NCBI GenBank assembly: GCA_963738405.1
Contig: CAVTWJ010000002.1
Coordinates: forward strand, 64,001-128,000
DNA from: a candidate division FCPU426 bacterium
Lineage (GTDB): Bacteria > Oederibacteriota > Muellerivitia > Muellerivitales > Muellerivitaceae
DNA length: 64,000 nucleotides
Direction of reading: 5' to 3'
Shown here: piece by piece, positions 1 through 64,000 of the stretch
Layout: every line of letters begins with the position of its first letter
Position numbering within the stretch: position 1 is the first letter of the stretch
Notes under the pieces: generated by a model
Databases searched by the model: none
Seen by the model: only the letters and a program-made list of their open reading frames with translations
What the model was told of the DNA's origin: nothing
Made by a program: the position numbers and the translations under genes

Positions 1-1
1 A

Positions 2-349
2 TTGAACGTTCGGCCAGAAATTGATGCCGAAGGTAACATTTCTTCATCTTTAAGAGCGGAAGTTAGCGGTCTCGATACCCAAAATGGCCTTTCCATCAAC
101 AACACTGTTATTCCCGCCTTAAAAACCCGCTGGGCCGAAACAACTGTTTACATGAAAAGCGGCAGCACAATGGTAATTGCCGGTCTTATCTCTGAAGAAA
201 ATCAGAAACTGACTTCAGGAATTCCCCTATTAAGCGACATACCTTTGATAGGTGAGCTTTTCCGTTTTACAGATAACGAAACTAGCCAATCAGAGTTGGT
301 CATCTTCGTAACGCCAACCCTTCTCGGTCAAACAGATTCTACAAGTTGA
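2..349 (+). CDS. Secretin C-terminal part (Tad RcpA/CpaC or T2SS GspD-like), 5'-truncated by window edge
   Basis: Secretin signature: TRWAETTVYMKSGSTMVIAGLI ... GIPLLSDIPLIGELFR ... ELVIFVTP. Confidence 0.85.
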   Translation: MNVRPEIDAEGNISSSLRAEVSGLDTQNGLSINNTVIPALKTRWAETTVYMKSGSTMVIAGLISEENQKLTSGIPLLSDIPLIGELFRFTDNETSQSELVIFVTPTLLGQTDSTS

Positions 350-350
350 C

Positions 351-812
351 CTACTCCGTCGCCGGAGGGGCCAACTTCAACCCATCCACCAAGTCCCCCG
401 CCTGCAGGTTGTAGCGGCTAAACCACCCCTTATTCATTTCCAGCGCGTATTTGGCGGGCCCCTGCGAGTAAAAGGAATCTTCTGTATAGGGGGGCATTTC
501 AAGAATGTTCTCAATTTTCCCTTGGTCGTCGATATAGGCGATGCTTAAGGGTATTTCGGTGTTTTTCATCCAAAAGGCCCGCACGGTGTCATCCGGAAAT
601 ACAAAAAGCATTCCCTGATCTTCAGGCAGGCTACTGCGAAACATTAGCCCCGTCATGCGGGTGGCTTCTTTGTTCGCCACTTCAACCGTGATGGTATGCT
701 GACGAAGGGTCAGTTTGACGGTGGGCAAATCGGTTTTGATTTCCTGTTTGCAACCCGCCAACCCCAACCCGATGAGAATGAACAAAAACAAAAAGCGGTG
801 TTTCCGGCCCAT
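351..812 (-). CDS. DUF192 family lipoprotein
   Basis: VEVA...GLMFR..LPEDQGMLFVF...FWMKNTEIPLSIAYID...ALEMNKG motifs; lipobox LAGC; start moved to ATG at 812. Confidence 0.85.
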   Translation of the reverse strand: MGRKHRFLFLFILIGLGLAGCKQEIKTDLPTVKLTLRQHTITVEVANKEATRMTGLMFRSSLPEDQGMLFVFPDDTVRAFWMKNTEIPLSIAYIDDQGKIENILEMPPYTEDSFYSQGPAKYALEMNKGWFSRYNLQAGDLVDGLKLAPPATE

Positions 813-884
813 CTCTCGAACCCCTTTTTTCGTGAAAATTGATTTAAATTGACGCTTTTTGAAACATTGGCGTAAAATCAAACC

Positions 885-1877
885 ATGAGAAAAACCCTTG
901 GTTTTTTGATGGTTCTCACCTTAGCACAAAGCTTTTCGGCCTTCCATGCCTCTGCCCAACCCACGGAAGCCCAATTAACAGCAGCATACAAATATTCCAT
1001 CCAGCTCTACGGCGCCCACAGGTTCGACCAAGCTAAAGAGATTTTCAAGAAAATCGCCACGGTCAGCACCAACCCCAGCTTGAACGCCAACTCTCTATAT
1101 TATTATTCCCAATGCGCCTTTCGAACCGAAGATTACGATGCTTGCGTGAGGGGCTTGGACGTTTTGGTTCAAAGATGGCCCAATTCAAACCCAGTGGTCC
1201 AGGGCTATGTTTTCAAATTTTGTTACTTTGTGATCAATCAGGTTTCGCATATTCAAGCCAAATGGGATTATTACCGCTACCCCGAAGGCAAAGATGACAA
1301 GGGGGATGTCTTCTGGAAAGAAAGCGTGCCCGCGGGATATACCGCCAAACGAATCAATTTCCGCCTCGGGTTCGGGCTATTGCGGGTTTTGAACCGCATT
1401 TATTCCAATGCCCCGCAGACGGCCGAATGCAAAAAGATGCTCGTCAAGATGATCAACACCCCCCTGACCATTCGCTGGGTGGATGAAAAGGCGCCTCCCG
1501 ACCATTGGTATCATCCAAGCGATTTTATTTCTTATTTTTCCACCGTTGAAAAAAAACATTTTTCCAATTTTATTTGCGAAAGACTTTTTGCCAATTGGAA
1601 AACAGAAAAACTATTTCTTTTCATGGATATGTACGATGACATCCGCAATTTAAAGCCCCGCTTTATCGCCTTGACCAAGAACCTGGAAGACGAGGATACA
1701 ACCACCGAGGCCCCTGCCGTTTCCTCCACTGGAGCCGCCGTCGCATCCACGTCGGTTTATGAAGACCCCAACATGGTCTTCACCCTCTCCAAGTTGTTTC
1801 AAGCCACTGGCTATAACCCCTTCACGGACAGTTCGACAAACGTTGTCGATTCCGGCCTTTCCGATTTGTCCCTGTAA
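885..1877 (+). CDS. Secreted hypothetical protein with N-terminal TPR-like helices
   Basis: 330-aa ORF with signal peptide; helical TPR-like pattern (FDQAKEIFKKI, SLYYYSQCAFRTEDYDAC). Confidence 0.6.
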   Translation: MRKTLGFLMVLTLAQSFSAFHASAQPTEAQLTAAYKYSIQLYGAHRFDQAKEIFKKIATVSTNPSLNANSLYYYSQCAFRTEDYDACVRGLDVLVQRWPNSNPVVQGYVFKFCYFVINQVSHIQAKWDYYRYPEGKDDKGDVFWKESVPAGYTAKRINFRLGFGLLRVLNRIYSNAPQTAECKKMLVKMINTPLTIRWVDEKAPPDHWYHPSDFISYFSTVEKKHFSNFICERLFANWKTEKLFLFMDMYDDIRNLKPRFIALTKNLEDEDTTTEAPAVSSTGAAVASTSVYEDPNMVFTLSKLFQATGYNPFTDSSTNVVDSGLSDLSL

Positions 1878-1880
1878 AAC

Positions 1881-2252
1881 ATGTCGAAAACAAAGTTAAT
1901 CCGAATCTTTCCCTTATCACTTCTAATTCTATTTTCGTGTTATTCATTAGTCTTGGCGGATTCCAATGTTGACTCAAGCGCCACCGCCTCGGTCACCCCC
2001 ATCCCCACATTGCAACCCAAAGGCCAGTCCTATACCAAGGCCTTTATTATTCATAAACCCTCCCCCGATCCCGCTTGGGGGAAGGTAGTTCAATATCATT
2101 CAGAAATATCGGTTGATCCGGCCACAAAAGCCAAAGAAACCCTCTACGAATTTGTTTTTCAAGATGATCAAGGTGTGATTCGTATTGCGAAGTATCATGA
2201 AGGCGATAACGGCGAAGGATATTGGGAAGTTTATCTATGGGACCTGCCGTAA
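1881..2252 (+). CDS. Secreted hypothetical protein
   Basis: 123-aa ORF with signal peptide, 3 nt after the previous stop. Confidence 0.6.
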   Translation: MSKTKLIRIFPLSLLILFSCYSLVLADSNVDSSATASVTPIPTLQPKGQSYTKAFIIHKPSPDPAWGKVVQYHSEISVDPATKAKETLYEFVFQDDQGVIRIAKYHEGDNGEGYWEVYLWDLP

Positions 2253-4273
2253 ACAAATTAGCCCCGGTAATCGGTTTTATGGGTGCCAAGGGCGGAAGCG
2301 GGACAACGACCCTTTGCGCGCTTCTTGGTCGCAACCTTGCCAAAAACGCAGGATTGCGATTGGGGATCATCGATACCCAACCTTTTCCTTTTTCGGCGCT
2401 CCCGCCAACTCTTTCCGTTTCATCCGCAGCCCGGCACCTATTACAACTAGAGCCTTACTTCGGGAAAATCACCCCTAAAATTTTAGAAAACGCTTTTCCG
2501 CAGTCGCCTGAGGGAGTTGCTTATATCCCCTTAAGATCGAACGACGAGCAGGGCTTCAACTTAATTAAAGGGATCCAAGCTCTATCGGCCTTAAAACCCC
2601 ATTACGATGCGCTCTGGGTTGATCTCTCCCCTCTCCCCCCCGATCAAATCCTTGCCGTATGGGATAGTCTCACTTCATTCATCTTAATTTCAAGTGTTGA
2701 CACTTCATCTCTAGCAGCCATCAAAACATGGGAGAAAAGAATCCTAGCCCAGAATCTGGATTTATCTCATGTTCGACTTGTTCTCAACCAAAACCAGCCA
2801 ATTGCCTCCGCCCATTTAGAGCCAATATCCGCATCAGCTGGTTTTCCCTTACTCGGTTCTTCCCCCTTCCTCGGCGAAAATCTCAGTCTAACTGTATGGG
2901 AAACAAAAGGTTTTCCAACCTTGTTGGAAAAACCCTTGGCGGCATTAACGGAAGCATTAAAGAACAGTTATCAAGGTCCGCAAAACGATGATTTCATTTC
3001 CCAACATTCGAAAGATTCTCTGCCAGAAACGATAGAGATGGAAGAAATTCACCAAATCCATACAAATCTCCTGGACCAACTCCGTCGTCAGGGCTTGATG
3101 GAGGAGGGAAAATCCAATAGTGGAAATCAGCGAAACCGCTTAGAACCAAGAGCTAAGGATATTCTCAATCAGATTTTGGCTGAATCCCACAACCGATCCC
3201 GGGAAATTAAACAAAAGGTTATGGACGAAGTTTTGGATTTGGCTTTCGGTTTAGGCCCATTGGAGCGATTGATTCAGAATGACGAAATCACTGAAGTGAT
3301 GGTCAACGGGCCCAGCCAAGTTTTTATTGAGAAAAAAGGGCTTTTGGAACCCTCTGATGCCCGCTTTTTAGACGATCAACAATTACGAACGGTTATAGAA
3401 AGAATCCTTGCACCAATCGGAAGACGAATCGACGAGAGCCAACCCTATGTCGACGGCCGATTGGCGGACGGCTCTCGGATAAACGCCGTAATTCCCCCTT
3501 TAAGTCTGAGCGGACCAGTTTTGACAATACGAAAGTTTTCAAAGAAAAAACTTACAGTGGAAGATTTAATAAAGTTTGGTTCCCTGACAAGGGAAGCCGC
3601 CGACTTCTTGGGCGCCTGCGTTCGAGCCCGAAAAAACATTGTTGTTTCTGGAGGTACCGGTTCTGGGAAAACTACTCTTTTGAACGTTTTATCCAATTTC
3701 ATCCCGGAAAACGAACGGATCGTCACCATCGAGGATTCTGCAGAATTAAAATTATCCCAGGATCACGTAGTTCGGCTTGAAGCCAGACCCGCAAACCTGG
3801 AAGGAAAAGGTCAAGTTTCAATCCGGGATCTGGTTATCAACTCTTTACGTATGCGCCCAGATCGAATCGTAGTTGGCGAGGTCCGTGGCGCTGAGGCTTT
3901 GGATATGCTGCAAGCAATGAATACCGGTCACGATGGTTCCCTCACTACCGGTCACGCCAATACCCCCAGGGATATTCTTTCTCGCTTGGAAACCATGTGC
4001 CTTTTCGCAGGCCTTGACCTGCCCCTAAAAGCAATCCGTGAACAAATCGCGCGGGCTGTTCATTTAGTGGTCCAACAAAGCCGCCTACCCGGCGGAAAAA
4101 GAACCATTACCCACATTACTGCTCTGCAGGGGATGGAAGGGGATGTGGTAATGCTTCAGGACTTGTTTCTTTACGAGGAAGGCAAGGGGTTGGTGCGAGG
4201 CAACTTTGCCCCGACCTTCATCGACGATCTTCGGCGGGTGGGCTACCAATGGCCCGGGCACGGGGCCTCTTAA
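2237..4273 (+). CDS. Fused CpaE/TadZ-like (ParA/MinD-type) domain + CpaF/TadA pilus assembly ATPase
   Basis: N-terminal deviant Walker [12 protein letters not shown]-terminal TadA motifs [52 protein letters not shown]. Confidence 0.9.
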
Positions 4274-4291
4274 GCATTCTTTTTTTTAGCT

Positions 4292-4693
4292 TTACCTCGC
4301 TAAAGTTTCGGTTCCAAGCGCGCCATTACTCCCAGAAACCGCCCATTCCCCGTTGAGGGTTAGGCTTCCGTTGAAATCAGAAATTTGATAAACAACGATT
4401 CCGGATCTTTTTGGGGCATACCAGCTTACCGAGAGCATATTCCCATTTCGTATTCCAATGCCCGTATCAAGGGTCCCTCCGAATTTCCACACCAGCCGAT
4501 AGGTTGTTGATCCCAACTTGAAAATACTTACTGTCCCTTGATAGGGATTCACATTTCCGGGATTGGTTCCTGTGCATGAATAGTCACCCGTAATATCCGT
4601 TTGGGCTGTTGTTTGTGCCATCAACGGCGCAAATCCAAAAAGCAAAAACAATATTGAAAAAACAGCCACTCTATTCCGTTTGTTTAAGAACAT
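4292..4693 (-). CDS. Small secreted hypothetical beta-rich protein
   Basis: Signal peptide, SD-like GGGGAGG upstream; DITGDYSCTGTNPG..YQGTVSI pattern. Confidence 0.65.
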   Translation of the reverse strand: MFLNKRNRVAVFSILFLLFGFAPLMAQTTAQTDITGDYSCTGTNPGNVNPYQGTVSIFKLGSTTYRLVWKFGGTLDTGIGIRNGNMLSVSWYAPKRSGIVVYQISDFNGSLTLNGEWAVSGSNGALGTETLAR

Positions 4694-4754
4694 AATTGCC
4701 TCCCCTTAATTTAAAATTTCTCGAAACAAGAAAAAAAGACGGTTGAAATTAATC

Positions 4755-5276
4755 CTACTTCTTTTTCTTCTTGGCAGCCTTGGCCTGCGCGGCCTTTTCA
4801 TCCGGGGTCAGGGGGGCCGGCTGGTAGGTGGAATCACCCACCGGGGTGATCTGCGCGATCTCGGCCTGGTACTTGCTGTAATCGTTCAATTGCCCGTTGC
4901 GCAAGGGGAGCGTGCGATCGTCGGCGTCCAGGGGACCCTCGGGCGGGACGAAATCCCCCAAATAGGCACGGCAGATCCATTCTTTTTCCGCGGCCTGATC
5001 CACCCAATGGGTGTGGGGCAAATAGTAAAATTCCTGAACTTCCTGGTAATCCCACATGGCCTGCTTGTATTGCTTGGAGGCGAAATGGGCTTCTCCCCTG
5101 TCATAGGCGTCATGGGCCCTGCGGATGATTTCCAAATTCGCCAGGCCATAGGCCACCAACAGAGTTCCCACGATCGCCAGGGCGGTTTTCCAACCATTCG
5201 AAATGCCCTGGGAACCAGCGGCGGATTCGCTCACAACATTGCTTGGGGACGGGGTTACGGATTCCATTTCAGACAA
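4755..5276 (-). CDS. Hypothetical single-pass membrane protein with TPR-like helix
   Basis: One TM segment, SD GGAGG upstream, directly downstream of pheS. Confidence 0.65.
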   Translation of the reverse strand: MSEMESVTPSPSNVVSESAAGSQGISNGWKTALAIVGTLLVAYGLANLEIIRRAHDAYDRGEAHFASKQYKQAMWDYQEVQEFYYLPHTHWVDQAAEKEWICRAYLGDFVPPEGPLDADDRTLPLRNGQLNDYSKYQAEIAQITPVGDSTYQPAPLTPDEKAAQAKAAKKKKK

Positions 5277-5290
5277 AGCATCCTCCGAAT

Positions 5291-6313
5291 CTAAAATTGC
5301 TTTAAAAAGCGCAGGTCATTTTGATAAAAAAGCCGGATGTCATCGATATCATATTGGAAGAGGGCGATCCGTTCCACTCCCATGCCGAAGGCGAATCCGG
5401 TCCATTTTTCCGGGTCCACGCCGCAATTGGTCAAAACCGCCGGATCGATCATGCCGCATCCCAGAAGCTCAACCCAGCCGGATTGCTTGCAAATTCGGCA
5501 GCCCTTCCCCTCGCAAAAAATACAGGAAATATCCATTTCCGCGCTGGGCTCGGTGAAAGGGAAAAAGCTGGGGCGGAATCGGGTTTGAACCCTGTTTCCA
5601 AAAAACTTCTTTATAAAAGTATCCAAGGTTCCCTTCAAGTGCCCGAAATGGATGCCTTCATCCACCAGGAACCCCTCGACTTGGTGAAAAATATGATGAT
5701 GAGTAGCGTCAATGGCCTCGTTGCGGTAAACCCTCCCCGGGGCGATGAATTTGAAGGGCGGTTTGTTGTTCTGCATGACCCTAATTTGAATGGGCGAAGT
5801 ATGGGTGCGCATTAACAAATCGTCCGAAAGATAAAAGGTGTCCTGGGCGTCCCGGGCGGGATGATCGGGTGGAAAATTAAGCGCCAAAAAATTGTAATAA
5901 TCGGTTTCCACATCCGGACCCTGGGCCGTGTCAAAACCCATTTCTTTAAAAATGGTGGTGATGTCGTTTAAGACCTTGGTGAGGGGGTTCAGCTTGCCAA
6001 GGGGAATCTGACGGCCGGGAAGGGTTGGGTCAAAATCGAGCCTGGACTTATCCAGGCTGCTCAGTTCAAGGGCCTCTTTTTTCTGATCCAAAAGAGAAGA
6101 AACCCTGTTTTTAACCTCGTTGACAGCCTTACCCATGGCGGGTTTTTCAGCCGGGGGCACCTTGGAGAGTTCTTTTAAAAGCCCGGTCACCTCACCGCTT
6201 TTCCCCAGAAAACGGACCCTAACCTCTTCCAATTGTTTTAGGTCCTGGGCGGCGGAAACCGCCTCTTCAGCCTTTAACGATAAGTTTTTCAATAAATCCT
6301 GCAGGGCCACCAC
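5291..6313 (-). CDS. pheS: Phenylalanine--tRNA ligase alpha subunit
   Basis: HPARDAQDTFY, LMRTHTSPIQIR, FHQVEG, RFRPSFFPFTEPS, GFAFGMGVER motifs. Confidence 0.98.
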   Translation of the reverse strand: MVALQDLLKNLSLKAEEAVSAAQDLKQLEEVRVRFLGKSGEVTGLLKELSKVPPAEKPAMGKAVNEVKNRVSSLLDQKKEALELSSLDKSRLDFDPTLPGRQIPLGKLNPLTKVLNDITTIFKEMGFDTAQGPDVETDYYNFLALNFPPDHPARDAQDTFYLSDDLLMRTHTSPIQIRVMQNNKPPFKFIAPGRVYRNEAIDATHHHIFHQVEGFLVDEGIHFGHLKGTLDTFIKKFFGNRVQTRFRPSFFPFTEPSAEMDISCIFCEGKGCRICKQSGWVELLGCGMIDPAVLTNCGVDPEKWTGFAFGMGVERIALFQYDIDDIRLFYQNDLRFLKQF

Positions 6314-6398
6314 ATGCCTCTATCAATTCAAAATATTCAACTTTGGAAGGCATATTATTGGGGGAGAGGGGTGGATTTTCACCAACAAAAAAACTTTT

Positions 6399-6587
6399 CT
6401 AGTTGTGGAAGGTCTCTGTTCGGCTTTCAAAAGAAAATTCAATTTCCACGCTGGTTTGAGAAAAAGCTAAGAAAGAAGCGATGGAACCCGTCTTTTTGAA
6501 CTCACGCCATAGACTTTCAGGGGTTTGAGACGGAACCGGAAGACCCCGATGACTTTCATTTTCAAGGAGGAAGGGATTTGTTTTCAT
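6399..6587 (-). CDS. Candidate small protein (62 aa), YqzL-like motif
   Basis: Fills the trmH-pheS gap on the same strand; LWREFKKTGSIASFL resembles the YqzL W-x-x-F-x-x-T-G-x-I pattern; weak RBS. Confidence 0.4.
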   Translation of the reverse strand: MKTNPFLLENESHRGLPVPSQTPESLWREFKKTGSIASFLAFSQTSVEIEFSFESRTETFHN

Positions 6588-6622
6588 GTCTTTTTGAAGT
6601 GTATCACTCACCCGCAGGGCTG

Positions 6623-7441
6623 TCAAAGTGCGGGGACCTTTGCGGAGTACCAAAATAAAGCCACGCTGGCGGCCACCCCTGCGTTGAGGGACTCGGTGGA
6701 ACCTTGCATCGGTATCCGGGCGCGAACCGCGCAGGCGGTTAAAAGTTCGGCCGGGAGCCCCTTCCCTTCCGATCCCACCCAAAGAAGCGCGGGCTCTTGG
6801 CGGTTGAGTTCGAGAAGTGATTTTTCAGCCGTCCCCGCCAAACCCACCATGGGTATTTTTTTCTCACCGGCCCATTGTTGGCAGTTTTCCCAGGATTGAC
6901 CCTGCATGATGGGAATTCGAAATAAAGAACCCATCGACGATCGGACCACCTTGGGGTTGTAAGGATCGCAGGAATCTTCTGTAATTAGAACACCCTGGGC
7001 TCCGAAGGCTTCGGCGGAGCGCAAAAGCGTGCCCATGTTTCCCGCGTCTTGGATCTGGCAGATTCCAAGAACCAGTCGGCTGTTCTCAGGGGGCCAAGCC
7101 GGTTCGATTTTCTTCACGACCGCCACAATTCCCTGGGGTGTGACCGTATCGGACATGTAAGAGATGATCTTGGAGGGCGCTTCAAAGACTTTGGTCTTTT
7201 CCCGGTGCGCCTTTTCCTCAATTCTCTGGCCCTCGACGCTCAACCAAGCTTCCTTGGTCGCGAAGATGAACCGGAAATGAAGGCCGCTTTTTTGAGCTTC
7301 TTCGATTAAATGATACCCTTCGCACAAAAAATCTTCCTGATCCCTAATTTTCCGCGGCTGTTTGAGGGAAAAGGCGTGCTTGACCATCGAGTTGCTCACG
7401 CTTTGAATGGATGCTTTGGGGGGCATGGTTTCCTCTGCCAA
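6623..7441 (-). CDS. TrmH/SpoU family RNA methyltransferase
   Basis: IQDAGNMGTLLRSAEAFG, VGSEGKG, IPMQGSTESLNAGVA SPOUT motifs. Confidence 0.93.
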   Translation of the reverse strand: MAEETMPPKASIQSVSNSMVKHAFSLKQPRKIRDQEDFLCEGYHLIEEAQKSGLHFRFIFATKEAWLSVEGQRIEEKAHREKTKVFEAPSKIISYMSDTVTPQGIVAVVKKIEPAWPPENSRLVLGICQIQDAGNMGTLLRSAEAFGAQGVLITEDSCDPYNPKVVRSSMGSLFRIPIMQGQSWENCQQWAGEKKIPMVGLAGTAEKSLLELNRQEPALLWVGSEGKGLPAELLTACAVRARIPMQGSTESLNAGVAASVALFWYSAKVPAL

Positions 7442-7490
7442 TTTATAGACGAAACAATTATGAACCTATTCACGGCTCAGCTCCAACAAC

Positions 7491-7524
7491 AAAAAACCCC
7501 TCACCGTTTAAACGATGAGGGGTT
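7491..7524 (-). terminator. Intrinsic terminator after rplT
   Basis: AACCCCTCATCG-TTTAAA-CGGTGAGGGGTT stem followed by a U-run on the minus strand. Confidence 0.8.
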
Positions 7525-7549
7525 GGTGATATTGCGGATGATGCGGATT

Positions 7550-7912
7550 TTACTTTTTCGGCGCGTTTGCCTTGGCCACTTCAACAATCTGGGCGAAAGC
7601 CTTGGGGTCGGTAAGCGCCAGATCCGATAGGATCTTGCGGTCCAGATCGACCGATGCTTTCTTTAAACCCGCCATGAATTGGCTATAGGACATCCCGTGC
7701 TCGCGCGCAGCGGCGTTGAGGCGGGTAATCCAGAGGCGACGGAATTCCCTCTTGCGGGCCTTGCGGTCCCGAAAGGCGTAATTCCCCGAGCGTTTGGAAG
7801 CTTCCCGAACCGTACGGTACTGCCGGCTCTTGGCTCCAAAATAGCCCTTGGTCAGCTTGAAAAACTTCTTCTTACGTTTTCTCTTCGCGACTGCGCGTTT
7901 AATGCGTGCCAT
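7550..7912 (-). CDS. rplT: 50S ribosomal protein L20
   Basis: MARIKR...KGYFG...AFRDRKARKREFRRLWITRLNAAAR. Confidence 0.98.
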   Translation of the reverse strand: MARIKRAVAKRKRKKKFFKLTKGYFGAKSRQYRTVREASKRSGNYAFRDRKARKREFRRLWITRLNAAAREHGMSYSQFMAGLKKASVDLDRKILSDLALTDPKAFAQIVEVAKANAPKK

Positions 7913-7928
7913 AGTTCTCTCCGGTTAT

Positions 7929-8129
7929 TTAAATCTGAATCATCCGTTTGATGCGGAAGGTGTGGGTTTTGCCCAAAACGGGCTGGCCTTTTAAATGGCG
8001 CTTGCGCTTGCGGGATTTATGGGCGAGCAAATGGCCGCGGCCCGTTTGCTTTTTCACCATAATTTTTCCCGTTCCCGTCACCTTAAAGCGCTTGAGAATG
8101 CTCTTTTTGGTTTTGAATCCCTTACCCAT
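7929..8129 (-). CDS. rpmI: 50S ribosomal protein L35
   Basis: KTKKSILKRFKVTGTGK...HLLAHKSRKRKRHL; lies between infC and rplT. Confidence 0.95.
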   Translation of the reverse strand: MGKGFKTKKSILKRFKVTGTGKIMVKKQTGRGHLLAHKSRKRKRHLKGQPVLGKTHTFRIKRMIQI

Positions 8130-8688
8130 TTTCACCTTCCTTGATTTCTGGAGTTTCTTTCCCGCCCGGTTTCATAGGCTTGGGATTAAAGTAAGCGATG
8201 ATCTGCATCCCCTCATCCTTAGGCGGGGCTTCCAAATCCCCCACTTCCGCCAAGTCTTCCAAAACCCGGTCCATGAGCTGGCGTCCCAAATCCTTGTGGC
8301 TCATTTCCCGGCCCCTAAAAATCAACGCGACCTTCACCTTGTCGCCGTGTTCAAAAAAGTTCCAGGCCATTTTCAGTTTGGTCTGGTAATCATGCTCGTC
8401 AATTTTGGGCCGAATCTTGAGTTCTTTCACCTTCATGACCCGCTGTTTTTTAGAGGCTTCCTTGTCGCGCTTACGCTGCGCGTACCGGAACTTACCATAG
8501 TTCATAATTTTGCAGACGGGCGGCACTCCGTCAGGGGCGATCTCCACCAAATCCAAAGCCTTTTCCCGGGCGATGGTCTGCGCCTTGGCCAAATCCACAA
8601 TGCCTAACTGCTCTCCCGCGTCCCCAATCAAACGGACCTGCCGGGCCCGGATTTGATGGTTGATCTTTAATTCTTTTTGCGAAGAAAT
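8122..8688 (-). CDS. infC: Translation initiation factor IF-3, non-canonical ATT start
   Basis: IF-3 motifs LDLVEIAP, PPVCKIMNYGKF, IRPKIDEHD, FRGRE; frame extends to ATT at 8688, with AGGAGGT 7 nt upstream. Confidence 0.95.
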   Translation of the reverse strand: MSSQKELKINHQIRARQVRLIGDAGEQLGIVDLAKAQTIAREKALDLVEIAPDGVPPVCKIMNYGKFRYAQRKRDKEASKKQRVMKVKELKIRPKIDEHDYQTKLKMAWNFFEHGDKVKVALIFRGREMSHKDLGRQLMDRVLEDLAEVGDLEAPPKDEGMQIIAYFNPKPMKPGGKETPEIKEGENG

Positions 8689-8702
8689 AGAAACGACCTC
8701 CT

Positions 8703-8832
8703 GTTTAAAATAAAAAAGGACGAAGCCATAGGGCCCCGTCCTGGTCCATTCAAAGCAAAGCTTGAGTGATGACTCGAACCCTTTCGCGCCCTGAAGGGCT
8801 GGGGGTGAGGAGACGGAATCCCCTGCTTGAGG
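8703..8832 (-). ncRNA. Putative L20 leader (autoregulatory attenuator of infC-rpmI-rplT)
   Basis: 5' segment AAGCAGGGGATTCCGTCTCCTCACC resembles the L20-leader 5' hairpin as recalled; ends in terminator GGACGGGGCC-CTAT-GGCTTCGTCC-TTTTTT just before the infC SD. Confidence 0.6.
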
Positions 8833-8879
8833 GAAGAATCCTACCCACAGCCTATTTCTTTGTCAAAGCTTTTCTGGGG

Positions 8880-10712
8880 TTAATCAGCCGTCGGCAGGTC
8901 GATGTCGGCAAAATTATCCATGATTCGCTCGCCGACCATCTTTCCCAGAATCTTCAAGGCCTGTTGTTTCGGAAACTGCGCCTGTTTCTCCACCGCGTAA
9001 CGCCGCCAAGTGACGGTGCCATCCTTCACTTCGTTGGCCCCCACGATCCAGATGTTGGGAATCTTTTTCGTGATGGCGTTTCGCACCTTTTTTGAGAAGG
9101 AATCGTTAGAAGTGTCCACATCACACCGAAGCATTTTCCCCCGCAGGCTCTCGGCGATTTCCCGGGCGTAGCCCATGAAATCTTCCGCCACCGGGACAAT
9201 CCTCACTTGAAGGGGCGACAACCAGGAGGGAAAGGCCCCGCCCCATCTTTCAATTAAAAAAGAGATAAACCGCTCGTGGGTTCCCAGCGGGGCCCGATGG
9301 ATGATAAAGGGGCGCTGTTTGGATCCGTCGGAAGCGGTGTATTCGAGCTGAAACCGCTCCGGAGAAGTGAAATCAAGCTGAACGGTTGCCGCCGTTTCCT
9401 CCCGGCCCAATACGTTTTCGGTTTGGTAATCAATTTTTGGTCCGTAGAAAGCGGCCTCACCCGCCACCTCCTCGTATTCCACGTTCAATTCTTTCAACAC
9501 GTCCCGCAGGATATTTTCGGTGTCGCTCCAAAGTTCCTCGTTGCCGACAAACTTGTCCTTATCCTGGTCATGGAGGGAGAGTCGAACCCAAATCTTGTCC
9601 ATGCGAAACTTTTCAAAGTAGAACTTGTGCATGGCCACAACCTTCTTGATTTCATCCTTGATCTGATCGCGTGTCAGGTAAATATGAGCGTCGTTCATAG
9701 CCAGGCCCCTGACCCGAAGCAGGCCAGCCAGTTGGCCGGATTTTTCAAAGCGGTAAACCGTGCCGTATTCGGCCAATCGCAGGGGCAATTCCCGGTAACT
9801 GCGGGGGCGGCTCAAATAGATCATGTGGTGATGAGGACAGTTCATGGGCTTGAGGTAAAACTCTTCCGTCGGGGAGTCCGGGTCCTTTTCCACGCTGCGC
9901 ATGGGGGGGAACATGGCGTCCTTGTAAAGTTTTAGATGGCCCGAAAGCTTGTAAAGTTCACCGTTGGCGATGTGAGGCGTCGCCACCCGGTCGTATCCAT
10001 CCTTGAACTCCATTTCCTTGGCGAACTTTTCCAACTCTTCCCGGATGACCGTGCCGTTGGGAAGCCAGAGGGGCAGACCCTTCCCCACCCGCTCATCAAT
10101 GGTAAAAAGTTCCAGTTCCTGGCCCAATTTGCGGTGATCCCGCTTCAAAGCCAGTTCTCGATTTTTGATAAATTCCTTCAGTTCGGATTCGCTGGGAAAA
10201 CAAAGGCCGTAAATTCGGGTCAGCATGGGCTTGGAAGAATCGCCCCGCCAGTAGCTGCCAGCGATGGAATCGAGCTTGAACGACATCACGGGAATCTGGG
10301 AAGTGTTTTCCACATGGGGGCCTTCGCACATGTCCACAAAAGGGCCGCTGGTGTAAAAACTCAGGTTCTCCCCCGCCTTGATCAATTCTTGGGCATATTC
10401 CACTTTCAAGGATTGTCCCATCTTGGACAGTTTTTCGAGGGCTTGTTCCTTGGGCAGGTCCTCGCGCTGGAAAATTTCCTTTTCCTGGATAATTTTGCGC
10501 ATGCGTTTTTCGATATCGGGCAAATCGGATTCGGTCAGGGGTTCTTCCAAGAGAAAGTCGTAATAGAAACCCGTGCGGATGGGGGGGCCAAAACCCAGCT
10601 GGGCCTTGGGACGCACCTGGAGCACGGCTTGGGCCAGGATATGAGCCATGGAATGGCGCATTTTGAAAAGACCTTCATCCATGCGATGTTTCGGTTCGTA
10701 TTTATCGGACAT
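8880..10712 (-). CDS. thrS: Threonine--tRNA ligase (short form without the N-terminal TGS domain)
   Basis: MRHSMAHILAQAV, DMCEGPHV, RDHRKLG, LKPMNCPHH, GEAAFYGPKID, IHRAPLGTHERF. Confidence 0.97.
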   Translation of the reverse strand: MSDKYEPKHRMDEGLFKMRHSMAHILAQAVLQVRPKAQLGFGPPIRTGFYYDFLLEEPLTESDLPDIEKRMRKIIQEKEIFQREDLPKEQALEKLSKMGQSLKVEYAQELIKAGENLSFYTSGPFVDMCEGPHVENTSQIPVMSFKLDSIAGSYWRGDSSKPMLTRIYGLCFPSESELKEFIKNRELALKRDHRKLGQELELFTIDERVGKGLPLWLPNGTVIREELEKFAKEMEFKDGYDRVATPHIANGELYKLSGHLKLYKDAMFPPMRSVEKDPDSPTEEFYLKPMNCPHHHMIYLSRPRSYRELPLRLAEYGTVYRFEKSGQLAGLLRVRGLAMNDAHIYLTRDQIKDEIKKVVAMHKFYFEKFRMDKIWVRLSLHDQDKDKFVGNEELWSDTENILRDVLKELNVEYEEVAGEAAFYGPKIDYQTENVLGREETAATVQLDFTSPERFQLEYTASDGSKQRPFIIHRAPLGTHERFISFLIERWGGAFPSWLSPLQVRIVPVAEDFMGYAREIAESLRGKMLRCDVDTSNDSFSKKVRNAITKKIPNIWIVGANEVKDGTVTWRRYAVEKQAQFPKQQALKILGKMVGERIMDNFADIDLPTAD

Positions 10713-10777
10713 TGGTGTTCCTAACGGACATTCACGAGGTGGGACTTATCATGAATTTCGACTCTCGCGGAGAAAAA

Positions 10778-10854
10778 TGGTGGGCGTAACTGGACTCGAA
10801 CCAGTGACCCCTTCCATGTCAAGGAAGTACTCTAACCAGCTGAGCTATACGCCC
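10778..10854 (-). tRNA. tRNA-Val(GAC)
   Basis: Cloverleaf GGGCGTA...TTGACAT anticodon loop...GGTTCGAGTCC...TACGCCCACCA. Confidence 0.97.
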
Positions 10855-10959
10855 ATCAACCCGCAAGAAGGTATTTTATCCATCCTATCCCTAAGCGCCA
10901 AGGCGGGGGAAGGAGGAGAAAGATTTTATCCCAGAGAGGCTTACTGTCTAGTTTTTAAT

Positions 10960-11511
10960 TTATCGAAAAATCGCAAGCCGATCCTTGACCTCAGCAAAAG
11001 AGGGTGCCTTTCGGTCCTTGTCAGAAAGGAAGATCGGGCGTTGGGGCCACTGGATGGCAAGATCTGGATCGTCCCATCGGACCCCCAATTCCCCTTCAGG
11101 ATGGTAATAATCGCTCGACTTGTAGACCACCTGGGCCGTTTCGCTTAAAACCAGAAACCCATGCAGGAACCCAATGGGGAGATAAAGTTGAAACCCATTT
11201 GGGGCCGAAAGGATCTGACCCACCCATTTCCCGAATGTCGGCGATGAGGGCCTGGCATCCACTGCCACGTCAAATATTTCGCCTTCCGCGACCCGGATGA
11301 TCTTGGATTGGGCATGGGGTGACTGAGCGTGAAGCCCTCTCAAGGTTCCCAATCGGGAGGAAGAATGGCTGTCCTGCACGAATTCTTCTGATATTCCAAG
11401 TTCCCGATACTTTTCCCGATGATAGGCTTCGAGAAAAAAACCACGTTCATCACGAAACACTTCCGGTTCGACACGCAGAAGTCTGGTAATCCCCAGGGGA
11501 GTCGCTTTCAT
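10960..11511 (-). CDS. rfbC: dTDP-4-dehydrorhamnose 3,5-epimerase
   Basis: FRDERGFFLE, GTLRGLH, FDVAVDAR..SPTFGKW, GFLHGF, WDDPDLAIQWP; start moved to ATG at 11511. Confidence 0.95.
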   Translation of the reverse strand: MKATPLGITRLLRVEPEVFRDERGFFLEAYHREKYRELGISEEFVQDSHSSSRLGTLRGLHAQSPHAQSKIIRVAEGEIFDVAVDARPSSPTFGKWVGQILSAPNGFQLYLPIGFLHGFLVLSETAQVVYKSSDYYHPEGELGVRWDDPDLAIQWPQRPIFLSDKDRKAPSFAEVKDRLAIFR

Positions 11512-11513
11512 TC

Positions 11514-12386
11514 TCAGTCCCTTTGACGAAGAATCGAAAGAAGATAATCCGAGTAACCGCTGGGCTGTATCTTTTGGGCGATCCTCTTGATGTCCTCTTC
11601 CGATATCCAATTATTTTTGAGGGCGATTTCCTCAGGACAAGCCACTTTCAAACCCTGCCGATCCTCAATGGTTTGGATGAATGTGGACGCCTGCAAGAGA
11701 GATTCGGGGGTCCCCGTGTCCAGCCAAGCGATACCCCGCCCGAAGGTTTCTACCTTAAGGTTTCCCTTTTTTAGATAGGCCGCGTTTAAATCGGTGATTT
11801 CCAATTCGCCCCGCCGGGAAGGCGTGAGCTTTTCCGTTTCCGCAACGACATTCCGATCATAAAAGTAAAGGCCTGTTACGGCATAGGAGGATTTGGGTTT
11901 GGAAGGTTTCTCTTCAATCGAAAGGGCCTTTCCCTGGCCGTCAAACTCCACCACTCCGTATCTTTCAGGATCCTTGACCCAATAGGCAAACACCGTCGCA
12001 CCTTCGGTTCGGCCGCTGGCCCGGCGGAGATATTCGATGAGGCCTCCCCCATAAAAGATGTTGTCTCCAAGAATCAGGACTGCGGGTTTCCCCCCCAGAA
12101 ACTCCCTCCCTATTAAGAAAGCCTGAGCGATACCATTAGGTTTTTCTTGGGCCGCATATTGGAAACGAACGCCCCAATCCGACCCATCGCCCAACAAGGC
12201 TTTGAAGCCCTGTTGGTCCTCCGGGGTGGTAATGACGAGAATTTCCCGGATACCCGCCAGCATCAGGACCGAGAGCGGGTAATAAATCATGGGTTTGTTG
12301 TAGACCGGCATCAATTGCTTGCTGACTGACCGGGTGAGGGGGTAAAGCCTTGTTCCCTTCCCGCCCGCTAAAATAATTCCCTTCAT
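11514..12386 (-). CDS. rfbA: Glucose-1-phosphate thymidylyltransferase
   Basis: [49 protein letters not shown]. Confidence 0.97.
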
Positions 12387-13480
12387 GATTTTTTATCCTT
12401 CCGGGCCAGGCCCAATCTTTCGCGCTTGTAGTTATTTTTCTGAACCGCATGACACCAATCCAAATGGTTCAAATACCAACGAACCGAGGCCTGGAGCCCG
12501 GGCCCAATCTCCCACTTTGGTTTCCAACCCAGTTCACGCCGGATTTTGCGGTCATCAATGGCGTAGCGGTGGTCATGGCCCGGCCGATCAGCAACGAAGG
12601 TCATTAAAGCCTCATACCCCCGAATCCCCTTCTTTAAAAGGCTAGCATTTCCCCTTGCGGGGAACTGGGTCTCAAGGCATCCGCATAGGTTCTTAACCAA
12701 ATTCAAGTTGGTAATCTCGTTGCCCCCGCCCATATTATAGGTTTCTCCAGGCTTTCCCTTTTGAGCCACAAGATCAAGAGCCGCGCAATGGTCTTCCACG
12801 TGAATCCAGTCTCTCACATTGCTGCCCTTCCCATAGATAGGAAGGTTTTTCCCTTCGAGAGCGTTGAGAAGTGTTAAGGGAATAAGTTTTTCCGGAAATT
12901 GGAAGGGACCGTAATTATTTGAGCAATGGGTTGTCAGGACGGGCAACCCGTGCGTTTGAAAATAGGCTCTTCCCAGATAATCCGCCCCCGCCTTGGTGGC
13001 CGAATAGGGGGAGTTGGGAGCGTAGGGAGTTTCCTCTTTAAAGTACCCCTTCGGCCCTAGAGACCCATAAACCTCGTCGGTAGAAACCAGTACAAATCGA
13101 AAGGTGGATTTCATCCCAGGCGCGGCCAAAAGCATTTGGCGGGAGGCTTCTAAAAGTTCAAAGGTTCCCAATACATTGGTCTGGACAAAGGCCCTTGCCC
13201 CGTCAATCGATCGGTCCACATGGCTTTCAGCGGCCAAATGGAAAAGCCAATCAGGCTTAAATTGCCTGAAAATTTTCGCCACCAAGGCCCCGTCAGCGAT
13301 ATCACCCTTGACGAAATGGAAGGTGGAATTCTTTCGGGGGTCTTTCAGGTTAAGCAAATTCCCGGCGTAGGTCAGTTTGTCGAGAACCACCACCCTCGAA
13401 GTGCGGTACTTTCGGAGAAGATGGGCTGTCAGGTTGGCGCCGATGAACCCCGCGCCTCCCGTCACAAGAATAGTTTTCAA
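12383..13480 (-). CDS. rfbB: dTDP-glucose 4,6-dehydratase
   Basis: [51 protein letters not shown]. Confidence 0.97.
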
Positions 13481-13541
13481 TCCGTTTCCTTTGCCGAAGA
13501 ATGATTCCAGTATAAGTCCATTTTAAGCATGGATGCCATTT

Positions 13542-15098
13542 TCAACCCCGATGGGAAGGTTTCAAAAGATCAAAAACCGTTTTTACGGGATGAAAAGTTT
13601 CTAATGGGATCTCCACAAAAAAGGTGAGCCAATGGGCCATGGCGCCGTTCCAGAGGCCTGGCCGCTCCAAAGCCCTGATTTCCTTTCCGCGCCAGGATTT
13701 ACGGCTGAGAAACACGGTTTGGGGATCCACAAAGAGGGTTAAGTCGAAAGGTTTTCCAGAATCATCCCGAAGCGCACAAGCCATATCCACGGGATTAAAG
13801 TGCGTCGAACGACGAAAAATATCCGCCTGAGCCGGATTTCCTATATCCACTTGAGAACTTTCTACGATTTGGAGCGAGGTGCCTCCCCTTCCGTTTCGAA
13901 CCCAAAAGGGTCCTCCTCCAGGCTCCCCAGTGTTGGGGACAACCCCGCAAACTCTCAAGGGCCTATTCAAAAAAGTACGGAGCGCGCTTTTTAAATCACT
14001 CCCTGCTTCGGCGGGTTTCGGGATCACCGTTTTCCACTCCCGATGGATATGACCCCTAAGATCTTCCATCTCTTTTTCAGTCATGGGTTGGTTTTCCAAC
14101 TCCTTCAACCATTGATCCGCTTGTGTTTTTAATTGAATCAAAAGGCCGCCTAAAACCCTTTCCCAGTGGAGGGACGCAGAGCAATGGGTTTGGGAAGCCA
14201 CGTTATCGATGTTTTTGATGAATAGAAAAGGCGTCCTTGTTTCCGGAAAATTTTCAATCAGGGACCCGTGACCGCCCGGCCTAAAAATAAGTTGTCCCCG
14301 TTCATCCCGGAGGGGCCGCTGCCGCTCATCCAGGGAGAGGGTATCGGTCGAGGTTTTTTGAAAGGAAAAAATAATGTCAAACCGGCCCGCGCCCTTTTTT
14401 TCCATCATCGCGCGGAGATCTGCAATGTGCCGTTTGAACGCCTCCTCATGGCTGGGGGAAATCGTGAAATGGAGGCGGCTGGTTCCCTCCGCGTCCCGGA
14501 CCAAAAGAGAAGCTTCGATCAAATGTTCGGCAACTGGAGTTCGAGCCTCTTCCTCATAACGATGAAAGGGCACCAAGCCTTTCGGTCTTTCCGAATAATT
14601 CAGACCGCTTTCCAGCAGGAGGCATTGGAGAATCTCATGGTAATTCCCCTCCCTCAGCAAAAGGGCCAAGTCCATCCCGTTGGACCTGAGGGCCGCTTCC
14701 AGTTCCATGTAAAATCCCGTGGAATGGATGTGATCGAAAAATTCCAGGAGTTTTTTTTGTTCCGTCTTGCCTTCGGAGGATCTTTTGATCAGTTCCCCGC
14801 GGGTCACATTGAATTCATTGAGGGCCTTTAACATATCGAAAAACATCCGGGAAGCCGCGCCAGAAGAAGGGACGAATTTCTCAAAAAGGCCTTGAAGACG
14901 GCTCCCCTCAAACAATTCGAGGGCTTTTTCTTGTTCCGGTAGGGATAGTTTAAGGATTCCGTCCCCGACCGTCGCGGGACGGTCCAATTGGGGAGGCGGG
15001 GGAGGGGATAAGAGCAGAGCCATTTGGCGGTCTGCTTCCACGGCAGTAATCCCCTTTTTTCCCATTTGTATCAAATCTTGGTCGTTCCAGGGTGCCAT
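13542..15098 (-). CDS. DUF4301 family protein
   Basis: KFVPSSGAASRMF, PKGLVPFH, FRPGGHGSLIEN, FIKNIDNV, GEPGGGPFW, THFNPVD, ALERPGLWNGAM, TFHPVKTVFDLL. Confidence 0.88.
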   Translation of the reverse strand: MAPWNDQDLIQMGKKGITAVEADRQMALLLSPPPPPQLDRPATVGDGILKLSLPEQEKALELFEGSRLQGLFEKFVPSSGAASRMFFDMLKALNEFNVTRGELIKRSSEGKTEQKKLLEFFDHIHSTGFYMELEAALRSNGMDLALLLREGNYHEILQCLLLESGLNYSERPKGLVPFHRYEEEARTPVAEHLIEASLLVRDAEGTSRLHFTISPSHEEAFKRHIADLRAMMEKKGAGRFDIIFSFQKTSTDTLSLDERQRPLRDERGQLIFRPGGHGSLIENFPETRTPFLFIKNIDNVASQTHCSASLHWERVLGGLLIQLKTQADQWLKELENQPMTEKEMEDLRGHIHREWKTVIPKPAEAGSDLKSALRTFLNRPLRVCGVVPNTGEPGGGPFWVRNGRGGTSLQIVESSQVDIGNPAQADIFRRSTHFNPVDMACALRDDSGKPFDLTLFVDPQTVFLSRKSWRGKEIRALERPGLWNGAMAHWLTFFVEIPLETFHPVKTVFDLLKPSHRG

Positions 15099-15135
15099 AA
15101 GCCCTCAGGGGAAAGGTTAGCAGGGGTATCAAAAA

Positions 15136-15211
15136 TGGAGGCGGCAGGCGGATTTGAACCGCCGAATCGCGGTTTTGCAGACCGCTCCCTTAACCACTTG
15201 GGTATGCCGCC
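15136..15211 (-). tRNA. tRNA-Cys(GCA)
   Basis: GGCGGCA acceptor stem, CTGCAAA anticodon loop, TTCAAAT T-loop, 3' CCA. Confidence 0.95.
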
Positions 15212-15350
15212 CCTTGCCGTTCAACAAACCAACAAAAAGTTCCCGGTTGTTGCGGCGAAAACAAAACCGCCCACGCGGCCAAGGCATGGGCGGCTTGGGA
15301 AAACCGGGAATCGTCAATCGGCGGAATAGGCCCTCCGCCGGAGGAATGAA

Positions 15351-15425
<75 letters not shown>

Positions 15426-15591
15426 GCTGAACCAAGAACCCTAACTTTTCGCCCAAATCAGGGGTTTAGTTTTACCAAATCGACGGCCTCCATTTCAAGT
15501 TTTTAATACCCGCCCTAGGAGATGAAGAAGTTGATCTTTTAAGGAGATTTTTAATTAAGAGTGAAAGGGGGGCAAACTTGATCCGGAATGG

Positions 15592-16413
15592 CTAGTCTTT
15601 TTTCAGGCCGAGATCCTTCACCACCTGTTCAATGATGTCAGCGTCGATCGATTCCCGCTTGAGCAAATAGCCTTCCAACATGGCATTATCGCAGGTCGTG
15701 TTGATGAGGCGGGGAATCCCCTTGGTGTAATCGAAGATTTTCTGGTAGGCGTTGGGGGTAAAGAGGGCCTTGGAACAATCCGCGATCGCCAACCGGTGCT
15801 TGATATATTGCTCGGTGGTGTCCCGTGTCAGGGACTTCAGGAAAAACTTCATGGCCATGCGCTGATAAAGGGGAGGATCTAGGGCCAGGTACTTCTCCAA
15901 TTCAGGCAGGCCCAAAAGGACAATGGAAATCAGTTTCCGTCCTGGCACCTCCATGTTCAGGAGGCCGCGGAATTCCTCGAATATTTCTTTTTTCTGCAGC
16001 ATATTGGCTTCATCAATGAGAACCACGGCCTTTCGGCCTTCTTCGTGGATTTTCATCAGGCGCTCAAAAAGCTGGGAAATAATCTGGGCCTTGGTATCGC
16101 CGGGATTTTCAACGCCCAGTTGGTGGGAGATTTTTTTCAACATCCATTCGGCGGTGATTTCACTATGGACAATCACCAAAAGCGTGGCTTCGTATTGGGG
16201 ATCCTGCTCGAGTTTCTCAAGGGCCTTTCGGGCCAAGAGGGTCTTGCCCGCGCCGATATCGCCCACGACAACCGTCAAACCCTTCATGGTGTCAATGGCG
16301 TGAAGCATGCGGACCATCGCCTCGGCATGCTGGCTGCTTTCATAATAAAAACGGCTGTCAGGCGCGTTGGAAAAAGCCTGTTCTTTCAATCCGAAAAAAT
16401 TTTCGTAGCTCAT
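15592..16413 (-). CDS. ExeA/GspA-like AAA+ ATPase
   Basis: YENFFGLKEQAFS, GDIGAGKT Walker A, LIDEA Walker B, LLGLPEL, GIPRLINTTCD. Confidence 0.9.
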   Translation of the reverse strand: MSYENFFGLKEQAFSNAPDSRFYYESSQHAEAMVRMLHAIDTMKGLTVVVGDIGAGKTLLARKALEKLEQDPQYEATLLVIVHSEITAEWMLKKISHQLGVENPGDTKAQIISQLFERLMKIHEEGRKAVVLIDEANMLQKKEIFEEFRGLLNMEVPGRKLISIVLLGLPELEKYLALDPPLYQRMAMKFFLKSLTRDTTEQYIKHRLAIADCSKALFTPNAYQKIFDYTKGIPRLINTTCDNAMLEGYLLKRESIDADIIEQVVKDLGLKKD

Positions 16414-16511
16414 GGGGTTCTCAAGTGGAAATCACTCAGCCTTTTTCATAGGAAAATGGTTCGAAAAAAACTCACCGGCCTGAAAAGGTCGCCGGGGCTG
16501 CCGTTTGAAAT

Positions 16512-19061
16512 TTAAACGTAGCCTACCCGATTTGACTTTTTTTTGCCACCCGAATCTTTTTCACCGCCCCCGGATTCAGGTTCCGGCTTGGGCTGCGCGG
16601 GGGGATTAGCGGGGGGCGGGGGCGTCGACTTGGGTTCCACTTGCGCCACAGAAGCCCCAGGGGCCAATAGACGCTCGACCTCGGACAACTTTTTCCGGGC
16701 TTCTATATTGTCCGGTTCGTTTTGTAGGATTCTCCGATAGATCTTGGCCGCTTCCTCATTGAGGCCCTGGCGAGTATAGATATCCGCGACGGCGATCGTC
16801 ATAAAATCGTCTTTTCCCTCTTCGAGAACGCTGTCTCCCTTTGAGGTGGGTTCCAGCTTCAGACTCTTCAAATCCGGCGCCGGGTCCTTTCGAACCTGGG
16901 CCTTGGCCGCCTCTTCCTTCGCCGCCCGATCAGCATCCTCGCGGGATTTGCGCTCCGCCTCCTCCCGAATCCTTCGGTCCAATTCGTCCTTGGCCTTCAT
17001 CTCGGACGCCTCGCGGGCTTTACGCTCAACTTCTTCCCGTGCCTTTTTCTCAACCTCCTCGCGGAATTTCTGTTCCGCTTCCTCCCGGAGTTTCTTTTCC
17101 ATCTCGGTCTTAACCCTTTTTTCCATCTCTTCCCTGGCAATCCGGTCCGCTTCCTCGCGGGCACGCCTCTCGATTTCTTGCTGCGCCTTGCTTTCGGCCT
17201 CTTCACGGGCCTTCCGTTCCATTTCCACCCTGGCCTTGATCTCAGCCTCCTGGCGCGCCTTATGTTCCAATTCGGCCCTAACCCGTTTGGCTTCCTCCAG
17301 GGCCTTTTTCTCCATTTCGGCCCGGAGACTTTTCTCCTCATCCTCCTTGGCCTGACGCTCAGCCTCCAATGCGCCGATCACATCCTCCCCAGTTTTAACA
17401 TAGGCCTGATAGGCTTGGTTCAGTCGTTCCTTGATTTCAGCCTTATCCGGGTAGGTTTCCGCCAGCCTCTGGCAAATCTCGATAGCCTCTTCCAGCATCC
17501 CTTGCCGGATGAAATTGTCCGCAATGGATAATTCCGCCTTCCATTCATCAAGGGCTGGCTGATCTAATTCCATGACATTGCCCTTCCCCGTAGACGCCTG
17601 TACCGTTTGGGGAGCGGGAGCTGATTCAACGCGGGGGGCGGAGAGGATCGGCGTTTCGGTTAAATTGTCCAGATCCATGACTGAGGTTTGAGATTTCGGA
17701 GCGGGAGCGGCCGGAACGGGCGCGGCTGTGGGAGCCGGAGGAGCCGAGGAAGCTGTGGAAACCACCTGCCCCACGATTTTCGATTGAGCCCCCGAATGGT
17801 CCGGGTTGCATTCCAAGGTCTTGCGGGCCCACTCGGCAGCCTCGCCCGTCTTCTCCTGTTTCTCTAAAAGCAGAACGTTCTTGTAAAACGCCTCGGCGGC
17901 ATCTTTTTTATTTCCAGCGGCCTTCAACATTTCTCCTAGTTTTCCAATGTTGGCCGTGGAATTTTCATCAAGGGAAACAAGGAACCGCGCATACTCAGAA
18001 GCCTTCACAAAATCGCCCTTGGCTTCCGACCGGTCCAAAAGACTCTTGAAGGCTTGGGCCGCATCCGCTTTGGATCCCCGCTTCATAGCCAACTCGGCTT
18101 GTACCTCAAGGGCGATGGGGTTTTCCTTTTCGACCTTAAGGGCCCGCTGGATATTTTCATTGGCTTTATCCAGCTGGCCCTGCTCCATGTAGACACGCGC
18201 CAAATGGGCCAGAGCCGCCACATGGTTCACTTTGAAACGAAGGAGATTCTCAAATTCGGTTTTTGCCTCGGAATACTGCTGTTTCTTAAAATAAATGACG
18301 CCCTGAACGTAATGGGCCTCGATGCTCTTTAATTCGATGGCGCGGGTGGCGTTTTGCTGGGCCCTTTCCAGGTCCCCGGTGTTGAGGGCCAGTTCGGCCA
18401 GAACTAGAAATTCCTTTTTCGCGTCCCCTTCCGAACCCTGCTTCATGAATATTTGGGCTAGATTGGATCTCGCGTCCAGGTTGGCGGGTTCAAGCTGGGC
18501 GACCTTCTGATAGACTTCCTGGGCTTTCTTAAAAAGCCTATTTTTGAAAAAGTTATCCCCTACCATCATGTAGGCCTTAACAGCCTCTTGCACCCTTCCT
18601 TTTCTCTCGTAAAGTTCCGCCAGTTTGGAGGTTGCCGCCAGATTATCCGTGTCGAGTTTTGCCACTTCACTCAGGGCCTCAATGGCCCCGTCCACGTCGC
18701 CGCTTTCCATCGCGGTTTCGGCCTTGATGGTTTGGCGGATCAGGCTTTGCTGTTTTTGGCCTTCAGTGGTTAGTTTGGCGGAGTCCAGCGCGGCGATCTT
18801 CTTATTGACGACTATGGATTTGTCAGCCTGACCCCGGGTGGAAAAATCGGTGGAAACCTTGATGTACTCGTCAAAGGCCTCGCGAACCGCTCCCTTTTTG
18901 ACGTAAACATCGCCCAGCATGTTGTGGGTGTTGACGTCTTCGGGATCGAGCGCGATGAGTTTTTTATACTCTTCAATCGCTTTATCCCATCGGCCCTCTT
19001 GAAAATAAATATAGGCCATTTTGACGATGTTTTTTTTGTCGCCGCCAGCCGGGACGCTCAT
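16512..19061 (-). CDS. Large TPR protein with Pro/Ala linker and long E/K/R-rich charged helix
   Basis: Many TPR repeats in the first ~430 aa; ERKAREEA-like repeats; final TPR; C-terminus RVGYV. Confidence 0.85.
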   Translation of the reverse strand: MSVPAGGDKKNIVKMAYIYFQEGRWDKAIEEYKKLIALDPEDVNTHNMLGDVYVKKGAVREAFDEYIKVSTDFSTRGQADKSIVVNKKIAALDSAKLTTEGQKQQSLIRQTIKAETAMESGDVDGAIEALSEVAKLDTDNLAATSKLAELYERKGRVQEAVKAYMMVGDNFFKNRLFKKAQEVYQKVAQLEPANLDARSNLAQIFMKQGSEGDAKKEFLVLAELALNTGDLERAQQNATRAIELKSIEAHYVQGVIYFKKQQYSEAKTEFENLLRFKVNHVAALAHLARVYMEQGQLDKANENIQRALKVEKENPIALEVQAELAMKRGSKADAAQAFKSLLDRSEAKGDFVKASEYARFLVSLDENSTANIGKLGEMLKAAGNKKDAAEAFYKNVLLLEKQEKTGEAAEWARKTLECNPDHSGAQSKIVGQVVSTASSAPPAPTAAPVPAAPAPKSQTSVMDLDNLTETPILSAPRVESAPAPQTVQASTGKGNVMELDQPALDEWKAELSIADNFIRQGMLEEAIEICQRLAETYPDKAEIKERLNQAYQAYVKTGEDVIGALEAERQAKEDEEKSLRAEMEKKALEEAKRVRAELEHKARQEAEIKARVEMERKAREEAESKAQQEIERRAREEADRIAREEMEKRVKTEMEKKLREEAEQKFREEVEKKAREEVERKAREASEMKAKDELDRRIREEAERKSREDADRAAKEEAAKAQVRKDPAPDLKSLKLEPTSKGDSVLEEGKDDFMTIAVADIYTRQGLNEEAAKIYRRILQNEPDNIEARKKLSEVERLLAPGASVAQVEPKSTPPPPANPPAQPKPEPESGGGEKDSGGKKKSNRVGYV

Positions 19062-19400
19062 AGACCCTCGAAATCCGCGCAGAATAATTCAGGAAAAGGA
19101 AAAAAAGAGGAAAAAAAGTCGCTAATCCCCTAGGACGCCTGAAAAACACTATAACATTCGATATTTTAGATCGCAAGGAATTGCGGGAGTTTCACGAGAA
19201 ATTAGCCCGCCTCGAGTCCGGTTCTTCCTTAACACCCTGTGTTTTACCCTCAGCAAGAATCGCCAAGTCTCAGCAGGAATATCGAAAAGGTTTCGGAGGT
19301 ATCGAAGCTCCAGCCAGCGTTCAAGGTTTGAGTTTTTCCCATTCCTTTATTTTAAATTTGAAAAGGCGATAGAGTAGCCCACTCATGGTCAAGCTCCTCT

Positions 19401-20483
19401 TCATTTGGAAGCCAGTTGTTTCTTAAACCGGTCAATGAGGACGATGGGCGTAGGGTCCAGGCCCTTCAAGTAGGCCAGGTAAACGCTTGCGAAATCACCC
19501 AAAACCAGGCTGGTCATCATTTGGCAAAGGATACTCTTTCCCTGGGGCTCCACCTCCATGACCCCCGCTGTCCTGGATTTCAGAATTCCTTTAAGAATAT
19601 CGAACCTGCGTGCGATCTGATGATGGTCTCCCTTCGGAAGCCGCAACAACACCGCCGCCATGCCCCTGGTCAGCGGCTCGGGAAAGGAATAGCCCAAAAC
19701 CTCATTGTGGTTCATCTCGGGAACAACACCTTGTAGGCAAATTTGCTTGGCGTTCTCGTTGAATTGGCACTTCCAGCGGAGGCCTACCGGCTCCAAATGG
19801 TCCTGCCCGGCATAAACCACCGGAAGCTTCTTGTGAAGAAAGCGGGCCAGTTGTTTGGCGGGGTTTTGGGAAACCGGCTCATGAGGTCCATATCCAGCTG
19901 AGAGCCGGTTCATCCAATCAATGGTTTCGGCGAAGGCTTTATCCTGGGATTCCAAAAGCCCTATGGATTCCAAGGCGGTCATGAGGGTTACGAAGGAATA
20001 GCCCAGGGCTGACCGGGGCGGCATCCCCGAAGGCGGGGCCAAGTTTGGAAACTTGTGTTTGCGGGCCCTTCTTAAAAGCTCACCCCCGGTGGAAATAACC
20101 AAAAGAGGCAGTTTGCGCCGCAAAGCCTGATCAAAAACCGAGAGGGTTTCCTCCGTATTGCCCGAGTAGCTGGAACAAACCACCAGGGTGTTTTTGCCCG
20201 CCCATCCTGGCAGGTCGTAATGCCGATTAACGCTCACAGAGAAACGAGTGGATTTCCAGGTCAGGCCCTTCAAAAGGTCGCCGCCGATGGCCGACCCCCC
20301 CAACCCAGCGACCAGCACTTGACGGATACCGCCGGTTCTCACGCGAAGAGCAGGCGAAGCCTGGACCCTTCGGCGCGCGTCTAGAAACTGCCCCGGCAGG
20401 TTCAGCACCTTTCCCAGCATGTCGGAAGGATCCAACTTTTTCATTTTTTCAGGCTGATCCAATAGAAAAGGGGACAAGGGCAA
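19401..20483 (-). CDS. Bifunctional phosphoglucose/phosphomannose isomerase (SIS)
   Basis: GLGGSAIGGD, SYSGNTEET, PRSALGY, RWKCQFNENAK, PEMNHNE. Confidence 0.92.
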   Translation of the reverse strand: MPLSPFLLDQPEKMKKLDPSDMLGKVLNLPGQFLDARRRVQASPALRVRTGGIRQVLVAGLGGSAIGGDLLKGLTWKSTRFSVSVNRHYDLPGWAGKNTLVVCSSYSGNTEETLSVFDQALRRKLPLLVISTGGELLRRARKHKFPNLAPPSGMPPRSALGYSFVTLMTALESIGLLESQDKAFAETIDWMNRLSAGYGPHEPVSQNPAKQLARFLHKKLPVVYAGQDHLEPVGLRWKCQFNENAKQICLQGVVPEMNHNEVLGYSFPEPLTRGMAAVLLRLPKGDHHQIARRFDILKGILKSRTAGVMEVEPQGKSILCQMMTSLVLGDFASVYLAYLKGLDPTPIVLIDRFKKQLASK

Positions 20484-20562
20484 ACCTCCGAAGGGTTATC
20501 ACCAAGGTGTCAATTATTCACTTTCAAAGGGGCAAAATCAAAAAAGAAAAGGTAATAAAAGG

Positions 20563-22107
20563 CTAGCGGGCTGAGGATCCTTGAACCAGTTTCCCCGCCT
20601 GCCGAAAGGGTTCTTTCAACGCGGGGTAAAGCTTCCGAAACAACCCATAAAATTCCTGGTAGCGGTTTACAGAAGCCTTTCGGGGAGAGGTTCGGCTGGT
20701 CACCCGCACTAGGCTTGAACAGGCTATTTTCAGGTTGGGGTAAATCCCAACCCCTACCATTGCCAGCAGGGCCGCCCCATAGCCCGGGCCTTCCTTGCTG
20801 TTGACCGTCACCACTTCAGTTCCGTAGATATCCGCCTGAAGCTGACGCCAGAAGGGGTTCACAGCCCCGCCCCCGGTCGCCACAACCCGGCGGATGGGAA
20901 TTTTCAATTCCCGGAAAATTTCAAGCGAGTCCCTCATACCGAAGGTGATTCCCTCAAAGACCGAGCGGGTAAAATGATCCCGGCCATGGCGGGCACCGGC
21001 CCCCACAAAGGCAGCGCGTGCCATAGGGTCTTTATGAGGGGTTCGTTCACCCATTAAATAGGGCAGAAACAATAACCCTTCGCTTCCTTCGGGGGCCTTA
21101 GCGGCCTCCCGGCCCAAAAGATCGTAAGGGTCCATCCCCTTCTTCTTGGCGGCTTCCTTTTCCCATAGTCCCAGGCTATCCCGATACCAGCGCAGGGCAA
21201 AACCCGCCGAAAGCATGACCCCCATGAGGTACCACTTTTCGGGGACGCTGCCGCAAAAGGTATGGGCACGCATTTGGGGGTCCACCTGCACCTTTTCAGA
21301 GTGGGCCAAAACCACTCCGGATGTTCCCAGGCTGGCCATCACGTCGCCGGGCTGGATGATGCCGTTCCCCACCGCCCCGCAGGCGTTATCCGCCCCGCCC
21401 CCCACCACCGGAAGCCCGGCTGGCAGGTTAAGGGCCTTGGCCACGGCGCCGGTCAGGTTTCCGGATATATCCTGAGATTCGGTCACAGGCGGAAACCAGT
21501 TCAGGGGTACCCCTAATCGAGCCAATAGCGCCTTGGACCATTTTCGGTTTTTGACATCGAAACAAAGGGTCCCAGCCGCGTCGGAAACATCGGTCGCCAG
21601 TTCCCCGGTCCATTTGTATCGGATGTAGTCTTTGGGCAGGAGAACATGGGCGATGCGGGCGTAAATTTTAGGTTCGTGTTTTTTCACCCAAAGAATTTTG
21701 GGCAGGGTGAACCCTTCCAGAGCGGGGTTGGAAACCCATTTTTCAAGGTTGGCGATTCCTGCCTTGCGGGTGATTTCCTCACATTCGGCGTGAGTTCGGG
21801 TATCGCACCAAAGGAGGGCGGGCCGGAGAACCTTGCGGTCACGGTCCAAAAAAACAGAGGAATGCATTTGGCCTGAGAGCCCGATGGCCCGGATGTTTCG
21901 GACCGATAAATCCGACTTACGCACAGCGTCCGCCACGGCCTGGTTAGCGGCCTTAAGCCAGGTATCGGGGTGCTGTTCGGCCCAGCCCGGTTGAGGTGTC
22001 AGGAGGGGGTACTCCACCGTGACAGAAGAAAGAACGGTACCCTTTTCCGAGACCACAATGGCCTTGGTACCCGAGGTCCCGATGTCGCAGCCGATGACGG
22101 CCCTCAT
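20563..22107 (-). CDS. xylB: Xylulokinase
   Basis: DIGTSGTK, GLSGQMHS, LLPKDYIR, GGGADNA, FLPYLMGERTPH; adjacent to xylose isomerase. Confidence 0.93.
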   Translation of the reverse strand: MRAVIGCDIGTSGTKAIVVSEKGTVLSSVTVEYPLLTPQPGWAEQHPDTWLKAANQAVADAVRKSDLSVRNIRAIGLSGQMHSSVFLDRDRKVLRPALLWCDTRTHAECEEITRKAGIANLEKWVSNPALEGFTLPKILWVKKHEPKIYARIAHVLLPKDYIRYKWTGELATDVSDAAGTLCFDVKNRKWSKALLARLGVPLNWFPPVTESQDISGNLTGAVAKALNLPAGLPVVGGGADNACGAVGNGIIQPGDVMASLGTSGVVLAHSEKVQVDPQMRAHTFCGSVPEKWYLMGVMLSAGFALRWYRDSLGLWEKEAAKKKGMDPYDLLGREAAKAPEGSEGLLFLPYLMGERTPHKDPMARAAFVGAGARHGRDHFTRSVFEGITFGMRDSLEIFRELKIPIRRVVATGGGAVNPFWRQLQADIYGTEVVTVNSKEGPGYGAALLAMVGVGIYPNLKIACSSLVRVTSRTSPRKASVNRYQEFYGLFRKLYPALKEPFRQAGKLVQGSSAR

Positions 22108-22140
22108 GAAGCCTCCTTAAGAAAATCAGCTTTTCAATGT

Positions 22141-22283
22141 TGTCATCGCGAGGAGCCGCCCCAATCGGGGCGATTGGCGACGTGGCGATCTCAGTACGCC
22201 GTTCGCGTTGGTTTAGGCTTATTTAAACTGGGATTGCCTCGTCATAACCGCTCGCCTATCCGGCGAGCATTCCTCGCAATGAC
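22141..22283. repeat. Palindromic REP/MITE-like element, family GTCAT(C/T)GCGAGG...CCTCGCAATGAC, copy 1
   Basis: Terminal inverted repeats and internal hairpins; similar copy at 58536-58675. Confidence 0.8.
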
Positions 22284-22307
22284 CGCAAAACAAACAGATA
22301 AAAAGGG

Positions 22308-23474
22308 CTAGTCCATACCCATCAGAATTTCCTGGAGGCGTTGATCCAGTTCCTCGTAGGGCAGGCGCTTTTTGGAAAGCAAATCGGGATTGAACTTTCC
22401 ATTCTTTAACTGATTCGCCCCCTCAGGCGTGAACCGTCTCATCACGTTTTCCCATTGGGGGTCCTTGCCGTGCAGGGCCTTGAGGATTTGCTGGATTTTC
22501 TTGTCGGCGTTGAACCGCCGTACCTTTTCCCAAAGCATCAGGTAGGTGCGCATGCTTCCATCCACGAAATCCCAAACGCCCTTCTCGTCCTCGCTACGGT
22601 AGGGATGCTCGTCGAAATTGCGTGTGCCTGCCCAGCCGTTGTCTTCCAGAAGTTTCACCACAAAGAAGGTTTCCTTTAAATCTTCAGAACCGAAACGCAG
22701 GTCCTGGTCGAAACGGCCCGGTTTCTGGGCCCCCAGGTCCACGTGGTAAAGCTTGCCTGCCTCCATCGCCTGAGCAAAGTCGTGGTAGGTGTTCAGGTTG
22801 GCCATGCGGGAATGCTCGATCTCGGGGTTTACCCCCACCCGATCCGGGTCGTCCAAAGTTTCAATAAAGGCCAGCACATGCCCTGCGGTGGCCAGGTAAA
22901 TGTCGCCACGCGGTTCGTTCGGCTTGGGTTCGATGGCGAACTTGAAGGAATATCCGTTATGCCTCGCGTAAGCGCAAAGGAAGTTCATGCACTCCCGGTA
23001 CCGCTTCAGGGCTTCCTCGGGGGTCTTGGCGGCGTCCACTTCGGCCCCTTCCCTGCCGCCCCAGAAGACATAAACGGTAGCGCCCAACTCGGCGCCTAGG
23101 TCCATGTTCTTCATCACCTTCTGCAGGGCAAATGCCCGAACCTTGGGGTCATGACTGGTGAAGGCCCCGTCCTTGAAAACCCGGTGAAAAAAAAGATTGG
23201 TGGTGGCCATGGCGCATTTGATGTCGTAATCGCGCATGATTTTTTTGGTGTCTTTAATGATTCGGTTTCGCAAGGTGAGGCTGGCCCCAAAGGGGATCAG
23301 GTCGTCGTCGTGATAATTGAAGCCCCAGACATTGTGCTTGGCCAGTTCCTTGATGTTGGTGAGGGGATCGAGTCGGGAACGGGTTTCCTCGCCAAAAGGA
23401 TCGCGGCCACGGTTGGCGGTGGTCCAAAGTCCGAATGAGAAACGGTGTTCCTTTTTGGGTTTATAGCTAGGCAT
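22308..23474 (-). CDS. xylA: Xylose isomerase (short class I type)
   Basis: EHRFSFGLWT..RGRDPFG, FWGGREG, IEPKPNEPRGD, FDQDLRFG; ATG at 23474 with GGAGG. Confidence 0.95.
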   Translation of the reverse strand: MPSYKPKKEHRFSFGLWTTANRGRDPFGEETRSRLDPLTNIKELAKHNVWGFNYHDDDLIPFGASLTLRNRIIKDTKKIMRDYDIKCAMATTNLFFHRVFKDGAFTSHDPKVRAFALQKVMKNMDLGAELGATVYVFWGGREGAEVDAAKTPEEALKRYRECMNFLCAYARHNGYSFKFAIEPKPNEPRGDIYLATAGHVLAFIETLDDPDRVGVNPEIEHSRMANLNTYHDFAQAMEAGKLYHVDLGAQKPGRFDQDLRFGSEDLKETFFVVKLLEDNGWAGTRNFDEHPYRSEDEKGVWDFVDGSMRTYLMLWEKVRRFNADKKIQQILKALHGKDPQWENVMRRFTPEGANQLKNGKFNPDLLSKKRLPYEELDQRLQEILMGMD

Positions 23475-23629
23475 GACGCCTCCGATATTTTGGTTGGTTT
23501 GACGAGAATCTTTTTCTTTCGACGGACGCACATTATACATTCTCCCTTTCGTCCGAATTCATGTATAAATAAACGAACAGTCGTGTTGAGACTGAAACAA
23601 CAATTGGAATTTCCAAAAAAGATTCAGAC

Positions 23630-24805
23630 ATGAACCCAACCCTCATCCAACAATCCCGCGCTGAATACCAAACCCTCTTCGGGGAAAAGCCCGCATTAGA
23701 CGCTTGGGGCCCGGGCCGAGTGAACCTGATCGGCGAACATACCGATTACAACGATGGTTATGTCCTCCCCATGGCCTTGAACCGGGGTATTTTTTGTACC
23801 GGCAAGGGCCGAAACGACGGCAAGGTCATTCTCTATTCCGCCGACTATCAAGACCGGGTGGAATTCGACGTGGAAAACCTTAAAAAAGACCCAACCCATT
23901 CCTGGGCTGATTATTTCAAAGGCGTTTTGGCGCAATACCTGAAGGCAGGTGGAAAATTCCAGGGCTGTCAGGCGCTTCTCAAGGGGGACCTGCCCCAAAG
24001 GGCGGGTTTAAGTTCTTCCGCCGCTTTGGAAGTAGCTTCGGCGGTTTTCATTGAAAAAATCAGCGGCCAGGTTTGGGGCGATCTGGAACTGGTCAAGGCC
24101 GCCCAGGCCGCGGAAAACCAATTCGTCGGCGTCAATTGCGGAATCATGGACCCCTACGCTTCTTACTTAGGGAGGGATTCCGACGCCCTTTTGATTGATT
24201 GCCAAAACCTGTCCTACCAATGGGTGCCAATCCATAAGGACGCTAAGATCGTCGTCTGCAATACGGGCGTCAAACGGGCCCTGGCCCAATCGGCTTACAA
24301 CCAAAGGCGACAGGAATGCGAGGAAGCGGTCCGGCTCCTCAAGCCCGCCCTGCCCCATGTCCACACCTTGCGGGACCTTTCCGTGGCGGACTTTGAGCGC
24401 CACCAAGAACTTCTGCCCGAAACCATCCTCAAACGCTGCCGCCACGTGGTTTCTGAAAACCAACGGGTCTTGGATATGGTTCGGGCCCTGGAGCAGGACG
24501 ACCTTATCACCGCTGGAACCTTAATGGCCCAATCCCACGAATCCCTTTGCGATGACTACGAGGTCAGTTGTAAGGAACTAGATTTACTGGCGAACCTGGC
24601 ACAAAAGAACGAGGCGGTTTACGGCGCCCGTATGACAGGGGCGGGTTTCGGCGGCTGTACTGTCAACCTAGTCCGGGAAGACGGGGTGGAAAGCTTCCGG
24701 CGGGAAGCCGCTGTGGAATATAAGGCGAAAACCGGCATTGACCTTGAAAGTTATGTCTTTACTGCCTCAGCCGGCGCCAAGTTTTATTCGGAACAAAAAT
24801 CATGA
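23630..24805 (+). CDS. galK: Galactokinase
   Basis: PGRVNLIGEHTDYNDG, AGLSSSAALE, CGIMD, GARMTGAGFGG. Confidence 0.95.
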   Translation: MNPTLIQQSRAEYQTLFGEKPALDAWGPGRVNLIGEHTDYNDGYVLPMALNRGIFCTGKGRNDGKVILYSADYQDRVEFDVENLKKDPTHSWADYFKGVLAQYLKAGGKFQGCQALLKGDLPQRAGLSSSAALEVASAVFIEKISGQVWGDLELVKAAQAAENQFVGVNCGIMDPYASYLGRDSDALLIDCQNLSYQWVPIHKDAKIVVCNTGVKRALAQSAYNQRRQECEEAVRLLKPALPHVHTLRDLSVADFERHQELLPETILKRCRHVVSENQRVLDMVRALEQDDLITAGTLMAQSHESLCDDYEVSCKELDLLANLAQKNEAVYGARMTGAGFGGCTVNLVREDGVESFRREAAVEYKAKTGIDLESYVFTASAGAKFYSEQKS

Positions 24806-25710
24806 AACCAGCCCTTGTGATTATGGCCGCTGGAATGGGAAGCCGGTTTGGAGGCCTCAAACAATTGGAAGGCGTGGACCCCGGAGGGTCTACCCTGCTG
24901 GATTACTCCATCTTCGATGCCCTGCGCGCCGGGTTTGGCAAGGTGGTTTTCATCGTGCGCCGGGAGATGGAAGCAGATTTTAAGGAACGTATCGGGAATA
25001 AGTGGGAACCCAAAGTCCTAGTCAGTTATGCCTTTCAAGAGCTATCGGACATCCCATCAGGCTTTCAGGTCCCACCAAACCGGCAAAAGCCCTGGGGCAC
25101 GGGCCATGCCATCTATTCGGCTCGAAATGCGGTAAAAGAGCCCTTCGCGGTCCTCAACGCCGACGATTATTACGGCCAACACACTTTCCAAGTCATGGCT
25201 GAATACCTGAAAACCATTCCCTCCCCCGAAAGTACTGCCTTCGCCATGGTGGCCTTTTGCCTGCGTCACACCCTATCCGAACACGGCCACGTATCCCGTG
25301 CCCTTTGCGAGGCGGACCCAGCCAGGAAGCTTCAAAAGGTCGTGGAACGGCTCAAGGTTTTCAAAAAAGGCGAAGGTGCCGAATACGAGGATGAAACGGG
25401 AGGCCGCCACCCCTTAAGCGGAAATGAACTGGTTTCCATGAATATCTGGGGCCTGACACCTTCGGTATTCCCGCAATTAGGCGGATTGTTTGAGGAGTTT
25501 TTGAAAGAAAAAGGCCAAGAAGAAAAGTCGGAGTTTCTGATACCTAAAGCCATCGATCAATTAATTACAAGAAAGCGGGCCGAAGTAAAAATTCTGCCCA
25601 CACCCGATTCATGGTTTGGGCTCACCTACCCCGAAGACCATGAGCAGGCTAAAGTTTCAATTAGTCAATTGGTTTCAAAAGGGGTCTATCCAGAAAATCT
25701 TTGGCGTTAA
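24802..25710 (+). CDS. Sugar-phosphate nucleotidyltransferase (NTP_transferase family)
   Basis: IMAAGMGSRFGGLKQ, KPWGTGHA, NADDYYG, WFGLTY; ATGA overlap with the galK stop. Confidence 0.85.
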   Translation: MKPALVIMAAGMGSRFGGLKQLEGVDPGGSTLLDYSIFDALRAGFGKVVFIVRREMEADFKERIGNKWEPKVLVSYAFQELSDIPSGFQVPPNRQKPWGTGHAIYSARNAVKEPFAVLNADDYYGQHTFQVMAEYLKTIPSPESTAFAMVAFCLRHTLSEHGHVSRALCEADPARKLQKVVERLKVFKKGEGAEYEDETGGRHPLSGNELVSMNIWGLTPSVFPQLGGLFEEFLKEKGQEEKSEFLIPKAIDQLITRKRAEVKILPTPDSWFGLTYPEDHEQAKVSISQLVSKGVYPENLWR

Positions 25711-25769
25711 ATCAAACAGGTTCACAGTATCAAGGGTTGTCCAATGCGGGTCCCCGTCGTGGACAGGTT

Positions 25770-25793
25770 AAAAGTCATAAATCGCGTATGACT
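25770..25793 (-). terminator. Probable intrinsic terminator between convergent genes
   Basis: AGTCATA-CGCGATT-TATGACT-TTT hairpin on the minus strand. Confidence 0.5.
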
Positions 25794-25816
25794 CCAGAAG
25801 CGATTTCACAATAATT

Positions 25817-26716
25817 TTATTTTTCTATCCTTTCAAATAAATAGAATCCACTTTCTGCGCACATTAGGATCATTTTTTGTCTCGTTTTATCTACAACGAT
25901 TTCGCGTAAATCATAGAATTTATTTCCCACCGGAACTGTTTCATATACAAAAACCGGATCACTAAAACCAAAGTCATAAGAAAACAACACTGTCCCTTTA
26001 CCGTGAGTTTTCCGGTCCCAGAATTCCGCGTCTCCCCTCTTTTCGATCTTTGGATGTGGGGAGATAGTACATTTAAAATTTCTACCAAACGAATTCAGTG
26101 TTATTACACTTGATCTAATAGAAGCAATTTTCCCGAGATTCGCCTTCGCTTCATCTTCCCCAATTGCGCCAATAAAGCGGATTTGATAATCAATCATTTT
26201 CCAATCGCCCTCTAAATCGGCATAAGGTTTTTCGGGAGGTTTTAAAGGAAAATAACTTATATAAGTCGAGTTGCAATTGTTGGCACTGCAATCATTGGAT
26301 AACACACTATGAATTTTCCCCACATCGAACCATATCACGCCATTACTTATCATATAACCCATATCACCCAAACAGATTTCATCTCTTTTTTGATTCAGGA
26401 TTTTTTTATTTACATCATCTGTAAAAATAACATCAATAAATTTTAATAACTGCTGTGGGTTGTTTGCCTTTTGTTCGAACTCATGGTTCACGAGACAGAC
26501 GGGATATTCAAACTGTAAAGAAAGCCATTTGTATTCTTTATTTTCGATAGCTTTTTTTATCCGGTCGAAATATGCCCTAGTAGCAATATCTTCTGTTGTT
26601 AGTCCTGTTTGCTTTTCTTTTATTTCATCGGATTTAGCTATAAGTTCATTACTTAAACAGTGACGGGGGCAGAAAAGAAAGACAGCAAATAAGACTAATG
26701 TGAAATAAATTTTCAT
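25817..26716 (-). CDS. AT-rich secreted hypothetical protein
   Basis: Long ORF with signal peptide (MKIYFTLVLFAVFLFC); visibly lower GC than neighbours. Confidence 0.65.
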   Translation of the reverse strand: MKIYFTLVLFAVFLFCPRHCLSNELIAKSDEIKEKQTGLTTEDIATRAYFDRIKKAIENKEYKWLSLQFEYPVCLVNHEFEQKANNPQQLLKFIDVIFTDDVNKKILNQKRDEICLGDMGYMISNGVIWFDVGKIHSVLSNDCSANNCNSTYISYFPLKPPEKPYADLEGDWKMIDYQIRFIGAIGEDEAKANLGKIASIRSSVITLNSFGRNFKCTISPHPKIEKRGDAEFWDRKTHGKGTVLFSYDFGFSDPVFVYETVPVGNKFYDLREIVVDKTRQKMILMCAESGFYLFERIEK

Positions 26717-26778
26717 AACGTTTCCTTCATCACGCATTCTATCTTTGGTAGTCCGCGTGCGGGCCCAAACTCATTGTT

Positions 26779-27768
26779 CTAAGCCGAATCCCGAACAATC
26801 AAATGGGTCTTGATTTGCAGGGTGGAACGAACCTTCTCCTCACCTGTAACCAACCTCATCAATTTGTGAACGGCTTGTTTCCCTAATTCAAAGGGGTCGT
26901 ACCCCACGGTGGTAAGGGTAGGCGTCACATAGGAAGCCATTTCAATATCATCAAAACCCACTAACGCGAACAGGCCTTCTTTTTTACGGTTCTGCAGGGT
27001 CTTCATTACCCCGATGGCCATGGCGTCATTCGCCGCGAAGATGGCGGTAGGCGGGTTGGCCATTTCCAGGAATTTCCCTGCCGCCTCGATGCCGGAGGGA
27101 ATGGTGTAATTCCCCTTTTGGATCAAGCTCTCGTCGATAGGTATGCCAGCCTCCTTCAACGCCAACCGATAGCCCTGCTCGCGGTCGGAAGAATCGCTCA
27201 TATCTTCCCTGCCCGTGATGAAACCGATCCTCTTATGTCCCTTTTGAATCAAGTGTTCGGTGGCTTGTTTTCCGCCGTTGAGATTATCGAGGGCAATGGT
27301 GGGCATAAGGTACTCGAACCGCTTTTCACCGGCGACCACCATGGGAAACTTGCGCTGGTTCAAACTGCGGATGAGCCCTTCCATCTGGGGCGAGGGCAGG
27401 AAAAATAAAAGGCCGTCCACCACCGGCGGCTCGGTGAGGGTATGGATAATCTCCCTTTCCTCCAGGGTTCCTTCCGGCAGGGTCGCGAGGGTCAAAAGCT
27501 TTCCATGTCGCCGGGCTTCTTCTTCCATGCCCGAAATCGAAACGGCCGCGAAGAGATTGAGGGAAGGGGTGACCACGCCCAGAAACCCGGTCTTATGGTT
27601 GGCCGCCAAGCCCCTGGCGAAGCGGTTGGGCCGGTACTGCATCTTTTCCATCATGGCTTTGACTTTTTGTTCGGTCTCAAACTTCACCGCCAGCCCGTTT
27701 AAAACCCTTGAAACAGTCGCCTTGGAAACACCCGTGTTATCGGCGATCTGTTGAATCGTCACACCCAT
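26779..27768 (-). CDS. LacI family transcriptional regulator
   Basis: TIQQIADNTGVSKATVSRVLN HTH, YRPNRFARGL hinge, AANDAMAIG, GFDD, PTLTTV. Confidence 0.95.
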   Translation of the reverse strand: MGVTIQQIADNTGVSKATVSRVLNGLAVKFETEQKVKAMMEKMQYRPNRFARGLAANHKTGFLGVVTPSLNLFAAVSISGMEEEARRHGKLLTLATLPEGTLEEREIIHTLTEPPVVDGLLFFLPSPQMEGLIRSLNQRKFPMVVAGEKRFEYLMPTIALDNLNGGKQATEHLIQKGHKRIGFITGREDMSDSSDREQGYRLALKEAGIPIDESLIQKGNYTIPSGIEAAGKFLEMANPPTAIFAANDAMAIGVMKTLQNRKKEGLFALVGFDDIEMASYVTPTLTTVGYDPFELGKQAVHKLMRLVTGEEKVRSTLQIKTHLIVRDSA

Positions 27769-27811
27769 GTCGGCTCCTTAACCATGTTGCCCCTGAAACT
27801 TAAAGGGAATT

Positions 27812-27827
27812 TTTGTAACCGGTTTAA
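27812..27827. promoter_or_regulatory. Candidate LacI-family operator TTTGTAACCGGTTTAA (site 1)
   Basis: Near-palindrome with central CG ~45 bp upstream of the lacI start; identical 16-mer at 39776. Confidence 0.7.
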
Positions 27828-27934
27828 TGTAATGCCAAACACAAGATATAAGAAGAAAAAACAATGGGAAAATTTCAATTTGTTACAAAAAGGGATTTTG
27901 TACTGCGTATTAAAGGGTCTTCAGAAAAGAAAAA

Positions 27935-28612
27935 TCAGGGACAGTTGGGGACGAGGCGCAGGTTATCCATGTAGATATTCCCTGTTCCGTTTGGAATTCC
28001 GTTCGAGTTTCCAGTGGCGCTATTGTTATAAACAAAGGTCCACTTGGTCATGCCTTCCGTGGGAAGGATGGTTCCCGCCGAAAACTTAATGTTCCAAACC
28101 ACGCTTTGCGACCCGGCGTTAATGGTCGGGTAGTCGCCGCTGATGGCCTGGAAATACTTACTTGAGGGGCCGTCATCCGCCACGAATAAAAGGGTGTGGT
28201 ATCCCGCGTCGTTAACCACCGATGGGTCCACCGTGACATCCATAATCACTTGGGTGGTATTGGTAAGTACCAGCGGTGTGGCAAAGGTCATGATCAGGAT
28301 ATTCTGGTTGAAGGAAACGGGCGTGATGATATCCACGTCCAGAGAATAGAGCCCCTGCGTCGGATAGTAGGGCGACTTCGAAAGGACAGAGGTATAGGTA
28401 ACGCCGTTGGCCGGGTCATTGAGGGTGATACCGTTATCTGAAACCCCGCCTCCAATGGTTTCAAAGCCAGCTAGAAGGGTATCGGGGCAGGGCGCGTGAT
28501 AAACCATCGCGGCGGCGGATGGCGTTTTTTGGGAACAGCCATCGGCCCAAACGAACAAGAGAACAAAAGCCGCCGAGGCCAAAGCCGGTATTAGAAAATT
28601 CATTTTCTTCAC
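27935..28612 (-). CDS. Putative lipoprotein with galactose-binding-like (CBM-like) domain
   Basis: Signal ending ADGC; beta-rich domain ending GNIYMDNLRL; visibly similar to a module of 61336..63744. Confidence 0.7.
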   Translation of the reverse strand: MKKMNFLIPALASAAFVLLFVWADGCSQKTPSAAAMVYHAPCPDTLLAGFETIGGGVSDNGITLNDPANGVTYTSVLSKSPYYPTQGLYSLDVDIITPVSFNQNILIMTFATPLVLTNTTQVIMDVTVDPSVVNDAGYHTLLFVADDGPSSKYFQAISGDYPTINAGSQSVVWNIKFSAGTILPTEGMTKWTFVYNNSATGNSNGIPNGTGNIYMDNLRLVPNCP

Positions 28613-28660
28613 AACTCCCCTCCCCAATCCCGTCCCACCAATAATACCGCGCTGTACCGA

Positions 28661-31000
28661 TTAGAACCGGACTTCATAGCTCACCTCGCCGAATTGGTTG
28701 TTCAGCGTGCCCTGCATTTGCCCTGAAGGAAGCATGTTCCCGAAAGACCAGCCGTAATCCAAATAGAGGCTGGAATTGCGGTTGACGTTAAAGGTTGTGG
28801 ACCAACGCAGGCTCTGGACGGTTCCATTGACCGTAAAAGACGAGTACTGATTTAAATCGGAGCCGTCATAGAGGTAGCTGTACCTGGCGTAAAGCGACCC
28901 GCCGTATCCATATTCGGTACCATTCGCCTGCCTTTGGCTATAAGCCACGGACATTTCCCACACGGGAAGGATTTCGACCCTAACTCCCCCGATAGCCCAA
29001 AGGCTGGTCAAGGTCCCCAGGGAACTGTTGGTTTGTTCGTACCGGAAATTGGTTCCTATTTCCAATGCCCTATCCCACCCTAGTGAAGGCCCAAGGTTGA
29101 AGCGGGGCCCGATATTGATGTAAGTGAAATTACGTGTCGGCGCCGCCCCGGAAGCGACCTGAACCGGCTGAAGTGTGGTGCTGTTGGGGGGCAAGGCCAT
29201 TTCTCCGGTAATCTCCTGGGCTAGATAGGCCGACCCCAATAGCTTCAAAGCCTGTTTTTCGAGAGCCTTGATATCAAACTCAAGGCCGAAACCCCTTCGG
29301 TTGGGGGTCGCCAAGCCATAGGGAAAGGTATTGTCCTGTGTTCGGTCGTAGAAACTATAAATTTGCCCAGCCCTCGGAACATTGGTCAGGAAATCCTGGT
29401 CCCGAAGCGGCGCTTGCCATTGTTCTTCTGAAGGGACATATTTCGCCATGCTGGAAACATCGGTGACGGCGTCCTGCCGGGTCTGGGCTAAGGGGTTGTA
29501 ATAGTAGGGGTCCACATTCAGGTAGACGAGGGAAACACTGGAATCCCCGGCCAGGAAGTATGGCCCGCCCGTTAGGGCATAATCCGTCGTGACACGTTCT
29601 GGGTTTAATTTGTCGTCTTGGTAGCTGGAATAGGCGTATTCCACGCCAATACCGGCGTAAACATCCCCGCCGAAACCCATTTTGAAATCGGGTTTGACGC
29701 TTCCAATTAGGTATTGGTGGGCCCAGGTGTTCGGATTCGTGGGGCTATAAGCGGACCCTGGGGTGTCGGAATTAAGAGGCTCATCCAGAACTAGACCATA
29801 GGTATCCAACTGGGCCTGGAAAGAAAGATTATCCGAGTACCACTTTTTGGATCTTAAGGAAGCCGTACCCGCCGCCAGCCAGTCCGTGAATTGGTCGGGG
29901 CCAAAATACCATCCGCCAAAATTACCCGTGTCATCGAACCCGTTGCGGATCATGTGGATGAAGGCGGACACCTTCAACAGGTCCAGCGCATCCGAATCGG
30001 GCCAAAGGACCTTGGTGCCTATCTTTAACCCCCTGAAAGGCCAATTGGGCTCATCATCAAAATAGCTCTCATACTTCAAATTCTCATCCTGGCGGGCCCA
30101 CATTTCGGGGGCATATTTCAAATCCAACGTATTACGGTTCCAGAGGGTCAAGGGCGTGTAGGATTGCTCAAAATCTCCCAAGGTGGCCGAAAACCAGGGT
30201 GGATTGAAGTTCAAAGCCAGTTTCTGCAGCTCCAGCAGGAAGTTGCTGCTGGCCGACACGCTGTCCGGAGAATCTAAAACAAAAGACCCGTTTTGGGAGG
30301 CATGGGATGGTGCATTGAAGGGATTTCCCGAGAAATTCGTCTCAATCCGGAAAATGCTGTCGAAACTGATTTCTTTGGTGACGATCGCCGTAGGCGCCAG
30401 ATCCAAAAAGCCGAAGGACATGCGGTATCCAGGATTGGGGAAATAGGCGTTGGTGTAGACCCCGGAATATTGCTGGGTAAACCCAAAGGCCCTTCCCAAA
30501 CCGTGGATGGCGATGGTGGGATATTGGTCGATTCCCTTCACCCTCTTACGCAGGGCAAATTCCTGGTTTTCCAGGTCCTGCACCGAAGAGCTCAAGGTTT
30601 GGATGCTCTCATTTAATTTGCTCAGTTCGTAGCGGTAGGTTTCCTCAAGGTTATGCAAAACCACACCCGCTTTATAAATTACTGTCGGGGCCCTTTGGGC
30701 ATAGGGTGTGCCGCCTTGCCCAACCGCTGTTCCAGTCTGGGCATCGGCCACCACGATTCCATCGTACTTGGACTGGGCCTTCAGGATGTCTTGCGCCACA
30801 TCGAAGCGAGTCAAGGGAGCCCGCACATCCATGGGCGAAAGTAGCCCCGCATCAGCCAATTGCTGAAGCTGGGCATAAACCGGATCATTCCCTGGAACTG
30901 CCGAAAAGATGGAGTTTGATGAATCGGCGGCCCGCAAGGGACTGCCTAGAAAAAGGACTGCCAAGAGCAGCAGGCTGTAGGTTTTAGAAGCTGACTTCAT
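28661..31000 (-). CDS. Predicted outer-membrane beta-barrel protein with SLH-like N-terminus and coiled coil (paralog C)
   Basis: Signal peptide; VPGNDPVYAQLQQLADAGLL..PLTRFDVA SLH-like motif; heptad region; amphipathic strands; C-terminus VSYEVRF. Confidence 0.75.
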   Translation of the reverse strand: MKSASKTYSLLLLAVLFLGSPLRAADSSNSIFSAVPGNDPVYAQLQQLADAGLLSPMDVRAPLTRFDVAQDILKAQSKYDGIVVADAQTGTAVGQGGTPYAQRAPTVIYKAGVVLHNLEETYRYELSKLNESIQTLSSSVQDLENQEFALRKRVKGIDQYPTIAIHGLGRAFGFTQQYSGVYTNAYFPNPGYRMSFGFLDLAPTAIVTKEISFDSIFRIETNFSGNPFNAPSHASQNGSFVLDSPDSVSASSNFLLELQKLALNFNPPWFSATLGDFEQSYTPLTLWNRNTLDLKYAPEMWARQDENLKYESYFDDEPNWPFRGLKIGTKVLWPDSDALDLLKVSAFIHMIRNGFDDTGNFGGWYFGPDQFTDWLAAGTASLRSKKWYSDNLSFQAQLDTYGLVLDEPLNSDTPGSAYSPTNPNTWAHQYLIGSVKPDFKMGFGGDVYAGIGVEYAYSSYQDDKLNPERVTTDYALTGGPYFLAGDSSVSLVYLNVDPYYYNPLAQTRQDAVTDVSSMAKYVPSEEQWQAPLRDQDFLTNVPRAGQIYSFYDRTQDNTFPYGLATPNRRGFGLEFDIKALEKQALKLLGSAYLAQEITGEMALPPNSTTLQPVQVASGAAPTRNFTYINIGPRFNLGPSLGWDRALEIGTNFRYEQTNSSLGTLTSLWAIGGVRVEILPVWEMSVAYSQRQANGTEYGYGGSLYARYSYLYDGSDLNQYSSFTVNGTVQSLRWSTTFNVNRNSSLYLDYGWSFGNMLPSGQMQGTLNNQFGEVSYEVRF

Positions 31001-33191
31001 AGGTCAACCTCCAAATCTGTTCCCGCCGGTCAAACCCTGGAACGTCCTTCCATGTGTACTGGTTGTAGAACCAATCACCGTGAATCTCGAAGGTAGGGCT
31101 TATGGGGCAGCGGAACCCGAAGGCGTAGGAAGTACGGGTGATGCTTAAAGCTTGGTAGAGATAATTTCCCAGCATTGAATTATCAACCACCGGCGAGTAA
31201 CTCGCGAAGGTTGGCAGGCCCGCCGAATTGTTATAAAGGGAGATGATATTGCCAAGGGTATATTCCTTCCCGCTCGACTGGGCCAGTTCAAAAGCCCCCG
31301 AAAGGGTCAGTCCCTCCAAAACCGGAATTTGCGGGAAAGGCCCCACGTCCGTGCAGACGATGAAGGTGTCGACGCTAAAGGGTGGAGCGCCCAAACCCAA
31401 ATCAGTGGTTTGGTGCTTGTAATCAATCGCCGTATCCAGGGTGGGGGGCATCCCCTCGAAGCCCTTGGCCCAATCCACGGAAATGGCCCCTTCATATCCT
31501 CCAAAGGTACGAATGTTGGTCTGAGCGGCATCACTGTCCACCGGCAGTACGGTCTGGCCCACACCAGTCAGCACATAATCAGGCTGTATTTCGTGCAGGT
31601 TCAATACATAGGAAGCCTGAGGTTTGACCCATCCGCCCTTCCCGATATCCGCAGAAAAGCCCAGCACATAGCCTTCCCGGTTCGGGGTCGCGTCCCCGTA
31701 AGGCAGGGCGTTCTCTTCCATTCGGTCGTAAGGGGCAAAGGCTGGGCGGGTGACGTTTTGGAAAACATAGCCGTTCAGATAACCTCCCAAGGCGTCATCC
31801 AGGTTTTCGTTGCCATTGATGTAGCCGGACCCGGCCGTGCCCGAAATGGGAGAGTAGCGGTTGGTTTGAGCGCCGGGCGAGAAAAAGTTGGGCCCGTTGG
31901 AAAGGTACTTCATGGTCCAATGGGTCCCCTGCACATCCAAAGAGGCGTGACCCAGGAAAGCCCAGTCGTTGTAGACGCTTCCTGAATTATTGGCGTCATC
32001 CTGGTACCGGCTTCCGGCATATTCAACTGAACCCAATAGGCTGACTCCCTTTTGAATCGGCAGGGTTCCCTCAGCGCTAAGGCTTCCTACTTGGTACATC
32101 CGGGCATAAGTCGAGGGGTTGCCAGGGACGTAAGCCAGATCAGCGGTGCCCGTATCATTCCAAAGCTGAATTCCCGCGCCCTTGATCGACAGGTTGTCGT
32201 CCAGGAATCCCATGGACCCTTCGGCCCCCGCATAGTTGTTCCCGAAGGCGAAAAGAGAGGCGGTGTTTAATTCACCCGCCATGGCCTGCAAATGGAAGGA
32301 ACTTATAACTTGGTTATCCAACACCATCTGGTCTGAGGAAGCCTGGAGACCCCGCATGTGCCAATCGGGTCCATGATCCATATAAACCAATTCCTCCACA
32401 TCCTTGCGGGCACGGTAATAGGAAGTCGGTTCGATGAAGGTATAGACCGGAATTTCGGAATTCCAAAGGGTCAGGGGGGTGTAATGACGGTAGAAATCGC
32501 CGGCGGTCAGATTGGCGATGTCGTTGACGTTGTTCAAGGATAGCCAGCGGATGTTGTAATCGGGGCTGATGGGTTCCCCATAGATGAAGCCAATGGTTCG
32601 GTAAAGGCGCAGGTCCGCGTCAAAAAGCACAAAGGGCACCGGAACGCTTCTTAACTTCACATCCGCGAACATCACGTCGTTGTAGTCCATCGGGTTATAG
32701 ATGGCGTTCGCCCCGAAACCCCGGAAGTTATTGAAGTAGCCTCGGGAGTAGCCCGAAAGCTGTGTTCCCGTCTTGCTCAAATCATCGGCTTGGAGACTGG
32801 AGAATCTTTCGTTCATGTTTTCCACGTTAGAAAGCCGGTCCTCAATTTGGGAAACTTCAACATCCATAATCGAAAGTTCCACATCGAACTCATCCAACAG
32901 TTCGTTGAGACTTCGCCCGGCCGCGGATTGACCGGGAGTGGCGGATGGCGGCAAGTCATTGACCTTCTTCGCGGCTTGGGCCGTCAACTGGGCTACTTCC
33001 AAGTTGTCCAGTTCACTGATCGGCTTTTCCGGTTGCGCGATCCATCCCGCCTGAACCAAATCCTCAAGGCTCTTGTCAATCCAACCGTCCCTTTGGACGG
33101 ACGTAAGGGTGCCATGTTCGGCCAAGGCGGGTAAAACCCAGCCCATGCCGAGGAGGCAGGCGAAAATTAAGATTAAACTTAACTTCTTCAT
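30984..33191 (-). CDS. Predicted outer-membrane beta-barrel protein with degenerate SLH-like N-terminus and coiled coil (paralog B)
   Basis: Signal MKKLSLILIF (ORF track extends to 33227); shares GDFxxxYTPLTLWN and PYGxATPNRxG with paralog C; C-terminus LTYEVSF. Confidence 0.75.
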   Translation of the reverse strand: MKKLSLILIFACLLGMGWVLPALAEHGTLTSVQRDGWIDKSLEDLVQAGWIAQPEKPISELDNLEVAQLTAQAAKKVNDLPPSATPGQSAAGRSLNELLDEFDVELSIMDVEVSQIEDRLSNVENMNERFSSLQADDLSKTGTQLSGYSRGYFNNFRGFGANAIYNPMDYNDVMFADVKLRSVPVPFVLFDADLRLYRTIGFIYGEPISPDYNIRWLSLNNVNDIANLTAGDFYRHYTPLTLWNSEIPVYTFIEPTSYYRARKDVEELVYMDHGPDWHMRGLQASSDQMVLDNQVISSFHLQAMAGELNTASLFAFGNNYAGAEGSMGFLDDNLSIKGAGIQLWNDTGTADLAYVPGNPSTYARMYQVGSLSAEGTLPIQKGVSLLGSVEYAGSRYQDDANNSGSVYNDWAFLGHASLDVQGTHWTMKYLSNGPNFFSPGAQTNRYSPISGTAGSGYINGNENLDDALGGYLNGYVFQNVTRPAFAPYDRMEENALPYGDATPNREGYVLGFSADIGKGGWVKPQASYVLNLHEIQPDYVLTGVGQTVLPVDSDAAQTNIRTFGGYEGAISVDWAKGFEGMPPTLDTAIDYKHQTTDLGLGAPPFSVDTFIVCTDVGPFPQIPVLEGLTLSGAFELAQSSGKEYTLGNIISLYNNSAGLPTFASYSPVVDNSMLGNYLYQALSITRTSYAFGFRCPISPTFEIHGDWFYNQYTWKDVPGFDRREQIWRLTYEVSF

Positions 33192-33232
33192 TTCTCTTTC
33201 AATTCCTTTTCCACTTTCAAGTTTCATCCCTT

Positions 33233-35926
33233 TTAAAACTGCATCAGGAAGTAGGTATAAACCTGATCCGCCTGGTAATTATTGGCGGGCAGGTCGGCAT
33301 CCTGAAACGTCAGGTGCTTATAGCGGAATTCCAGTTTGGAACCGCCCCAGGGCATGTCGTAAGCCAACCCCGCCCCAATGGAATCGGTTCGGTAATCCAC
33401 CAGGGGCCAGGAGTAATGGGAGGTCCAAAGTTCCACACCGTAATCGGCCATAAGATTCACAAAGGGAAGGACTTGGTACATGAGGGAGCCGTCATAAACC
33501 GACTGGTCAAACAGGTTTGGAATTTGACCCAGCGTCTGACCCGGGCGGTTGGGGTCCGGCATGCTTGAAAAGAATGGATTGGTGGAGACGCCTGAGACCT
33601 GGTGGTCGGTAAAGAAAAAGTCCCCATAAAAGGGCCGGTCGCTTCCCAACATCTTGTTGAACTGGAATTTGGTAGTCAGGGTGATGTAATTGAAAGTTTT
33701 CAGGTGATCCAATGCGTAATAAACATTGTGCCCGCCGTTGGTTTGGATCACCCCAGGAGAGGAATAGACCGGCATGATGAAGGGCACCCGTTGGGTATTC
33801 CCGGCCGCGACAAAAATATCCTCGTTGGCGGTGGCGCTCCCCACGTTGCGGGCGTTCTCGATATTGCCGACATAGGCCTTCCCCACCGGGTTGACCCCGC
33901 TGTAACCGCCCCAGGCGGAGCCCCAAAGGCCCAGGTCCTCCGGGTAATAAGCCGTAATTAAATCGTAGGCTTCCACTACGTTCAGCCCCACTTCATCCGG
34001 CATGACGCGGTATTCGGTCTTTTGCGCCACGTCCATATTCACCACGATGTCATCCAGGAAATCGGGCCAATTTTTCATCCAGTCTTCCTGGCGGCCCTTC
34101 CATCCCAAGTTGGCCCGCCAGCCATAGCGGTCGCTGATCAAATCATCCGCCATGCCGACAAAGCCGTACAGGTTGTCCGTATATGGAGCCGCCGCGGGAG
34201 CTTGATAGCCATATTGGGCGCTGTTATAACCCGCCAATAGAACCTTACTTTGGGTGTTGATGAAGGTGTCGCTGATGGCGGTGTAATAGAGGGTAAAGGG
34301 ATAGACATTAAGGGAAGCTTGCCCAGCGGGAGCTTCCAAAGCCGACGGGTTGAGGGTTCCATTTATCAGGGAGGTACCCCCGGCCGCCAAACTCGCAGGT
34401 CCGCCGTTAGGCGTCAATAGGCCCGTGTTGAAACGCGAGAACCCTCCCTCGATTTCCAAAAAGGCCGGTTTCAAGTCGATTCCAAAATCAGCCGCGAAGG
34501 TTTTTTGATCCATGGCCGGCGTCATGGTGACCGGCGAATAGGGCACCGAGCCGTAGTTCTCGTTCACCCATTCAGTGGAAAAAGAAGCTTGGAGATGGCC
34601 GTCCAAGAAGGGCTGGGTGTACTTAAAGGCTTCTTCCCATTTCTGGGACGCCGTCCGGTCTACCCGGCCCACCAAAAAGGTGGTCTTTGCGTCTTTGCTG
34701 ACTAGGGGAAGCTGGGTCCCGATCATATACATTCCAGAAAAGACCTTTTGGGAATTGTTCGAGTTGATCCAGGAGGCGTAACTGGGGACATAGGCGAGAT
34801 TGGTGATGTAATCGTCCCAATTCTTCTGGTTCTTGTCCCCGGAATACTTTTTGATATCGAAGGGGTCCTCGTAGCGCTGGCTCCCGGTCGAGCCCCCCCG
34901 GGTGAAGTCGCCCAAGTCCGTGTCGCTGGAGTAATATTCCACCGCCACCGTGCTGTTCCATTTTCCCAGCATCCCGTCAAGTTCATAGTTCAAGGAAGGA
35001 CTACTGAGGTAGATAGTCGAGGGCCCTGCAGAGGCGTTGGAGTCGTATAGGGTGCCGCTGATCCCCAGGTTGATACTTCCCTTCCCCCCCAGGTCCCCCG
35101 AAACCCCCAAGTTCATTTCATTTTTGAATTTCATGGCATCAATGGTCGCGAGAGCCCCTGAAACATCGAGATCTTCGTACCGGACGTCGGATTCGTAGGT
35201 GAGATGGAGCGCCCCGCCGGACCGGTTGGATTTGCGGAAGGCATCCTCCACTTCATCCTGAACAGCGTTTAAATGATCTAGTTCCACCTCTTGCTCCTTG
35301 ACGCGGTTATCATCCAGGCTCAAGCGGGTCTTGAGAACTTGGGTCTCCAAGCGGAATTCCTTGCGAAGGGCCGTGATTTCCTTCTTCATGGCCTGGGAAA
35401 GGGTTGAGGCGATATAGGGTCCGCTATAGATGGAAACGGATGATTGGGAAACCCCGGCGGCCGAGGATGATTCCTTCATGACCGGAACGGGAGCATCCGG
35501 AGCGATGGACAAATCGGACGGGCCGCCTTCATAGACAGGGGCTTGAGCTTGCGGAACAGGTGCAGGCGCTGAGGGCATCACCACAGCGGATGACGGAGAG
35601 GATACTGCTGGGGCCGCAGTCGCGGGCACCGGAACTGCGGGGGCGGATGGTGAAACGGCGGGCGCTGGGGCTTCCCCATCCAACTTGGTTTCGGCCTTCT
35701 CGGTATAGAGGGCCAGTTCCAAACGGGTCACGACTAGGCCTTGATCCAGCACAGCCTTGTCCTGAGGGTCTAACAACCCGGCATCCCCCAGCTTCTTAAC
35801 CCTTTGGTAAAGGTCGCTGTCGGCGGTGACGTTTTCCATAGGGTAAGCCCCGAGGCCCTTGAGGCCCCCGAGAAAAAACAAACCCAGGAAAATTATTTTT
35901 ACAAAGGTTTTCATTATTTCTTTCAA
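33233..35926 (-). CDS. Predicted outer-membrane beta-barrel protein with SLH-like N-terminus, Ala/Pro/Ser linker and coiled coil (protein A)
   Basis: Signal peptide; VTADSDLYQRVKKLGDAGLL...VTRLELA; A/P/S-rich linker; coiled coil; C-terminus YTYFLMQF. Confidence 0.75.
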   Translation of the reverse strand: MKEIMKTFVKIIFLGLFFLGGLKGLGAYPMENVTADSDLYQRVKKLGDAGLLDPQDKAVLDQGLVVTRLELALYTEKAETKLDGEAPAPAVSPSAPAVPVPATAAPAVSSPSSAVVMPSAPAPVPQAQAPVYEGGPSDLSIAPDAPVPVMKESSSAAGVSQSSVSIYSGPYIASTLSQAMKKEITALRKEFRLETQVLKTRLSLDDNRVKEQEVELDHLNAVQDEVEDAFRKSNRSGGALHLTYESDVRYEDLDVSGALATIDAMKFKNEMNLGVSGDLGGKGSINLGISGTLYDSNASAGPSTIYLSSPSLNYELDGMLGKWNSTVAVEYYSSDTDLGDFTRGGSTGSQRYEDPFDIKKYSGDKNQKNWDDYITNLAYVPSYASWINSNNSQKVFSGMYMIGTQLPLVSKDAKTTFLVGRVDRTASQKWEEAFKYTQPFLDGHLQASFSTEWVNENYGSVPYSPVTMTPAMDQKTFAADFGIDLKPAFLEIEGGFSRFNTGLLTPNGGPASLAAGGTSLINGTLNPSALEAPAGQASLNVYPFTLYYTAISDTFINTQSKVLLAGYNSAQYGYQAPAAAPYTDNLYGFVGMADDLISDRYGWRANLGWKGRQEDWMKNWPDFLDDIVVNMDVAQKTEYRVMPDEVGLNVVEAYDLITAYYPEDLGLWGSAWGGYSGVNPVGKAYVGNIENARNVGSATANEDIFVAAGNTQRVPFIMPVYSSPGVIQTNGGHNVYYALDHLKTFNYITLTTKFQFNKMLGSDRPFYGDFFFTDHQVSGVSTNPFFSSMPDPNRPGQTLGQIPNLFDQSVYDGSLMYQVLPFVNLMADYGVELWTSHYSWPLVDYRTDSIGAGLAYDMPWGGSKLEFRYKHLTFQDADLPANNYQADQVYTYFLMQF

Positions 35927-35958
35927 TGTTCCCTTAAAGCCTAAGACATCCCAACGGA

Positions 35959-36726
35959 TCAGTAGAACTCCACCTCATCCACCCAGTAATCAATTTTGCA
36001 ATTCCCCTGGCTGTTGCCGTTGGCGTCCACCCATTCCACATCCAAAATCTCCTTCAAGTGGTCAGTGAAATCCGGTGGGGATACCGGCGAACCCCATCCC
36101 GAGCCCCTCTTCAAATTGGTAAAGGGCAGGTCTTTTTTCACCCAATCCAGTGTCTGGACCAGGTCCGCCCCGAAGTGGTTATAGCAACCATCGGAGCATA
36201 TCCCTCCCCCGGAAGAGGGCACGGTGGCGGCAATAGGGATATTGAATCGGTGGCTCGTGGCCTGGTCATCGGCCGGACACTTGTAATAAAAACGGATGCC
36301 ATGAAAGGGGGATGCGTCGTAAAAACCGCTTCGTTTGAACTTGCCCGACAAAACAAAGGAAGGATAACTATTGTCCCCCTTGTTGATGAGGGTTCCCGAA
36401 ACATGGAGGGCCATGGCGGTGCCGTTGGCTCCCCCCGGAACCACCAAAGGCGTATCCACGGTTCCGCTATAGATGTTGACGGTCCAAAGTCCGCCTTTCA
36501 TGCCGTACAACTTGGGATTCATGCGGACCGAGCCGTCCTCGAAATTGCTGATCAAGGCTTGGTCGGGTGGAATCACGATCTTAGGGGCAGAGTTTGCCGG
36601 GTCTTTTAAACCATCCGAGAGGGGTTCAGATTTGGAGCCTTCGTTAATAAGGACCGCCCCGCAACCCGCGAGAAGAAAAACCACAGACAGGCAGAGAAAG
36701 AGGGTGGTTGCTTTTGCCGGGGCCAT
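35959..36726 (-). CDS. Lipoprotein with CBM11/CIA30-like domain
   Basis: Lipobox LAGC; LISNFEDG..., DASPFHGIRFYYK, DWVKKDLPFTNLK, YWVDEVEFY. Confidence 0.75.
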   Translation of the reverse strand: MAPAKATTLFLCLSVVFLLAGCGAVLINEGSKSEPLSDGLKDPANSAPKIVIPPDQALISNFEDGSVRMNPKLYGMKGGLWTVNIYSGTVDTPLVVPGGANGTAMALHVSGTLINKGDNSYPSFVLSGKFKRSGFYDASPFHGIRFYYKCPADDQATSHRFNIPIAATVPSSGGGICSDGCYNHFGADLVQTLDWVKKDLPFTNLKRGSGWGSPVSPPDFTDHLKEILDVEWVDANGNSQGNCKIDYWVDEVEFY

Positions 36727-37043
36727 AATCACCTTTGAGGGGAAATCATATAGAACAACCAATCGGAACGAATGTCCCTTTTTCGGCAAAGCTTACTTTA
36801 CTAAAACCACCTGTCATATAAAACCAATAAAGTTCAAACCCTCGTTGTAAAAGGAAACATTCTTAAACAAATTTAAAAGTTTCCCGTTTCACGGGTCTTT
36901 CCTTTACCCGGTAACTTTCACCGGCCCTTTAAAAATGATCCAAGTCCTGCAAGATTTCTTTTTTCACAAGCCGGTCGAAAATTTCCCAGGCCGGACAATT
37001 AAACCTATAATGATTTTCCCCTAACCCAATTCAGGAGACTTTC

Positions 37044-39686
37044 ATGAACCGTCCGTCCCAAATATTTCTGCTGGCGTTTTTCTCGGGGGCCCTGGTTCTT
37101 TCCCAATCCGCCTGCACGATCCGCCCGATGGTGACGGCGGATAAATCCCAAACCGCCGCTTCCGACGTTATCCAGTTTTATTCCGCCTCCTGGGCCGACT
37201 CTTCCGGCAAGGACGGCAAGGGCGGCGTCAGCGTAGTATGCTCCGGCGACAGCCACGCCTTTTTGATTCGCCCCGACGCCACCAAGGAAAGGATCGACTC
37301 CAAAACCCTTACCGACAATCCCGACTGGGTGGTCTATGACAGCGGCAGTAACTCCGATTCCTGCCTTTCCTACGAATTCACCTGGGTCACAAACGTCAAC
37401 GACAAGTTTTGGGGGAAAAGATGGAGCGGCGGCGGGGTGGCTTTTGATAAAAGCTGGTCCACCAAGAACCTGGAAGACGCCAAATATCTGGTCTTTTACG
37501 CCAAGAGCAATGCCCCGGGGGTCGATTTCAACCTAAGTCTCTCTGGAACGACCGATCAGGTCGCCACGGGCAACGTCAGCGTTAAGGATTTCGCCTTGGG
37601 CCATCAAATCGGGGCGGATTGGACCCAGGTCATCATTCCTATTTCCTCCTTCCCCAACCTTTCCAAGATGGACCTGTCCCAATGCAAGATGATCCGGTTT
37701 GACCTGGCGGGCGATTACCCCGAAAACGCCCTGGTTTATTTTCACATCGACAAGATGTACTTCACCGACAGCCCCATGGTGACGCCCGTGAACAACCTGG
37801 GGTGGCAGCCCCTCCGGGATGGGGTCTTTGTAATTTGGGACAAGTCCCCCGATGAGGCGGTGGATCGTTTCATCCTGACCGTGGACGGCCAGCCTGCTGG
37901 CGAAGTGGATGGAAAACAACGCACCGCCAAGCTTCCCCTTTCCCTCTTCCAAGCCCCCGGCGTCCACAAATTGGGCGTGGTCGCGGCGGACGGCAAAAAC
38001 ACCTCTTCCATCCAAACGGTCACGGTGGATTTGACCCCCCATGCGGTCGCTACAGCAGTCGTAAGCCTGGCTTCCCAGGGGGACCATCCCATTTCGCCCT
38101 ATCTCTTTGGCTTCAACTACATGTCGAAGGACAGTCTTAAAAAAGTCGGCGGGACCCTGAACCGTTGGGGCGGCAACGCCACCACCAACTACAACTGGAA
38201 GGAGGACGCGGACAACAAGGGAGCGGACTGGTATTTCCTCAACGCCGCCCAAGCGGGCCCGGGCGCGCCCGAGAAGGATAAACGCTACTACCAATTCATC
38301 CAGGACGCTTTCGACGCCGGTTCCCAAGCCATCATCACCATACCCACCATCGGGTGGGTGGCCAAGGCGCCGCCGAAAGGCGGGCCGGAACTTTCATCCT
38401 TTCCCACCTCCCTCTATCCCGACCAGGAAGCCAATGACGGCCAAGGCTCCGGAAACGGGGTTCTGACGAATAAAAAAGGGTTGGTTTGGGATAACGACCC
38501 CAACCGTAATTACGTACCTTCGACCCCCGAATTCCAAAAAGAATGGGTGCAGACCATCGTGAAGAATTTCCATTCCGCTTCCCAGGGCGGGGTCAAGTTT
38601 TACCAGATGGACAACGAACCCGGCCTCTGGAACTGGAACCACCGGGATGTGGCCCCCAAGGGAATCAGCTACGACCAGATGGTGGATTTAAACGCGACCT
38701 ATGCCCAGGCGGTCAAATCGGTAGACCCCGACGCCAAGGTCATCGGCATGACGGCCTGGGGGGTGAAGGAACTGGCAGGGTCGGCTTGGGACGACATGCC
38801 CGGGGGCGTGGCCCATTACAAAGGCGACGGCACCGGCGATCGATGGACCGACCGCAAGGCCCACGGGGATATGCCCCAGGTCGCTTACTTTCTCCAGGAA
38901 ATGAACAAGCGCTCCCAAAAGGCGGGTATCCGGCTGATTGACTACCTGGACGACCACGGCTATCCGGAAGTCTGGGGCACGAACGCCCAGGGTCAAAACG
39001 TGAATGTACTGGGAGACTTCGCCTATGATCCGGTCCTTACTCCCAAGCAGTTTGACGCCCTTCGGATCTTTTACGACCCAACCTTCGAGGACCCCTCCAG
39101 CTGGTGCGCCCAGCCAAGCCTCAAACCCTATCTCTTTGATCCCTTCCGCCCCCTGATCCCCAACTTGAAAAAGATGATCGCCCAGTACTATCCAGGCACC
39201 AAGCTCTCCATGACCGAGTACTACCCGGCCAGTTCCCACTACTATCACGGGGGCCTATTGGAGATCGTGACTCTGGGTATCTATATGAGGGAAGGCATGG
39301 ACCTGGCCTGCGACTGGGGTTCTTCTTGGGAAGGCAATTACGTGTACCTGGGCCATAAGTTCTTTAGTAATTACGATGGGAACGGTTCCAGAGTGGGCGG
39401 CGACTACGTCAATTGCACCTCTTCCTCCCCCGATCTCTATTCTTTCGGGGCCAAAAATGGAGCCAAGACATTCGTGATTCTGGTAAACCGCAACCACGAC
39501 CAGAATTTCGAAACCACGGTTAACCTTTCCCAAGCGGCCGCCGACTACGAAATCTTCACCATGTCGGAAAGCCTGGGCTATCGTTTGATGGATTCGGGCG
39601 TCCATCCGGCGCCCGGCGCATCCTTAAAGATTCAGGTTCCGGCCTTCTCGGCCCTCTTGGTCGTGGCTGATACAACAAAGAAGTAA
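37044..39686 (+). CDS. Lipoprotein endo-beta-1,4-glucanase/xyloglucanase, GH44, with N-terminal CBM-like domain
   Basis: ISPYLFGFN, RWGGNATTNYNW, TIPTIGWV, MDNEPGLW (acid/base), YYPGTKLSMTEY (nucleophile); lipobox-like QSAC. Confidence 0.85.
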   Translation: MNRPSQIFLLAFFSGALVLSQSACTIRPMVTADKSQTAASDVIQFYSASWADSSGKDGKGGVSVVCSGDSHAFLIRPDATKERIDSKTLTDNPDWVVYDSGSNSDSCLSYEFTWVTNVNDKFWGKRWSGGGVAFDKSWSTKNLEDAKYLVFYAKSNAPGVDFNLSLSGTTDQVATGNVSVKDFALGHQIGADWTQVIIPISSFPNLSKMDLSQCKMIRFDLAGDYPENALVYFHIDKMYFTDSPMVTPVNNLGWQPLRDGVFVIWDKSPDEAVDRFILTVDGQPAGEVDGKQRTAKLPLSLFQAPGVHKLGVVAADGKNTSSIQTVTVDLTPHAVATAVVSLASQGDHPISPYLFGFNYMSKDSLKKVGGTLNRWGGNATTNYNWKEDADNKGADWYFLNAAQAGPGAPEKDKRYYQFIQDAFDAGSQAIITIPTIGWVAKAPPKGGPELSSFPTSLYPDQEANDGQGSGNGVLTNKKGLVWDNDPNRNYVPSTPEFQKEWVQTIVKNFHSASQGGVKFYQMDNEPGLWNWNHRDVAPKGISYDQMVDLNATYAQAVKSVDPDAKVIGMTAWGVKELAGSAWDDMPGGVAHYKGDGTGDRWTDRKAHGDMPQVAYFLQEMNKRSQKAGIRLIDYLDDHGYPEVWGTNAQGQNVNVLGDFAYDPVLTPKQFDALRIFYDPTFEDPSSWCAQPSLKPYLFDPFRPLIPNLKKMIAQYYPGTKLSMTEYYPASSHYYHGGLLEIVTLGIYMREGMDLACDWGSSWEGNYVYLGHKFFSNYDGNGSRVGGDYVNCTSSSPDLYSFGAKNGAKTFVILVNRNHDQNFETTVNLSQAAADYEIFTMSESLGYRLMDSGVHPAPGASLKIQVPAFSALLVVADTTKK

Positions 39687-39738
39687 TGGTTAGTGCTGAC
39701 TTTATAGATAGAACTGAAGAAAAGCCCTGGAACCCGGG

Positions 39739-39791
39739 TGGTATAATTCTTTTCGGGAAGTCTAAGGGCATTAAGTTTGTAACCGGTTTAA
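39739..39791 (+). promoter_or_regulatory. Extended -10 promoter (TGGTATAAT) followed by candidate LacI operator site 2 (39776-39791)
   Basis: TGGTATAAT at 39739-39747; TTTGTAACCGGTTTAA at 39776-39791; SD AAGGAGG at 39797. Confidence 0.7.
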
Positions 39792-39810
39792 ATCGCAAGG
39801 AGGCTTTTAG

Positions 39811-40518
39811 ATGAAGCGATGGCTCTTACTGGCCCCCCTATCCCTTTTGGTTTTATCCGCTCTTTGGTTGGGCAACCAAGGCTGCCATAACGAAAATGCG
39901 CCCATGTTCTTTTATACCGCCACTCCCACCGTCACTCTTTCCCCTACCCCCACCGTTACTTCCATTTACGCCACCTGCACCTCAACCTCCACCCCCGCGC
40001 TCATTGACGATTTTGAGGCCAACACCAATTCCAATACGGCCGTCCTGGCCAATCAATGCCGGGCGGGGTTCTATTTCACCTTTGGTTCCACCGCCAACCC
40101 CCAGATGAACGCTTCCATCGCCAACCCCGGCACCGGATACACCTGCGCCACCGGGTCCAGCAACAATGCCTTGCTATTGACCAGCGGGGCCGTGACGGGT
40201 TACGGGGCCGTTTTCGCCCTGGCGCCCCAGGCGGGCGGGAACCCTTACGATATCAGCCAATTCAGCGGTATCCAATTTTGCGGGCTTTTGAGTTCCACCG
40301 CCAACTCGGCCGGACCCAGCAGTTTTCAGATCGACGATTCGGGGAGCGGGGCCCTGAACGCCAACCTTTCCTTCACAACCTCCTGGAGCACCTACAGCAT
40401 TCCTTTTTCCTCTATGACGGGCACCGAAAACCTGAAACAAACTGTGCGGCTTCTTTGGATCACAGGAACCACAACCTCTTCCGTGAATTACTACCTGGAC
40501 AACATCAGCTTCTTTTAA
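39811..40518 (+). CDS. Lipoprotein with Thr/Pro linker and CBM11-like domain
   Basis: Strong SD; signal ending NQGC; LIDDFE..., YDISQFSGIQF, WSTYSIPFS, YYLDNISFF. Confidence 0.75.
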   Translation: MKRWLLLAPLSLLVLSALWLGNQGCHNENAPMFFYTATPTVTLSPTPTVTSIYATCTSTSTPALIDDFEANTNSNTAVLANQCRAGFYFTFGSTANPQMNASIANPGTGYTCATGSSNNALLLTSGAVTGYGAVFALAPQAGGNPYDISQFSGIQFCGLLSSTANSAGPSSFQIDDSGSGALNANLSFTTSWSTYSIPFSSMTGTENLKQTVRLLWITGTTTSSVNYYLDNISFF

Positions 40519-40537
40519 CGGTTCCTTCCGGAAAATA

Positions 40538-40573
40538 AAAAAGCCCGGCCCCTAAAAGGGCACGGGCTTTTTT
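40538..40573. terminator. Bidirectional intrinsic terminator
   Basis: AAAAAGCCCG-GCCC-CTAAAA-GGGC-A-CGGGCTTTTTT between convergent genes. Confidence 0.85.
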
Positions 40574-40592
40574 ATGGTTAAGGCGGGTTAGT

Positions 40593-41909
40593 TTATTTTT
40601 GGTTGAAATACTTTCGGTTGAGCTCTGCCGTCAACTTGGGAAGAATCTCTTCGGGTTTCTTTTTCCCCAGCCAGGCCAGATCCAAAGCCGGCCCCACCTG
40701 CCCGTCCCAGATTTCCCCCCAATTCCCAATGAAGGGCGTGAAATAGCCGCTCTGGGGCATCCCCAACAGAATGTTTTTGTGGGCGGCCCCAAGGCTCTTC
40801 AGGAATGCGTCCGAACCCGCCACCTTAACCAATGCGGGTTGAATCATGCCGGTCTGGGCCACTTGGGCCGCCACTTCCGCGCTCGTCAATTCCTTGAGAA
40901 CAATCCAGGCGTTATCCATGTTCTTGCAATCCCTGCTGATAGCGTAACCCGACCCGCCGCATTGCCACCCTTGCTTCCCGCTTGGCCCGTGGGGAAATTC
41001 CACCACGTCAAAGTTCAGGTCTTTTTTCTCCAAAAAATGGGGCGTATGCCAAACCCCCGAGCACATCATGGCCGCTTGGCCGTTGAGGAACATGTTTTCC
41101 GCGCCCGTCCCGAAGCTGAAATTTTGCAGTTCGCTGGGGTTGGGCGAGACGTGGTAGGTGTGGATCATATCCCATCGGAAACGAAAGCCCGCCATGGCCT
41201 CGGGGGTATCCAGGGCCATCTTGGTGGGATGGTCTTCGCTATCCGTGAAATAACCTCCGTTACTGAGCATAAAATTCACCGCGTTGGTGCCGTAGGGGTC
41301 CACGAAAGCCCAGCGGGTGATCTTGCCCGAGGCGTCCTTTTTCACGAGCTTTTCGCAGATGGGAAGGAAATCATCCGGCCATTTCCAGGCCGCCGTGGGG
41401 TAAGGAATACCGGCATCGTCGAAGAACTTTTTGTTGTAATAGACCAAGCCGATGGGCGCAAGGTCTGAGGGAATCGCGTAGATTTTCCCTCCGGGGCTGA
41501 AACGGTTCAGGATGGTGGGGTAATAATCCTTCACGTCCATTCCGTCCTTCTGGAAATAGGGGGTCAGGTCCACAAAGGTGTTGCGAAGGTACAGATCGAC
41601 AAACTGGCTGGCTTCGGTGCTGACAATGTCGGGCGCGGTGCCCGCCACCAATTGGGTGACGATTTTTTCCTCGAATTGGGGGTAGGGGATGCTTTCCATC
41701 CGAACCTTCAAGCCCGGGTGGCGGGCCTGGATGTTTTCGATGGTTTTGTTGAGTATTTGGATGACAGTGGGGTCGGTGCTGAAAATCGCCACCCGCACCA
41801 GGTTCTTATCGGTCTTGCTACAGCCCACCGACAAAACCGCCAAAGCCAGTACCGCCGCAGCTAAAAGATTGGTTCTTTTCACAGACACACTCCGATTCTC
41901 TTTTATCAC
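40593..41909 (-). CDS. Oligosaccharide ABC transporter solute-binding lipoprotein (CUT1 family)
   Basis: Lipobox SVGC; AGTAPDI, IYAIP, YYNKKFFDDAGIPYP, FLNGQAAM. Confidence 0.9.
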   Translation of the reverse strand: MIKENRSVSVKRTNLLAAAVLALAVLSVGCSKTDKNLVRVAIFSTDPTVIQILNKTIENIQARHPGLKVRMESIPYPQFEEKIVTQLVAGTAPDIVSTEASQFVDLYLRNTFVDLTPYFQKDGMDVKDYYPTILNRFSPGGKIYAIPSDLAPIGLVYYNKKFFDDAGIPYPTAAWKWPDDFLPICEKLVKKDASGKITRWAFVDPYGTNAVNFMLSNGGYFTDSEDHPTKMALDTPEAMAGFRFRWDMIHTYHVSPNPSELQNFSFGTGAENMFLNGQAAMMCSGVWHTPHFLEKKDLNFDVVEFPHGPSGKQGWQCGGSGYAISRDCKNMDNAWIVLKELTSAEVAAQVAQTGMIQPALVKVAGSDAFLKSLGAAHKNILLGMPQSGYFTPFIGNWGEIWDGQVGPALDLAWLGKKKPEEILPKLTAELNRKYFNQK

Positions 41910-41916
41910 TTAAACC

Positions 41917-44817
41917 TCACGGCACCGCAGGTGTTAAAGACGTCCCTACCGTTTCAATTTTCAGCGTTGCGGCCGAAAGGCCATCCGAATCAGCCTTCAG
42001 GGTCAGGGTTCCCGGCTGATGGCCTGACTGCACGATCACCTGGGCCAGACCGTTGAAGAGGCTTCGCTTCCAGGGTGTCGCCGGGATCACGGTGCGGATG
42101 GAACCCGGGTCCATATTCAGGTTATCCCAGGTCCACCTTCTCATCAGTTCCGGTCCCACCACCGCGTAAACATTGCGTCCCTTTTTCAAGATGGACTTGG
42201 GCAGGGGGAACCCCTGGTTTGGCTCGTCCCGTTTGATCTTTTCGGCGATCAACTGGCCGTTGACATAGATGGACTGGTCTTCCGCCAGGCTCTTGGGATA
42301 CAAAATAATCTCGGTGTAGTCATCCAGATTAGGCAGATCGAAATGCCCCCGGATCACCCGGTTGGCGGGCTTATCCTTCGAAACTTCGCCCTGGTCATCC
42401 TTTCGGCCTTGGAATAGATCGGCCCAATTGGAATCATCCTGGCCGAACTCCACTTCCGGGCGCTTGCCCAATTCGCCGCCATCCTTCATTTTCAGACCCT
42501 CAATTTTGACCTGGGTCACGGTGTCAAAATACCGATCCGCTTCATGGCAGGAAGGGTCGCCATTACCCACACCGATGATTTGGCCTTGCCCCTCCAACGA
42601 AAAGTGAATCAGGTTCCCGGCGGTAGGTACGGGTCTTCCCTGCTTGTCCACAACCCGCACGGTCACCACCGAAACATCATCCCCATCGGCTTTGATCGTG
42701 GATTGGTCGGGCATCAGCACAATGGATACCGGGTCGCCCGTGGTTTCCTGCAAAGCGTAAGTGGCTTCCTTTCCGCCTTTAAAACCCTTGGCCGATAACA
42801 TTCCCGGCGCATAGGGCACCTGCCATTCCAGATGCCCGTTCACCGGCACCTTTTGCTTGCCAAGGCTGGTGCCGTTCAAAGAAAGTTCCACCTCGTCGCA
42901 ATTGCTGTAGGCCCTAACCAGTATGTTTTTGCCCTCTTTGCCCTTCCAATTCCAATGGGGAGATAGCATCAACACCGGCTCGTTCGTCCACCAGGCTTTC
43001 AGGTAATCAAAAGAACTGTCCTTGGGAAACCCGCAGGTGTCGAGAACGCCGTATTGGGAGCTGATGGCGGGATAGGTAAAAGGCGTTTCCTCTCCCCTGT
43101 AGTCAAAACCCGTCCAAAGGAAAAGCCCGCCCAGATAGGGCCTATCGGCGTAGTATTTCCAAACTTCCTCAATGCTGGGGCCCTTGGGGTTAAGGTTGGT
43201 CGGCCCCAAGTGGCAGGCTGCCTTGTCCGTCTCATAAACGCCCCGGGTCTGGTTGGTGGTGCTTTCTTCGGTGGCGAAGCTGGGCTGGTCGGGGAACTTT
43301 TTGTGCTGGTCGTCCGTGCTTCCGTGAGCGTGATAGTTGTAGCCCATCACGTCAATGACGGTTGAAGAGCCATTTCCCCATCCCGAATCAATGGCGGCGG
43401 TTACCCGGCGGGTCGGGTCCAGGCGTTTTACGAAATCCTGCATGGGCGGAACAATCTGCGCCCCATAAACATTGCCTTCCATGCCCCATTCCTCGTTGCC
43501 CAGCGACCAGGCGAATACGCAGGGGTGGTTGCGGTCCAGAACAATCATGCGTTTCAATCGGTCCATCAGTTCCGGACTGGTACCCATCGACCGGTTTTCC
43601 ACCAGCACCAGCATGCCCAGTTTGTCGCAGGCATCCAGCAATTCAGGCGTGGGAGGGTTGTGGGAACAGCGGTAAGCGTTACAGTCCATTTCCTTCAGTT
43701 GTTTGATGCGGAAAGCTTGCAGGGCGTCCGGCAGGGCGGCCCCCACCCCCGCGTGGTCCTGGTGGTTGGAAGTTCCCTTCAGTTCCACCCGTTTGCCATT
43801 AAGAAGGAAGCCCTTATTCGGGTCGAAGGTTACGGTGCGTATGCCAAAGGGGGTTTCGGTGCGGTCCACTACTTCGGTACCGGACAAGACCGTGGTGATA
43901 ACTTTATAGAGGGTAGGTGATTCGAGTGACCAAAGTTGGGGCTTGGGCACCTGTACCGCAACCGAATACTGCCCGGTCTCGCCGGGGTGAAGCAGGGCCT
44001 TGGCGAGCGAACCCTTTCCTACAGTTTTTCCATTGGCGTCTTGAACAACCTGTTCAATTTTAAAAGAAGCGGCCTTTTCTTTTTCACAAACCACCGAAGT
44101 TTGAACTGTAATTTCGGCATTTCCCTTCCCAACCTTTGAAGTCACAAAGGTTCCGTTGTAGTCGATATGCAGAGGCGATGTTTTGGTCAACCAGACATGC
44201 CGATAGATTCCCGCGCCTTCGTAAAACCAGCCTTCTTCCGTGGTCGCGTCCACCCGCACGGACACGGTGTTATCCCCACCATAGTTAAGATAGGGGGTCA
44301 TGTCGTAGCGGAAGTTGTTGTAACCGCTTTGCTCCCGGCCCAGGTAAAAACCGTTCACCCAAACCACCGAATCCCGGTAAACCCCGTCAAACTCGATGCT
44401 GATTCGCTTTCCCTTGTCTGAAGCGGGAATGTTAAAGGTCTTGCGGTACCAGCCAATGCTTGCGCCCGGAAAATTGCGGCCTAGCGCCTTGAAGCCGTGG
44501 CTATAACTTCCCTTTTCGTCAAAGGGCAGTTCCACCGCCCAGTCATGGGGCAGGTTGAGTACTCTCCAGGCTCGGTCGTCAAATTTTGGGTCGGCGGGGC
44601 CGTCCGCCAAACCCGCCTTAGCGAAGTAGGAAAAAAAGGTCGTGGTGAATCCGTAATCCTGGTTTGGGTCGGTGGCATGCCCCAAGGCAAACCGCCAACC
44701 GGCATCCATTAGAAGATGTTCTCTGGGCGAAGACATGGTTTTATCCTCGGCCCAAACTTGAGTAATCATTAAAAGTAACGTTGCGAACACCAGCGTGAAT
44801 CTTTTCACGTAGGCCAT
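41917..44817 (-). CDS. Glycoside hydrolase family 2, probable beta-galactosidase
   Basis: LPHDWAVEL, EGAGIYRHVWL, GTSNHQDHAGVG, YRCSHNPP, WSLGNEE, WTGFDYRGE; signal peptide; start uncertain. Confidence 0.9.
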   Translation of the reverse strand: MAYVKRFTLVFATLLLMITQVWAEDKTMSSPREHLLMDAGWRFALGHATDPNQDYGFTTTFFSYFAKAGLADGPADPKFDDRAWRVLNLPHDWAVELPFDEKGSYSHGFKALGRNFPGASIGWYRKTFNIPASDKGKRISIEFDGVYRDSVVWVNGFYLGREQSGYNNFRYDMTPYLNYGGDNTVSVRVDATTEEGWFYEGAGIYRHVWLTKTSPLHIDYNGTFVTSKVGKGNAEITVQTSVVCEKEKAASFKIEQVVQDANGKTVGKGSLAKALLHPGETGQYSVAVQVPKPQLWSLESPTLYKVITTVLSGTEVVDRTETPFGIRTVTFDPNKGFLLNGKRVELKGTSNHQDHAGVGAALPDALQAFRIKQLKEMDCNAYRCSHNPPTPELLDACDKLGMLVLVENRSMGTSPELMDRLKRMIVLDRNHPCVFAWSLGNEEWGMEGNVYGAQIVPPMQDFVKRLDPTRRVTAAIDSGWGNGSSTVIDVMGYNYHAHGSTDDQHKKFPDQPSFATEESTTNQTRGVYETDKAACHLGPTNLNPKGPSIEEVWKYYADRPYLGGLFLWTGFDYRGEETPFTYPAISSQYGVLDTCGFPKDSSFDYLKAWWTNEPVLMLSPHWNWKGKEGKNILVRAYSNCDEVELSLNGTSLGKQKVPVNGHLEWQVPYAPGMLSAKGFKGGKEATYALQETTGDPVSIVLMPDQSTIKADGDDVSVVTVRVVDKQGRPVPTAGNLIHFSLEGQGQIIGVGNGDPSCHEADRYFDTVTQVKIEGLKMKDGGELGKRPEVEFGQDDSNWADLFQGRKDDQGEVSKDKPANRVIRGHFDLPNLDDYTEIILYPKSLAEDQSIYVNGQLIAEKIKRDEPNQGFPLPKSILKKGRNVYAVVGPELMRRWTWDNLNMDPGSIRTVIPATPWKRSLFNGLAQVIVQSGHQPGTLTLKADSDGLSAATLKIETVGTSLTPAVP

Positions 44818-44917
44818 CCTTGGTTTGAGAGTGGTTTTTTTGGAAAAGGGACATCGAGGAAGAATTATAGATGCAAACCACGGACAGCCAAACAACACAA
44901 ACAGCAAAACCAATTTT

Positions 44918-45035
44918 GCCACAGATACATGGGATGCATTGGATGGACAAACATTTTTCGTTTAGGCTTCAACTAAGAAAGAATCATTTTTTTGTTTAAC
45001 CTTTGCCTATCCCATTTATCCCATGCATCTGTGGC
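44918..45035. repeat. Palindromic intergenic element, family GCCACAGATACATGGGAT
   Basis: Arm 44918-44951 pairs with arm 45002-45035; another arm at 57246-57279. Confidence 0.7.
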
Positions 45036-45180
45036 CAATCTCGTTTTTAGGTCTTTTTGAAACTTACTTAAACTTTTCTCTAGCGGGCCAATCAGTATTT
45101 TCTGGTTTTTTTAAAGGTTTTATCCTTCCCGACCTCCTAGCCTATAATCATTTCCACTTGTCTTATATTTGGAGGAATTG

Positions 45181-46188
45181 ATGTCCTTGAAAACCCTCTT
45201 TTTACTCAGCCTGGCCCTTACTTTCCTCGGCGGATGCGGCAAACCCGCAAGCAACAAGATCAAAATCGGCCTTTCCCTCGACACCCTCAAGGAGGAACGT
45301 TGGCAGCATGACCGGGATCTTTTCGTAGCCAAAGCCCAGGAACTGGGCGCGGAAGTCGAGGTGCAGGCGGCAAATTCAGACGATGCCCGCCAGAATTCCC
45401 AGGCCGAAAACCTGCTCACCGAAGGGGTGAATGTGCTGGTCGTGGTTCCCCATAACGGCAAGACCATGGGAACCATTGTGGATTCAGCCCACAAGCTGGG
45501 CGTGCCGGTGATCGCCTATGACCGCCTCATCATGGATTCGGACCTCGACCTTTACATTTCCTTCAACAACGTAAAGGTGGGCGAGTTCCAGGCGGATTAT
45601 TTGGTTAAGCGCAAACCGAAGGGAAATTATGTTTTGATCGGCGGGGCACCAACCGACAACAACGCGAAGCTTTTCCGTCAGGGGCAGATGAATGTTTTGA
45701 ATCCCCTGATCCAAAAGGGAGATATCAAGATCGTGGCCGACCAATGGGCTGACGACTGGCTTCCCCTGAAGGCCCTGCAGATCATGGAAAACGCCCTCAC
45801 CAGCAACCACAACCAAGTGGATGCGGTGGTGGTTTCCAACGACGGCACGGCGGGGGGTGCCATCCAAGCCCTCTCCGAGCAAAACCTGGCGGGCAAGGTC
45901 TTGGTTTCCGGGCAAGATGCCGACCTAGCAGGCTGTCAACGCATCGCGGCGGGCACCCAAAGCATGACAGTTTATAAGCCCATCAAGAAGTTGGCGGAAA
46001 AGGCCGCTGAAATAGCGGTCCTCATGGCACAAAAGAAGCCCCTCACCGACCCCACGACCACTGTTCCCAACGGCAAGAAAGACGTGACTTCAATTCTTAT
46101 CGAACCCATCGAAGTTGATAAGGACAACCTGGATTCCACTGTCATCGCGGATGGCTACCAGAAGAAAGAAGACGTGTACAAAAAATAA
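45181..46188 (+). CDS. xylF: D-xylose ABC transporter substrate-binding lipoprotein
   Basis: IGLSLDTLKEERWQHDRD, AYDRLI, GGAPTDNNA, SNDGTAGG, SGQDAD, MTVYKPI. Confidence 0.88.
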   Translation: MSLKTLFLLSLALTFLGGCGKPASNKIKIGLSLDTLKEERWQHDRDLFVAKAQELGAEVEVQAANSDDARQNSQAENLLTEGVNVLVVVPHNGKTMGTIVDSAHKLGVPVIAYDRLIMDSDLDLYISFNNVKVGEFQADYLVKRKPKGNYVLIGGAPTDNNAKLFRQGQMNVLNPLIQKGDIKIVADQWADDWLPLKALQIMENALTSNHNQVDAVVVSNDGTAGGAIQALSEQNLAGKVLVSGQDADLAGCQRIAAGTQSMTVYKPIKKLAEKAAEIAVLMAQKKPLTDPTTTVPNGKKDVTSILIEPIEVDKDNLDSTVIADGYQKKEDVYKK

Positions 46189-46200
46189 ACACCTAATTAT

Positions 46201-46332
46201 TCACCACCAAGACACCAAGGCACCAAGTTAAGACAGAATAAAAAACTTTAGACTTAGTTTTTCAAAGGCTTGATTTTCGGTTTTGCAAATAATTATTAGG
46301 CTGTTCTTGGTGACTTGGTGTCTTGGTGGTAA
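46201..46332. repeat. Palindromic intergenic element, CACCAAG family, copy 1
   Basis: TCACCACCAAGACACCAAGGCACCAAG ... CTTGGTGACTTGGTGTCTTGGTGGTAA. Confidence 0.85.
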
Positions 46333-46356
46333 ACATTTCTTTTTTGGTGGTGAGGT

Positions 46357-47868
46357 TTGTCTTTACTTGAACTTAAAAACATAACCAAAGACTTCCCCGG
46401 CGTGCGGGCGCTGGACGGCGTCTCCTTTGACCTGCAAAAGGGCGAAATCCACGCCCTTTGCGGCGAAAACGGCGCGGGCAAAAGCACCCTCATTAAAATC
46501 CTTTGCGGTTACCACCCCCACGGTTCCTACCAGGGTGAAATTCTGCTCAAAGACAAGTCCGTCCATTTTCACGACCTGAAAGATTCAGAAGAATCGGGTA
46601 TCGCCCTCATCGCACAAGAACTAGCCCTTGTTCCTGAGTTATCGGTAGCGGAAAACCTAATGTTGGGTAAGGAACCTACCCGCAACGGCTTTATCCAATG
46701 GTCCGAAGTCAAAGCGAAGGCCCAGGAAGCCCTTCAATTGGTGGATTTGAAAGTGGACTTGAACCGTCCGGTCAAGGAATTGGGTATCGGCCAGCAACAG
46801 ATGATCGAAATCGCCAAGGCCCTTTCCAAGAAGGCCGAAATTTTGGTTTTGGATGAACCCACAGCAGCCCTGACCGAATCGGATACCGCCCGCCTGTTGA
46901 ATTTCCTGAAACAGCTTAAATCCCAAGGCGTTTCCTGCGTCTATATCAGCCACCGGCTAGAGGAAGTGCGCCAAATCGCCGACCGGGTCACGGTCTTGCG
47001 AGACGGCAAGTCCGTCATTACCAAACCCCTGGGCGAATTGACCCAAGACCAAATCATCAGCCACATGGTGGGCCGAAAGGTTGAAAGCCTCTATCCCCGG
47101 CTCCAAACACAGGAAGGGCCGGTAATCCTTTCGGTCAAAAACCTAAGTGTCGAAGACCCTGCCAACCCGGGTCGTTACGTGGTGAAAAATGTCTCTTTCG
47201 ATGTAAAGCAGGGCGAAATACTGGGAATCGGCGGGCTTATGGGCGCTGGCCGTACCGCCCTTTTAAGTTCTCTTTTCGGCGCGGCCCGGGGCCGCATGCA
47301 AGGCCGTATCGAGGTTAATGGCAAGGTGCGGGGGCCCTTTAACTCTCCCCAGGAAGCCATTGCCGAAGGCATTGCCTTGGTCAGCGAAGACCGCAAACGC
47401 TATGGGCTGGTTCTGGGTTCTTCGGTTCAAGAAAACATCATCTTGGCCATTCTTCATAAACTCGTTTCCAAGAGCCTGATTAACTGGCCGGAAGTTCAGA
47501 AAGTTTGTTCTGAATATGTGGATTCTTTGCGAATCAAGATTCCCAGCTTGGATACCCAGGCCAACAAGCTTTCAGGCGGCAATCAGCAGAAGGTGATTCT
47601 GGGCAAATGGCTGGCCACTCACCCCAAGGTGCTTTTGTTGGATGAACCTACCCGCGGAATTGATGTGGGCGCCAAGGCAGAGATTTATGAACTCATGAGT
47701 CGGTTAGCGGCCCAAGGATTGGGAATCGTTTTGGTTTCTTCGGATTTGCCTGAGTTCCAGGGCCTTTGCCATCGCATGATCGTACTGAATCAGGGTCGTA
47801 TGACAGCGGAATTTGGATATAAGGACGCAACACCGGAAAAATTGCTGGCTGCGGCGGCACTTTCTTAA
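46357..47868 (+). CDS. xylG: Monosaccharide (xylose) ABC transporter ATP-binding protein, two ABC domains
   Basis: GENGAGKST, LDEPTAAL, LSGGNQQKV, DEPTRGIDVGAK. Confidence 0.88.
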   Translation: MSLLELKNITKDFPGVRALDGVSFDLQKGEIHALCGENGAGKSTLIKILCGYHPHGSYQGEILLKDKSVHFHDLKDSEESGIALIAQELALVPELSVAENLMLGKEPTRNGFIQWSEVKAKAQEALQLVDLKVDLNRPVKELGIGQQQMIEIAKALSKKAEILVLDEPTAALTESDTARLLNFLKQLKSQGVSCVYISHRLEEVRQIADRVTVLRDGKSVITKPLGELTQDQIISHMVGRKVESLYPRLQTQEGPVILSVKNLSVEDPANPGRYVVKNVSFDVKQGEILGIGGLMGAGRTALLSSLFGAARGRMQGRIEVNGKVRGPFNSPQEAIAEGIALVSEDRKRYGLVLGSSVQENIILAILHKLVSKSLINWPEVQKVCSEYVDSLRIKIPSLDTQANKLSGGNQQKVILGKWLATHPKVLLLDEPTRGIDVGAKAEIYELMSRLAAQGLGIVLVSSDLPEFQGLCHRMIVLNQGRMTAEFGYKDATPEKLLAAAALS

Positions 47869-47963
47869 TAGCAGGGAGAAATTAAAAGTTTAAATAAATA
47901 AAGAAAAATTAAAAGCAAGCAGCAACTATAAGTTTCAAACTTTTATAACGGAAAGGTACAAGG

Positions 47964-48506
47964 TTGAAATTTTTCAAAAACAAAAAAGGTATATTTAGTT
48001 TTATCGTTGGTTTTATTTGTTGTGGGGGCTTCCTTCTAATTCAAGCATTAACTTGGAATGTAAATCTTATTGCTAATCATGGTTTAAATATGGCAGTGAG
48101 TGCTTATTATACGATTTTATTTTCTTTTGGTTCTCTAGGTTGTGTGGTTGGGTTAGTAGTTGGAGTTTTGGGATTAAAAGACAAAAACGCAAAAACAAAA
48201 GCTTTTCCACTTTTCAACCTGCTGGGCATTTTTTTAACCTTATTTTTTATTTTTATTACCGTTTGGCAACTTCGCTTAAATTGGGAAAAATATTTTTTTA
48301 TATTACTTCTTCTCCTTCAACAAATCATTTTCTGGGTGATTTTAATTTCAGTACCTGGTTTTTTGATTTGGTCTTTATTCGTATGGAAACCCAAGAGTAA
48401 AACAGAAAACACTTTAAAAAGAATACTAGATTTTATACTCGTTTTGCTTATCGCTGTTTTCTGTCTCTATATAGCACTTATGGTGCATTTCGGAACAAAA
48501 GTTTAG
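47964..48506 (+). CDS. Very AT-rich hypothetical multi-pass membrane protein between xylG and xylH
   Basis: 180-aa hydrophobic ORF with about five TM segments; composition differs sharply from flanks. Confidence 0.6.
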   Translation: MKFFKNKKGIFSFIVGFICCGGFLLIQALTWNVNLIANHGLNMAVSAYYTILFSFGSLGCVVGLVVGVLGLKDKNAKTKAFPLFNLLGIFLTLFFIFITVWQLRLNWEKYFFILLLLLQQIIFWVILISVPGFLIWSLFVWKPKSKTENTLKRILDFILVLLIAVFCLYIALMVHFGTKV

Positions 48507-48594
48507 GCCTTACATAAAAAGCATGGAGCTATAACTCCACTGCACATAATGGTTAATTCATTATGTAACCTAATTCACAATGGGAAAGTAAGCC

Positions 48595-49683
48595 ATGAAA
48601 GAATTGAATACCAACATCCCCTGGCGAGCCCTCACCCTACTAGGTGCGCTCCTTCTAATCTGGATCATCTTCACCGCCACGACCGGCGGCACCTTCGTCA
48701 CGCCCCGAAACCTTTCCCTGCTTCTGCGGCAAATGTCCGTCACATCCATCCTGGCCATCGGCATGGTTTTGGTTATCGTCTGCGCTGAAATCGACCTGTC
48801 GGTCGGGGCCATGACCGGCTTTTTAGGGGCCCTCTCGGCCATTCTATTCGTTAACCACAACTGGCCCCTCTGGAGCGTCTTCCTTACCACCATTGTGGCC
48901 GGGGCCTTGTTGGGGCACCTGCAAGGACATATCGTCACCTGGTTCAAGATGCCCTCTTTCATTGTCACCCTGGGCGGCATGCTCATCTACCAAGGAAGCC
49001 TTTTGGGCCTGACCGGCGGCGTCGCCATCAGCCCCACCCCGGATTATCTCTTCGTAGGCCAGGCCTTTTTGCCCAAAACCATGGGCTGGACCTTGGCGGC
49101 GGTTTTAGCCCTTATTCTTTGCTACCAAGGCTTTCGGGCCCAAACAGGCCGGTGGAAATCCCTCGTTTTGGCCGTTCTCGCCCTGGGTATCACGGCGGTT
49201 TTAAGCGCCTATGACGGGGTGCCGGTTCCGGTCTTGATCATGCTGGTTTTGGCGGCGGTCTTTTCCATCCTGGCTTCTCAGACCCCCTTCGGACGCCACC
49301 TTTACGCCATCGGCGGCAACCGTGAGGCGGCCTTTTATTCGGGCATCAACATACAACGGCACCTGATTCTGGTTTTTACCCTTATGGGCGCCTTGTGCGG
49401 TGTGGCGGGCATTGTGCTGACCGCCCGGGTGGGCGCGGCCACATCGGACGCGGGACGCATGATGGAACTGGACGCCATCGCGGCCACGGTGATCGGCGGA
49501 ACATCGCTGATGGGCGGGCGGGGCACGGTTTGGGGCGCGCTTTTGGGGGCGTTGATGATGGCTTCGATTGATAACGGCATGAGCCTGATGAACACCGAAT
49601 CCTTCTGGCAGCCGATCATCAAAGGAAGCATTTTAATTACGGCAGTAGCGTTGGATATGATGGGAAGGAAAGGCAAAAACTAA
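48595..49683 (+). CDS. xylH: Monosaccharide (xylose) ABC transporter permease
   Basis: EIDLSVG, PSFIVTLGG, FGRHLYAIGGN, ELDAIAATVIGGTSL. Confidence 0.88.
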   Translation: MKELNTNIPWRALTLLGALLLIWIIFTATTGGTFVTPRNLSLLLRQMSVTSILAIGMVLVIVCAEIDLSVGAMTGFLGALSAILFVNHNWPLWSVFLTTIVAGALLGHLQGHIVTWFKMPSFIVTLGGMLIYQGSLLGLTGGVAISPTPDYLFVGQAFLPKTMGWTLAAVLALILCYQGFRAQTGRWKSLVLAVLALGITAVLSAYDGVPVPVLIMLVLAAVFSILASQTPFGRHLYAIGGNREAAFYSGINIQRHLILVFTLMGALCGVAGIVLTARVGAATSDAGRMMELDAIAATVIGGTSLMGGRGTVWGALLGALMMASIDNGMSLMNTESFWQPIIKGSILITAVALDMMGRKGKN

Positions 49684-49698
49684 AGGCAACGGCCCATT

Positions 49699-49943
49699 AA
49701 CCACCAAGACACCAAGGCACCAAGAACGACGAAAAGTGGAATAGGAAAACAGCAAAAACTAAAAGCAAAAGCCATTAATCACTAAGAACTACGAAAAGCA
49801 GAACTGGGAAGCAGCAAAAACTGAAAAGCAAAGGCAGGTTTACCACCAAGACACAAAGACACCAAGGAAAGAAAATTAGAATTTAGGTTTTACAATCTTT
49901 AAGCCCTTTTTCAGTTCTTGGTGACTTGGTGTCTTGGTGGTGA
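49699..49943. repeat. CACCAAG-family composite element (two forward arms, one reverse arm, internal ~50-bp imperfect duplication)
   Basis: Forward arms at 49699 and 49840, reverse arm at 49917-49943. Confidence 0.8.
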
Positions 49944-49980
49944 AAATTTTTTGTGGTTTTAATTTTGATAAGGAGCTGTC

Positions 49981-52356
49981 ATGAAAGAACTTACCAATCC
50001 AATCCTGAACCATCCGGTCGATATCAGCCGGGAGTTTTCGAACATGGAAAACACCATGTTTTTGCCGGAAAAATTGGAGCGGTTCAATCCCGCCAAGGCG
50101 GAAGGCGAAATTTCCTACGGGCGCTACGCCTACAAGGTGCGCATGGCCTTCAACCAGGAAGGCATCAACCTGATCACCAACCCGCCCTGGGAATTCCCCA
50201 ACGAATACGGAAACGAAAAAGAGCCCTACCCCTTCTCCATTTCCTTCCACGGGGACCGGACCCTGCGCCTGCGCATGCACGGCCGCACCTACCCCAAAAA
50301 AGCCGAACCTTCACTCATGCTCAAAAGCGAACCCAAGGCCACCAGCCCCTGGAAGGTCACCGAGAACACCCTTTTCTCACCACCAAGACACCAAGGCACC
50401 AAGAAAGGCACAAAGTCGGATTCAAACAAAACCGTTAAAGGCAGAATCGTATACCAAGGCAAATATGGCTCAGTCACCATCAAGGAAAACCCTTGGGCCA
50501 TCGAGATCCACGACGCATCGGGAAAGCTTTTAACCAAAACCATCCACCTGAAAGACAACGAGAGCCTGCGCAATACCGACCCCCTGCCCTTTTGCTTTAT
50601 GCGCCCCACCCCCGAGTACGGACGCCGTTTCGCGGCCACCTTCAGCCTAGCCAACGGTGAGAAAATATACGGATGCGGCGAATCTTTCACACGCCTCAAC
50701 AAGCGCGGGCAAAAGGTGGTGCTTTGGAGCTACGACTGCCACGGGGTTCAGCATGACGGCATGTACAAACCCGTTCCCTTCTTCATGAGCGACCGGGGCT
50801 ACGGCATGTTTCTGCATACCACCGCGCCCGCCACCTTCGATTTCGGCCATGCCTACAACGAAACCACCACCCTCTTCACCGGGGACGAGGACTTGGACCT
50901 CTTTATCTTCTTGGGCAGTCCTAAGGAAGTTCTTTCCGAATACACCACCTTAACTGGACGGAGCCCTTTGCCCCCTCTCTGGAGCTTCGGGCTTTGGATG
51001 AGCAAGTGCACCTACAAGAGCGAAAAGGAAGCCAGGGACGTGGCGAAGAAACTGCGAAGCCACAAGATTCCATCCGACGTGATTCATTTGGATACGGGCT
51101 GGTTCGAGGAAGACTGGCGTTGTGACTACAAGTTTTCCAAGACTCGGTTCAAGAACCCTCTCAAGATGATCAAAGACCTGGCCAAACAGGGCTTCAAGAT
51201 CAGCCTTTGGCAATTGAGCTACTTCAACCCCAAGAACCGGCTGTTCCCCGAGATCTTAAAAGAAGGCTTGGCGGTGACCGACGGCAAGGGAGGATTGCCC
51301 ACCGAGGACGCCACCCTGGATTTCAGCAACCCCAAGACCGTGAAGTGGTATCAAAAGAACCTGGCCGGGCTGTTGAAGATGGGCGTGGGCGCCATCAAGG
51401 TGGATTTTGGCGAAGGAGCCCCCCTGAAGGGCGTCTACCACTCGGGCAAGACAGGCTTTGCCGAGCATAACCTCTACCCGCTTCGCTACAACAAGGCCGC
51501 CGCTGAGGGTTCAACAGCGGTGAACGGCGAACACATCATCTGGGCCCGAAGCGCCTGGGCGGGAAGCCAGCGCTACCCCCTGCATTGGGGCGGCGACGCC
51601 GAGGACAGTTTTGGGGGGATGGCTTCCTCGTTACGGGGCGGGCTTTCCATAGGGCTTTCCGGCTTCAGCTTTTGGAGCCACGATATCGGCGGGTTTGTGA
51701 AGGGACCTTCCAAGGAACTTTACCGCCGTTGGACGCCCTTTGGCCTTTTGACCTCGCACAGCCGCTGCCACGGCATGTACCCCCGGGAACCCTGGGTTTA
51801 CGGGAAAGATTTTGAGGACGAGTTTCGCCTATCAGCTGAGATGAAATACAAGCTCATGCCCTATGTCTATGCCCAGGCGGTGAACAGCGCCAAAAGGGGC
51901 TTCCCGATGCTGCGCACCCTGTTTTTCGAGTACCCCGAAGACCCGACCAGCTGGCTGATTGAGGATGAGTACCTTTTCGGGTCGGACATCCTGGTGGCGC
52001 CCCTGCTGGAAAAGGTGAACGAACGGGATGTTTACCTGCCGCCCGGAACCTGGGTGGATTACCAAACCGGCTCTTCCTATAAGGGGGGGCAATGGCACCA
52101 AATTAATGCGGGGAAGATACCCTGCGTCATCCTGGTGAAGGGGGGCTCGGTGATACCCCACCTCAAACTCGCCCAATCGACCAAGGATATGGACTGGAGC
52201 CAGATTGAGCTAAAGGTCTACGGCTCGGCGGTGGAATCTAAGGGGTTATTGGCCCTGCCCAAGGACCAGGTTTTGAAGGAATTGGTGGTGGTTCGCCGGG
52301 GTAGCGGCTGGGAACTGGTAAAGGGGGCTATCCCGAAGGTGAAATTTAGCTTTTAA
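49981..52356 (+). CDS. Glycoside hydrolase family 31, probable alpha-xylosidase (YicI-like)
   Basis: YGCGESF, YKPVPFF, WSFGLWMS, IHLDTGWF, IKVDFGE (nucleophile), HWGGD, WSHDIGGF, SHSRCHG. Confidence 0.9.
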   Translation: MKELTNPILNHPVDISREFSNMENTMFLPEKLERFNPAKAEGEISYGRYAYKVRMAFNQEGINLITNPPWEFPNEYGNEKEPYPFSISFHGDRTLRLRMHGRTYPKKAEPSLMLKSEPKATSPWKVTENTLFSPPRHQGTKKGTKSDSNKTVKGRIVYQGKYGSVTIKENPWAIEIHDASGKLLTKTIHLKDNESLRNTDPLPFCFMRPTPEYGRRFAATFSLANGEKIYGCGESFTRLNKRGQKVVLWSYDCHGVQHDGMYKPVPFFMSDRGYGMFLHTTAPATFDFGHAYNETTTLFTGDEDLDLFIFLGSPKEVLSEYTTLTGRSPLPPLWSFGLWMSKCTYKSEKEARDVAKKLRSHKIPSDVIHLDTGWFEEDWRCDYKFSKTRFKNPLKMIKDLAKQGFKISLWQLSYFNPKNRLFPEILKEGLAVTDGKGGLPTEDATLDFSNPKTVKWYQKNLAGLLKMGVGAIKVDFGEGAPLKGVYHSGKTGFAEHNLYPLRYNKAAAEGSTAVNGEHIIWARSAWAGSQRYPLHWGGDAEDSFGGMASSLRGGLSIGLSGFSFWSHDIGGFVKGPSKELYRRWTPFGLLTSHSRCHGMYPREPWVYGKDFEDEFRLSAEMKYKLMPYVYAQAVNSAKRGFPMLRTLFFEYPEDPTSWLIEDEYLFGSDILVAPLLEKVNERDVYLPPGTWVDYQTGSSYKGGQWHQINAGKIPCVILVKGGSVIPHLKLAQSTKDMDWSQIELKVYGSAVESKGLLALPKDQVLKELVVVRRGSGWELVKGAIPKVKFSF

Positions 52357-52399
52357 GAACCTGAATTAAGGGTGTTGTTTACCAGATTTGGCGCTTTCG

Positions 52400-52640
52400 T
52401 TCACCGGATTACGTCGCTTGTTCACTGGAAATAGGTGGGCTTTTCACCGGAAAAAACTCTTCTTCACCGGAAACGTGGGTGCCGTTCACCGGAAAACACC
52501 ATTCTTCACCGGAAACGTGGGTGCCGTTCACCGGAAAACACCCTTCTTCACCGGAAATGGGGGCACCCTTCACCGGAAAACACCATTCTTCACCGGAAAC
52601 GGGGGCGCCCTTCACCGGAAATGGTTGTGCCTTCACTGGA
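52400..52640. repeat. Phased tandem array, 12 copies of TTCAC(C/T)GGA, alternating 22/20-bp units
   Basis: Units start at 52400, 52421, 52443, 52463, 52485, 52505, 52527, 52547, 52569, 52589, 52611, 52632. Confidence 0.95.
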
Positions 52641-52707
52641 TTGTAAAAAGAAGGACGAAAAAGGGTTTAAAACTGTCTAATCAACCGAAACCTTTAAGGG
52701 AGCTCAA

Positions 52708-54708
52708 ATGTCACCCAAATTCTCAAAGTTTAGCGGACTGGCTTTAGCCTTGATAACCCTGGCGGTGGGTTCGGCCCATGCCGGTCTGGAACTGCCCTGT
52801 CTCTTTGGGAACCACATGGTCTTCCAGGCGGGTAAACCTGCCGTGATTTGGGGCAAGGACAAGCCGGGCCAAAAGATCACTATTACGTTAGGGGACCAGA
52901 CCGGCTCGACCCGGGCTAATCTTTTGGGGCGATGGAAGGTTTCCCTGCCCCTCCCCGCCCCAGGCCCCGCCTTAGGGATGACCGTGACCGGTTCTTCCAC
53001 CAAGGTTTTCCAGGACATCTTGGTGGGCGAGGTATGGCTGGCTTCGGGCCAATCAAACATGGAATTCCGCATGGATCAAACCAATGACGCGGATAAGGCC
53101 ATTGCCCAGGCGAATGACGGCCAGATTCGACTGTTTCTTCAGAAACCCGTCATGTCCCCCAAACCCCTGGACTCCCCCGAAGGAATCTGGAAGGTCTGTT
53201 CCCCCGAAACAGTGAAGGATTTTTCGGCAGTAGCCTATTACTTCGGCAAGGGCCTGCGTGAAAAGCTGAAGGTTCCTGTGGGGCTTATCGCCACCAGTTG
53301 GGGCGGTTCCTACGCCGAGAGTTGGATTCCCGAGAAGGCGCTTCACAAGGGCGGCGCCTTCAAACCTGTCTGGGACCGATGGAACAAACTATCCTCAAAG
53401 GAAAAGGCTTCCTGGCAAAAGGGGCGCTTCCCCGTGAACCTGGCGGTGCGGAATCTGCGTTTCATTCCTACCAACTCGGGACAGGCGCCCCTGGCTCCTT
53501 TGAGCCAGGGACAACCAAATCCCGGGTCTCGGCTTGAGGCCTCGACCCAGGTGCCCCTAACCATCCAGGCTTTGAATGTCTCCGCACCCACAACAGCTAC
53601 CCTCCCTCCCGGAACCTGGAGTTGGAGCGTCAAGGTGGGTTCGGATGCCGCCGTGAAGATCTCTTCCCACATTCCCCGGATGACCGGAGAGTTCCTGACC
53701 GACGCTTGGGGTTTCATGACCACGTCGCTATCCGCCTCCTCAAAGGGACAAGACCTTTCGGCCTATCACGCGATTGAGTTTGAGACGAAGGGCGACGGGA
53801 AATACATCCTTTTCCTTTCCCAGCCTTCCATCACCGATTGGGACAATTACCGAACCCCTTCCGTTTTCCCGGTCACGAATCAATGGGTCAAGCACCGCAT
53901 TGAGTTCACCGACCTCAAGCAATCGGGATGGGGAAAGCCCCAGCCTTTTACGGCCGACGCCCTCTCCAACCTTTCCTTCGGGGTCGACCCCAAGCCCCTC
54001 ATCGAGATACCTTCCGCCCTCTATAACGGAATGATAAATCCCTTTGTTCCCTTTCCCCTTAAGGGTTTCCTTTGGTACCAGGGGGAGGCCAACACGGTTC
54101 ACGCAGATGAGTACGAAAAGCTTTTAAACACCCTCATCTCCAGTTGGGGACAGGCCTGGGGCGACCCCAACATGCCGTTCATTTTGGCCCAGCTTCCCAA
54201 CTACCTTCCAACCGCCGGGCAAGGCGGGGGATATTGGAGCGATATCCGTGAAATCCAACGCCGGGTGGCCCAACAGCCCCACCGTGCCATGGCGGTCTTG
54301 CTGGACCTGGGCGACTCCCACGACATTCACCCCAAAGACAAGGCCGACCCCGGATACCGCCTCTGCCAAGCGGCGTTGGAGACCGCCTACGGCAAGACCG
54401 ACACGGTCTTAAGCCCCCTCTTTGACCACGCGGTGGTGGAGAATGGAAAAGTTCGGGTTTATTTCTGGCAGGCGGATGAGGGGTTGGTCGGGAATGGGGA
54501 CATTTTAGTGGGGTTCGAGCTTGCGGGGGCCGACGGAAATTTTCAACCTGCCCATGCTAGGATCGACAAGGATACGGTTGTTGTTTGGAAAGAGGGCCTG
54601 ACCTCGCCAAGTGCAGTGCGATATGCCTGGGGCGACGACCCGGTCTTCAACCTTTTAGGAAAAAACGGGATGCCCGCTTCGCCGTTCAAGGCCGAGCTAA
54701 AACCTTAA
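52708..54708 (+). CDS. SASA-domain O-acetylesterase (sialate O-acetylesterase/CE20-like) with inserted CBM-like domain
   Basis: FGNHMVFQ, GEVWLASGQSNME, FSAVAYYF, WGGSYAESW, LYNGMI, WYQGEAN, DIHPKDK, VRYAW. Confidence 0.85.
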   Translation: MSPKFSKFSGLALALITLAVGSAHAGLELPCLFGNHMVFQAGKPAVIWGKDKPGQKITITLGDQTGSTRANLLGRWKVSLPLPAPGPALGMTVTGSSTKVFQDILVGEVWLASGQSNMEFRMDQTNDADKAIAQANDGQIRLFLQKPVMSPKPLDSPEGIWKVCSPETVKDFSAVAYYFGKGLREKLKVPVGLIATSWGGSYAESWIPEKALHKGGAFKPVWDRWNKLSSKEKASWQKGRFPVNLAVRNLRFIPTNSGQAPLAPLSQGQPNPGSRLEASTQVPLTIQALNVSAPTTATLPPGTWSWSVKVGSDAAVKISSHIPRMTGEFLTDAWGFMTTSLSASSKGQDLSAYHAIEFETKGDGKYILFLSQPSITDWDNYRTPSVFPVTNQWVKHRIEFTDLKQSGWGKPQPFTADALSNLSFGVDPKPLIEIPSALYNGMINPFVPFPLKGFLWYQGEANTVHADEYEKLLNTLISSWGQAWGDPNMPFILAQLPNYLPTAGQGGGYWSDIREIQRRVAQQPHRAMAVLLDLGDSHDIHPKDKADPGYRLCQAALETAYGKTDTVLSPLFDHAVVENGKVRVYFWQADEGLVGNGDILVGFELAGADGNFQPAHARIDKDTVVVWKEGLTSPSAVRYAWGDDPVFNLLGKNGMPASPFKAELKP

Positions 54709-54717
54709 AGCCAGAAT

Positions 54718-54749
54718 TTTCACCACTAAGACTCGAAGACTCCAAGAAC
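54718..54749. repeat. Degenerate single arm of the CACCAAG family
   Basis: TTTCACCACTAAGACTCGAAGACTCCAAGAAC. Confidence 0.55.
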
Positions 54750-54795
54750 ACCGAAAACCAATACCTATTAGGATTGTTTAAGTTATTTTCAGCTT

Positions 54796-55620
54796 TTACT
54801 GGTTGATCCGGTAGTTTGAGACCGTGAAGAGGATTTCGATGAAGGTCTTGGATACTTCCGGCACGAAGACCTTAATACTCAAGGTCTTGGGCATCCAATA
54901 CTTTCCCTGGACCCCGTAATCAATGACACAGGTCTGGCTCACCCCCGGGCCCGTTATGCGGAATCCCCGCAAAAGATACCCCTTCGCCGTATAGATGAAG
55001 GCAGGTTCGATGGTCGTTTTGTTCTTTCCGCTCACCGAAACAAGCTGCAGAAGCTTTCCCTTCTTATCGAAAAACCCCGTCATGCTGTCGCCCGAGGGGA
55101 TGGCTTGAAGCACCTGGAAGCCGTCAGCGGTCTGGATGAACTTGAGGTTGCCCTGGTTGATATCGGACGGGTCGTTCAAGGGCTCGACCCCCAGGGCTTT
55201 CCAGAAATCCAGGAAGCTCTTGAACGCAATCAAGGTCGTCAGGTTGAGGTTGGACACCCTCTCGTCAAATGCCCTGTCGCCCGTTCGGGCCGGGGCTCTT
55301 CCCAGGATGGAAATCGAAGCCCCGCTTACATCGACCACCGAATACCGAAAACCCTCCATCGCCTTCCAGAATTTCGGATCGTAGAGGTTCTGGGCCTTCA
55401 ACTGGGACGCGGTCTTAGCCGAGAGTGTGCAGGTCACATCACAGCTGTAGTCGTCGACCCCGGCCCGGGAGAGGCAGTAGTAATAACCGTTGAGCTTGGT
55501 GAGGAATTTGACGGTGGATAAACTTGTCTGAGCATGGGCCGAAACTCCCAGCACCGACCAGAGGGACAGCGCGAGCAAGAGCTTGGCGGGAGCTTTGATG
55601 GGTTTTAACGACTTAAACAT
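54796..55620 (-). CDS. Secreted hypothetical protein
   Basis: Signal peptide ending AHA; beta-rich C-terminus; no family recognised. Confidence 0.65.
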   Translation of the reverse strand: MFKSLKPIKAPAKLLLALSLWSVLGVSAHAQTSLSTVKFLTKLNGYYYCLSRAGVDDYSCDVTCTLSAKTASQLKAQNLYDPKFWKAMEGFRYSVVDVSGASISILGRAPARTGDRAFDERVSNLNLTTLIAFKSFLDFWKALGVEPLNDPSDINQGNLKFIQTADGFQVLQAIPSGDSMTGFFDKKGKLLQLVSVSGKNKTTIEPAFIYTAKGYLLRGFRITGPGVSQTCVIDYGVQGKYWMPKTLSIKVFVPEVSKTFIEILFTVSNYRINQ

Positions 55621-55627
55621 AAAACAT

Positions 55628-55727
55628 TTCACCACCAAGACACAAAGACACCAAGAACACCGAGAAGCATAGATTTCGTAGCTTCAAATCTATTGTTTCC
55701 CTTGGTGACTTGGTGCCTTCGTGGTAA
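55628..55727. repeat. CACCAAG-family palindromic element
   Basis: Forward arm 55628-55655, reverse arm 55701-55727. Confidence 0.8.
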
Positions 55728-55776
55728 TTATCGGTTTTGTTGTATGTTCCGAGAGATTCGCGCAATCCGTTGTTCC

Positions 55777-57219
55777 TTACCGGGTTTTCCACCGGTTGGC
55801 ATCATAACGGATGCGGGCTTGAGGAATACAGGCCAGCTTGGCAACAACTTGAGCGGCTCCCGCAGGGTTTATGCCTGATTCGGGGGGCGCGAAGAGGCGG
55901 ATGGGAAAGGGTTTGGCGGTTCCCCATTCGACCGCGGCTTGGGTGACATCCACCCATTCCACACCCGGCTTCTTATAGAACCATTTCTTCCCGGCTCCGA
56001 TGAGCAGATTGGCCTTCTTATCTAACAACAATTCCAGGAATACCGGCTTCTTCTTTAAAGAAACCTTCCAACCCAAACCGTCCGAGTCATCTGAGGCCCG
56101 CCATTCAGTCTTAAGGGCTCCCCTCAAGCGGCTCCAGTTTTCTTTAGGTTGGAAATAGGGGTTTAGGATCAGCTCCCGGTATTCCGAAAGGTAGGACGTG
56201 GGCAGACCATTGCGGGAATTATTGGGGTCTTCCCTTTCCAATCCCAGCCTTCCCCGGTCACGGAATTGGTAATAGGTGATGCCCCTTAGAAAATCCGGTT
56301 TGTGTTTCAACACCAGCCCAAAAAACTGCCGGACCAATTGGCTTTGGAGTTCCTCACCACCCACGTTTCCGTCCGCGTTGAATTCGCCGATTTCCAAACC
56401 CTTATCTTCACCCGTGAGCTGGCAAAACCTGCGGTGGGTGGCTTGGAGCTGGCTCCAGATCGTTGAAACCGTCTGAATGGTATAGGTCTTTTTCAAACCG
56501 CCCGGTTCGCACGGCTTTCGCGGCCAGGCATAGTGAAGACTAACGTACTTGTCCGTGGACCAAATATCCGCCGCGCCCAGGATCGGAAACAACTTCTTTT
56601 CGAACCTTAACCCGCCCTTTTTAGAATTGACCCAATGACCCCAACAGGACATCAATTGGACGTTGGGAGCCTCATTTTTAAGGACACTTGCGAAGCGGAC
56701 AAAAAAGGCGGCGACCTGGGCGTAGCTGTACCGGCGGTTAAAGGCGAACCAGAACCCATCGCACTCGTGGTTCAAGCGAAGGCGCAATCGGCCAAAGGGC
56801 TTTAATTGACGGGCGATGACACGGATATGGTCGTCAGGAACCGCGCAGTCCATGGTCAGGGTCAGGGTGACATCCTGTCCGTGGCGGCGGATCTCCCGCA
56901 TTTGTTCGAACACCGGCCCGGCGGTATTGCCTTTGGGGCCCCCGCTAAAGGGAAAGTAATCGTCGTATGGATAGGGCCAGTCCCGGTCGCCTTTGGGTTT
57001 GTGGGCCACTGATGCCCGAAGGGGCCATCCCTTGTCGAAGGGATAGTAGCAATACATGAGGTTGATAGAGCGGTGGGGGCGGCCCAAAGAAGCCAGGATA
57101 TAGTCCTGGTCCACATATTCGCCCCGCTCGCTCCCATCCCCCAGGTCCAGGGAACAGGAAGCGGGTGAAAGGATGACCCGGTAGGGTTGGGTGAGGGTTT
57201 GGAGGCCGATTACTTTCAT
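55777..57219 (-). CDS. Cytoplasmic hypothetical protein with GH26-like (clan GH-A) motifs
   Basis: LRLRLNHECDGFWF resembles the GH26 RxxHExxGxWF acid/base motif; EIGEFN is a candidate nucleophile; no signal peptide. Confidence 0.55.
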   Translation of the reverse strand: MKVIGLQTLTQPYRVILSPASCSLDLGDGSERGEYVDQDYILASLGRPHRSINLMYCYYPFDKGWPLRASVAHKPKGDRDWPYPYDDYFPFSGGPKGNTAGPVFEQMREIRRHGQDVTLTLTMDCAVPDDHIRVIARQLKPFGRLRLRLNHECDGFWFAFNRRYSYAQVAAFFVRFASVLKNEAPNVQLMSCWGHWVNSKKGGLRFEKKLFPILGAADIWSTDKYVSLHYAWPRKPCEPGGLKKTYTIQTVSTIWSQLQATHRRFCQLTGEDKGLEIGEFNADGNVGGEELQSQLVRQFFGLVLKHKPDFLRGITYYQFRDRGRLGLEREDPNNSRNGLPTSYLSEYRELILNPYFQPKENWSRLRGALKTEWRASDDSDGLGWKVSLKKKPVFLELLLDKKANLLIGAGKKWFYKKPGVEWVDVTQAAVEWGTAKPFPIRLFAPPESGINPAGAAQVVAKLACIPQARIRYDANRWKTR

Positions 57220-57356
57220 TTTTCATCCTTAAAGAAATCAATTCAGCCACAGATACATGGGATTCATAGGATAGGCAAAAAGCCTTTAAAGATTCTAAAA
57301 AATCACAACTACAAACACACAAATTCCAAACCTTAAAACCTCTAACAAAAACCATT

Positions 57357-57448
57357 TTCACCACCAAGACACCAAGTCACCAAGAAATGATTTCGATTTA
57401 AACCCTAAAATTTTGCCGTTCTTGGCGTCTTGGTGCCTTGGTGGTGAA
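57357..57448. repeat. CACCAAG-family palindromic element
   Basis: Forward arm 57357-57384, reverse arm 57421-57448. Confidence 0.85.
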
Positions 57449-57467
57449 TAATTAGATTTTCCTCTTC

Positions 57468-58511
57468 TTATTTCCCCGGCTGGGGCCACTGATCTTTCGG
57501 TACGTCTTTATAAACGTCTTCCAACTTTTGAAATCCATCGGCGATCACCGTGCTGACCATGTTGTCCTTGGTGACAGGGATGGGATCGAGGAAATAACTG
57601 GGTACGTCCTTTTTGCCGTTGTTGGTCGTGGTGGGAGCCGGGGGCAAAGCCTGACCCTTGGCCAGCTTGACGGCGATATCCGCCGCCTCAGCGGCCAAAA
57701 ATTTCACAGGTTTGTAAACGGTCATGGTTTGGGTGCCCGCCACGATACGCTGACAGCCGGCCAGTTCGGCGTCCTGCCCCGAAACGACCACCTTGCCCGC
57801 CAAGCCTTGCTCCGTCAAGGCCTGGATGTCCCCGCCCGCCGTGCCGTCGTAAGAATCCACCACCGCGTCCACCTTGTTGTTGTTCATGGTCAATATGTTT
57901 TCCATCTTCTTCAAAGCGTTGACCGCCAGCCAATCATCCGCCCATTGATCGCCCACGATCTTGATGTCGCCTTTCTTCACCAGCGGGTCCAGCACGATCC
58001 GCTGGCCCTTTCGAAAAAGAATCGCGTTGTAGTCGGTGGGCGCACCGCCCATGAGCACGTAATTGCCCTTGGGGCGCAAGTTGACGAGGGAGGAGGCCTG
58101 TAGTTCCCCGACCTTGATGTTATCGAAGGACACATAGGCGTCCACGTCCGAATCGAGAACGAGCCGGTCGTAGGAAAGTACGGGAACGCCCATCTTGTGG
58201 GCTTCATCCACAATCGTGGCGCAGCTTTTGGCGTTGTGGGGGATCACCACCAGGCACTTAATGCCCTGGGTGAGGAGATTTTCGGCCTGCGAATTCTGAA
58301 GGGTGTCGTTGGAATCGGCGCATTGAACCAGCACCTCGATTCCCTGGGCGTTGCACTTGGCCGTGAGGATGTCCCGGTCCTGGGCCCAGCGAGCAGCTCG
58401 GAGGGTATCCATGGAAAGGCCGATCTTGGTGTCGTAATGGGGCTTGGAAGCGCACCCCGACAGAAATCCCGCGGTCGCGAGCAAGGCCAAAATAGCTTTC
58501 GAAGATTTCAT
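57468..58511 (-). CDS. Second XylF-like sugar-binding lipoprotein (orphan paralog)
   Basis: Lipobox LSGC; high visible similarity to 45181..46188. Confidence 0.88.
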   Translation of the reverse strand: MKSSKAILALLATAGFLSGCASKPHYDTKIGLSMDTLRAARWAQDRDILTAKCNAQGIEVLVQCADSNDTLQNSQAENLLTQGIKCLVVIPHNAKSCATIVDEAHKMGVPVLSYDRLVLDSDVDAYVSFDNIKVGELQASSLVNLRPKGNYVLMGGAPTDYNAILFRKGQRIVLDPLVKKGDIKIVGDQWADDWLAVNALKKMENILTMNNNKVDAVVDSYDGTAGGDIQALTEQGLAGKVVVSGQDAELAGCQRIVAGTQTMTVYKPVKFLAAEAADIAVKLAKGQALPPAPTTTNNGKKDVPSYFLDPIPVTKDNMVSTVIADGFQKLEDVYKDVPKDQWPQPGK

Positions 58512-58535
58512 TTTTTCCTCTTTAAATGATTTGTC

Positions 58536-58675
58536 TGTCATCGCGAGGAGCCGCCCCAATCGGGGTGGTTGGCGACGCGGCGATCCCAGTTCACATTTCT
58601 CTTTTTAAGACATATTCAAACTGAGATTGCCACGTCATAAACATCCCCTATTCGGGGATATTCCTCGCAATGACA
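58536..58675. repeat. Palindromic REP/MITE-like element GTCATCGCGAGG...CCTCGCAATGAC, copy 2
   Basis: First ~30 nt identical to the copy at 22141. Confidence 0.8.
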
Positions 58676-58676
58676 G

Positions 58677-60929
58677 CTACTTCACTTCAATCGGGCCCAG
58701 CGGGCCATCATATAAACCAGCGCCCCCCGTCATGTTATAGACACGGATGGCAATCACGTTGTCTTCCCCAAAACGAATGGCCGAAGCCGGAACCTCGTAA
58801 TGGCGTTCCTGGTTCCAGGCGGTTTGGGCGTTGGGCGGCAGGCCCCCCATATGACCGATTTCTTCACCGTTCCAATAGGTGGCGTCCGCATCGTCAATCT
58901 TGCCAAAGGGGATCAGGAGGGAATGCCCTTTCCATTCCGCCGGAATATAGAGGTGCTTCCGGTACCAGCCGTAGCAATTTTCGCATTTATAGCCTTGGTC
59001 TTCCCACTTCGCCGGTAACTTTACCTTGTCCCAGGCCTGGTCGTCAAAACCCGGATTTTGCCAGGCGAGATCATCCCCTTTGGAAAAAAGCCATTCACCC
59101 GTGAGGTCAATGGAGGGCAAGGCCACTTGCCATTGGAAAGAAACGTTGGTGGTCGGCCCTTGAGGAAGATACATAAAACTCGCCGTATTAATACCAGCCT
59201 TGGGATTCTCGTAGGAAAAGTTGAAAGATTGGAGGGATTTCCCTCCGACCGTCACTGGTTTTGAATCCACCTTTTCACCGTCAACCGCAAACTCAACCTC
59301 TTTAACCATTTCGTTTGGGTCGTAGTTTTGGATAAACCCTCCGACGGTTAAACTGTTCCCCTGGACTTGGGGTTTGACACCGCCCATGAGAAACCCGCTT
59401 AATTCCAACTTATAAACTATGGGATCACTTCCCGCTTTGGCGGGCGGAGAAAGAACCAAGGCCTGGCTTTGGCGGTCCCACTTCATTTCTTCCGCAGAGC
59501 CAAGCAAAGATACCTTTTTAATTTCCAGGTCAGGACAGGCAATAAGGCCCAAATGAGCGAGGGTTAAAGGTTTGGTAGGCGGCACCATGCAAAAGACGTA
59601 AAGAACATTTCCCTTTCGGGTATATCGCACATCCCCTTCCTGGTACTTCACGTCCATCTCGCTAAACTTTCCTCCTTCAACGTTTGTGGGACCCTCACCA
59701 AAGGTCACCCAGGGACGAGTTCCATAGATGGCCTCGCCGTTCACTTTCAACCAATCGCCAATTTGAAGAAGAATCTTTTCTTGTTCTTCCGGAATGGTGC
59801 CGTCAGGCTTGGGCCCGATATCCAAAAGCAGGTTCCCATTACGGCTCACCGTGTCGATGAGGGTGCGGATCAAGTATCCCGCGTCTTTGAGCGAGTCGTC
59901 GTTTAGGTAGGCCCATGACCGCCAGCTCACCGAGGTGTCTGTTTGCCAGGGCACCGGATTAATACCGGGAAGTTTTCCCTTTTCCACATCCTGAACCGAG
60001 GCGCCCGGCACGAAGGCTTTGTCCTTGGTGTTCAGGACCACACCTTCCTTCCATTGCGCCGCACGGTCGTAATAGTAGGCGGCGAATTTACGAACATAGG
60101 GATCGAATACAGGCTTCTCGCCGATCCACCAGTCGAAATACACCAATTGAGGGTGATATTTGTCCACCAACTCGGTAGAACGGGCCAGCCAATTGTTCAG
60201 GTACTCGTCATTGGGCGCCGTATCATCCGGCTGGGCAGGGCCGTAAAAATCGGCGTACTTGGGGTTTTGGACGTCTGAATCAAATTTCATGCCCCCATTC
60301 ATGAACCACCAATGTTCCGCCCGGTGGGAGGAAAGCCCGAAAACCAACCCTTGGGATCGCACCGCCTTGGCCAATTCACCGATCACGTCCCTCTTGGGGC
60401 CCATCTTTTTCGCCGTCCATTTCGAAAAACCGGAGTCATACATGGCGAACCCATCATGGTGCTCGGCCACCGGCACCACATACTTCGCCCCCGCTTCTTT
60501 AAATACTTTCGCCCAGTGGGCTGGATCGAATTTCTCAGCCTTGAAGAGGGGGATAAAATCCTTATAGCCGAACTTGGATTGGTCGCCATAAGTGGCCAAG
60601 TGATGCTTGAAGGCATCATCGCCCTGCTGGTACATGTTTCGGGAATACCACTCATTGGCGTAAGCGGGCACCGAATAGAGACCCCAATGGATGAAGATGC
60701 CGAATTTGGCGTCCCGGTACCAACCGGGCGCTTGGTAACCCTTGAGGGATTCCCATTGATCCTTGAAAGCATCGGCCCGGATAACCGAATCAACCTTCTT
60801 CACTTGGCTTTTCACTTTTTTCTGGGTATCGGATGATTCCCACTTGAGATCCTCGGAAAAGGCCTTTAGGGGAATGGCCATGCAAACCACCGCAAGGATA
60901 AAAAAGTTTTTCGCTCGCTGAAACTTCAT
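58677..60929 (-). CDS. Alpha-L-fucosidase, GH29, with C-terminal jelly-roll domain
   Basis: WYRDAKFGIFIHWGLYSVP, VAEHHDGF, YFDWW, SRNGNLLLDIGP, WLKVNGEAIYGTRPW; signal peptide from ATG 60929. Confidence 0.92.
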   Translation of the reverse strand: MKFQRAKNFFILAVVCMAIPLKAFSEDLKWESSDTQKKVKSQVKKVDSVIRADAFKDQWESLKGYQAPGWYRDAKFGIFIHWGLYSVPAYANEWYSRNMYQQGDDAFKHHLATYGDQSKFGYKDFIPLFKAEKFDPAHWAKVFKEAGAKYVVPVAEHHDGFAMYDSGFSKWTAKKMGPKRDVIGELAKAVRSQGLVFGLSSHRAEHWWFMNGGMKFDSDVQNPKYADFYGPAQPDDTAPNDEYLNNWLARSTELVDKYHPQLVYFDWWIGEKPVFDPYVRKFAAYYYDRAAQWKEGVVLNTKDKAFVPGASVQDVEKGKLPGINPVPWQTDTSVSWRSWAYLNDDSLKDAGYLIRTLIDTVSRNGNLLLDIGPKPDGTIPEEQEKILLQIGDWLKVNGEAIYGTRPWVTFGEGPTNVEGGKFSEMDVKYQEGDVRYTRKGNVLYVFCMVPPTKPLTLAHLGLIACPDLEIKKVSLLGSAEEMKWDRQSQALVLSPPAKAGSDPIVYKLELSGFLMGGVKPQVQGNSLTVGGFIQNYDPNEMVKEVEFAVDGEKVDSKPVTVGGKSLQSFNFSYENPKAGINTASFMYLPQGPTTNVSFQWQVALPSIDLTGEWLFSKGDDLAWQNPGFDDQAWDKVKLPAKWEDQGYKCENCYGWYRKHLYIPAEWKGHSLLIPFGKIDDADATYWNGEEIGHMGGLPPNAQTAWNQERHYEVPASAIRFGEDNVIAIRVYNMTGGAGLYDGPLGPIEVK

Positions 60930-61335
60930 GGATGCCCCTTGAGAAATGGATTCTCCCCGCCGACCCCTGCTCGAAGAACACCATTTAAACGCAAACAAAT
61001 CATTCCATGCTCCTTTTTTTCAAGGAACCCATTCCATCCAAAAAGAATCCAAACAAATCAGTTAAACGAGGAAGAAAATGAAACAGACCGAAACCTTTTC
61101 AATCCTTTTTCAGTGCCAACCAGAATTTTCACGGGGCACCTCCGCCCTTTTCATCAAAGCCCTTTTCTCTTGGTTAAAGAGGGGCTTTACTTCATTCCAC
61201 GGTATCTTCTTTGGTGGTATGATTAATTCGTTTTGGCGTACTTGAAGCAAATCTCAACCCCGCCCAATGAGTAAATCGATCAGGGCCTAACGGGGCTGTT
61301 GAAATCCGGCGCAAGACCATCCGCGGAGGAAAATA

Positions 61336-63744
61336 ATGGGACGTTTGAAGAAATTGATTTATGTGGCTGAAGCCAGCATCCTGATCGCCGCCGTTATTGT
61401 CGGCTGTACCAGAAACCTCCCTCCCCTAGCGCCAACTCAAATATTGCCCGAGCCCGGTGTTTGGAACATTGTCTTCGGCCCTCCCTCCAGCACCTCTACG
61501 AATGTCACGATTACCCAATCCGGAAACAACGTAACCGTGACCGGCAACATCGGCGGAACCCCCATTACCCTGACCGGAACGGTCTCGGGCAATAACATCA
61601 ACTTAACCAACGGCAGCAGCATGACCATTACCGGAACCCTCTCAGGCACCCAAACGACCGGAACCTCTATTTCGGGCAATTACACCTCCACCGGTATTCC
61701 CACAATCTCCAGCGGAACCGCGACTGGAACTTTCGTCGGCCCCATCACCAACACACCCACCACCAGCCCGACCCCGTCCGTGACGGCGACAACCACCCGA
61801 ACCCCCACAGGAACTTCAACCGCCACCCCAAGCGGGCCTACCAACACCCCAACTTCATCTTCAACACCCACCAGCACGGGAACCCCCACTTTGACTGCCA
61901 CCGTTACCAACTCCCCGACGGACACCCCCACTTTAACTATTACGGATACTCCAACTGTCACGAACAGCCCCACCGTGACGCCAAGTCCCACGGTCACCGA
62001 TTCACCCACCGTGACTTCTTCGCCGACTGACACTTTGTCCGTTACGTCAACGGGCACGGACACCCCGACCCAGCAAAACACTTCTACTTCGACATCTACC
62101 GGCACTCCCACTTTGACCAGCACTCCAGGTGTCACCTTGACGCCCTACGCCAACGTCACCCCCTGCGCCTCGAGCCCTTCGACTTTCCAAACGAATTACG
62201 ACTTCACCAACGGGATTCAATGCTGGACAGCGAAGGTGGATACCGGGACCAATTACATCACCGGATTCGGTACGACGAGCCTGGTCCAATACACAGGGCA
62301 AAGCGTACTGGCGGTATCCGTCAGCAACCCCACCGGGAGCCCGGTGACGGTCTCCATTGATTTCATAGAGGCCACCTCAGCGGCCGAAGTCCTGACCGGC
62401 GGGAGCGTCACGGCCTACGCCAGGATCGATTCGAACTTGACGGTCGCCGGCCCCCAAGCCCAGATCTATAGCATCGGCGGCGCCCCCGGATACGGTTATG
62501 ACGACTCCAACAACAATTGGCCGTCGGTTACTTCCTCAGGCTGGGCCCAAATCATTGAAAACGGCGTGGGGAACGCGAATTCCCAACAACTCGGGGTGCA
62601 GGTGTATAACGTCGCGGTCCCCGCCAACTCCTCGGGCAACATTTACCTTGCCGACGTGTCCCTAAATATTCCACCGGCTTCGACTCCCACCATGACCCCC
62701 AGTCCGACCGTCACAAGTACCCCGGGCGGGCCTACAGCCACCGCCACAAGCACCACGGTGAGTTCCGGTTGCACCCTTCTTTATGACTGCCAAGCCTTGG
62801 TGGAAAACAACTACAGTTGGGCGGCCGGGGCCAACGCCGCCATCAGTACGTCCTCGACATGGCATACCTACGGAACCCAGTCCATTGATTGCAATGTGAC
62901 GACGGGCAACACCTGGTGCAAGATCGCCAACATCAACAGCTTCTTCCCGATTTCAACCACCGGCATGACTCAAATCATCGCGGATGTGGATGTGGATGCC
63001 TCCATGGTTACCGGCAACGGCGGGTATGACCAATTGGTCTTGCAAACCAATGCAGGAAACACGTTAGCCACGGCTGCAATCGGACTTGCGGCAGGTGCAC
63101 AATCAGTCACTTTCACGGTCTCAGGAAGTGTTGCAGCGTCCATCAACGATTATGAGTTCATCTATCAATCCGGAGGAACCCCGACTGGAAATATCTACCT
63201 AGATAATATCCAGGTGGTCTTTACTGGCGCCTGTCCCACGCCGGTGCCTGATACTTATATCCAAGGTTGGAACTTCGAGGGTAATTCCCTCACGGATACC
63301 GTCGGCACTTGGGTCACGATCGGCGGCGCGGACCTCGGAATGAATTTGCTAGTCACACAACCGGGCGACTTAAGTAGTTATTGCGCCGATGTTACGGCCA
63401 ACTTTACGGCCGCCAACCAAACAGCTGGGATGATTATGGTCCCAGGCACCGCCATTGACGGGTCCTCTTTTACCGGAATCCGGGCTAGCTTTTGGATCGA
63501 TTCATCTTGCGCCCCCGGCCAGTACCCCAGCGGGGAGATTCAATTGGGAGATGGAACCAATTACCCCTCGAGTCCTTGGACCAATCTGACTCTGGGAGGA
63601 TGGACGACCATTACTTATCCAGTGTCAAGCTGGGGAACATTTACCACATCGAACATCAATATGGTTAAGGTGTTTGTGAACCTAGGCGGAGCCTCCGCGT
63701 TTGGTTCCGGCCATGTGAAATTCGATAACATCGAATTTTATTGA
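61336..63744 (+). CDS. Large surface lipoprotein with long Thr/Pro/Ser stalk and three CBM-like beta-sandwich modules
   Basis: SD GGAGG; lipobox IVGC; long TPT repeat tract; modules ending GNIYLADV, GNIYLDNI, GHVKFDNIEFY. Confidence 0.8.
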   Translation: MGRLKKLIYVAEASILIAAVIVGCTRNLPPLAPTQILPEPGVWNIVFGPPSSTSTNVTITQSGNNVTVTGNIGGTPITLTGTVSGNNINLTNGSSMTITGTLSGTQTTGTSISGNYTSTGIPTISSGTATGTFVGPITNTPTTSPTPSVTATTTRTPTGTSTATPSGPTNTPTSSSTPTSTGTPTLTATVTNSPTDTPTLTITDTPTVTNSPTVTPSPTVTDSPTVTSSPTDTLSVTSTGTDTPTQQNTSTSTSTGTPTLTSTPGVTLTPYANVTPCASSPSTFQTNYDFTNGIQCWTAKVDTGTNYITGFGTTSLVQYTGQSVLAVSVSNPTGSPVTVSIDFIEATSAAEVLTGGSVTAYARIDSNLTVAGPQAQIYSIGGAPGYGYDDSNNNWPSVTSSGWAQIIENGVGNANSQQLGVQVYNVAVPANSSGNIYLADVSLNIPPASTPTMTPSPTVTSTPGGPTATATSTTVSSGCTLLYDCQALVENNYSWAAGANAAISTSSTWHTYGTQSIDCNVTTGNTWCKIANINSFFPISTTGMTQIIADVDVDASMVTGNGGYDQLVLQTNAGNTLATAAIGLAAGAQSVTFTVSGSVAASINDYEFIYQSGGTPTGNIYLDNIQVVFTGACPTPVPDTYIQGWNFEGNSLTDTVGTWVTIGGADLGMNLLVTQPGDLSSYCADVTANFTAANQTAGMIMVPGTAIDGSSFTGIRASFWIDSSCAPGQYPSGEIQLGDGTNYPSSPWTNLTLGGWTTITYPVSSWGTFTTSNINMVKVFVNLGGASAFGSGHVKFDNIEFY

Positions 63745-63771
63745 GCGAATTTTAAATCTAGATTTCTTTTC

Positions 63772-63803
63772 AAGCGGCTCCGTCCAAAGCGGGGCCGCTT
63801 TTT
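63772..63803 (+). terminator. Intrinsic terminator
   Basis: AAGCGGCTCCG-TCCAAAG-CGGGGCCGCTT-TTT. Confidence 0.8.
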
Positions 63804-63858
63804 GTTTAAGGCCTGTTCTTTTTAAGACGTTGATTTTTCCTATATCTTTGGAGTCCCG

Positions 63859-64000
63859 ATGATTACCTTTAACCCTTCCTCTAAAACCTTTCGCCTAGAC
63901 GGCCAAAACTCCACCACCCTTTTGGCGGTCAACCCCCTGAGGGGGCTGGGCCACCTCCATTGGGGTTCTCCCCTTTCAAACGATGAAGAAGCAAAACTGG
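63859..64000 (+). CDS. N-terminus of a probable GH36 alpha-galactosidase (runs off the window)
   Basis: Manual translation MITFNPSSKTFRLDGQNSTTLLAVNPLRGLGHLHWGSPL resembles the GH36 N-terminal pattern; GGAG upstream; not in the ORF track. Confidence 0.6.
   Translation, partial: MITFNPSSKTFRLDGQNSTTLLAVNPLRGLGHLHWGSPLSNDEEAKL

Follow-up and report, generated by a model that had tools for sequence, protein, structure and literature searches.

How a bacterium with an outer membrane takes up a branched plant-wall glycan when no TonB-dependent receptor lies beside its degradative enzymes is the question raised by a locus of about 45 kb, which occupies positions 19401-64000 of the window (the whole 64,000-nucleotide stretch of DNA that was analysed). 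The initial annotation had assigned the enzymes to acetylated fucogalacto-xyloglucan and had described the architecture as different from known loci. Both suggestions stand: enzyme families, catalytic motifs and synteny make xyloglucan the best-fitting substrate, which, judged from sequence, is quite probably the true one, and the locus is set apart from SusC/D and ABC-only systems. The preferred reading, to which a probability of about 0.68 is given, is a family-conserved cluster for xyloglucan uptake and breakdown in which three predicted OmpM-like outer-membrane pores replace the TonB-dependent transporter.

Pfam and NCBIfam profile searches of positions 19401-64000 recovered all of the previously listed genes in their places. 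Sugar metabolism is represented on the minus strand by a bifunctional PGI/PMI (19401-20483), the xylulokinase XylB (20563-22107; TIGR01312 above cut-off) and the xylose isomerase XylA (22308-23540; TIGR02631 above cut-off), and on the plus strand by the galactokinase GalK (23630-24805) and a nucleotidyltransferase (24802-25710) overlapping it, which is a candidate stand-in for GalT, a gene not found in the source genome. Xylose uptake is represented on the plus strand by profile matches to XylF (45169-46188), a XylG-like ATPase (46357-47868) and a XylH-like permease (48595-49683), and by a second XylF on the minus strand (57468-58559; present in 8 relative loci). An SBP_bac_1 solute-binding lipoprotein (SBP) of the oligosaccharide type (40593-41909, minus strand) has no permease in the locus, and the genome's 8 BPD_transp_1 matches all fall on other contigs. 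A gene for a LacI-family regulator (26779-27768, minus strand) has a candidate palindromic LacI-type operator upstream (27814-27827), and a second operator candidate lies at 39778-39791; in the source genome, neither GH44 nor GH31 nor the barrel operon is preceded by one. The GH36 alpha-galactosidase, whose start is in the window (63859-64000, plus strand), runs intact past the edge to 66051 and lacks a signal peptide. Other genes encode an exported protein with a lipoprotein-like N-terminal Cys (39811-40518, plus strand), an exported protein of unassigned function (54796-55638, minus strand; present in 5 relative loci) and a Thr/Pro-rich lipoprotein (61336-63744, plus strand) whose C-terminal modules match no Pfam family. 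The window profile search found neither GH3 nor fucose genes, as had been noted before, and an Rfam search returned only three tRNAs, none inside the locus.

In place of GH5, GH9 or GH74, the endo-enzyme in the locus is a GH44 endoglucanase (37044-39686, plus strand) with a weak CBM30-like N-terminal domain. Its proposed lipoprotein nature holds for part of the family: a signal with Cys24 is present in the source genome, and the Cys is found in 5 of the 11 orthologues listed (the source genome, three congeners and the relative G018), while the other six lack it and resemble cleaved signal peptides. According to PMC4780118, GH44 enzymes can cleave xyloglucan, which favours the xyloglucan reading, and are often stronger on cellulose, which counts against it. 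Elsewhere the source genome encodes two intact GH74s (contig C14) and three more GH44s; thus, the GH44 of the locus need not be the main backbone enzyme. An assignment of this GH44 as EpsB of exopolysaccharide synthesis was rejected (its score of 234 bits falls far short of the 1250 cut-off, and positions 19401-64000 showed no glycosyltransferase).

Motif inspection showed that the checked hydrolases and the esterase all keep their catalytic motifs, with the following residues, whose roles are read from family motifs: E525/E725 in GH44, D475/D539 in GH31, E477/E552 in GH2, D289 in GH29 and S116/D539/H541 in the esterase. The GH2 beta-galactosidase (41917-44922, minus strand) is GalA, at 1096 bits against a cut-off of 900. 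The GH31 (49981-52356, plus strand) is nearest to PDB 5F7C and YicI; its best structure is labelled alpha-glucosidase, and it scores 502 bits with the YicI alpha-xylosidase model, below the cut-off of 606, and 247 with MalA. The CE20-like acetylesterase (52708-54708, plus strand) scores 289 bits against XacXaeA of the Xanthomonas locus, and its two matched stretches to 7KMM make up a split SGNH domain with the candidate triad S116, D539 and H541, interrupted by an insert that matches CIA30 and not the 7KMM insert (X448). Export was judged from the hydropathy of N-termini; hydrophobic signals were seen in GH2, GH29 and the esterase and none in GH31, in keeping with the initial annotation.

Further support for the cluster comes from the family. 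Among 24 relatives, orthologues of GH44 occur in 16, GH31 in 18, GH29 in 16, the GH26-like gene described below in 14 and a barrel B of the duplicate clade in 15, and the genome sets of GH44, GH29, GH26-like gene and duplicate barrel B are all nested within that of GH31. In 10 of 16 relatives, no more than 30 kb separates the GH44 orthologue from barrel B, and in 9 of 16 the same holds for GH44 and GH31; most of the exceptions are on short contigs. Since endoglucanase, GH31, beta-galactosidase and fucosidase-family genes are co-located and this synteny is kept in relatives, chance association is excluded. Six genomes have no locus; four of these are only 63-85% complete, and related genomes are not independent observations. 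Kept together across the family are GH44, the three barrels with their flanking lipoproteins, SBP, GH2 GalA, GH31, GH29 and XylF. Membership is looser for PGI/PMI, xylAB, xylFGH, GH36 and the esterase: the relative loci compared hold PGI/PMI in no case, xylFGH with xylA and GH36 in 2 each, and close orthologues of the esterase in 3. The 45 kb is therefore a conserved core with a variable rim. The loci of relatives add GH43 and a PA14-type GH31, the latter found in 10 of 24 genomes and adjoining locus genes in five (G004, G005, G008, G020 and G021); PA14 is described as a hallmark of BoGH31 and CjXyl31A in PMC12144081.

This distinction between core and rim bears on a broader interpretation, in which the locus would be a primary-wall island for several hemicelluloses (xyloglucan together with galactoglucomannan or xylan side chains) sharing one entry cassette, with GH36, the GH26-like enzyme, the esterase and PGI/PMI as its mannan arm. 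Such an island would account for the GH36, GH26-like fold and PGI/PMI inside the window, for the GH43, GH35, GH39-like, GH9, GH30 and GH62 genes that neighbour GH44 copies in relatives, and for the further occurrences of the operator candidate ahead of a GH16 gene and of a gene run PL4 - GH28/GH53 - GH74. However, the genes that stay together are precisely those expected for xyloglucan, GH36 is scarce and PGI/PMI absent in relative loci, as counted above, and neither GH26 nor GH130 was found in the source genome (90.7% complete). The broader island thus appears unlikely.

The entry route is the unusual part of the locus. The barrel operon, all on the minus strand, opens with a 276-aa lipoprotein (35959-36789), a candidate glycan-binding lid with zero Pfam matches that is related to the CIA30-like insert of the esterase (E 3e-5 in a 10-domain comparison) and weakly resembles the exported protein at 39811-40518. 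It continues with barrel A (33233-35926), barrel B (30984-33227) and barrel C (28661-31000), and ends with a lipoprotein (27935-28627) akin to a module of the 802-aa Thr/Pro-rich lipoprotein. The model of barrel B (pLDDT 86.8) shows a signal peptide, SLH-like helices, a coiled coil and a C-terminal beta-barrel without a plug, ending in a terminal Phe. Residues 39-123 match the SLH domain of OmpM1 (8BZ2; Z 9.6, rmsd 2.2, 78 aligned), and an SLH domain is present in its Atlas neighbours; the Pfam SLH family itself gave no match. Barrel B is thus predicted to be an OmpM-like protein of SLH domain, coiled coil and 22-strand barrel. Barrel C is homologous along its full length (678 columns, probability 100), and barrel A, also with a terminal Phe, is homologous in the stalk. 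SusC and usher identities were rejected: ushers and TonB receptors led the Foldseek hits, but only with a TM of about 0.3 and an rmsd exceeding 9, and the N-terminal part forms a helical stalk. The window contains no TonB-dependent receptor, and related loci contain one in 594 ORFs, beyond the cluster bounds.

Barrel B is present in 24 of 24 family genomes, including those lacking the locus enzymes, so the cassette also has a general role. The locus cassette duplicates one found at a housekeeping site: nearly every genome of the family has a copy between an rlmD fusion and lepA, whatever the enzymes, and 18 of 19 barrel B copies away from this site fall in one clade (SH-aLRT 100 in a quick tree). 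It might accordingly be argued that the enzymes serve xyloglucan and the trio is no more than an OmpM-like tether or general porin, with oligomer entry encoded elsewhere. The ubiquity of the housekeeping copy, the seven above-cut-off TonB receptor matches elsewhere in the source genome, and the description of OmpM1 as both tether and general porin (PMC10628300) speak for this idea. Nevertheless, the duplicate clade was seen only in genomes bearing GH31 and stands beside GH44 as counted above, 22 strands are predicted against 16 in OmpM1, and in G014 and G021 barrel A is immediately preceded by the operator candidate. Distant homologues in Cytophagaceae and Chitinivibrionales also tell against a mere tether; the barrel B profile reaches Cytophagaceae proteins of about 570 aa (E 2e-19), in matches that begin at about profile position 200 and therefore do not include the stalk. 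A tether or porin role alone seems rather improbable.

The GH29 (58677-60998, minus strand) affects the fucosyl part of the substrate. Its C-terminal module matches XacXaeA residues 248-361, within the X448 insert. The best structural match is BpGH29, an exo-alpha-L-galactosidase (7LJJ; 458 bits, E 6e-136), and the third-ranked distinct enzyme is Fusarium FgFCO1 (258 bits). GH29 is the only fucosidase candidate seen, since none of the 25 family genomes yielded a GH95. A search of the genome for fuc genes, proposed in the initial annotation, found neither fucose isomerase (0 of 25 family genomes) nor FucU. That GH29 is an alpha-L-galactosidase acting on an L-galactose-bearing glycan (a complex xylan or unusual xyloglucan), with the fucogalacto label wrong, would agree with BpGH29 and the missing fucose genes but is very doubtful, given the lack of any other fucosidase candidate and the network cluster that BpGH29 and FgFCO1 share with xyloglucan-active fucosidases, which is not isofunctional and includes alpha-1,2-fucosidases acting on xyloglucan (PMC11189522).

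A gene without annotation, missing from the earlier list, encodes a 480-aa protein (55777-57219, minus strand) without signal peptide. It is modelled (pLDDT 94.5) as a TIM barrel in which two glutamates, E152 and E279, sit at the ends of strands; both are invariant across 119 sequences. Its best fold match is the lichenase CtLic26A (PDB 2BV9; Z 22.6, rmsd 3.1, 261 aligned), from which it differs in its 15% identity, an extra C-terminal beta domain and the lack of a signal peptide; Pfam GH26 (PF02156) did not match and PDB sequence searches returned nothing. This cytoplasmic, GH26-like clan GH-A enzyme belongs to an unclassified family of 1918 matches and is a candidate backbone trimmer. Its homologues in 75 metagenome loci (5 being close relatives) mostly lack the locus neighbours; GH31-like neighbours appear in 3 loci, all belonging to a single cluster. 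A scan of 87 out of 93 selected large neighbours yielded 8 glycoside hydrolases or phosphorylases (GH26, GH31, GH94, two GH43, GH53, GH3 and GH5), and no consistent substrate emerged from these neighbourhoods. The companion search of the source genome for beta-glucosidases found a sole GH3, of NagZ type, and no GH1 or GH94. Because 23 of 24 relatives carry a two-domain GH3, its absence probably reflects an assembly gap, which is likelier than true loss.

Taken together, xyloglucan utilization could proceed as follows. Secreted GH74s, encoded elsewhere in the genome, and the cell-anchored GH44 would cut the glucan backbone; the flanking lipoproteins may bind the oligomers, which would pass by diffusion through the three barrels, perhaps assembled as one wall-tethered heterotrimer. 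Periplasmic removal of fucose, galactose and acetate would fall to GH29, GH2 and the esterase, on the evidence of their families and signals. The SBP may pass xylogluco-oligomers to a permease encoded elsewhere, with XylF/G/H importing free xylose. In the cytoplasm, GH31 would take off xylose and the GH26-like enzyme might cut the bared glucan, the weakest step. XylA/XylB and GalK would channel the sugars to metabolism, with fucose probably left behind. A more tentative extension is that the duplicated cassette is a glycan-specific, TonB-independent importer whose partner is a new cytoplasmic clan GH-A family able to cleave the backbone once its xylose has been removed; this is possible though clearly less probable than the main reading. 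If so, a heterotrimeric wall-tethered pore with exchangeable lipoprotein lids would stand in for SusC/D in a xyloglucan locus, and a third polysaccharide-locus design, distantly common to cellulolytic Cytophagaceae and Fibrobacterota, would exist.

The side-chain enzymes are of ordinary families, and a GH44 lies within what is probably a xyloglucan utilization locus. To our knowledge, entry in described xyloglucan systems is by TonB-dependent transporters, or by ABC importers alone in monoderms; here, in a diderm lineage that has received little study, the locus suggests entry through a set of plug-less pores tethered to the wall. As housekeeping-site and locus-linked copies occur in one genome, their specificity could be compared directly using an inexpensive, defined substrate, and the GH26-like enzyme offers a testable substrate guess for a large unclassified glycosidase family.

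Thermotoga maritima TM_0305-0310 likewise unites an endo-enzyme, GH29, a signal-less GH31 and a beta-galactosidase, so GH29 within a xyloglucan locus is already known; there, however, GH74 and GH42 take the places of GH44 and GH2, GH29 and the galactosidase are intracellular rather than exported as predicted here, and a fucose isomerase, not found in the source family, is included (PMC12144081, in which the word porin does not occur). Bacteroides loci share GH2 and GH31, and with relatives of the source genome PA14-GH31 and GH43, but have GH5 and GH95 instead of GH44 and GH29, and a SusC/D-type pair that is absent here (as summarised in PMC12144081). The XyGUL of Xanthomonas citri resembles this locus in its CE20 acetylesterase, GH31, nearby xylose genes and the periplasmic debranching predicted here, and differs in two TonB-dependent transporters, GH74, GH35, GH95 and an X448 rather than CIA30-like esterase insert (PMC8245568). 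Ruminiclostridium cellulolyticum shares an ABC solute-binding protein, a cytoplasmic GH31 and a xyloglucan-active GH44 (Cel44O), yet is a monoderm in which Cel44O belongs to the cellulosome and is encoded apart from the uptake cluster, debranching is entirely cytoplasmic and GH3 lies inside the cluster (PMC4780118). Unlike such ABC-type clusters, including that of Thermotoga, the present locus has an SBP without permeases and side-chain enzymes that are not all cytoplasmic. As predicted for barrel B, its barrels would share with OmpM1 of Veillonella parvula and with SlpA the SLH-like domain, coiled coil and plug-less C-terminal barrel (8BZ2, 8BYM), but their genes are three, divergent in sequence, constant in order, flanked by lipoprotein genes and linked to glycan enzymes, and 22 strands are predicted against 16 in OmpM1 and 30 in SlpA (PMC10628300). 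Finally, chu_1276-1280 of Cytophaga hutchinsonii, a species not named among the Cytophagaceae matches of barrel B, also combines an endoglucanase and a CBM-like protein of the cell surface with outer-membrane proteins other than SusC/D, in that case for cellulose (PMC12016534).

The genes listed for this locus (19401..64000) by the initial annotation were all confirmed at their coordinates, with intact catalytic motifs in GH44 (37044..39686), GH31 (49981..52356), GH2 (41917..44922), GH29 (58677..60998), and the esterase (52708..54708); the GH36 (start at 63859) was complete once read past the window end. With a probability of approximately two in three, the xyloglucan backbone would be cut by GH74s and GH44, the oligomers would pass the outer membrane via lipoprotein-flanked barrels and be trimmed in the periplasm by GH29, GH2, and the esterase, and the remaining oligomers would be delivered by the solute-binding lipoprotein (SBP, 40593..41909) for the last steps in the cytoplasm, carried out by GH31 and a GH26-like enzyme. 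This scheme builds on gene content, synteny, clade structure, and a predicted fold, while we infer enzyme activity, transport, and any localization that goes beyond hydropathy.

Among the 24 family relatives, GH44 orthologs were detected in 16 (54-76% identity), GH31 in 18, GH29 in 16, and the gene of the GH26-like enzyme (480 aa) in 14. Six genomes lack all four, of which just two are near complete, and these kin are not independent. In the stretches fetched from the 16 GH44-bearing genomes, many shortened by contig ends, barrel A was present in 12; the SBP, GH2, GH31, and the opening lipoprotein each appeared in 11, GH29 in 10, and the second XylF (57468..58559) in 8. For xylFGH, xylA, and GH36 the count was 2 apiece, and PGI/PMI was not seen. 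Close esterase orthologs adjoin GH31 in three relatives. Extra genes in the relatives' loci include GH43, GH35, in one case GH3, and a PA14-bearing GH31, which occurs in 10/24 relatives and alongside locus genes in five. According to PMC12144081, PA14 distinguishes the xyloglucan-oligosaccharide xylosidases BoGH31 and CjXyl31A; the PA14-bearing GH31 of the relatives is the strongest pointer to xyloglucan as the substrate. The GH31 ortholog is split by a frameshift in two assemblies (G001:C24 37310-39677 and G020:C14 194041-196342). A second GH44-barrel locus (L037-L040; G014:C7 and G024:C32), with GH35, another GH29, GH2, AraC, and LacI, is near-identical between two relatives and adjoins transposase-like genes in G014.

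The genome (3.18 Mb, 23 contigs, 90.7% complete) contains two intact GH74s on contig C14, a GH74 fragment on contig C13, and three more GH44s outside the locus; thus, the locus GH44 is not the sole possible backbone cutter. In the fragment (G000:C13:2823-4508, L058), which precedes a secreted GH44, the GH74 domain is reduced to its last ~100 residues, reflecting either a truncated gene or a misassembly. That the locus is a mixed hemicellulose island appears rather unlikely, since GH26 and GH130 were not found in the genome. A GH3 beta-glucosidase and fucose catabolic genes were initially noted as lacking in the window. In the whole genome, the sole GH3 is of the NagZ type, and GH1, GH94, fucose isomerase, and FucU were not found, nor was GalT. 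A two-domain GH3 is present in 23/24 relatives, so its absence here is probably an assembly gap. Another possible beta-glucosidase is encoded at G000:C22:2192-4198 (L057), where a malectin domain accompanies a GH116 catalytic region whose N-terminal part is apparently missing. None of the 25 family genomes yielded fucose isomerase or GH95, and fucose is probably cleaved off without being consumed, unless another route exists. At 23630-25710, galK overlaps a nucleotidyltransferase gene, possibly a UTP-dependent route for galactose-1-phosphate; one relative (G024) holds this pair plus a galT-galK pair. No permease for the SBP is encoded within the locus; a permease pair lies next to another SBP_bac_1 gene on contig C5.

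Entry through the outer membrane would be by a predicted OmpM-like trio, barrels A (33233..35926), B (30984..33227), and C (28661..31000), all on the minus strand, with the opening lipoprotein (35959..36789, 276 aa). In the model of barrel B, built on 101 sequences at pLDDT 86.8, residues 48-120 form helices and residues 125-151 a single long one; counting from the DSSP list gives 22 long strands, and there is no plug. Against the OmpM1 SLH domain 8BZ2, the helical part aligns over 78 residues (Z 9.6, rmsd 2.2), and the barrel part matches many porins (Z 12-14) at a high rmsd, so that this match indicates the fold class only. That the barrels are mere tethers, a reading which bears on this single step and overlaps with others, is unlikely. 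Barrel C is a paralog of B over its full length, and barrel A has the same stalk. No TonB receptor was found in the cluster, here or in related loci; seven elsewhere in the genome score over the cut-off. A profile search with barrel B yielded 419 proteins (E up to 0.001), including ~570-aa Cytophagaceae and 660-700-aa proteins, one from Chitinivibrionales (20 looked up, 2 taxon-labelled). These hits lend partial support to a possible relationship of the cassette to the cellulose locus of Cytophaga with its CHU_1276/1277 (PMC12016534). The nearest Atlas cluster of barrel B is mostly Ca. Goldiibacteriota, equated with FCPU426 in PMC7031533 and taken here as the likely affiliation of the genome.

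Barrel B occurs in 24/24 family genomes, most of which, enzyme-less ones included, have a cassette copy flanked by an rlmD fusion and lepA. When 44 barrel B copies were sorted by flanking context (a frameshifted G001 copy excluded), 25 fell at this housekeeping site, some labelled from short contigs with a single or partial flank, and 19 elsewhere. A quick tree with barrel C as the root united 18 of these 19 in a single clade (SH-aLRT 100), comprising this genome and 15 relatives, every one GH31-bearing; two members (G010 and G013) have no recognized locus enzyme on their short contigs. The RlmD fusion, a 1395-aa ORF (G000:C9:266520-270707, L054/L055) kept upstream of the housekeeping-site cassette throughout the family, joins an RlmD-type RNA methyltransferase to ~900 further residues without a Pfam match (scanned to residue 1160).

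With regard to the enzymes, the closest structure to GH44 is the cellulase 3II1 (251 bits), and Cel44C xyloglucanase structures also match. GH31, which has neither PA14 nor a signal peptide, is closest to 5F7C and YicI and scores 502 bits against the alpha-xylosidase model, below the cut-off of 606; GH2 is over the cut-off for the GalA model. GH29 is closest to the alpha-L-galactosidase BpGH29, with Fusarium FgFCO1 farther off, and PMC11189522 places both in one mixed cluster with xyloglucan-active fucosidases; L-galactose as the target of this GH29, again a matter of one step that overlaps with other readings, is unlikely. The match of the esterase to XacXaeA falls into two halves, and a CIA30-like insert stands where XacXaeA has X448 (PMC8245568); the C-terminal module of GH29 matches that X448 region (E 3e-18).

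The 480-aa enzyme (55777-57219, minus strand) has no Pfam match or signal peptide and has 1918 homologs, with R148, N150, H151, E152, and E279 invariant in 119 sequences. Its model (pLDDT 94.5) best matches the GH26 lichenase 2BV9 (Z 22.6; next 20.2). Within the family, the gene lies near GH31, GH29, or galK (5 fetched loci). In metagenomes, its homologs are mostly solitary (80 loci fetched), which makes its tie to xyloglucan a local one, and a role on this substrate is a guess.

A palindrome, a candidate operator, precedes lacI (27814) and the post-GH44 lipoprotein gene (39778), with 9 genome matches, 7 of them intergenic, a count that is no independent test because the pattern was derived from those two sites. 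It also precedes lacI in G001, G003, and G018, the post-GH44 lipoprotein gene in G001, G002, and G003, and barrel A in G014 and G021, as well as the PL4 - GH28/GH53 - GH74 run on C14. The latter cluster (G000:C14:180311-216615; L193, L202, L203) encodes large secreted enzymes, including the two GH74s, PL4, and a GH28-GH53 fusion, and an ECF-type sigma module. This distribution hints at a primary-wall regulon, from which the whole locus as one regulon would not follow. Between GH31 and the esterase (52390-52650), short CACCGGAAA-containing repeats in tandem give rise to a spurious 119-aa ORF, and a REP-like inverted repeat with ACCAAG/CTTGGT arms is intergenic at 46189-46356, 49684-49980, 55639-55776, and 57220-57467. 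Two orphan genes (25817-26737 and 47964-48506) lack both paralogs within the genome and matches in related loci; the second splits xylG-xylH, where G001 bears unrelated inserts. The locus border (13542-19061) contains DUF4301, tRNA genes, an AAA_22 ATPase, and an 849-aa TPR protein, and the ATPase-TPR pair also flanks the locus in G008. At 2222-4273 lies a type II/IV secretion ATPase with a fused ParA/MinD-like N-terminus.

In mostly open literature, no description of this enzyme combination was found, nor a match for TonB-independent xyloglucan entry via a porin; the OmpM and FCPU426/Goldbacteria literature found there (among it PMC10628300, PMC7031533, and PMC9765126) showed no OmpM-like cassette in such a locus. 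The locus is real. It would work like a xyloglucan utilization locus and fits neither the TonB-type nor the ABC-only class, in agreement with the distinct architecture proposed by the initial annotation. Thermotoga provides a precedent for GH29 in such a locus, Xanthomonas for CE20, and Ruminiclostridium for a xyloglucan-active GH44, there outside its cluster.
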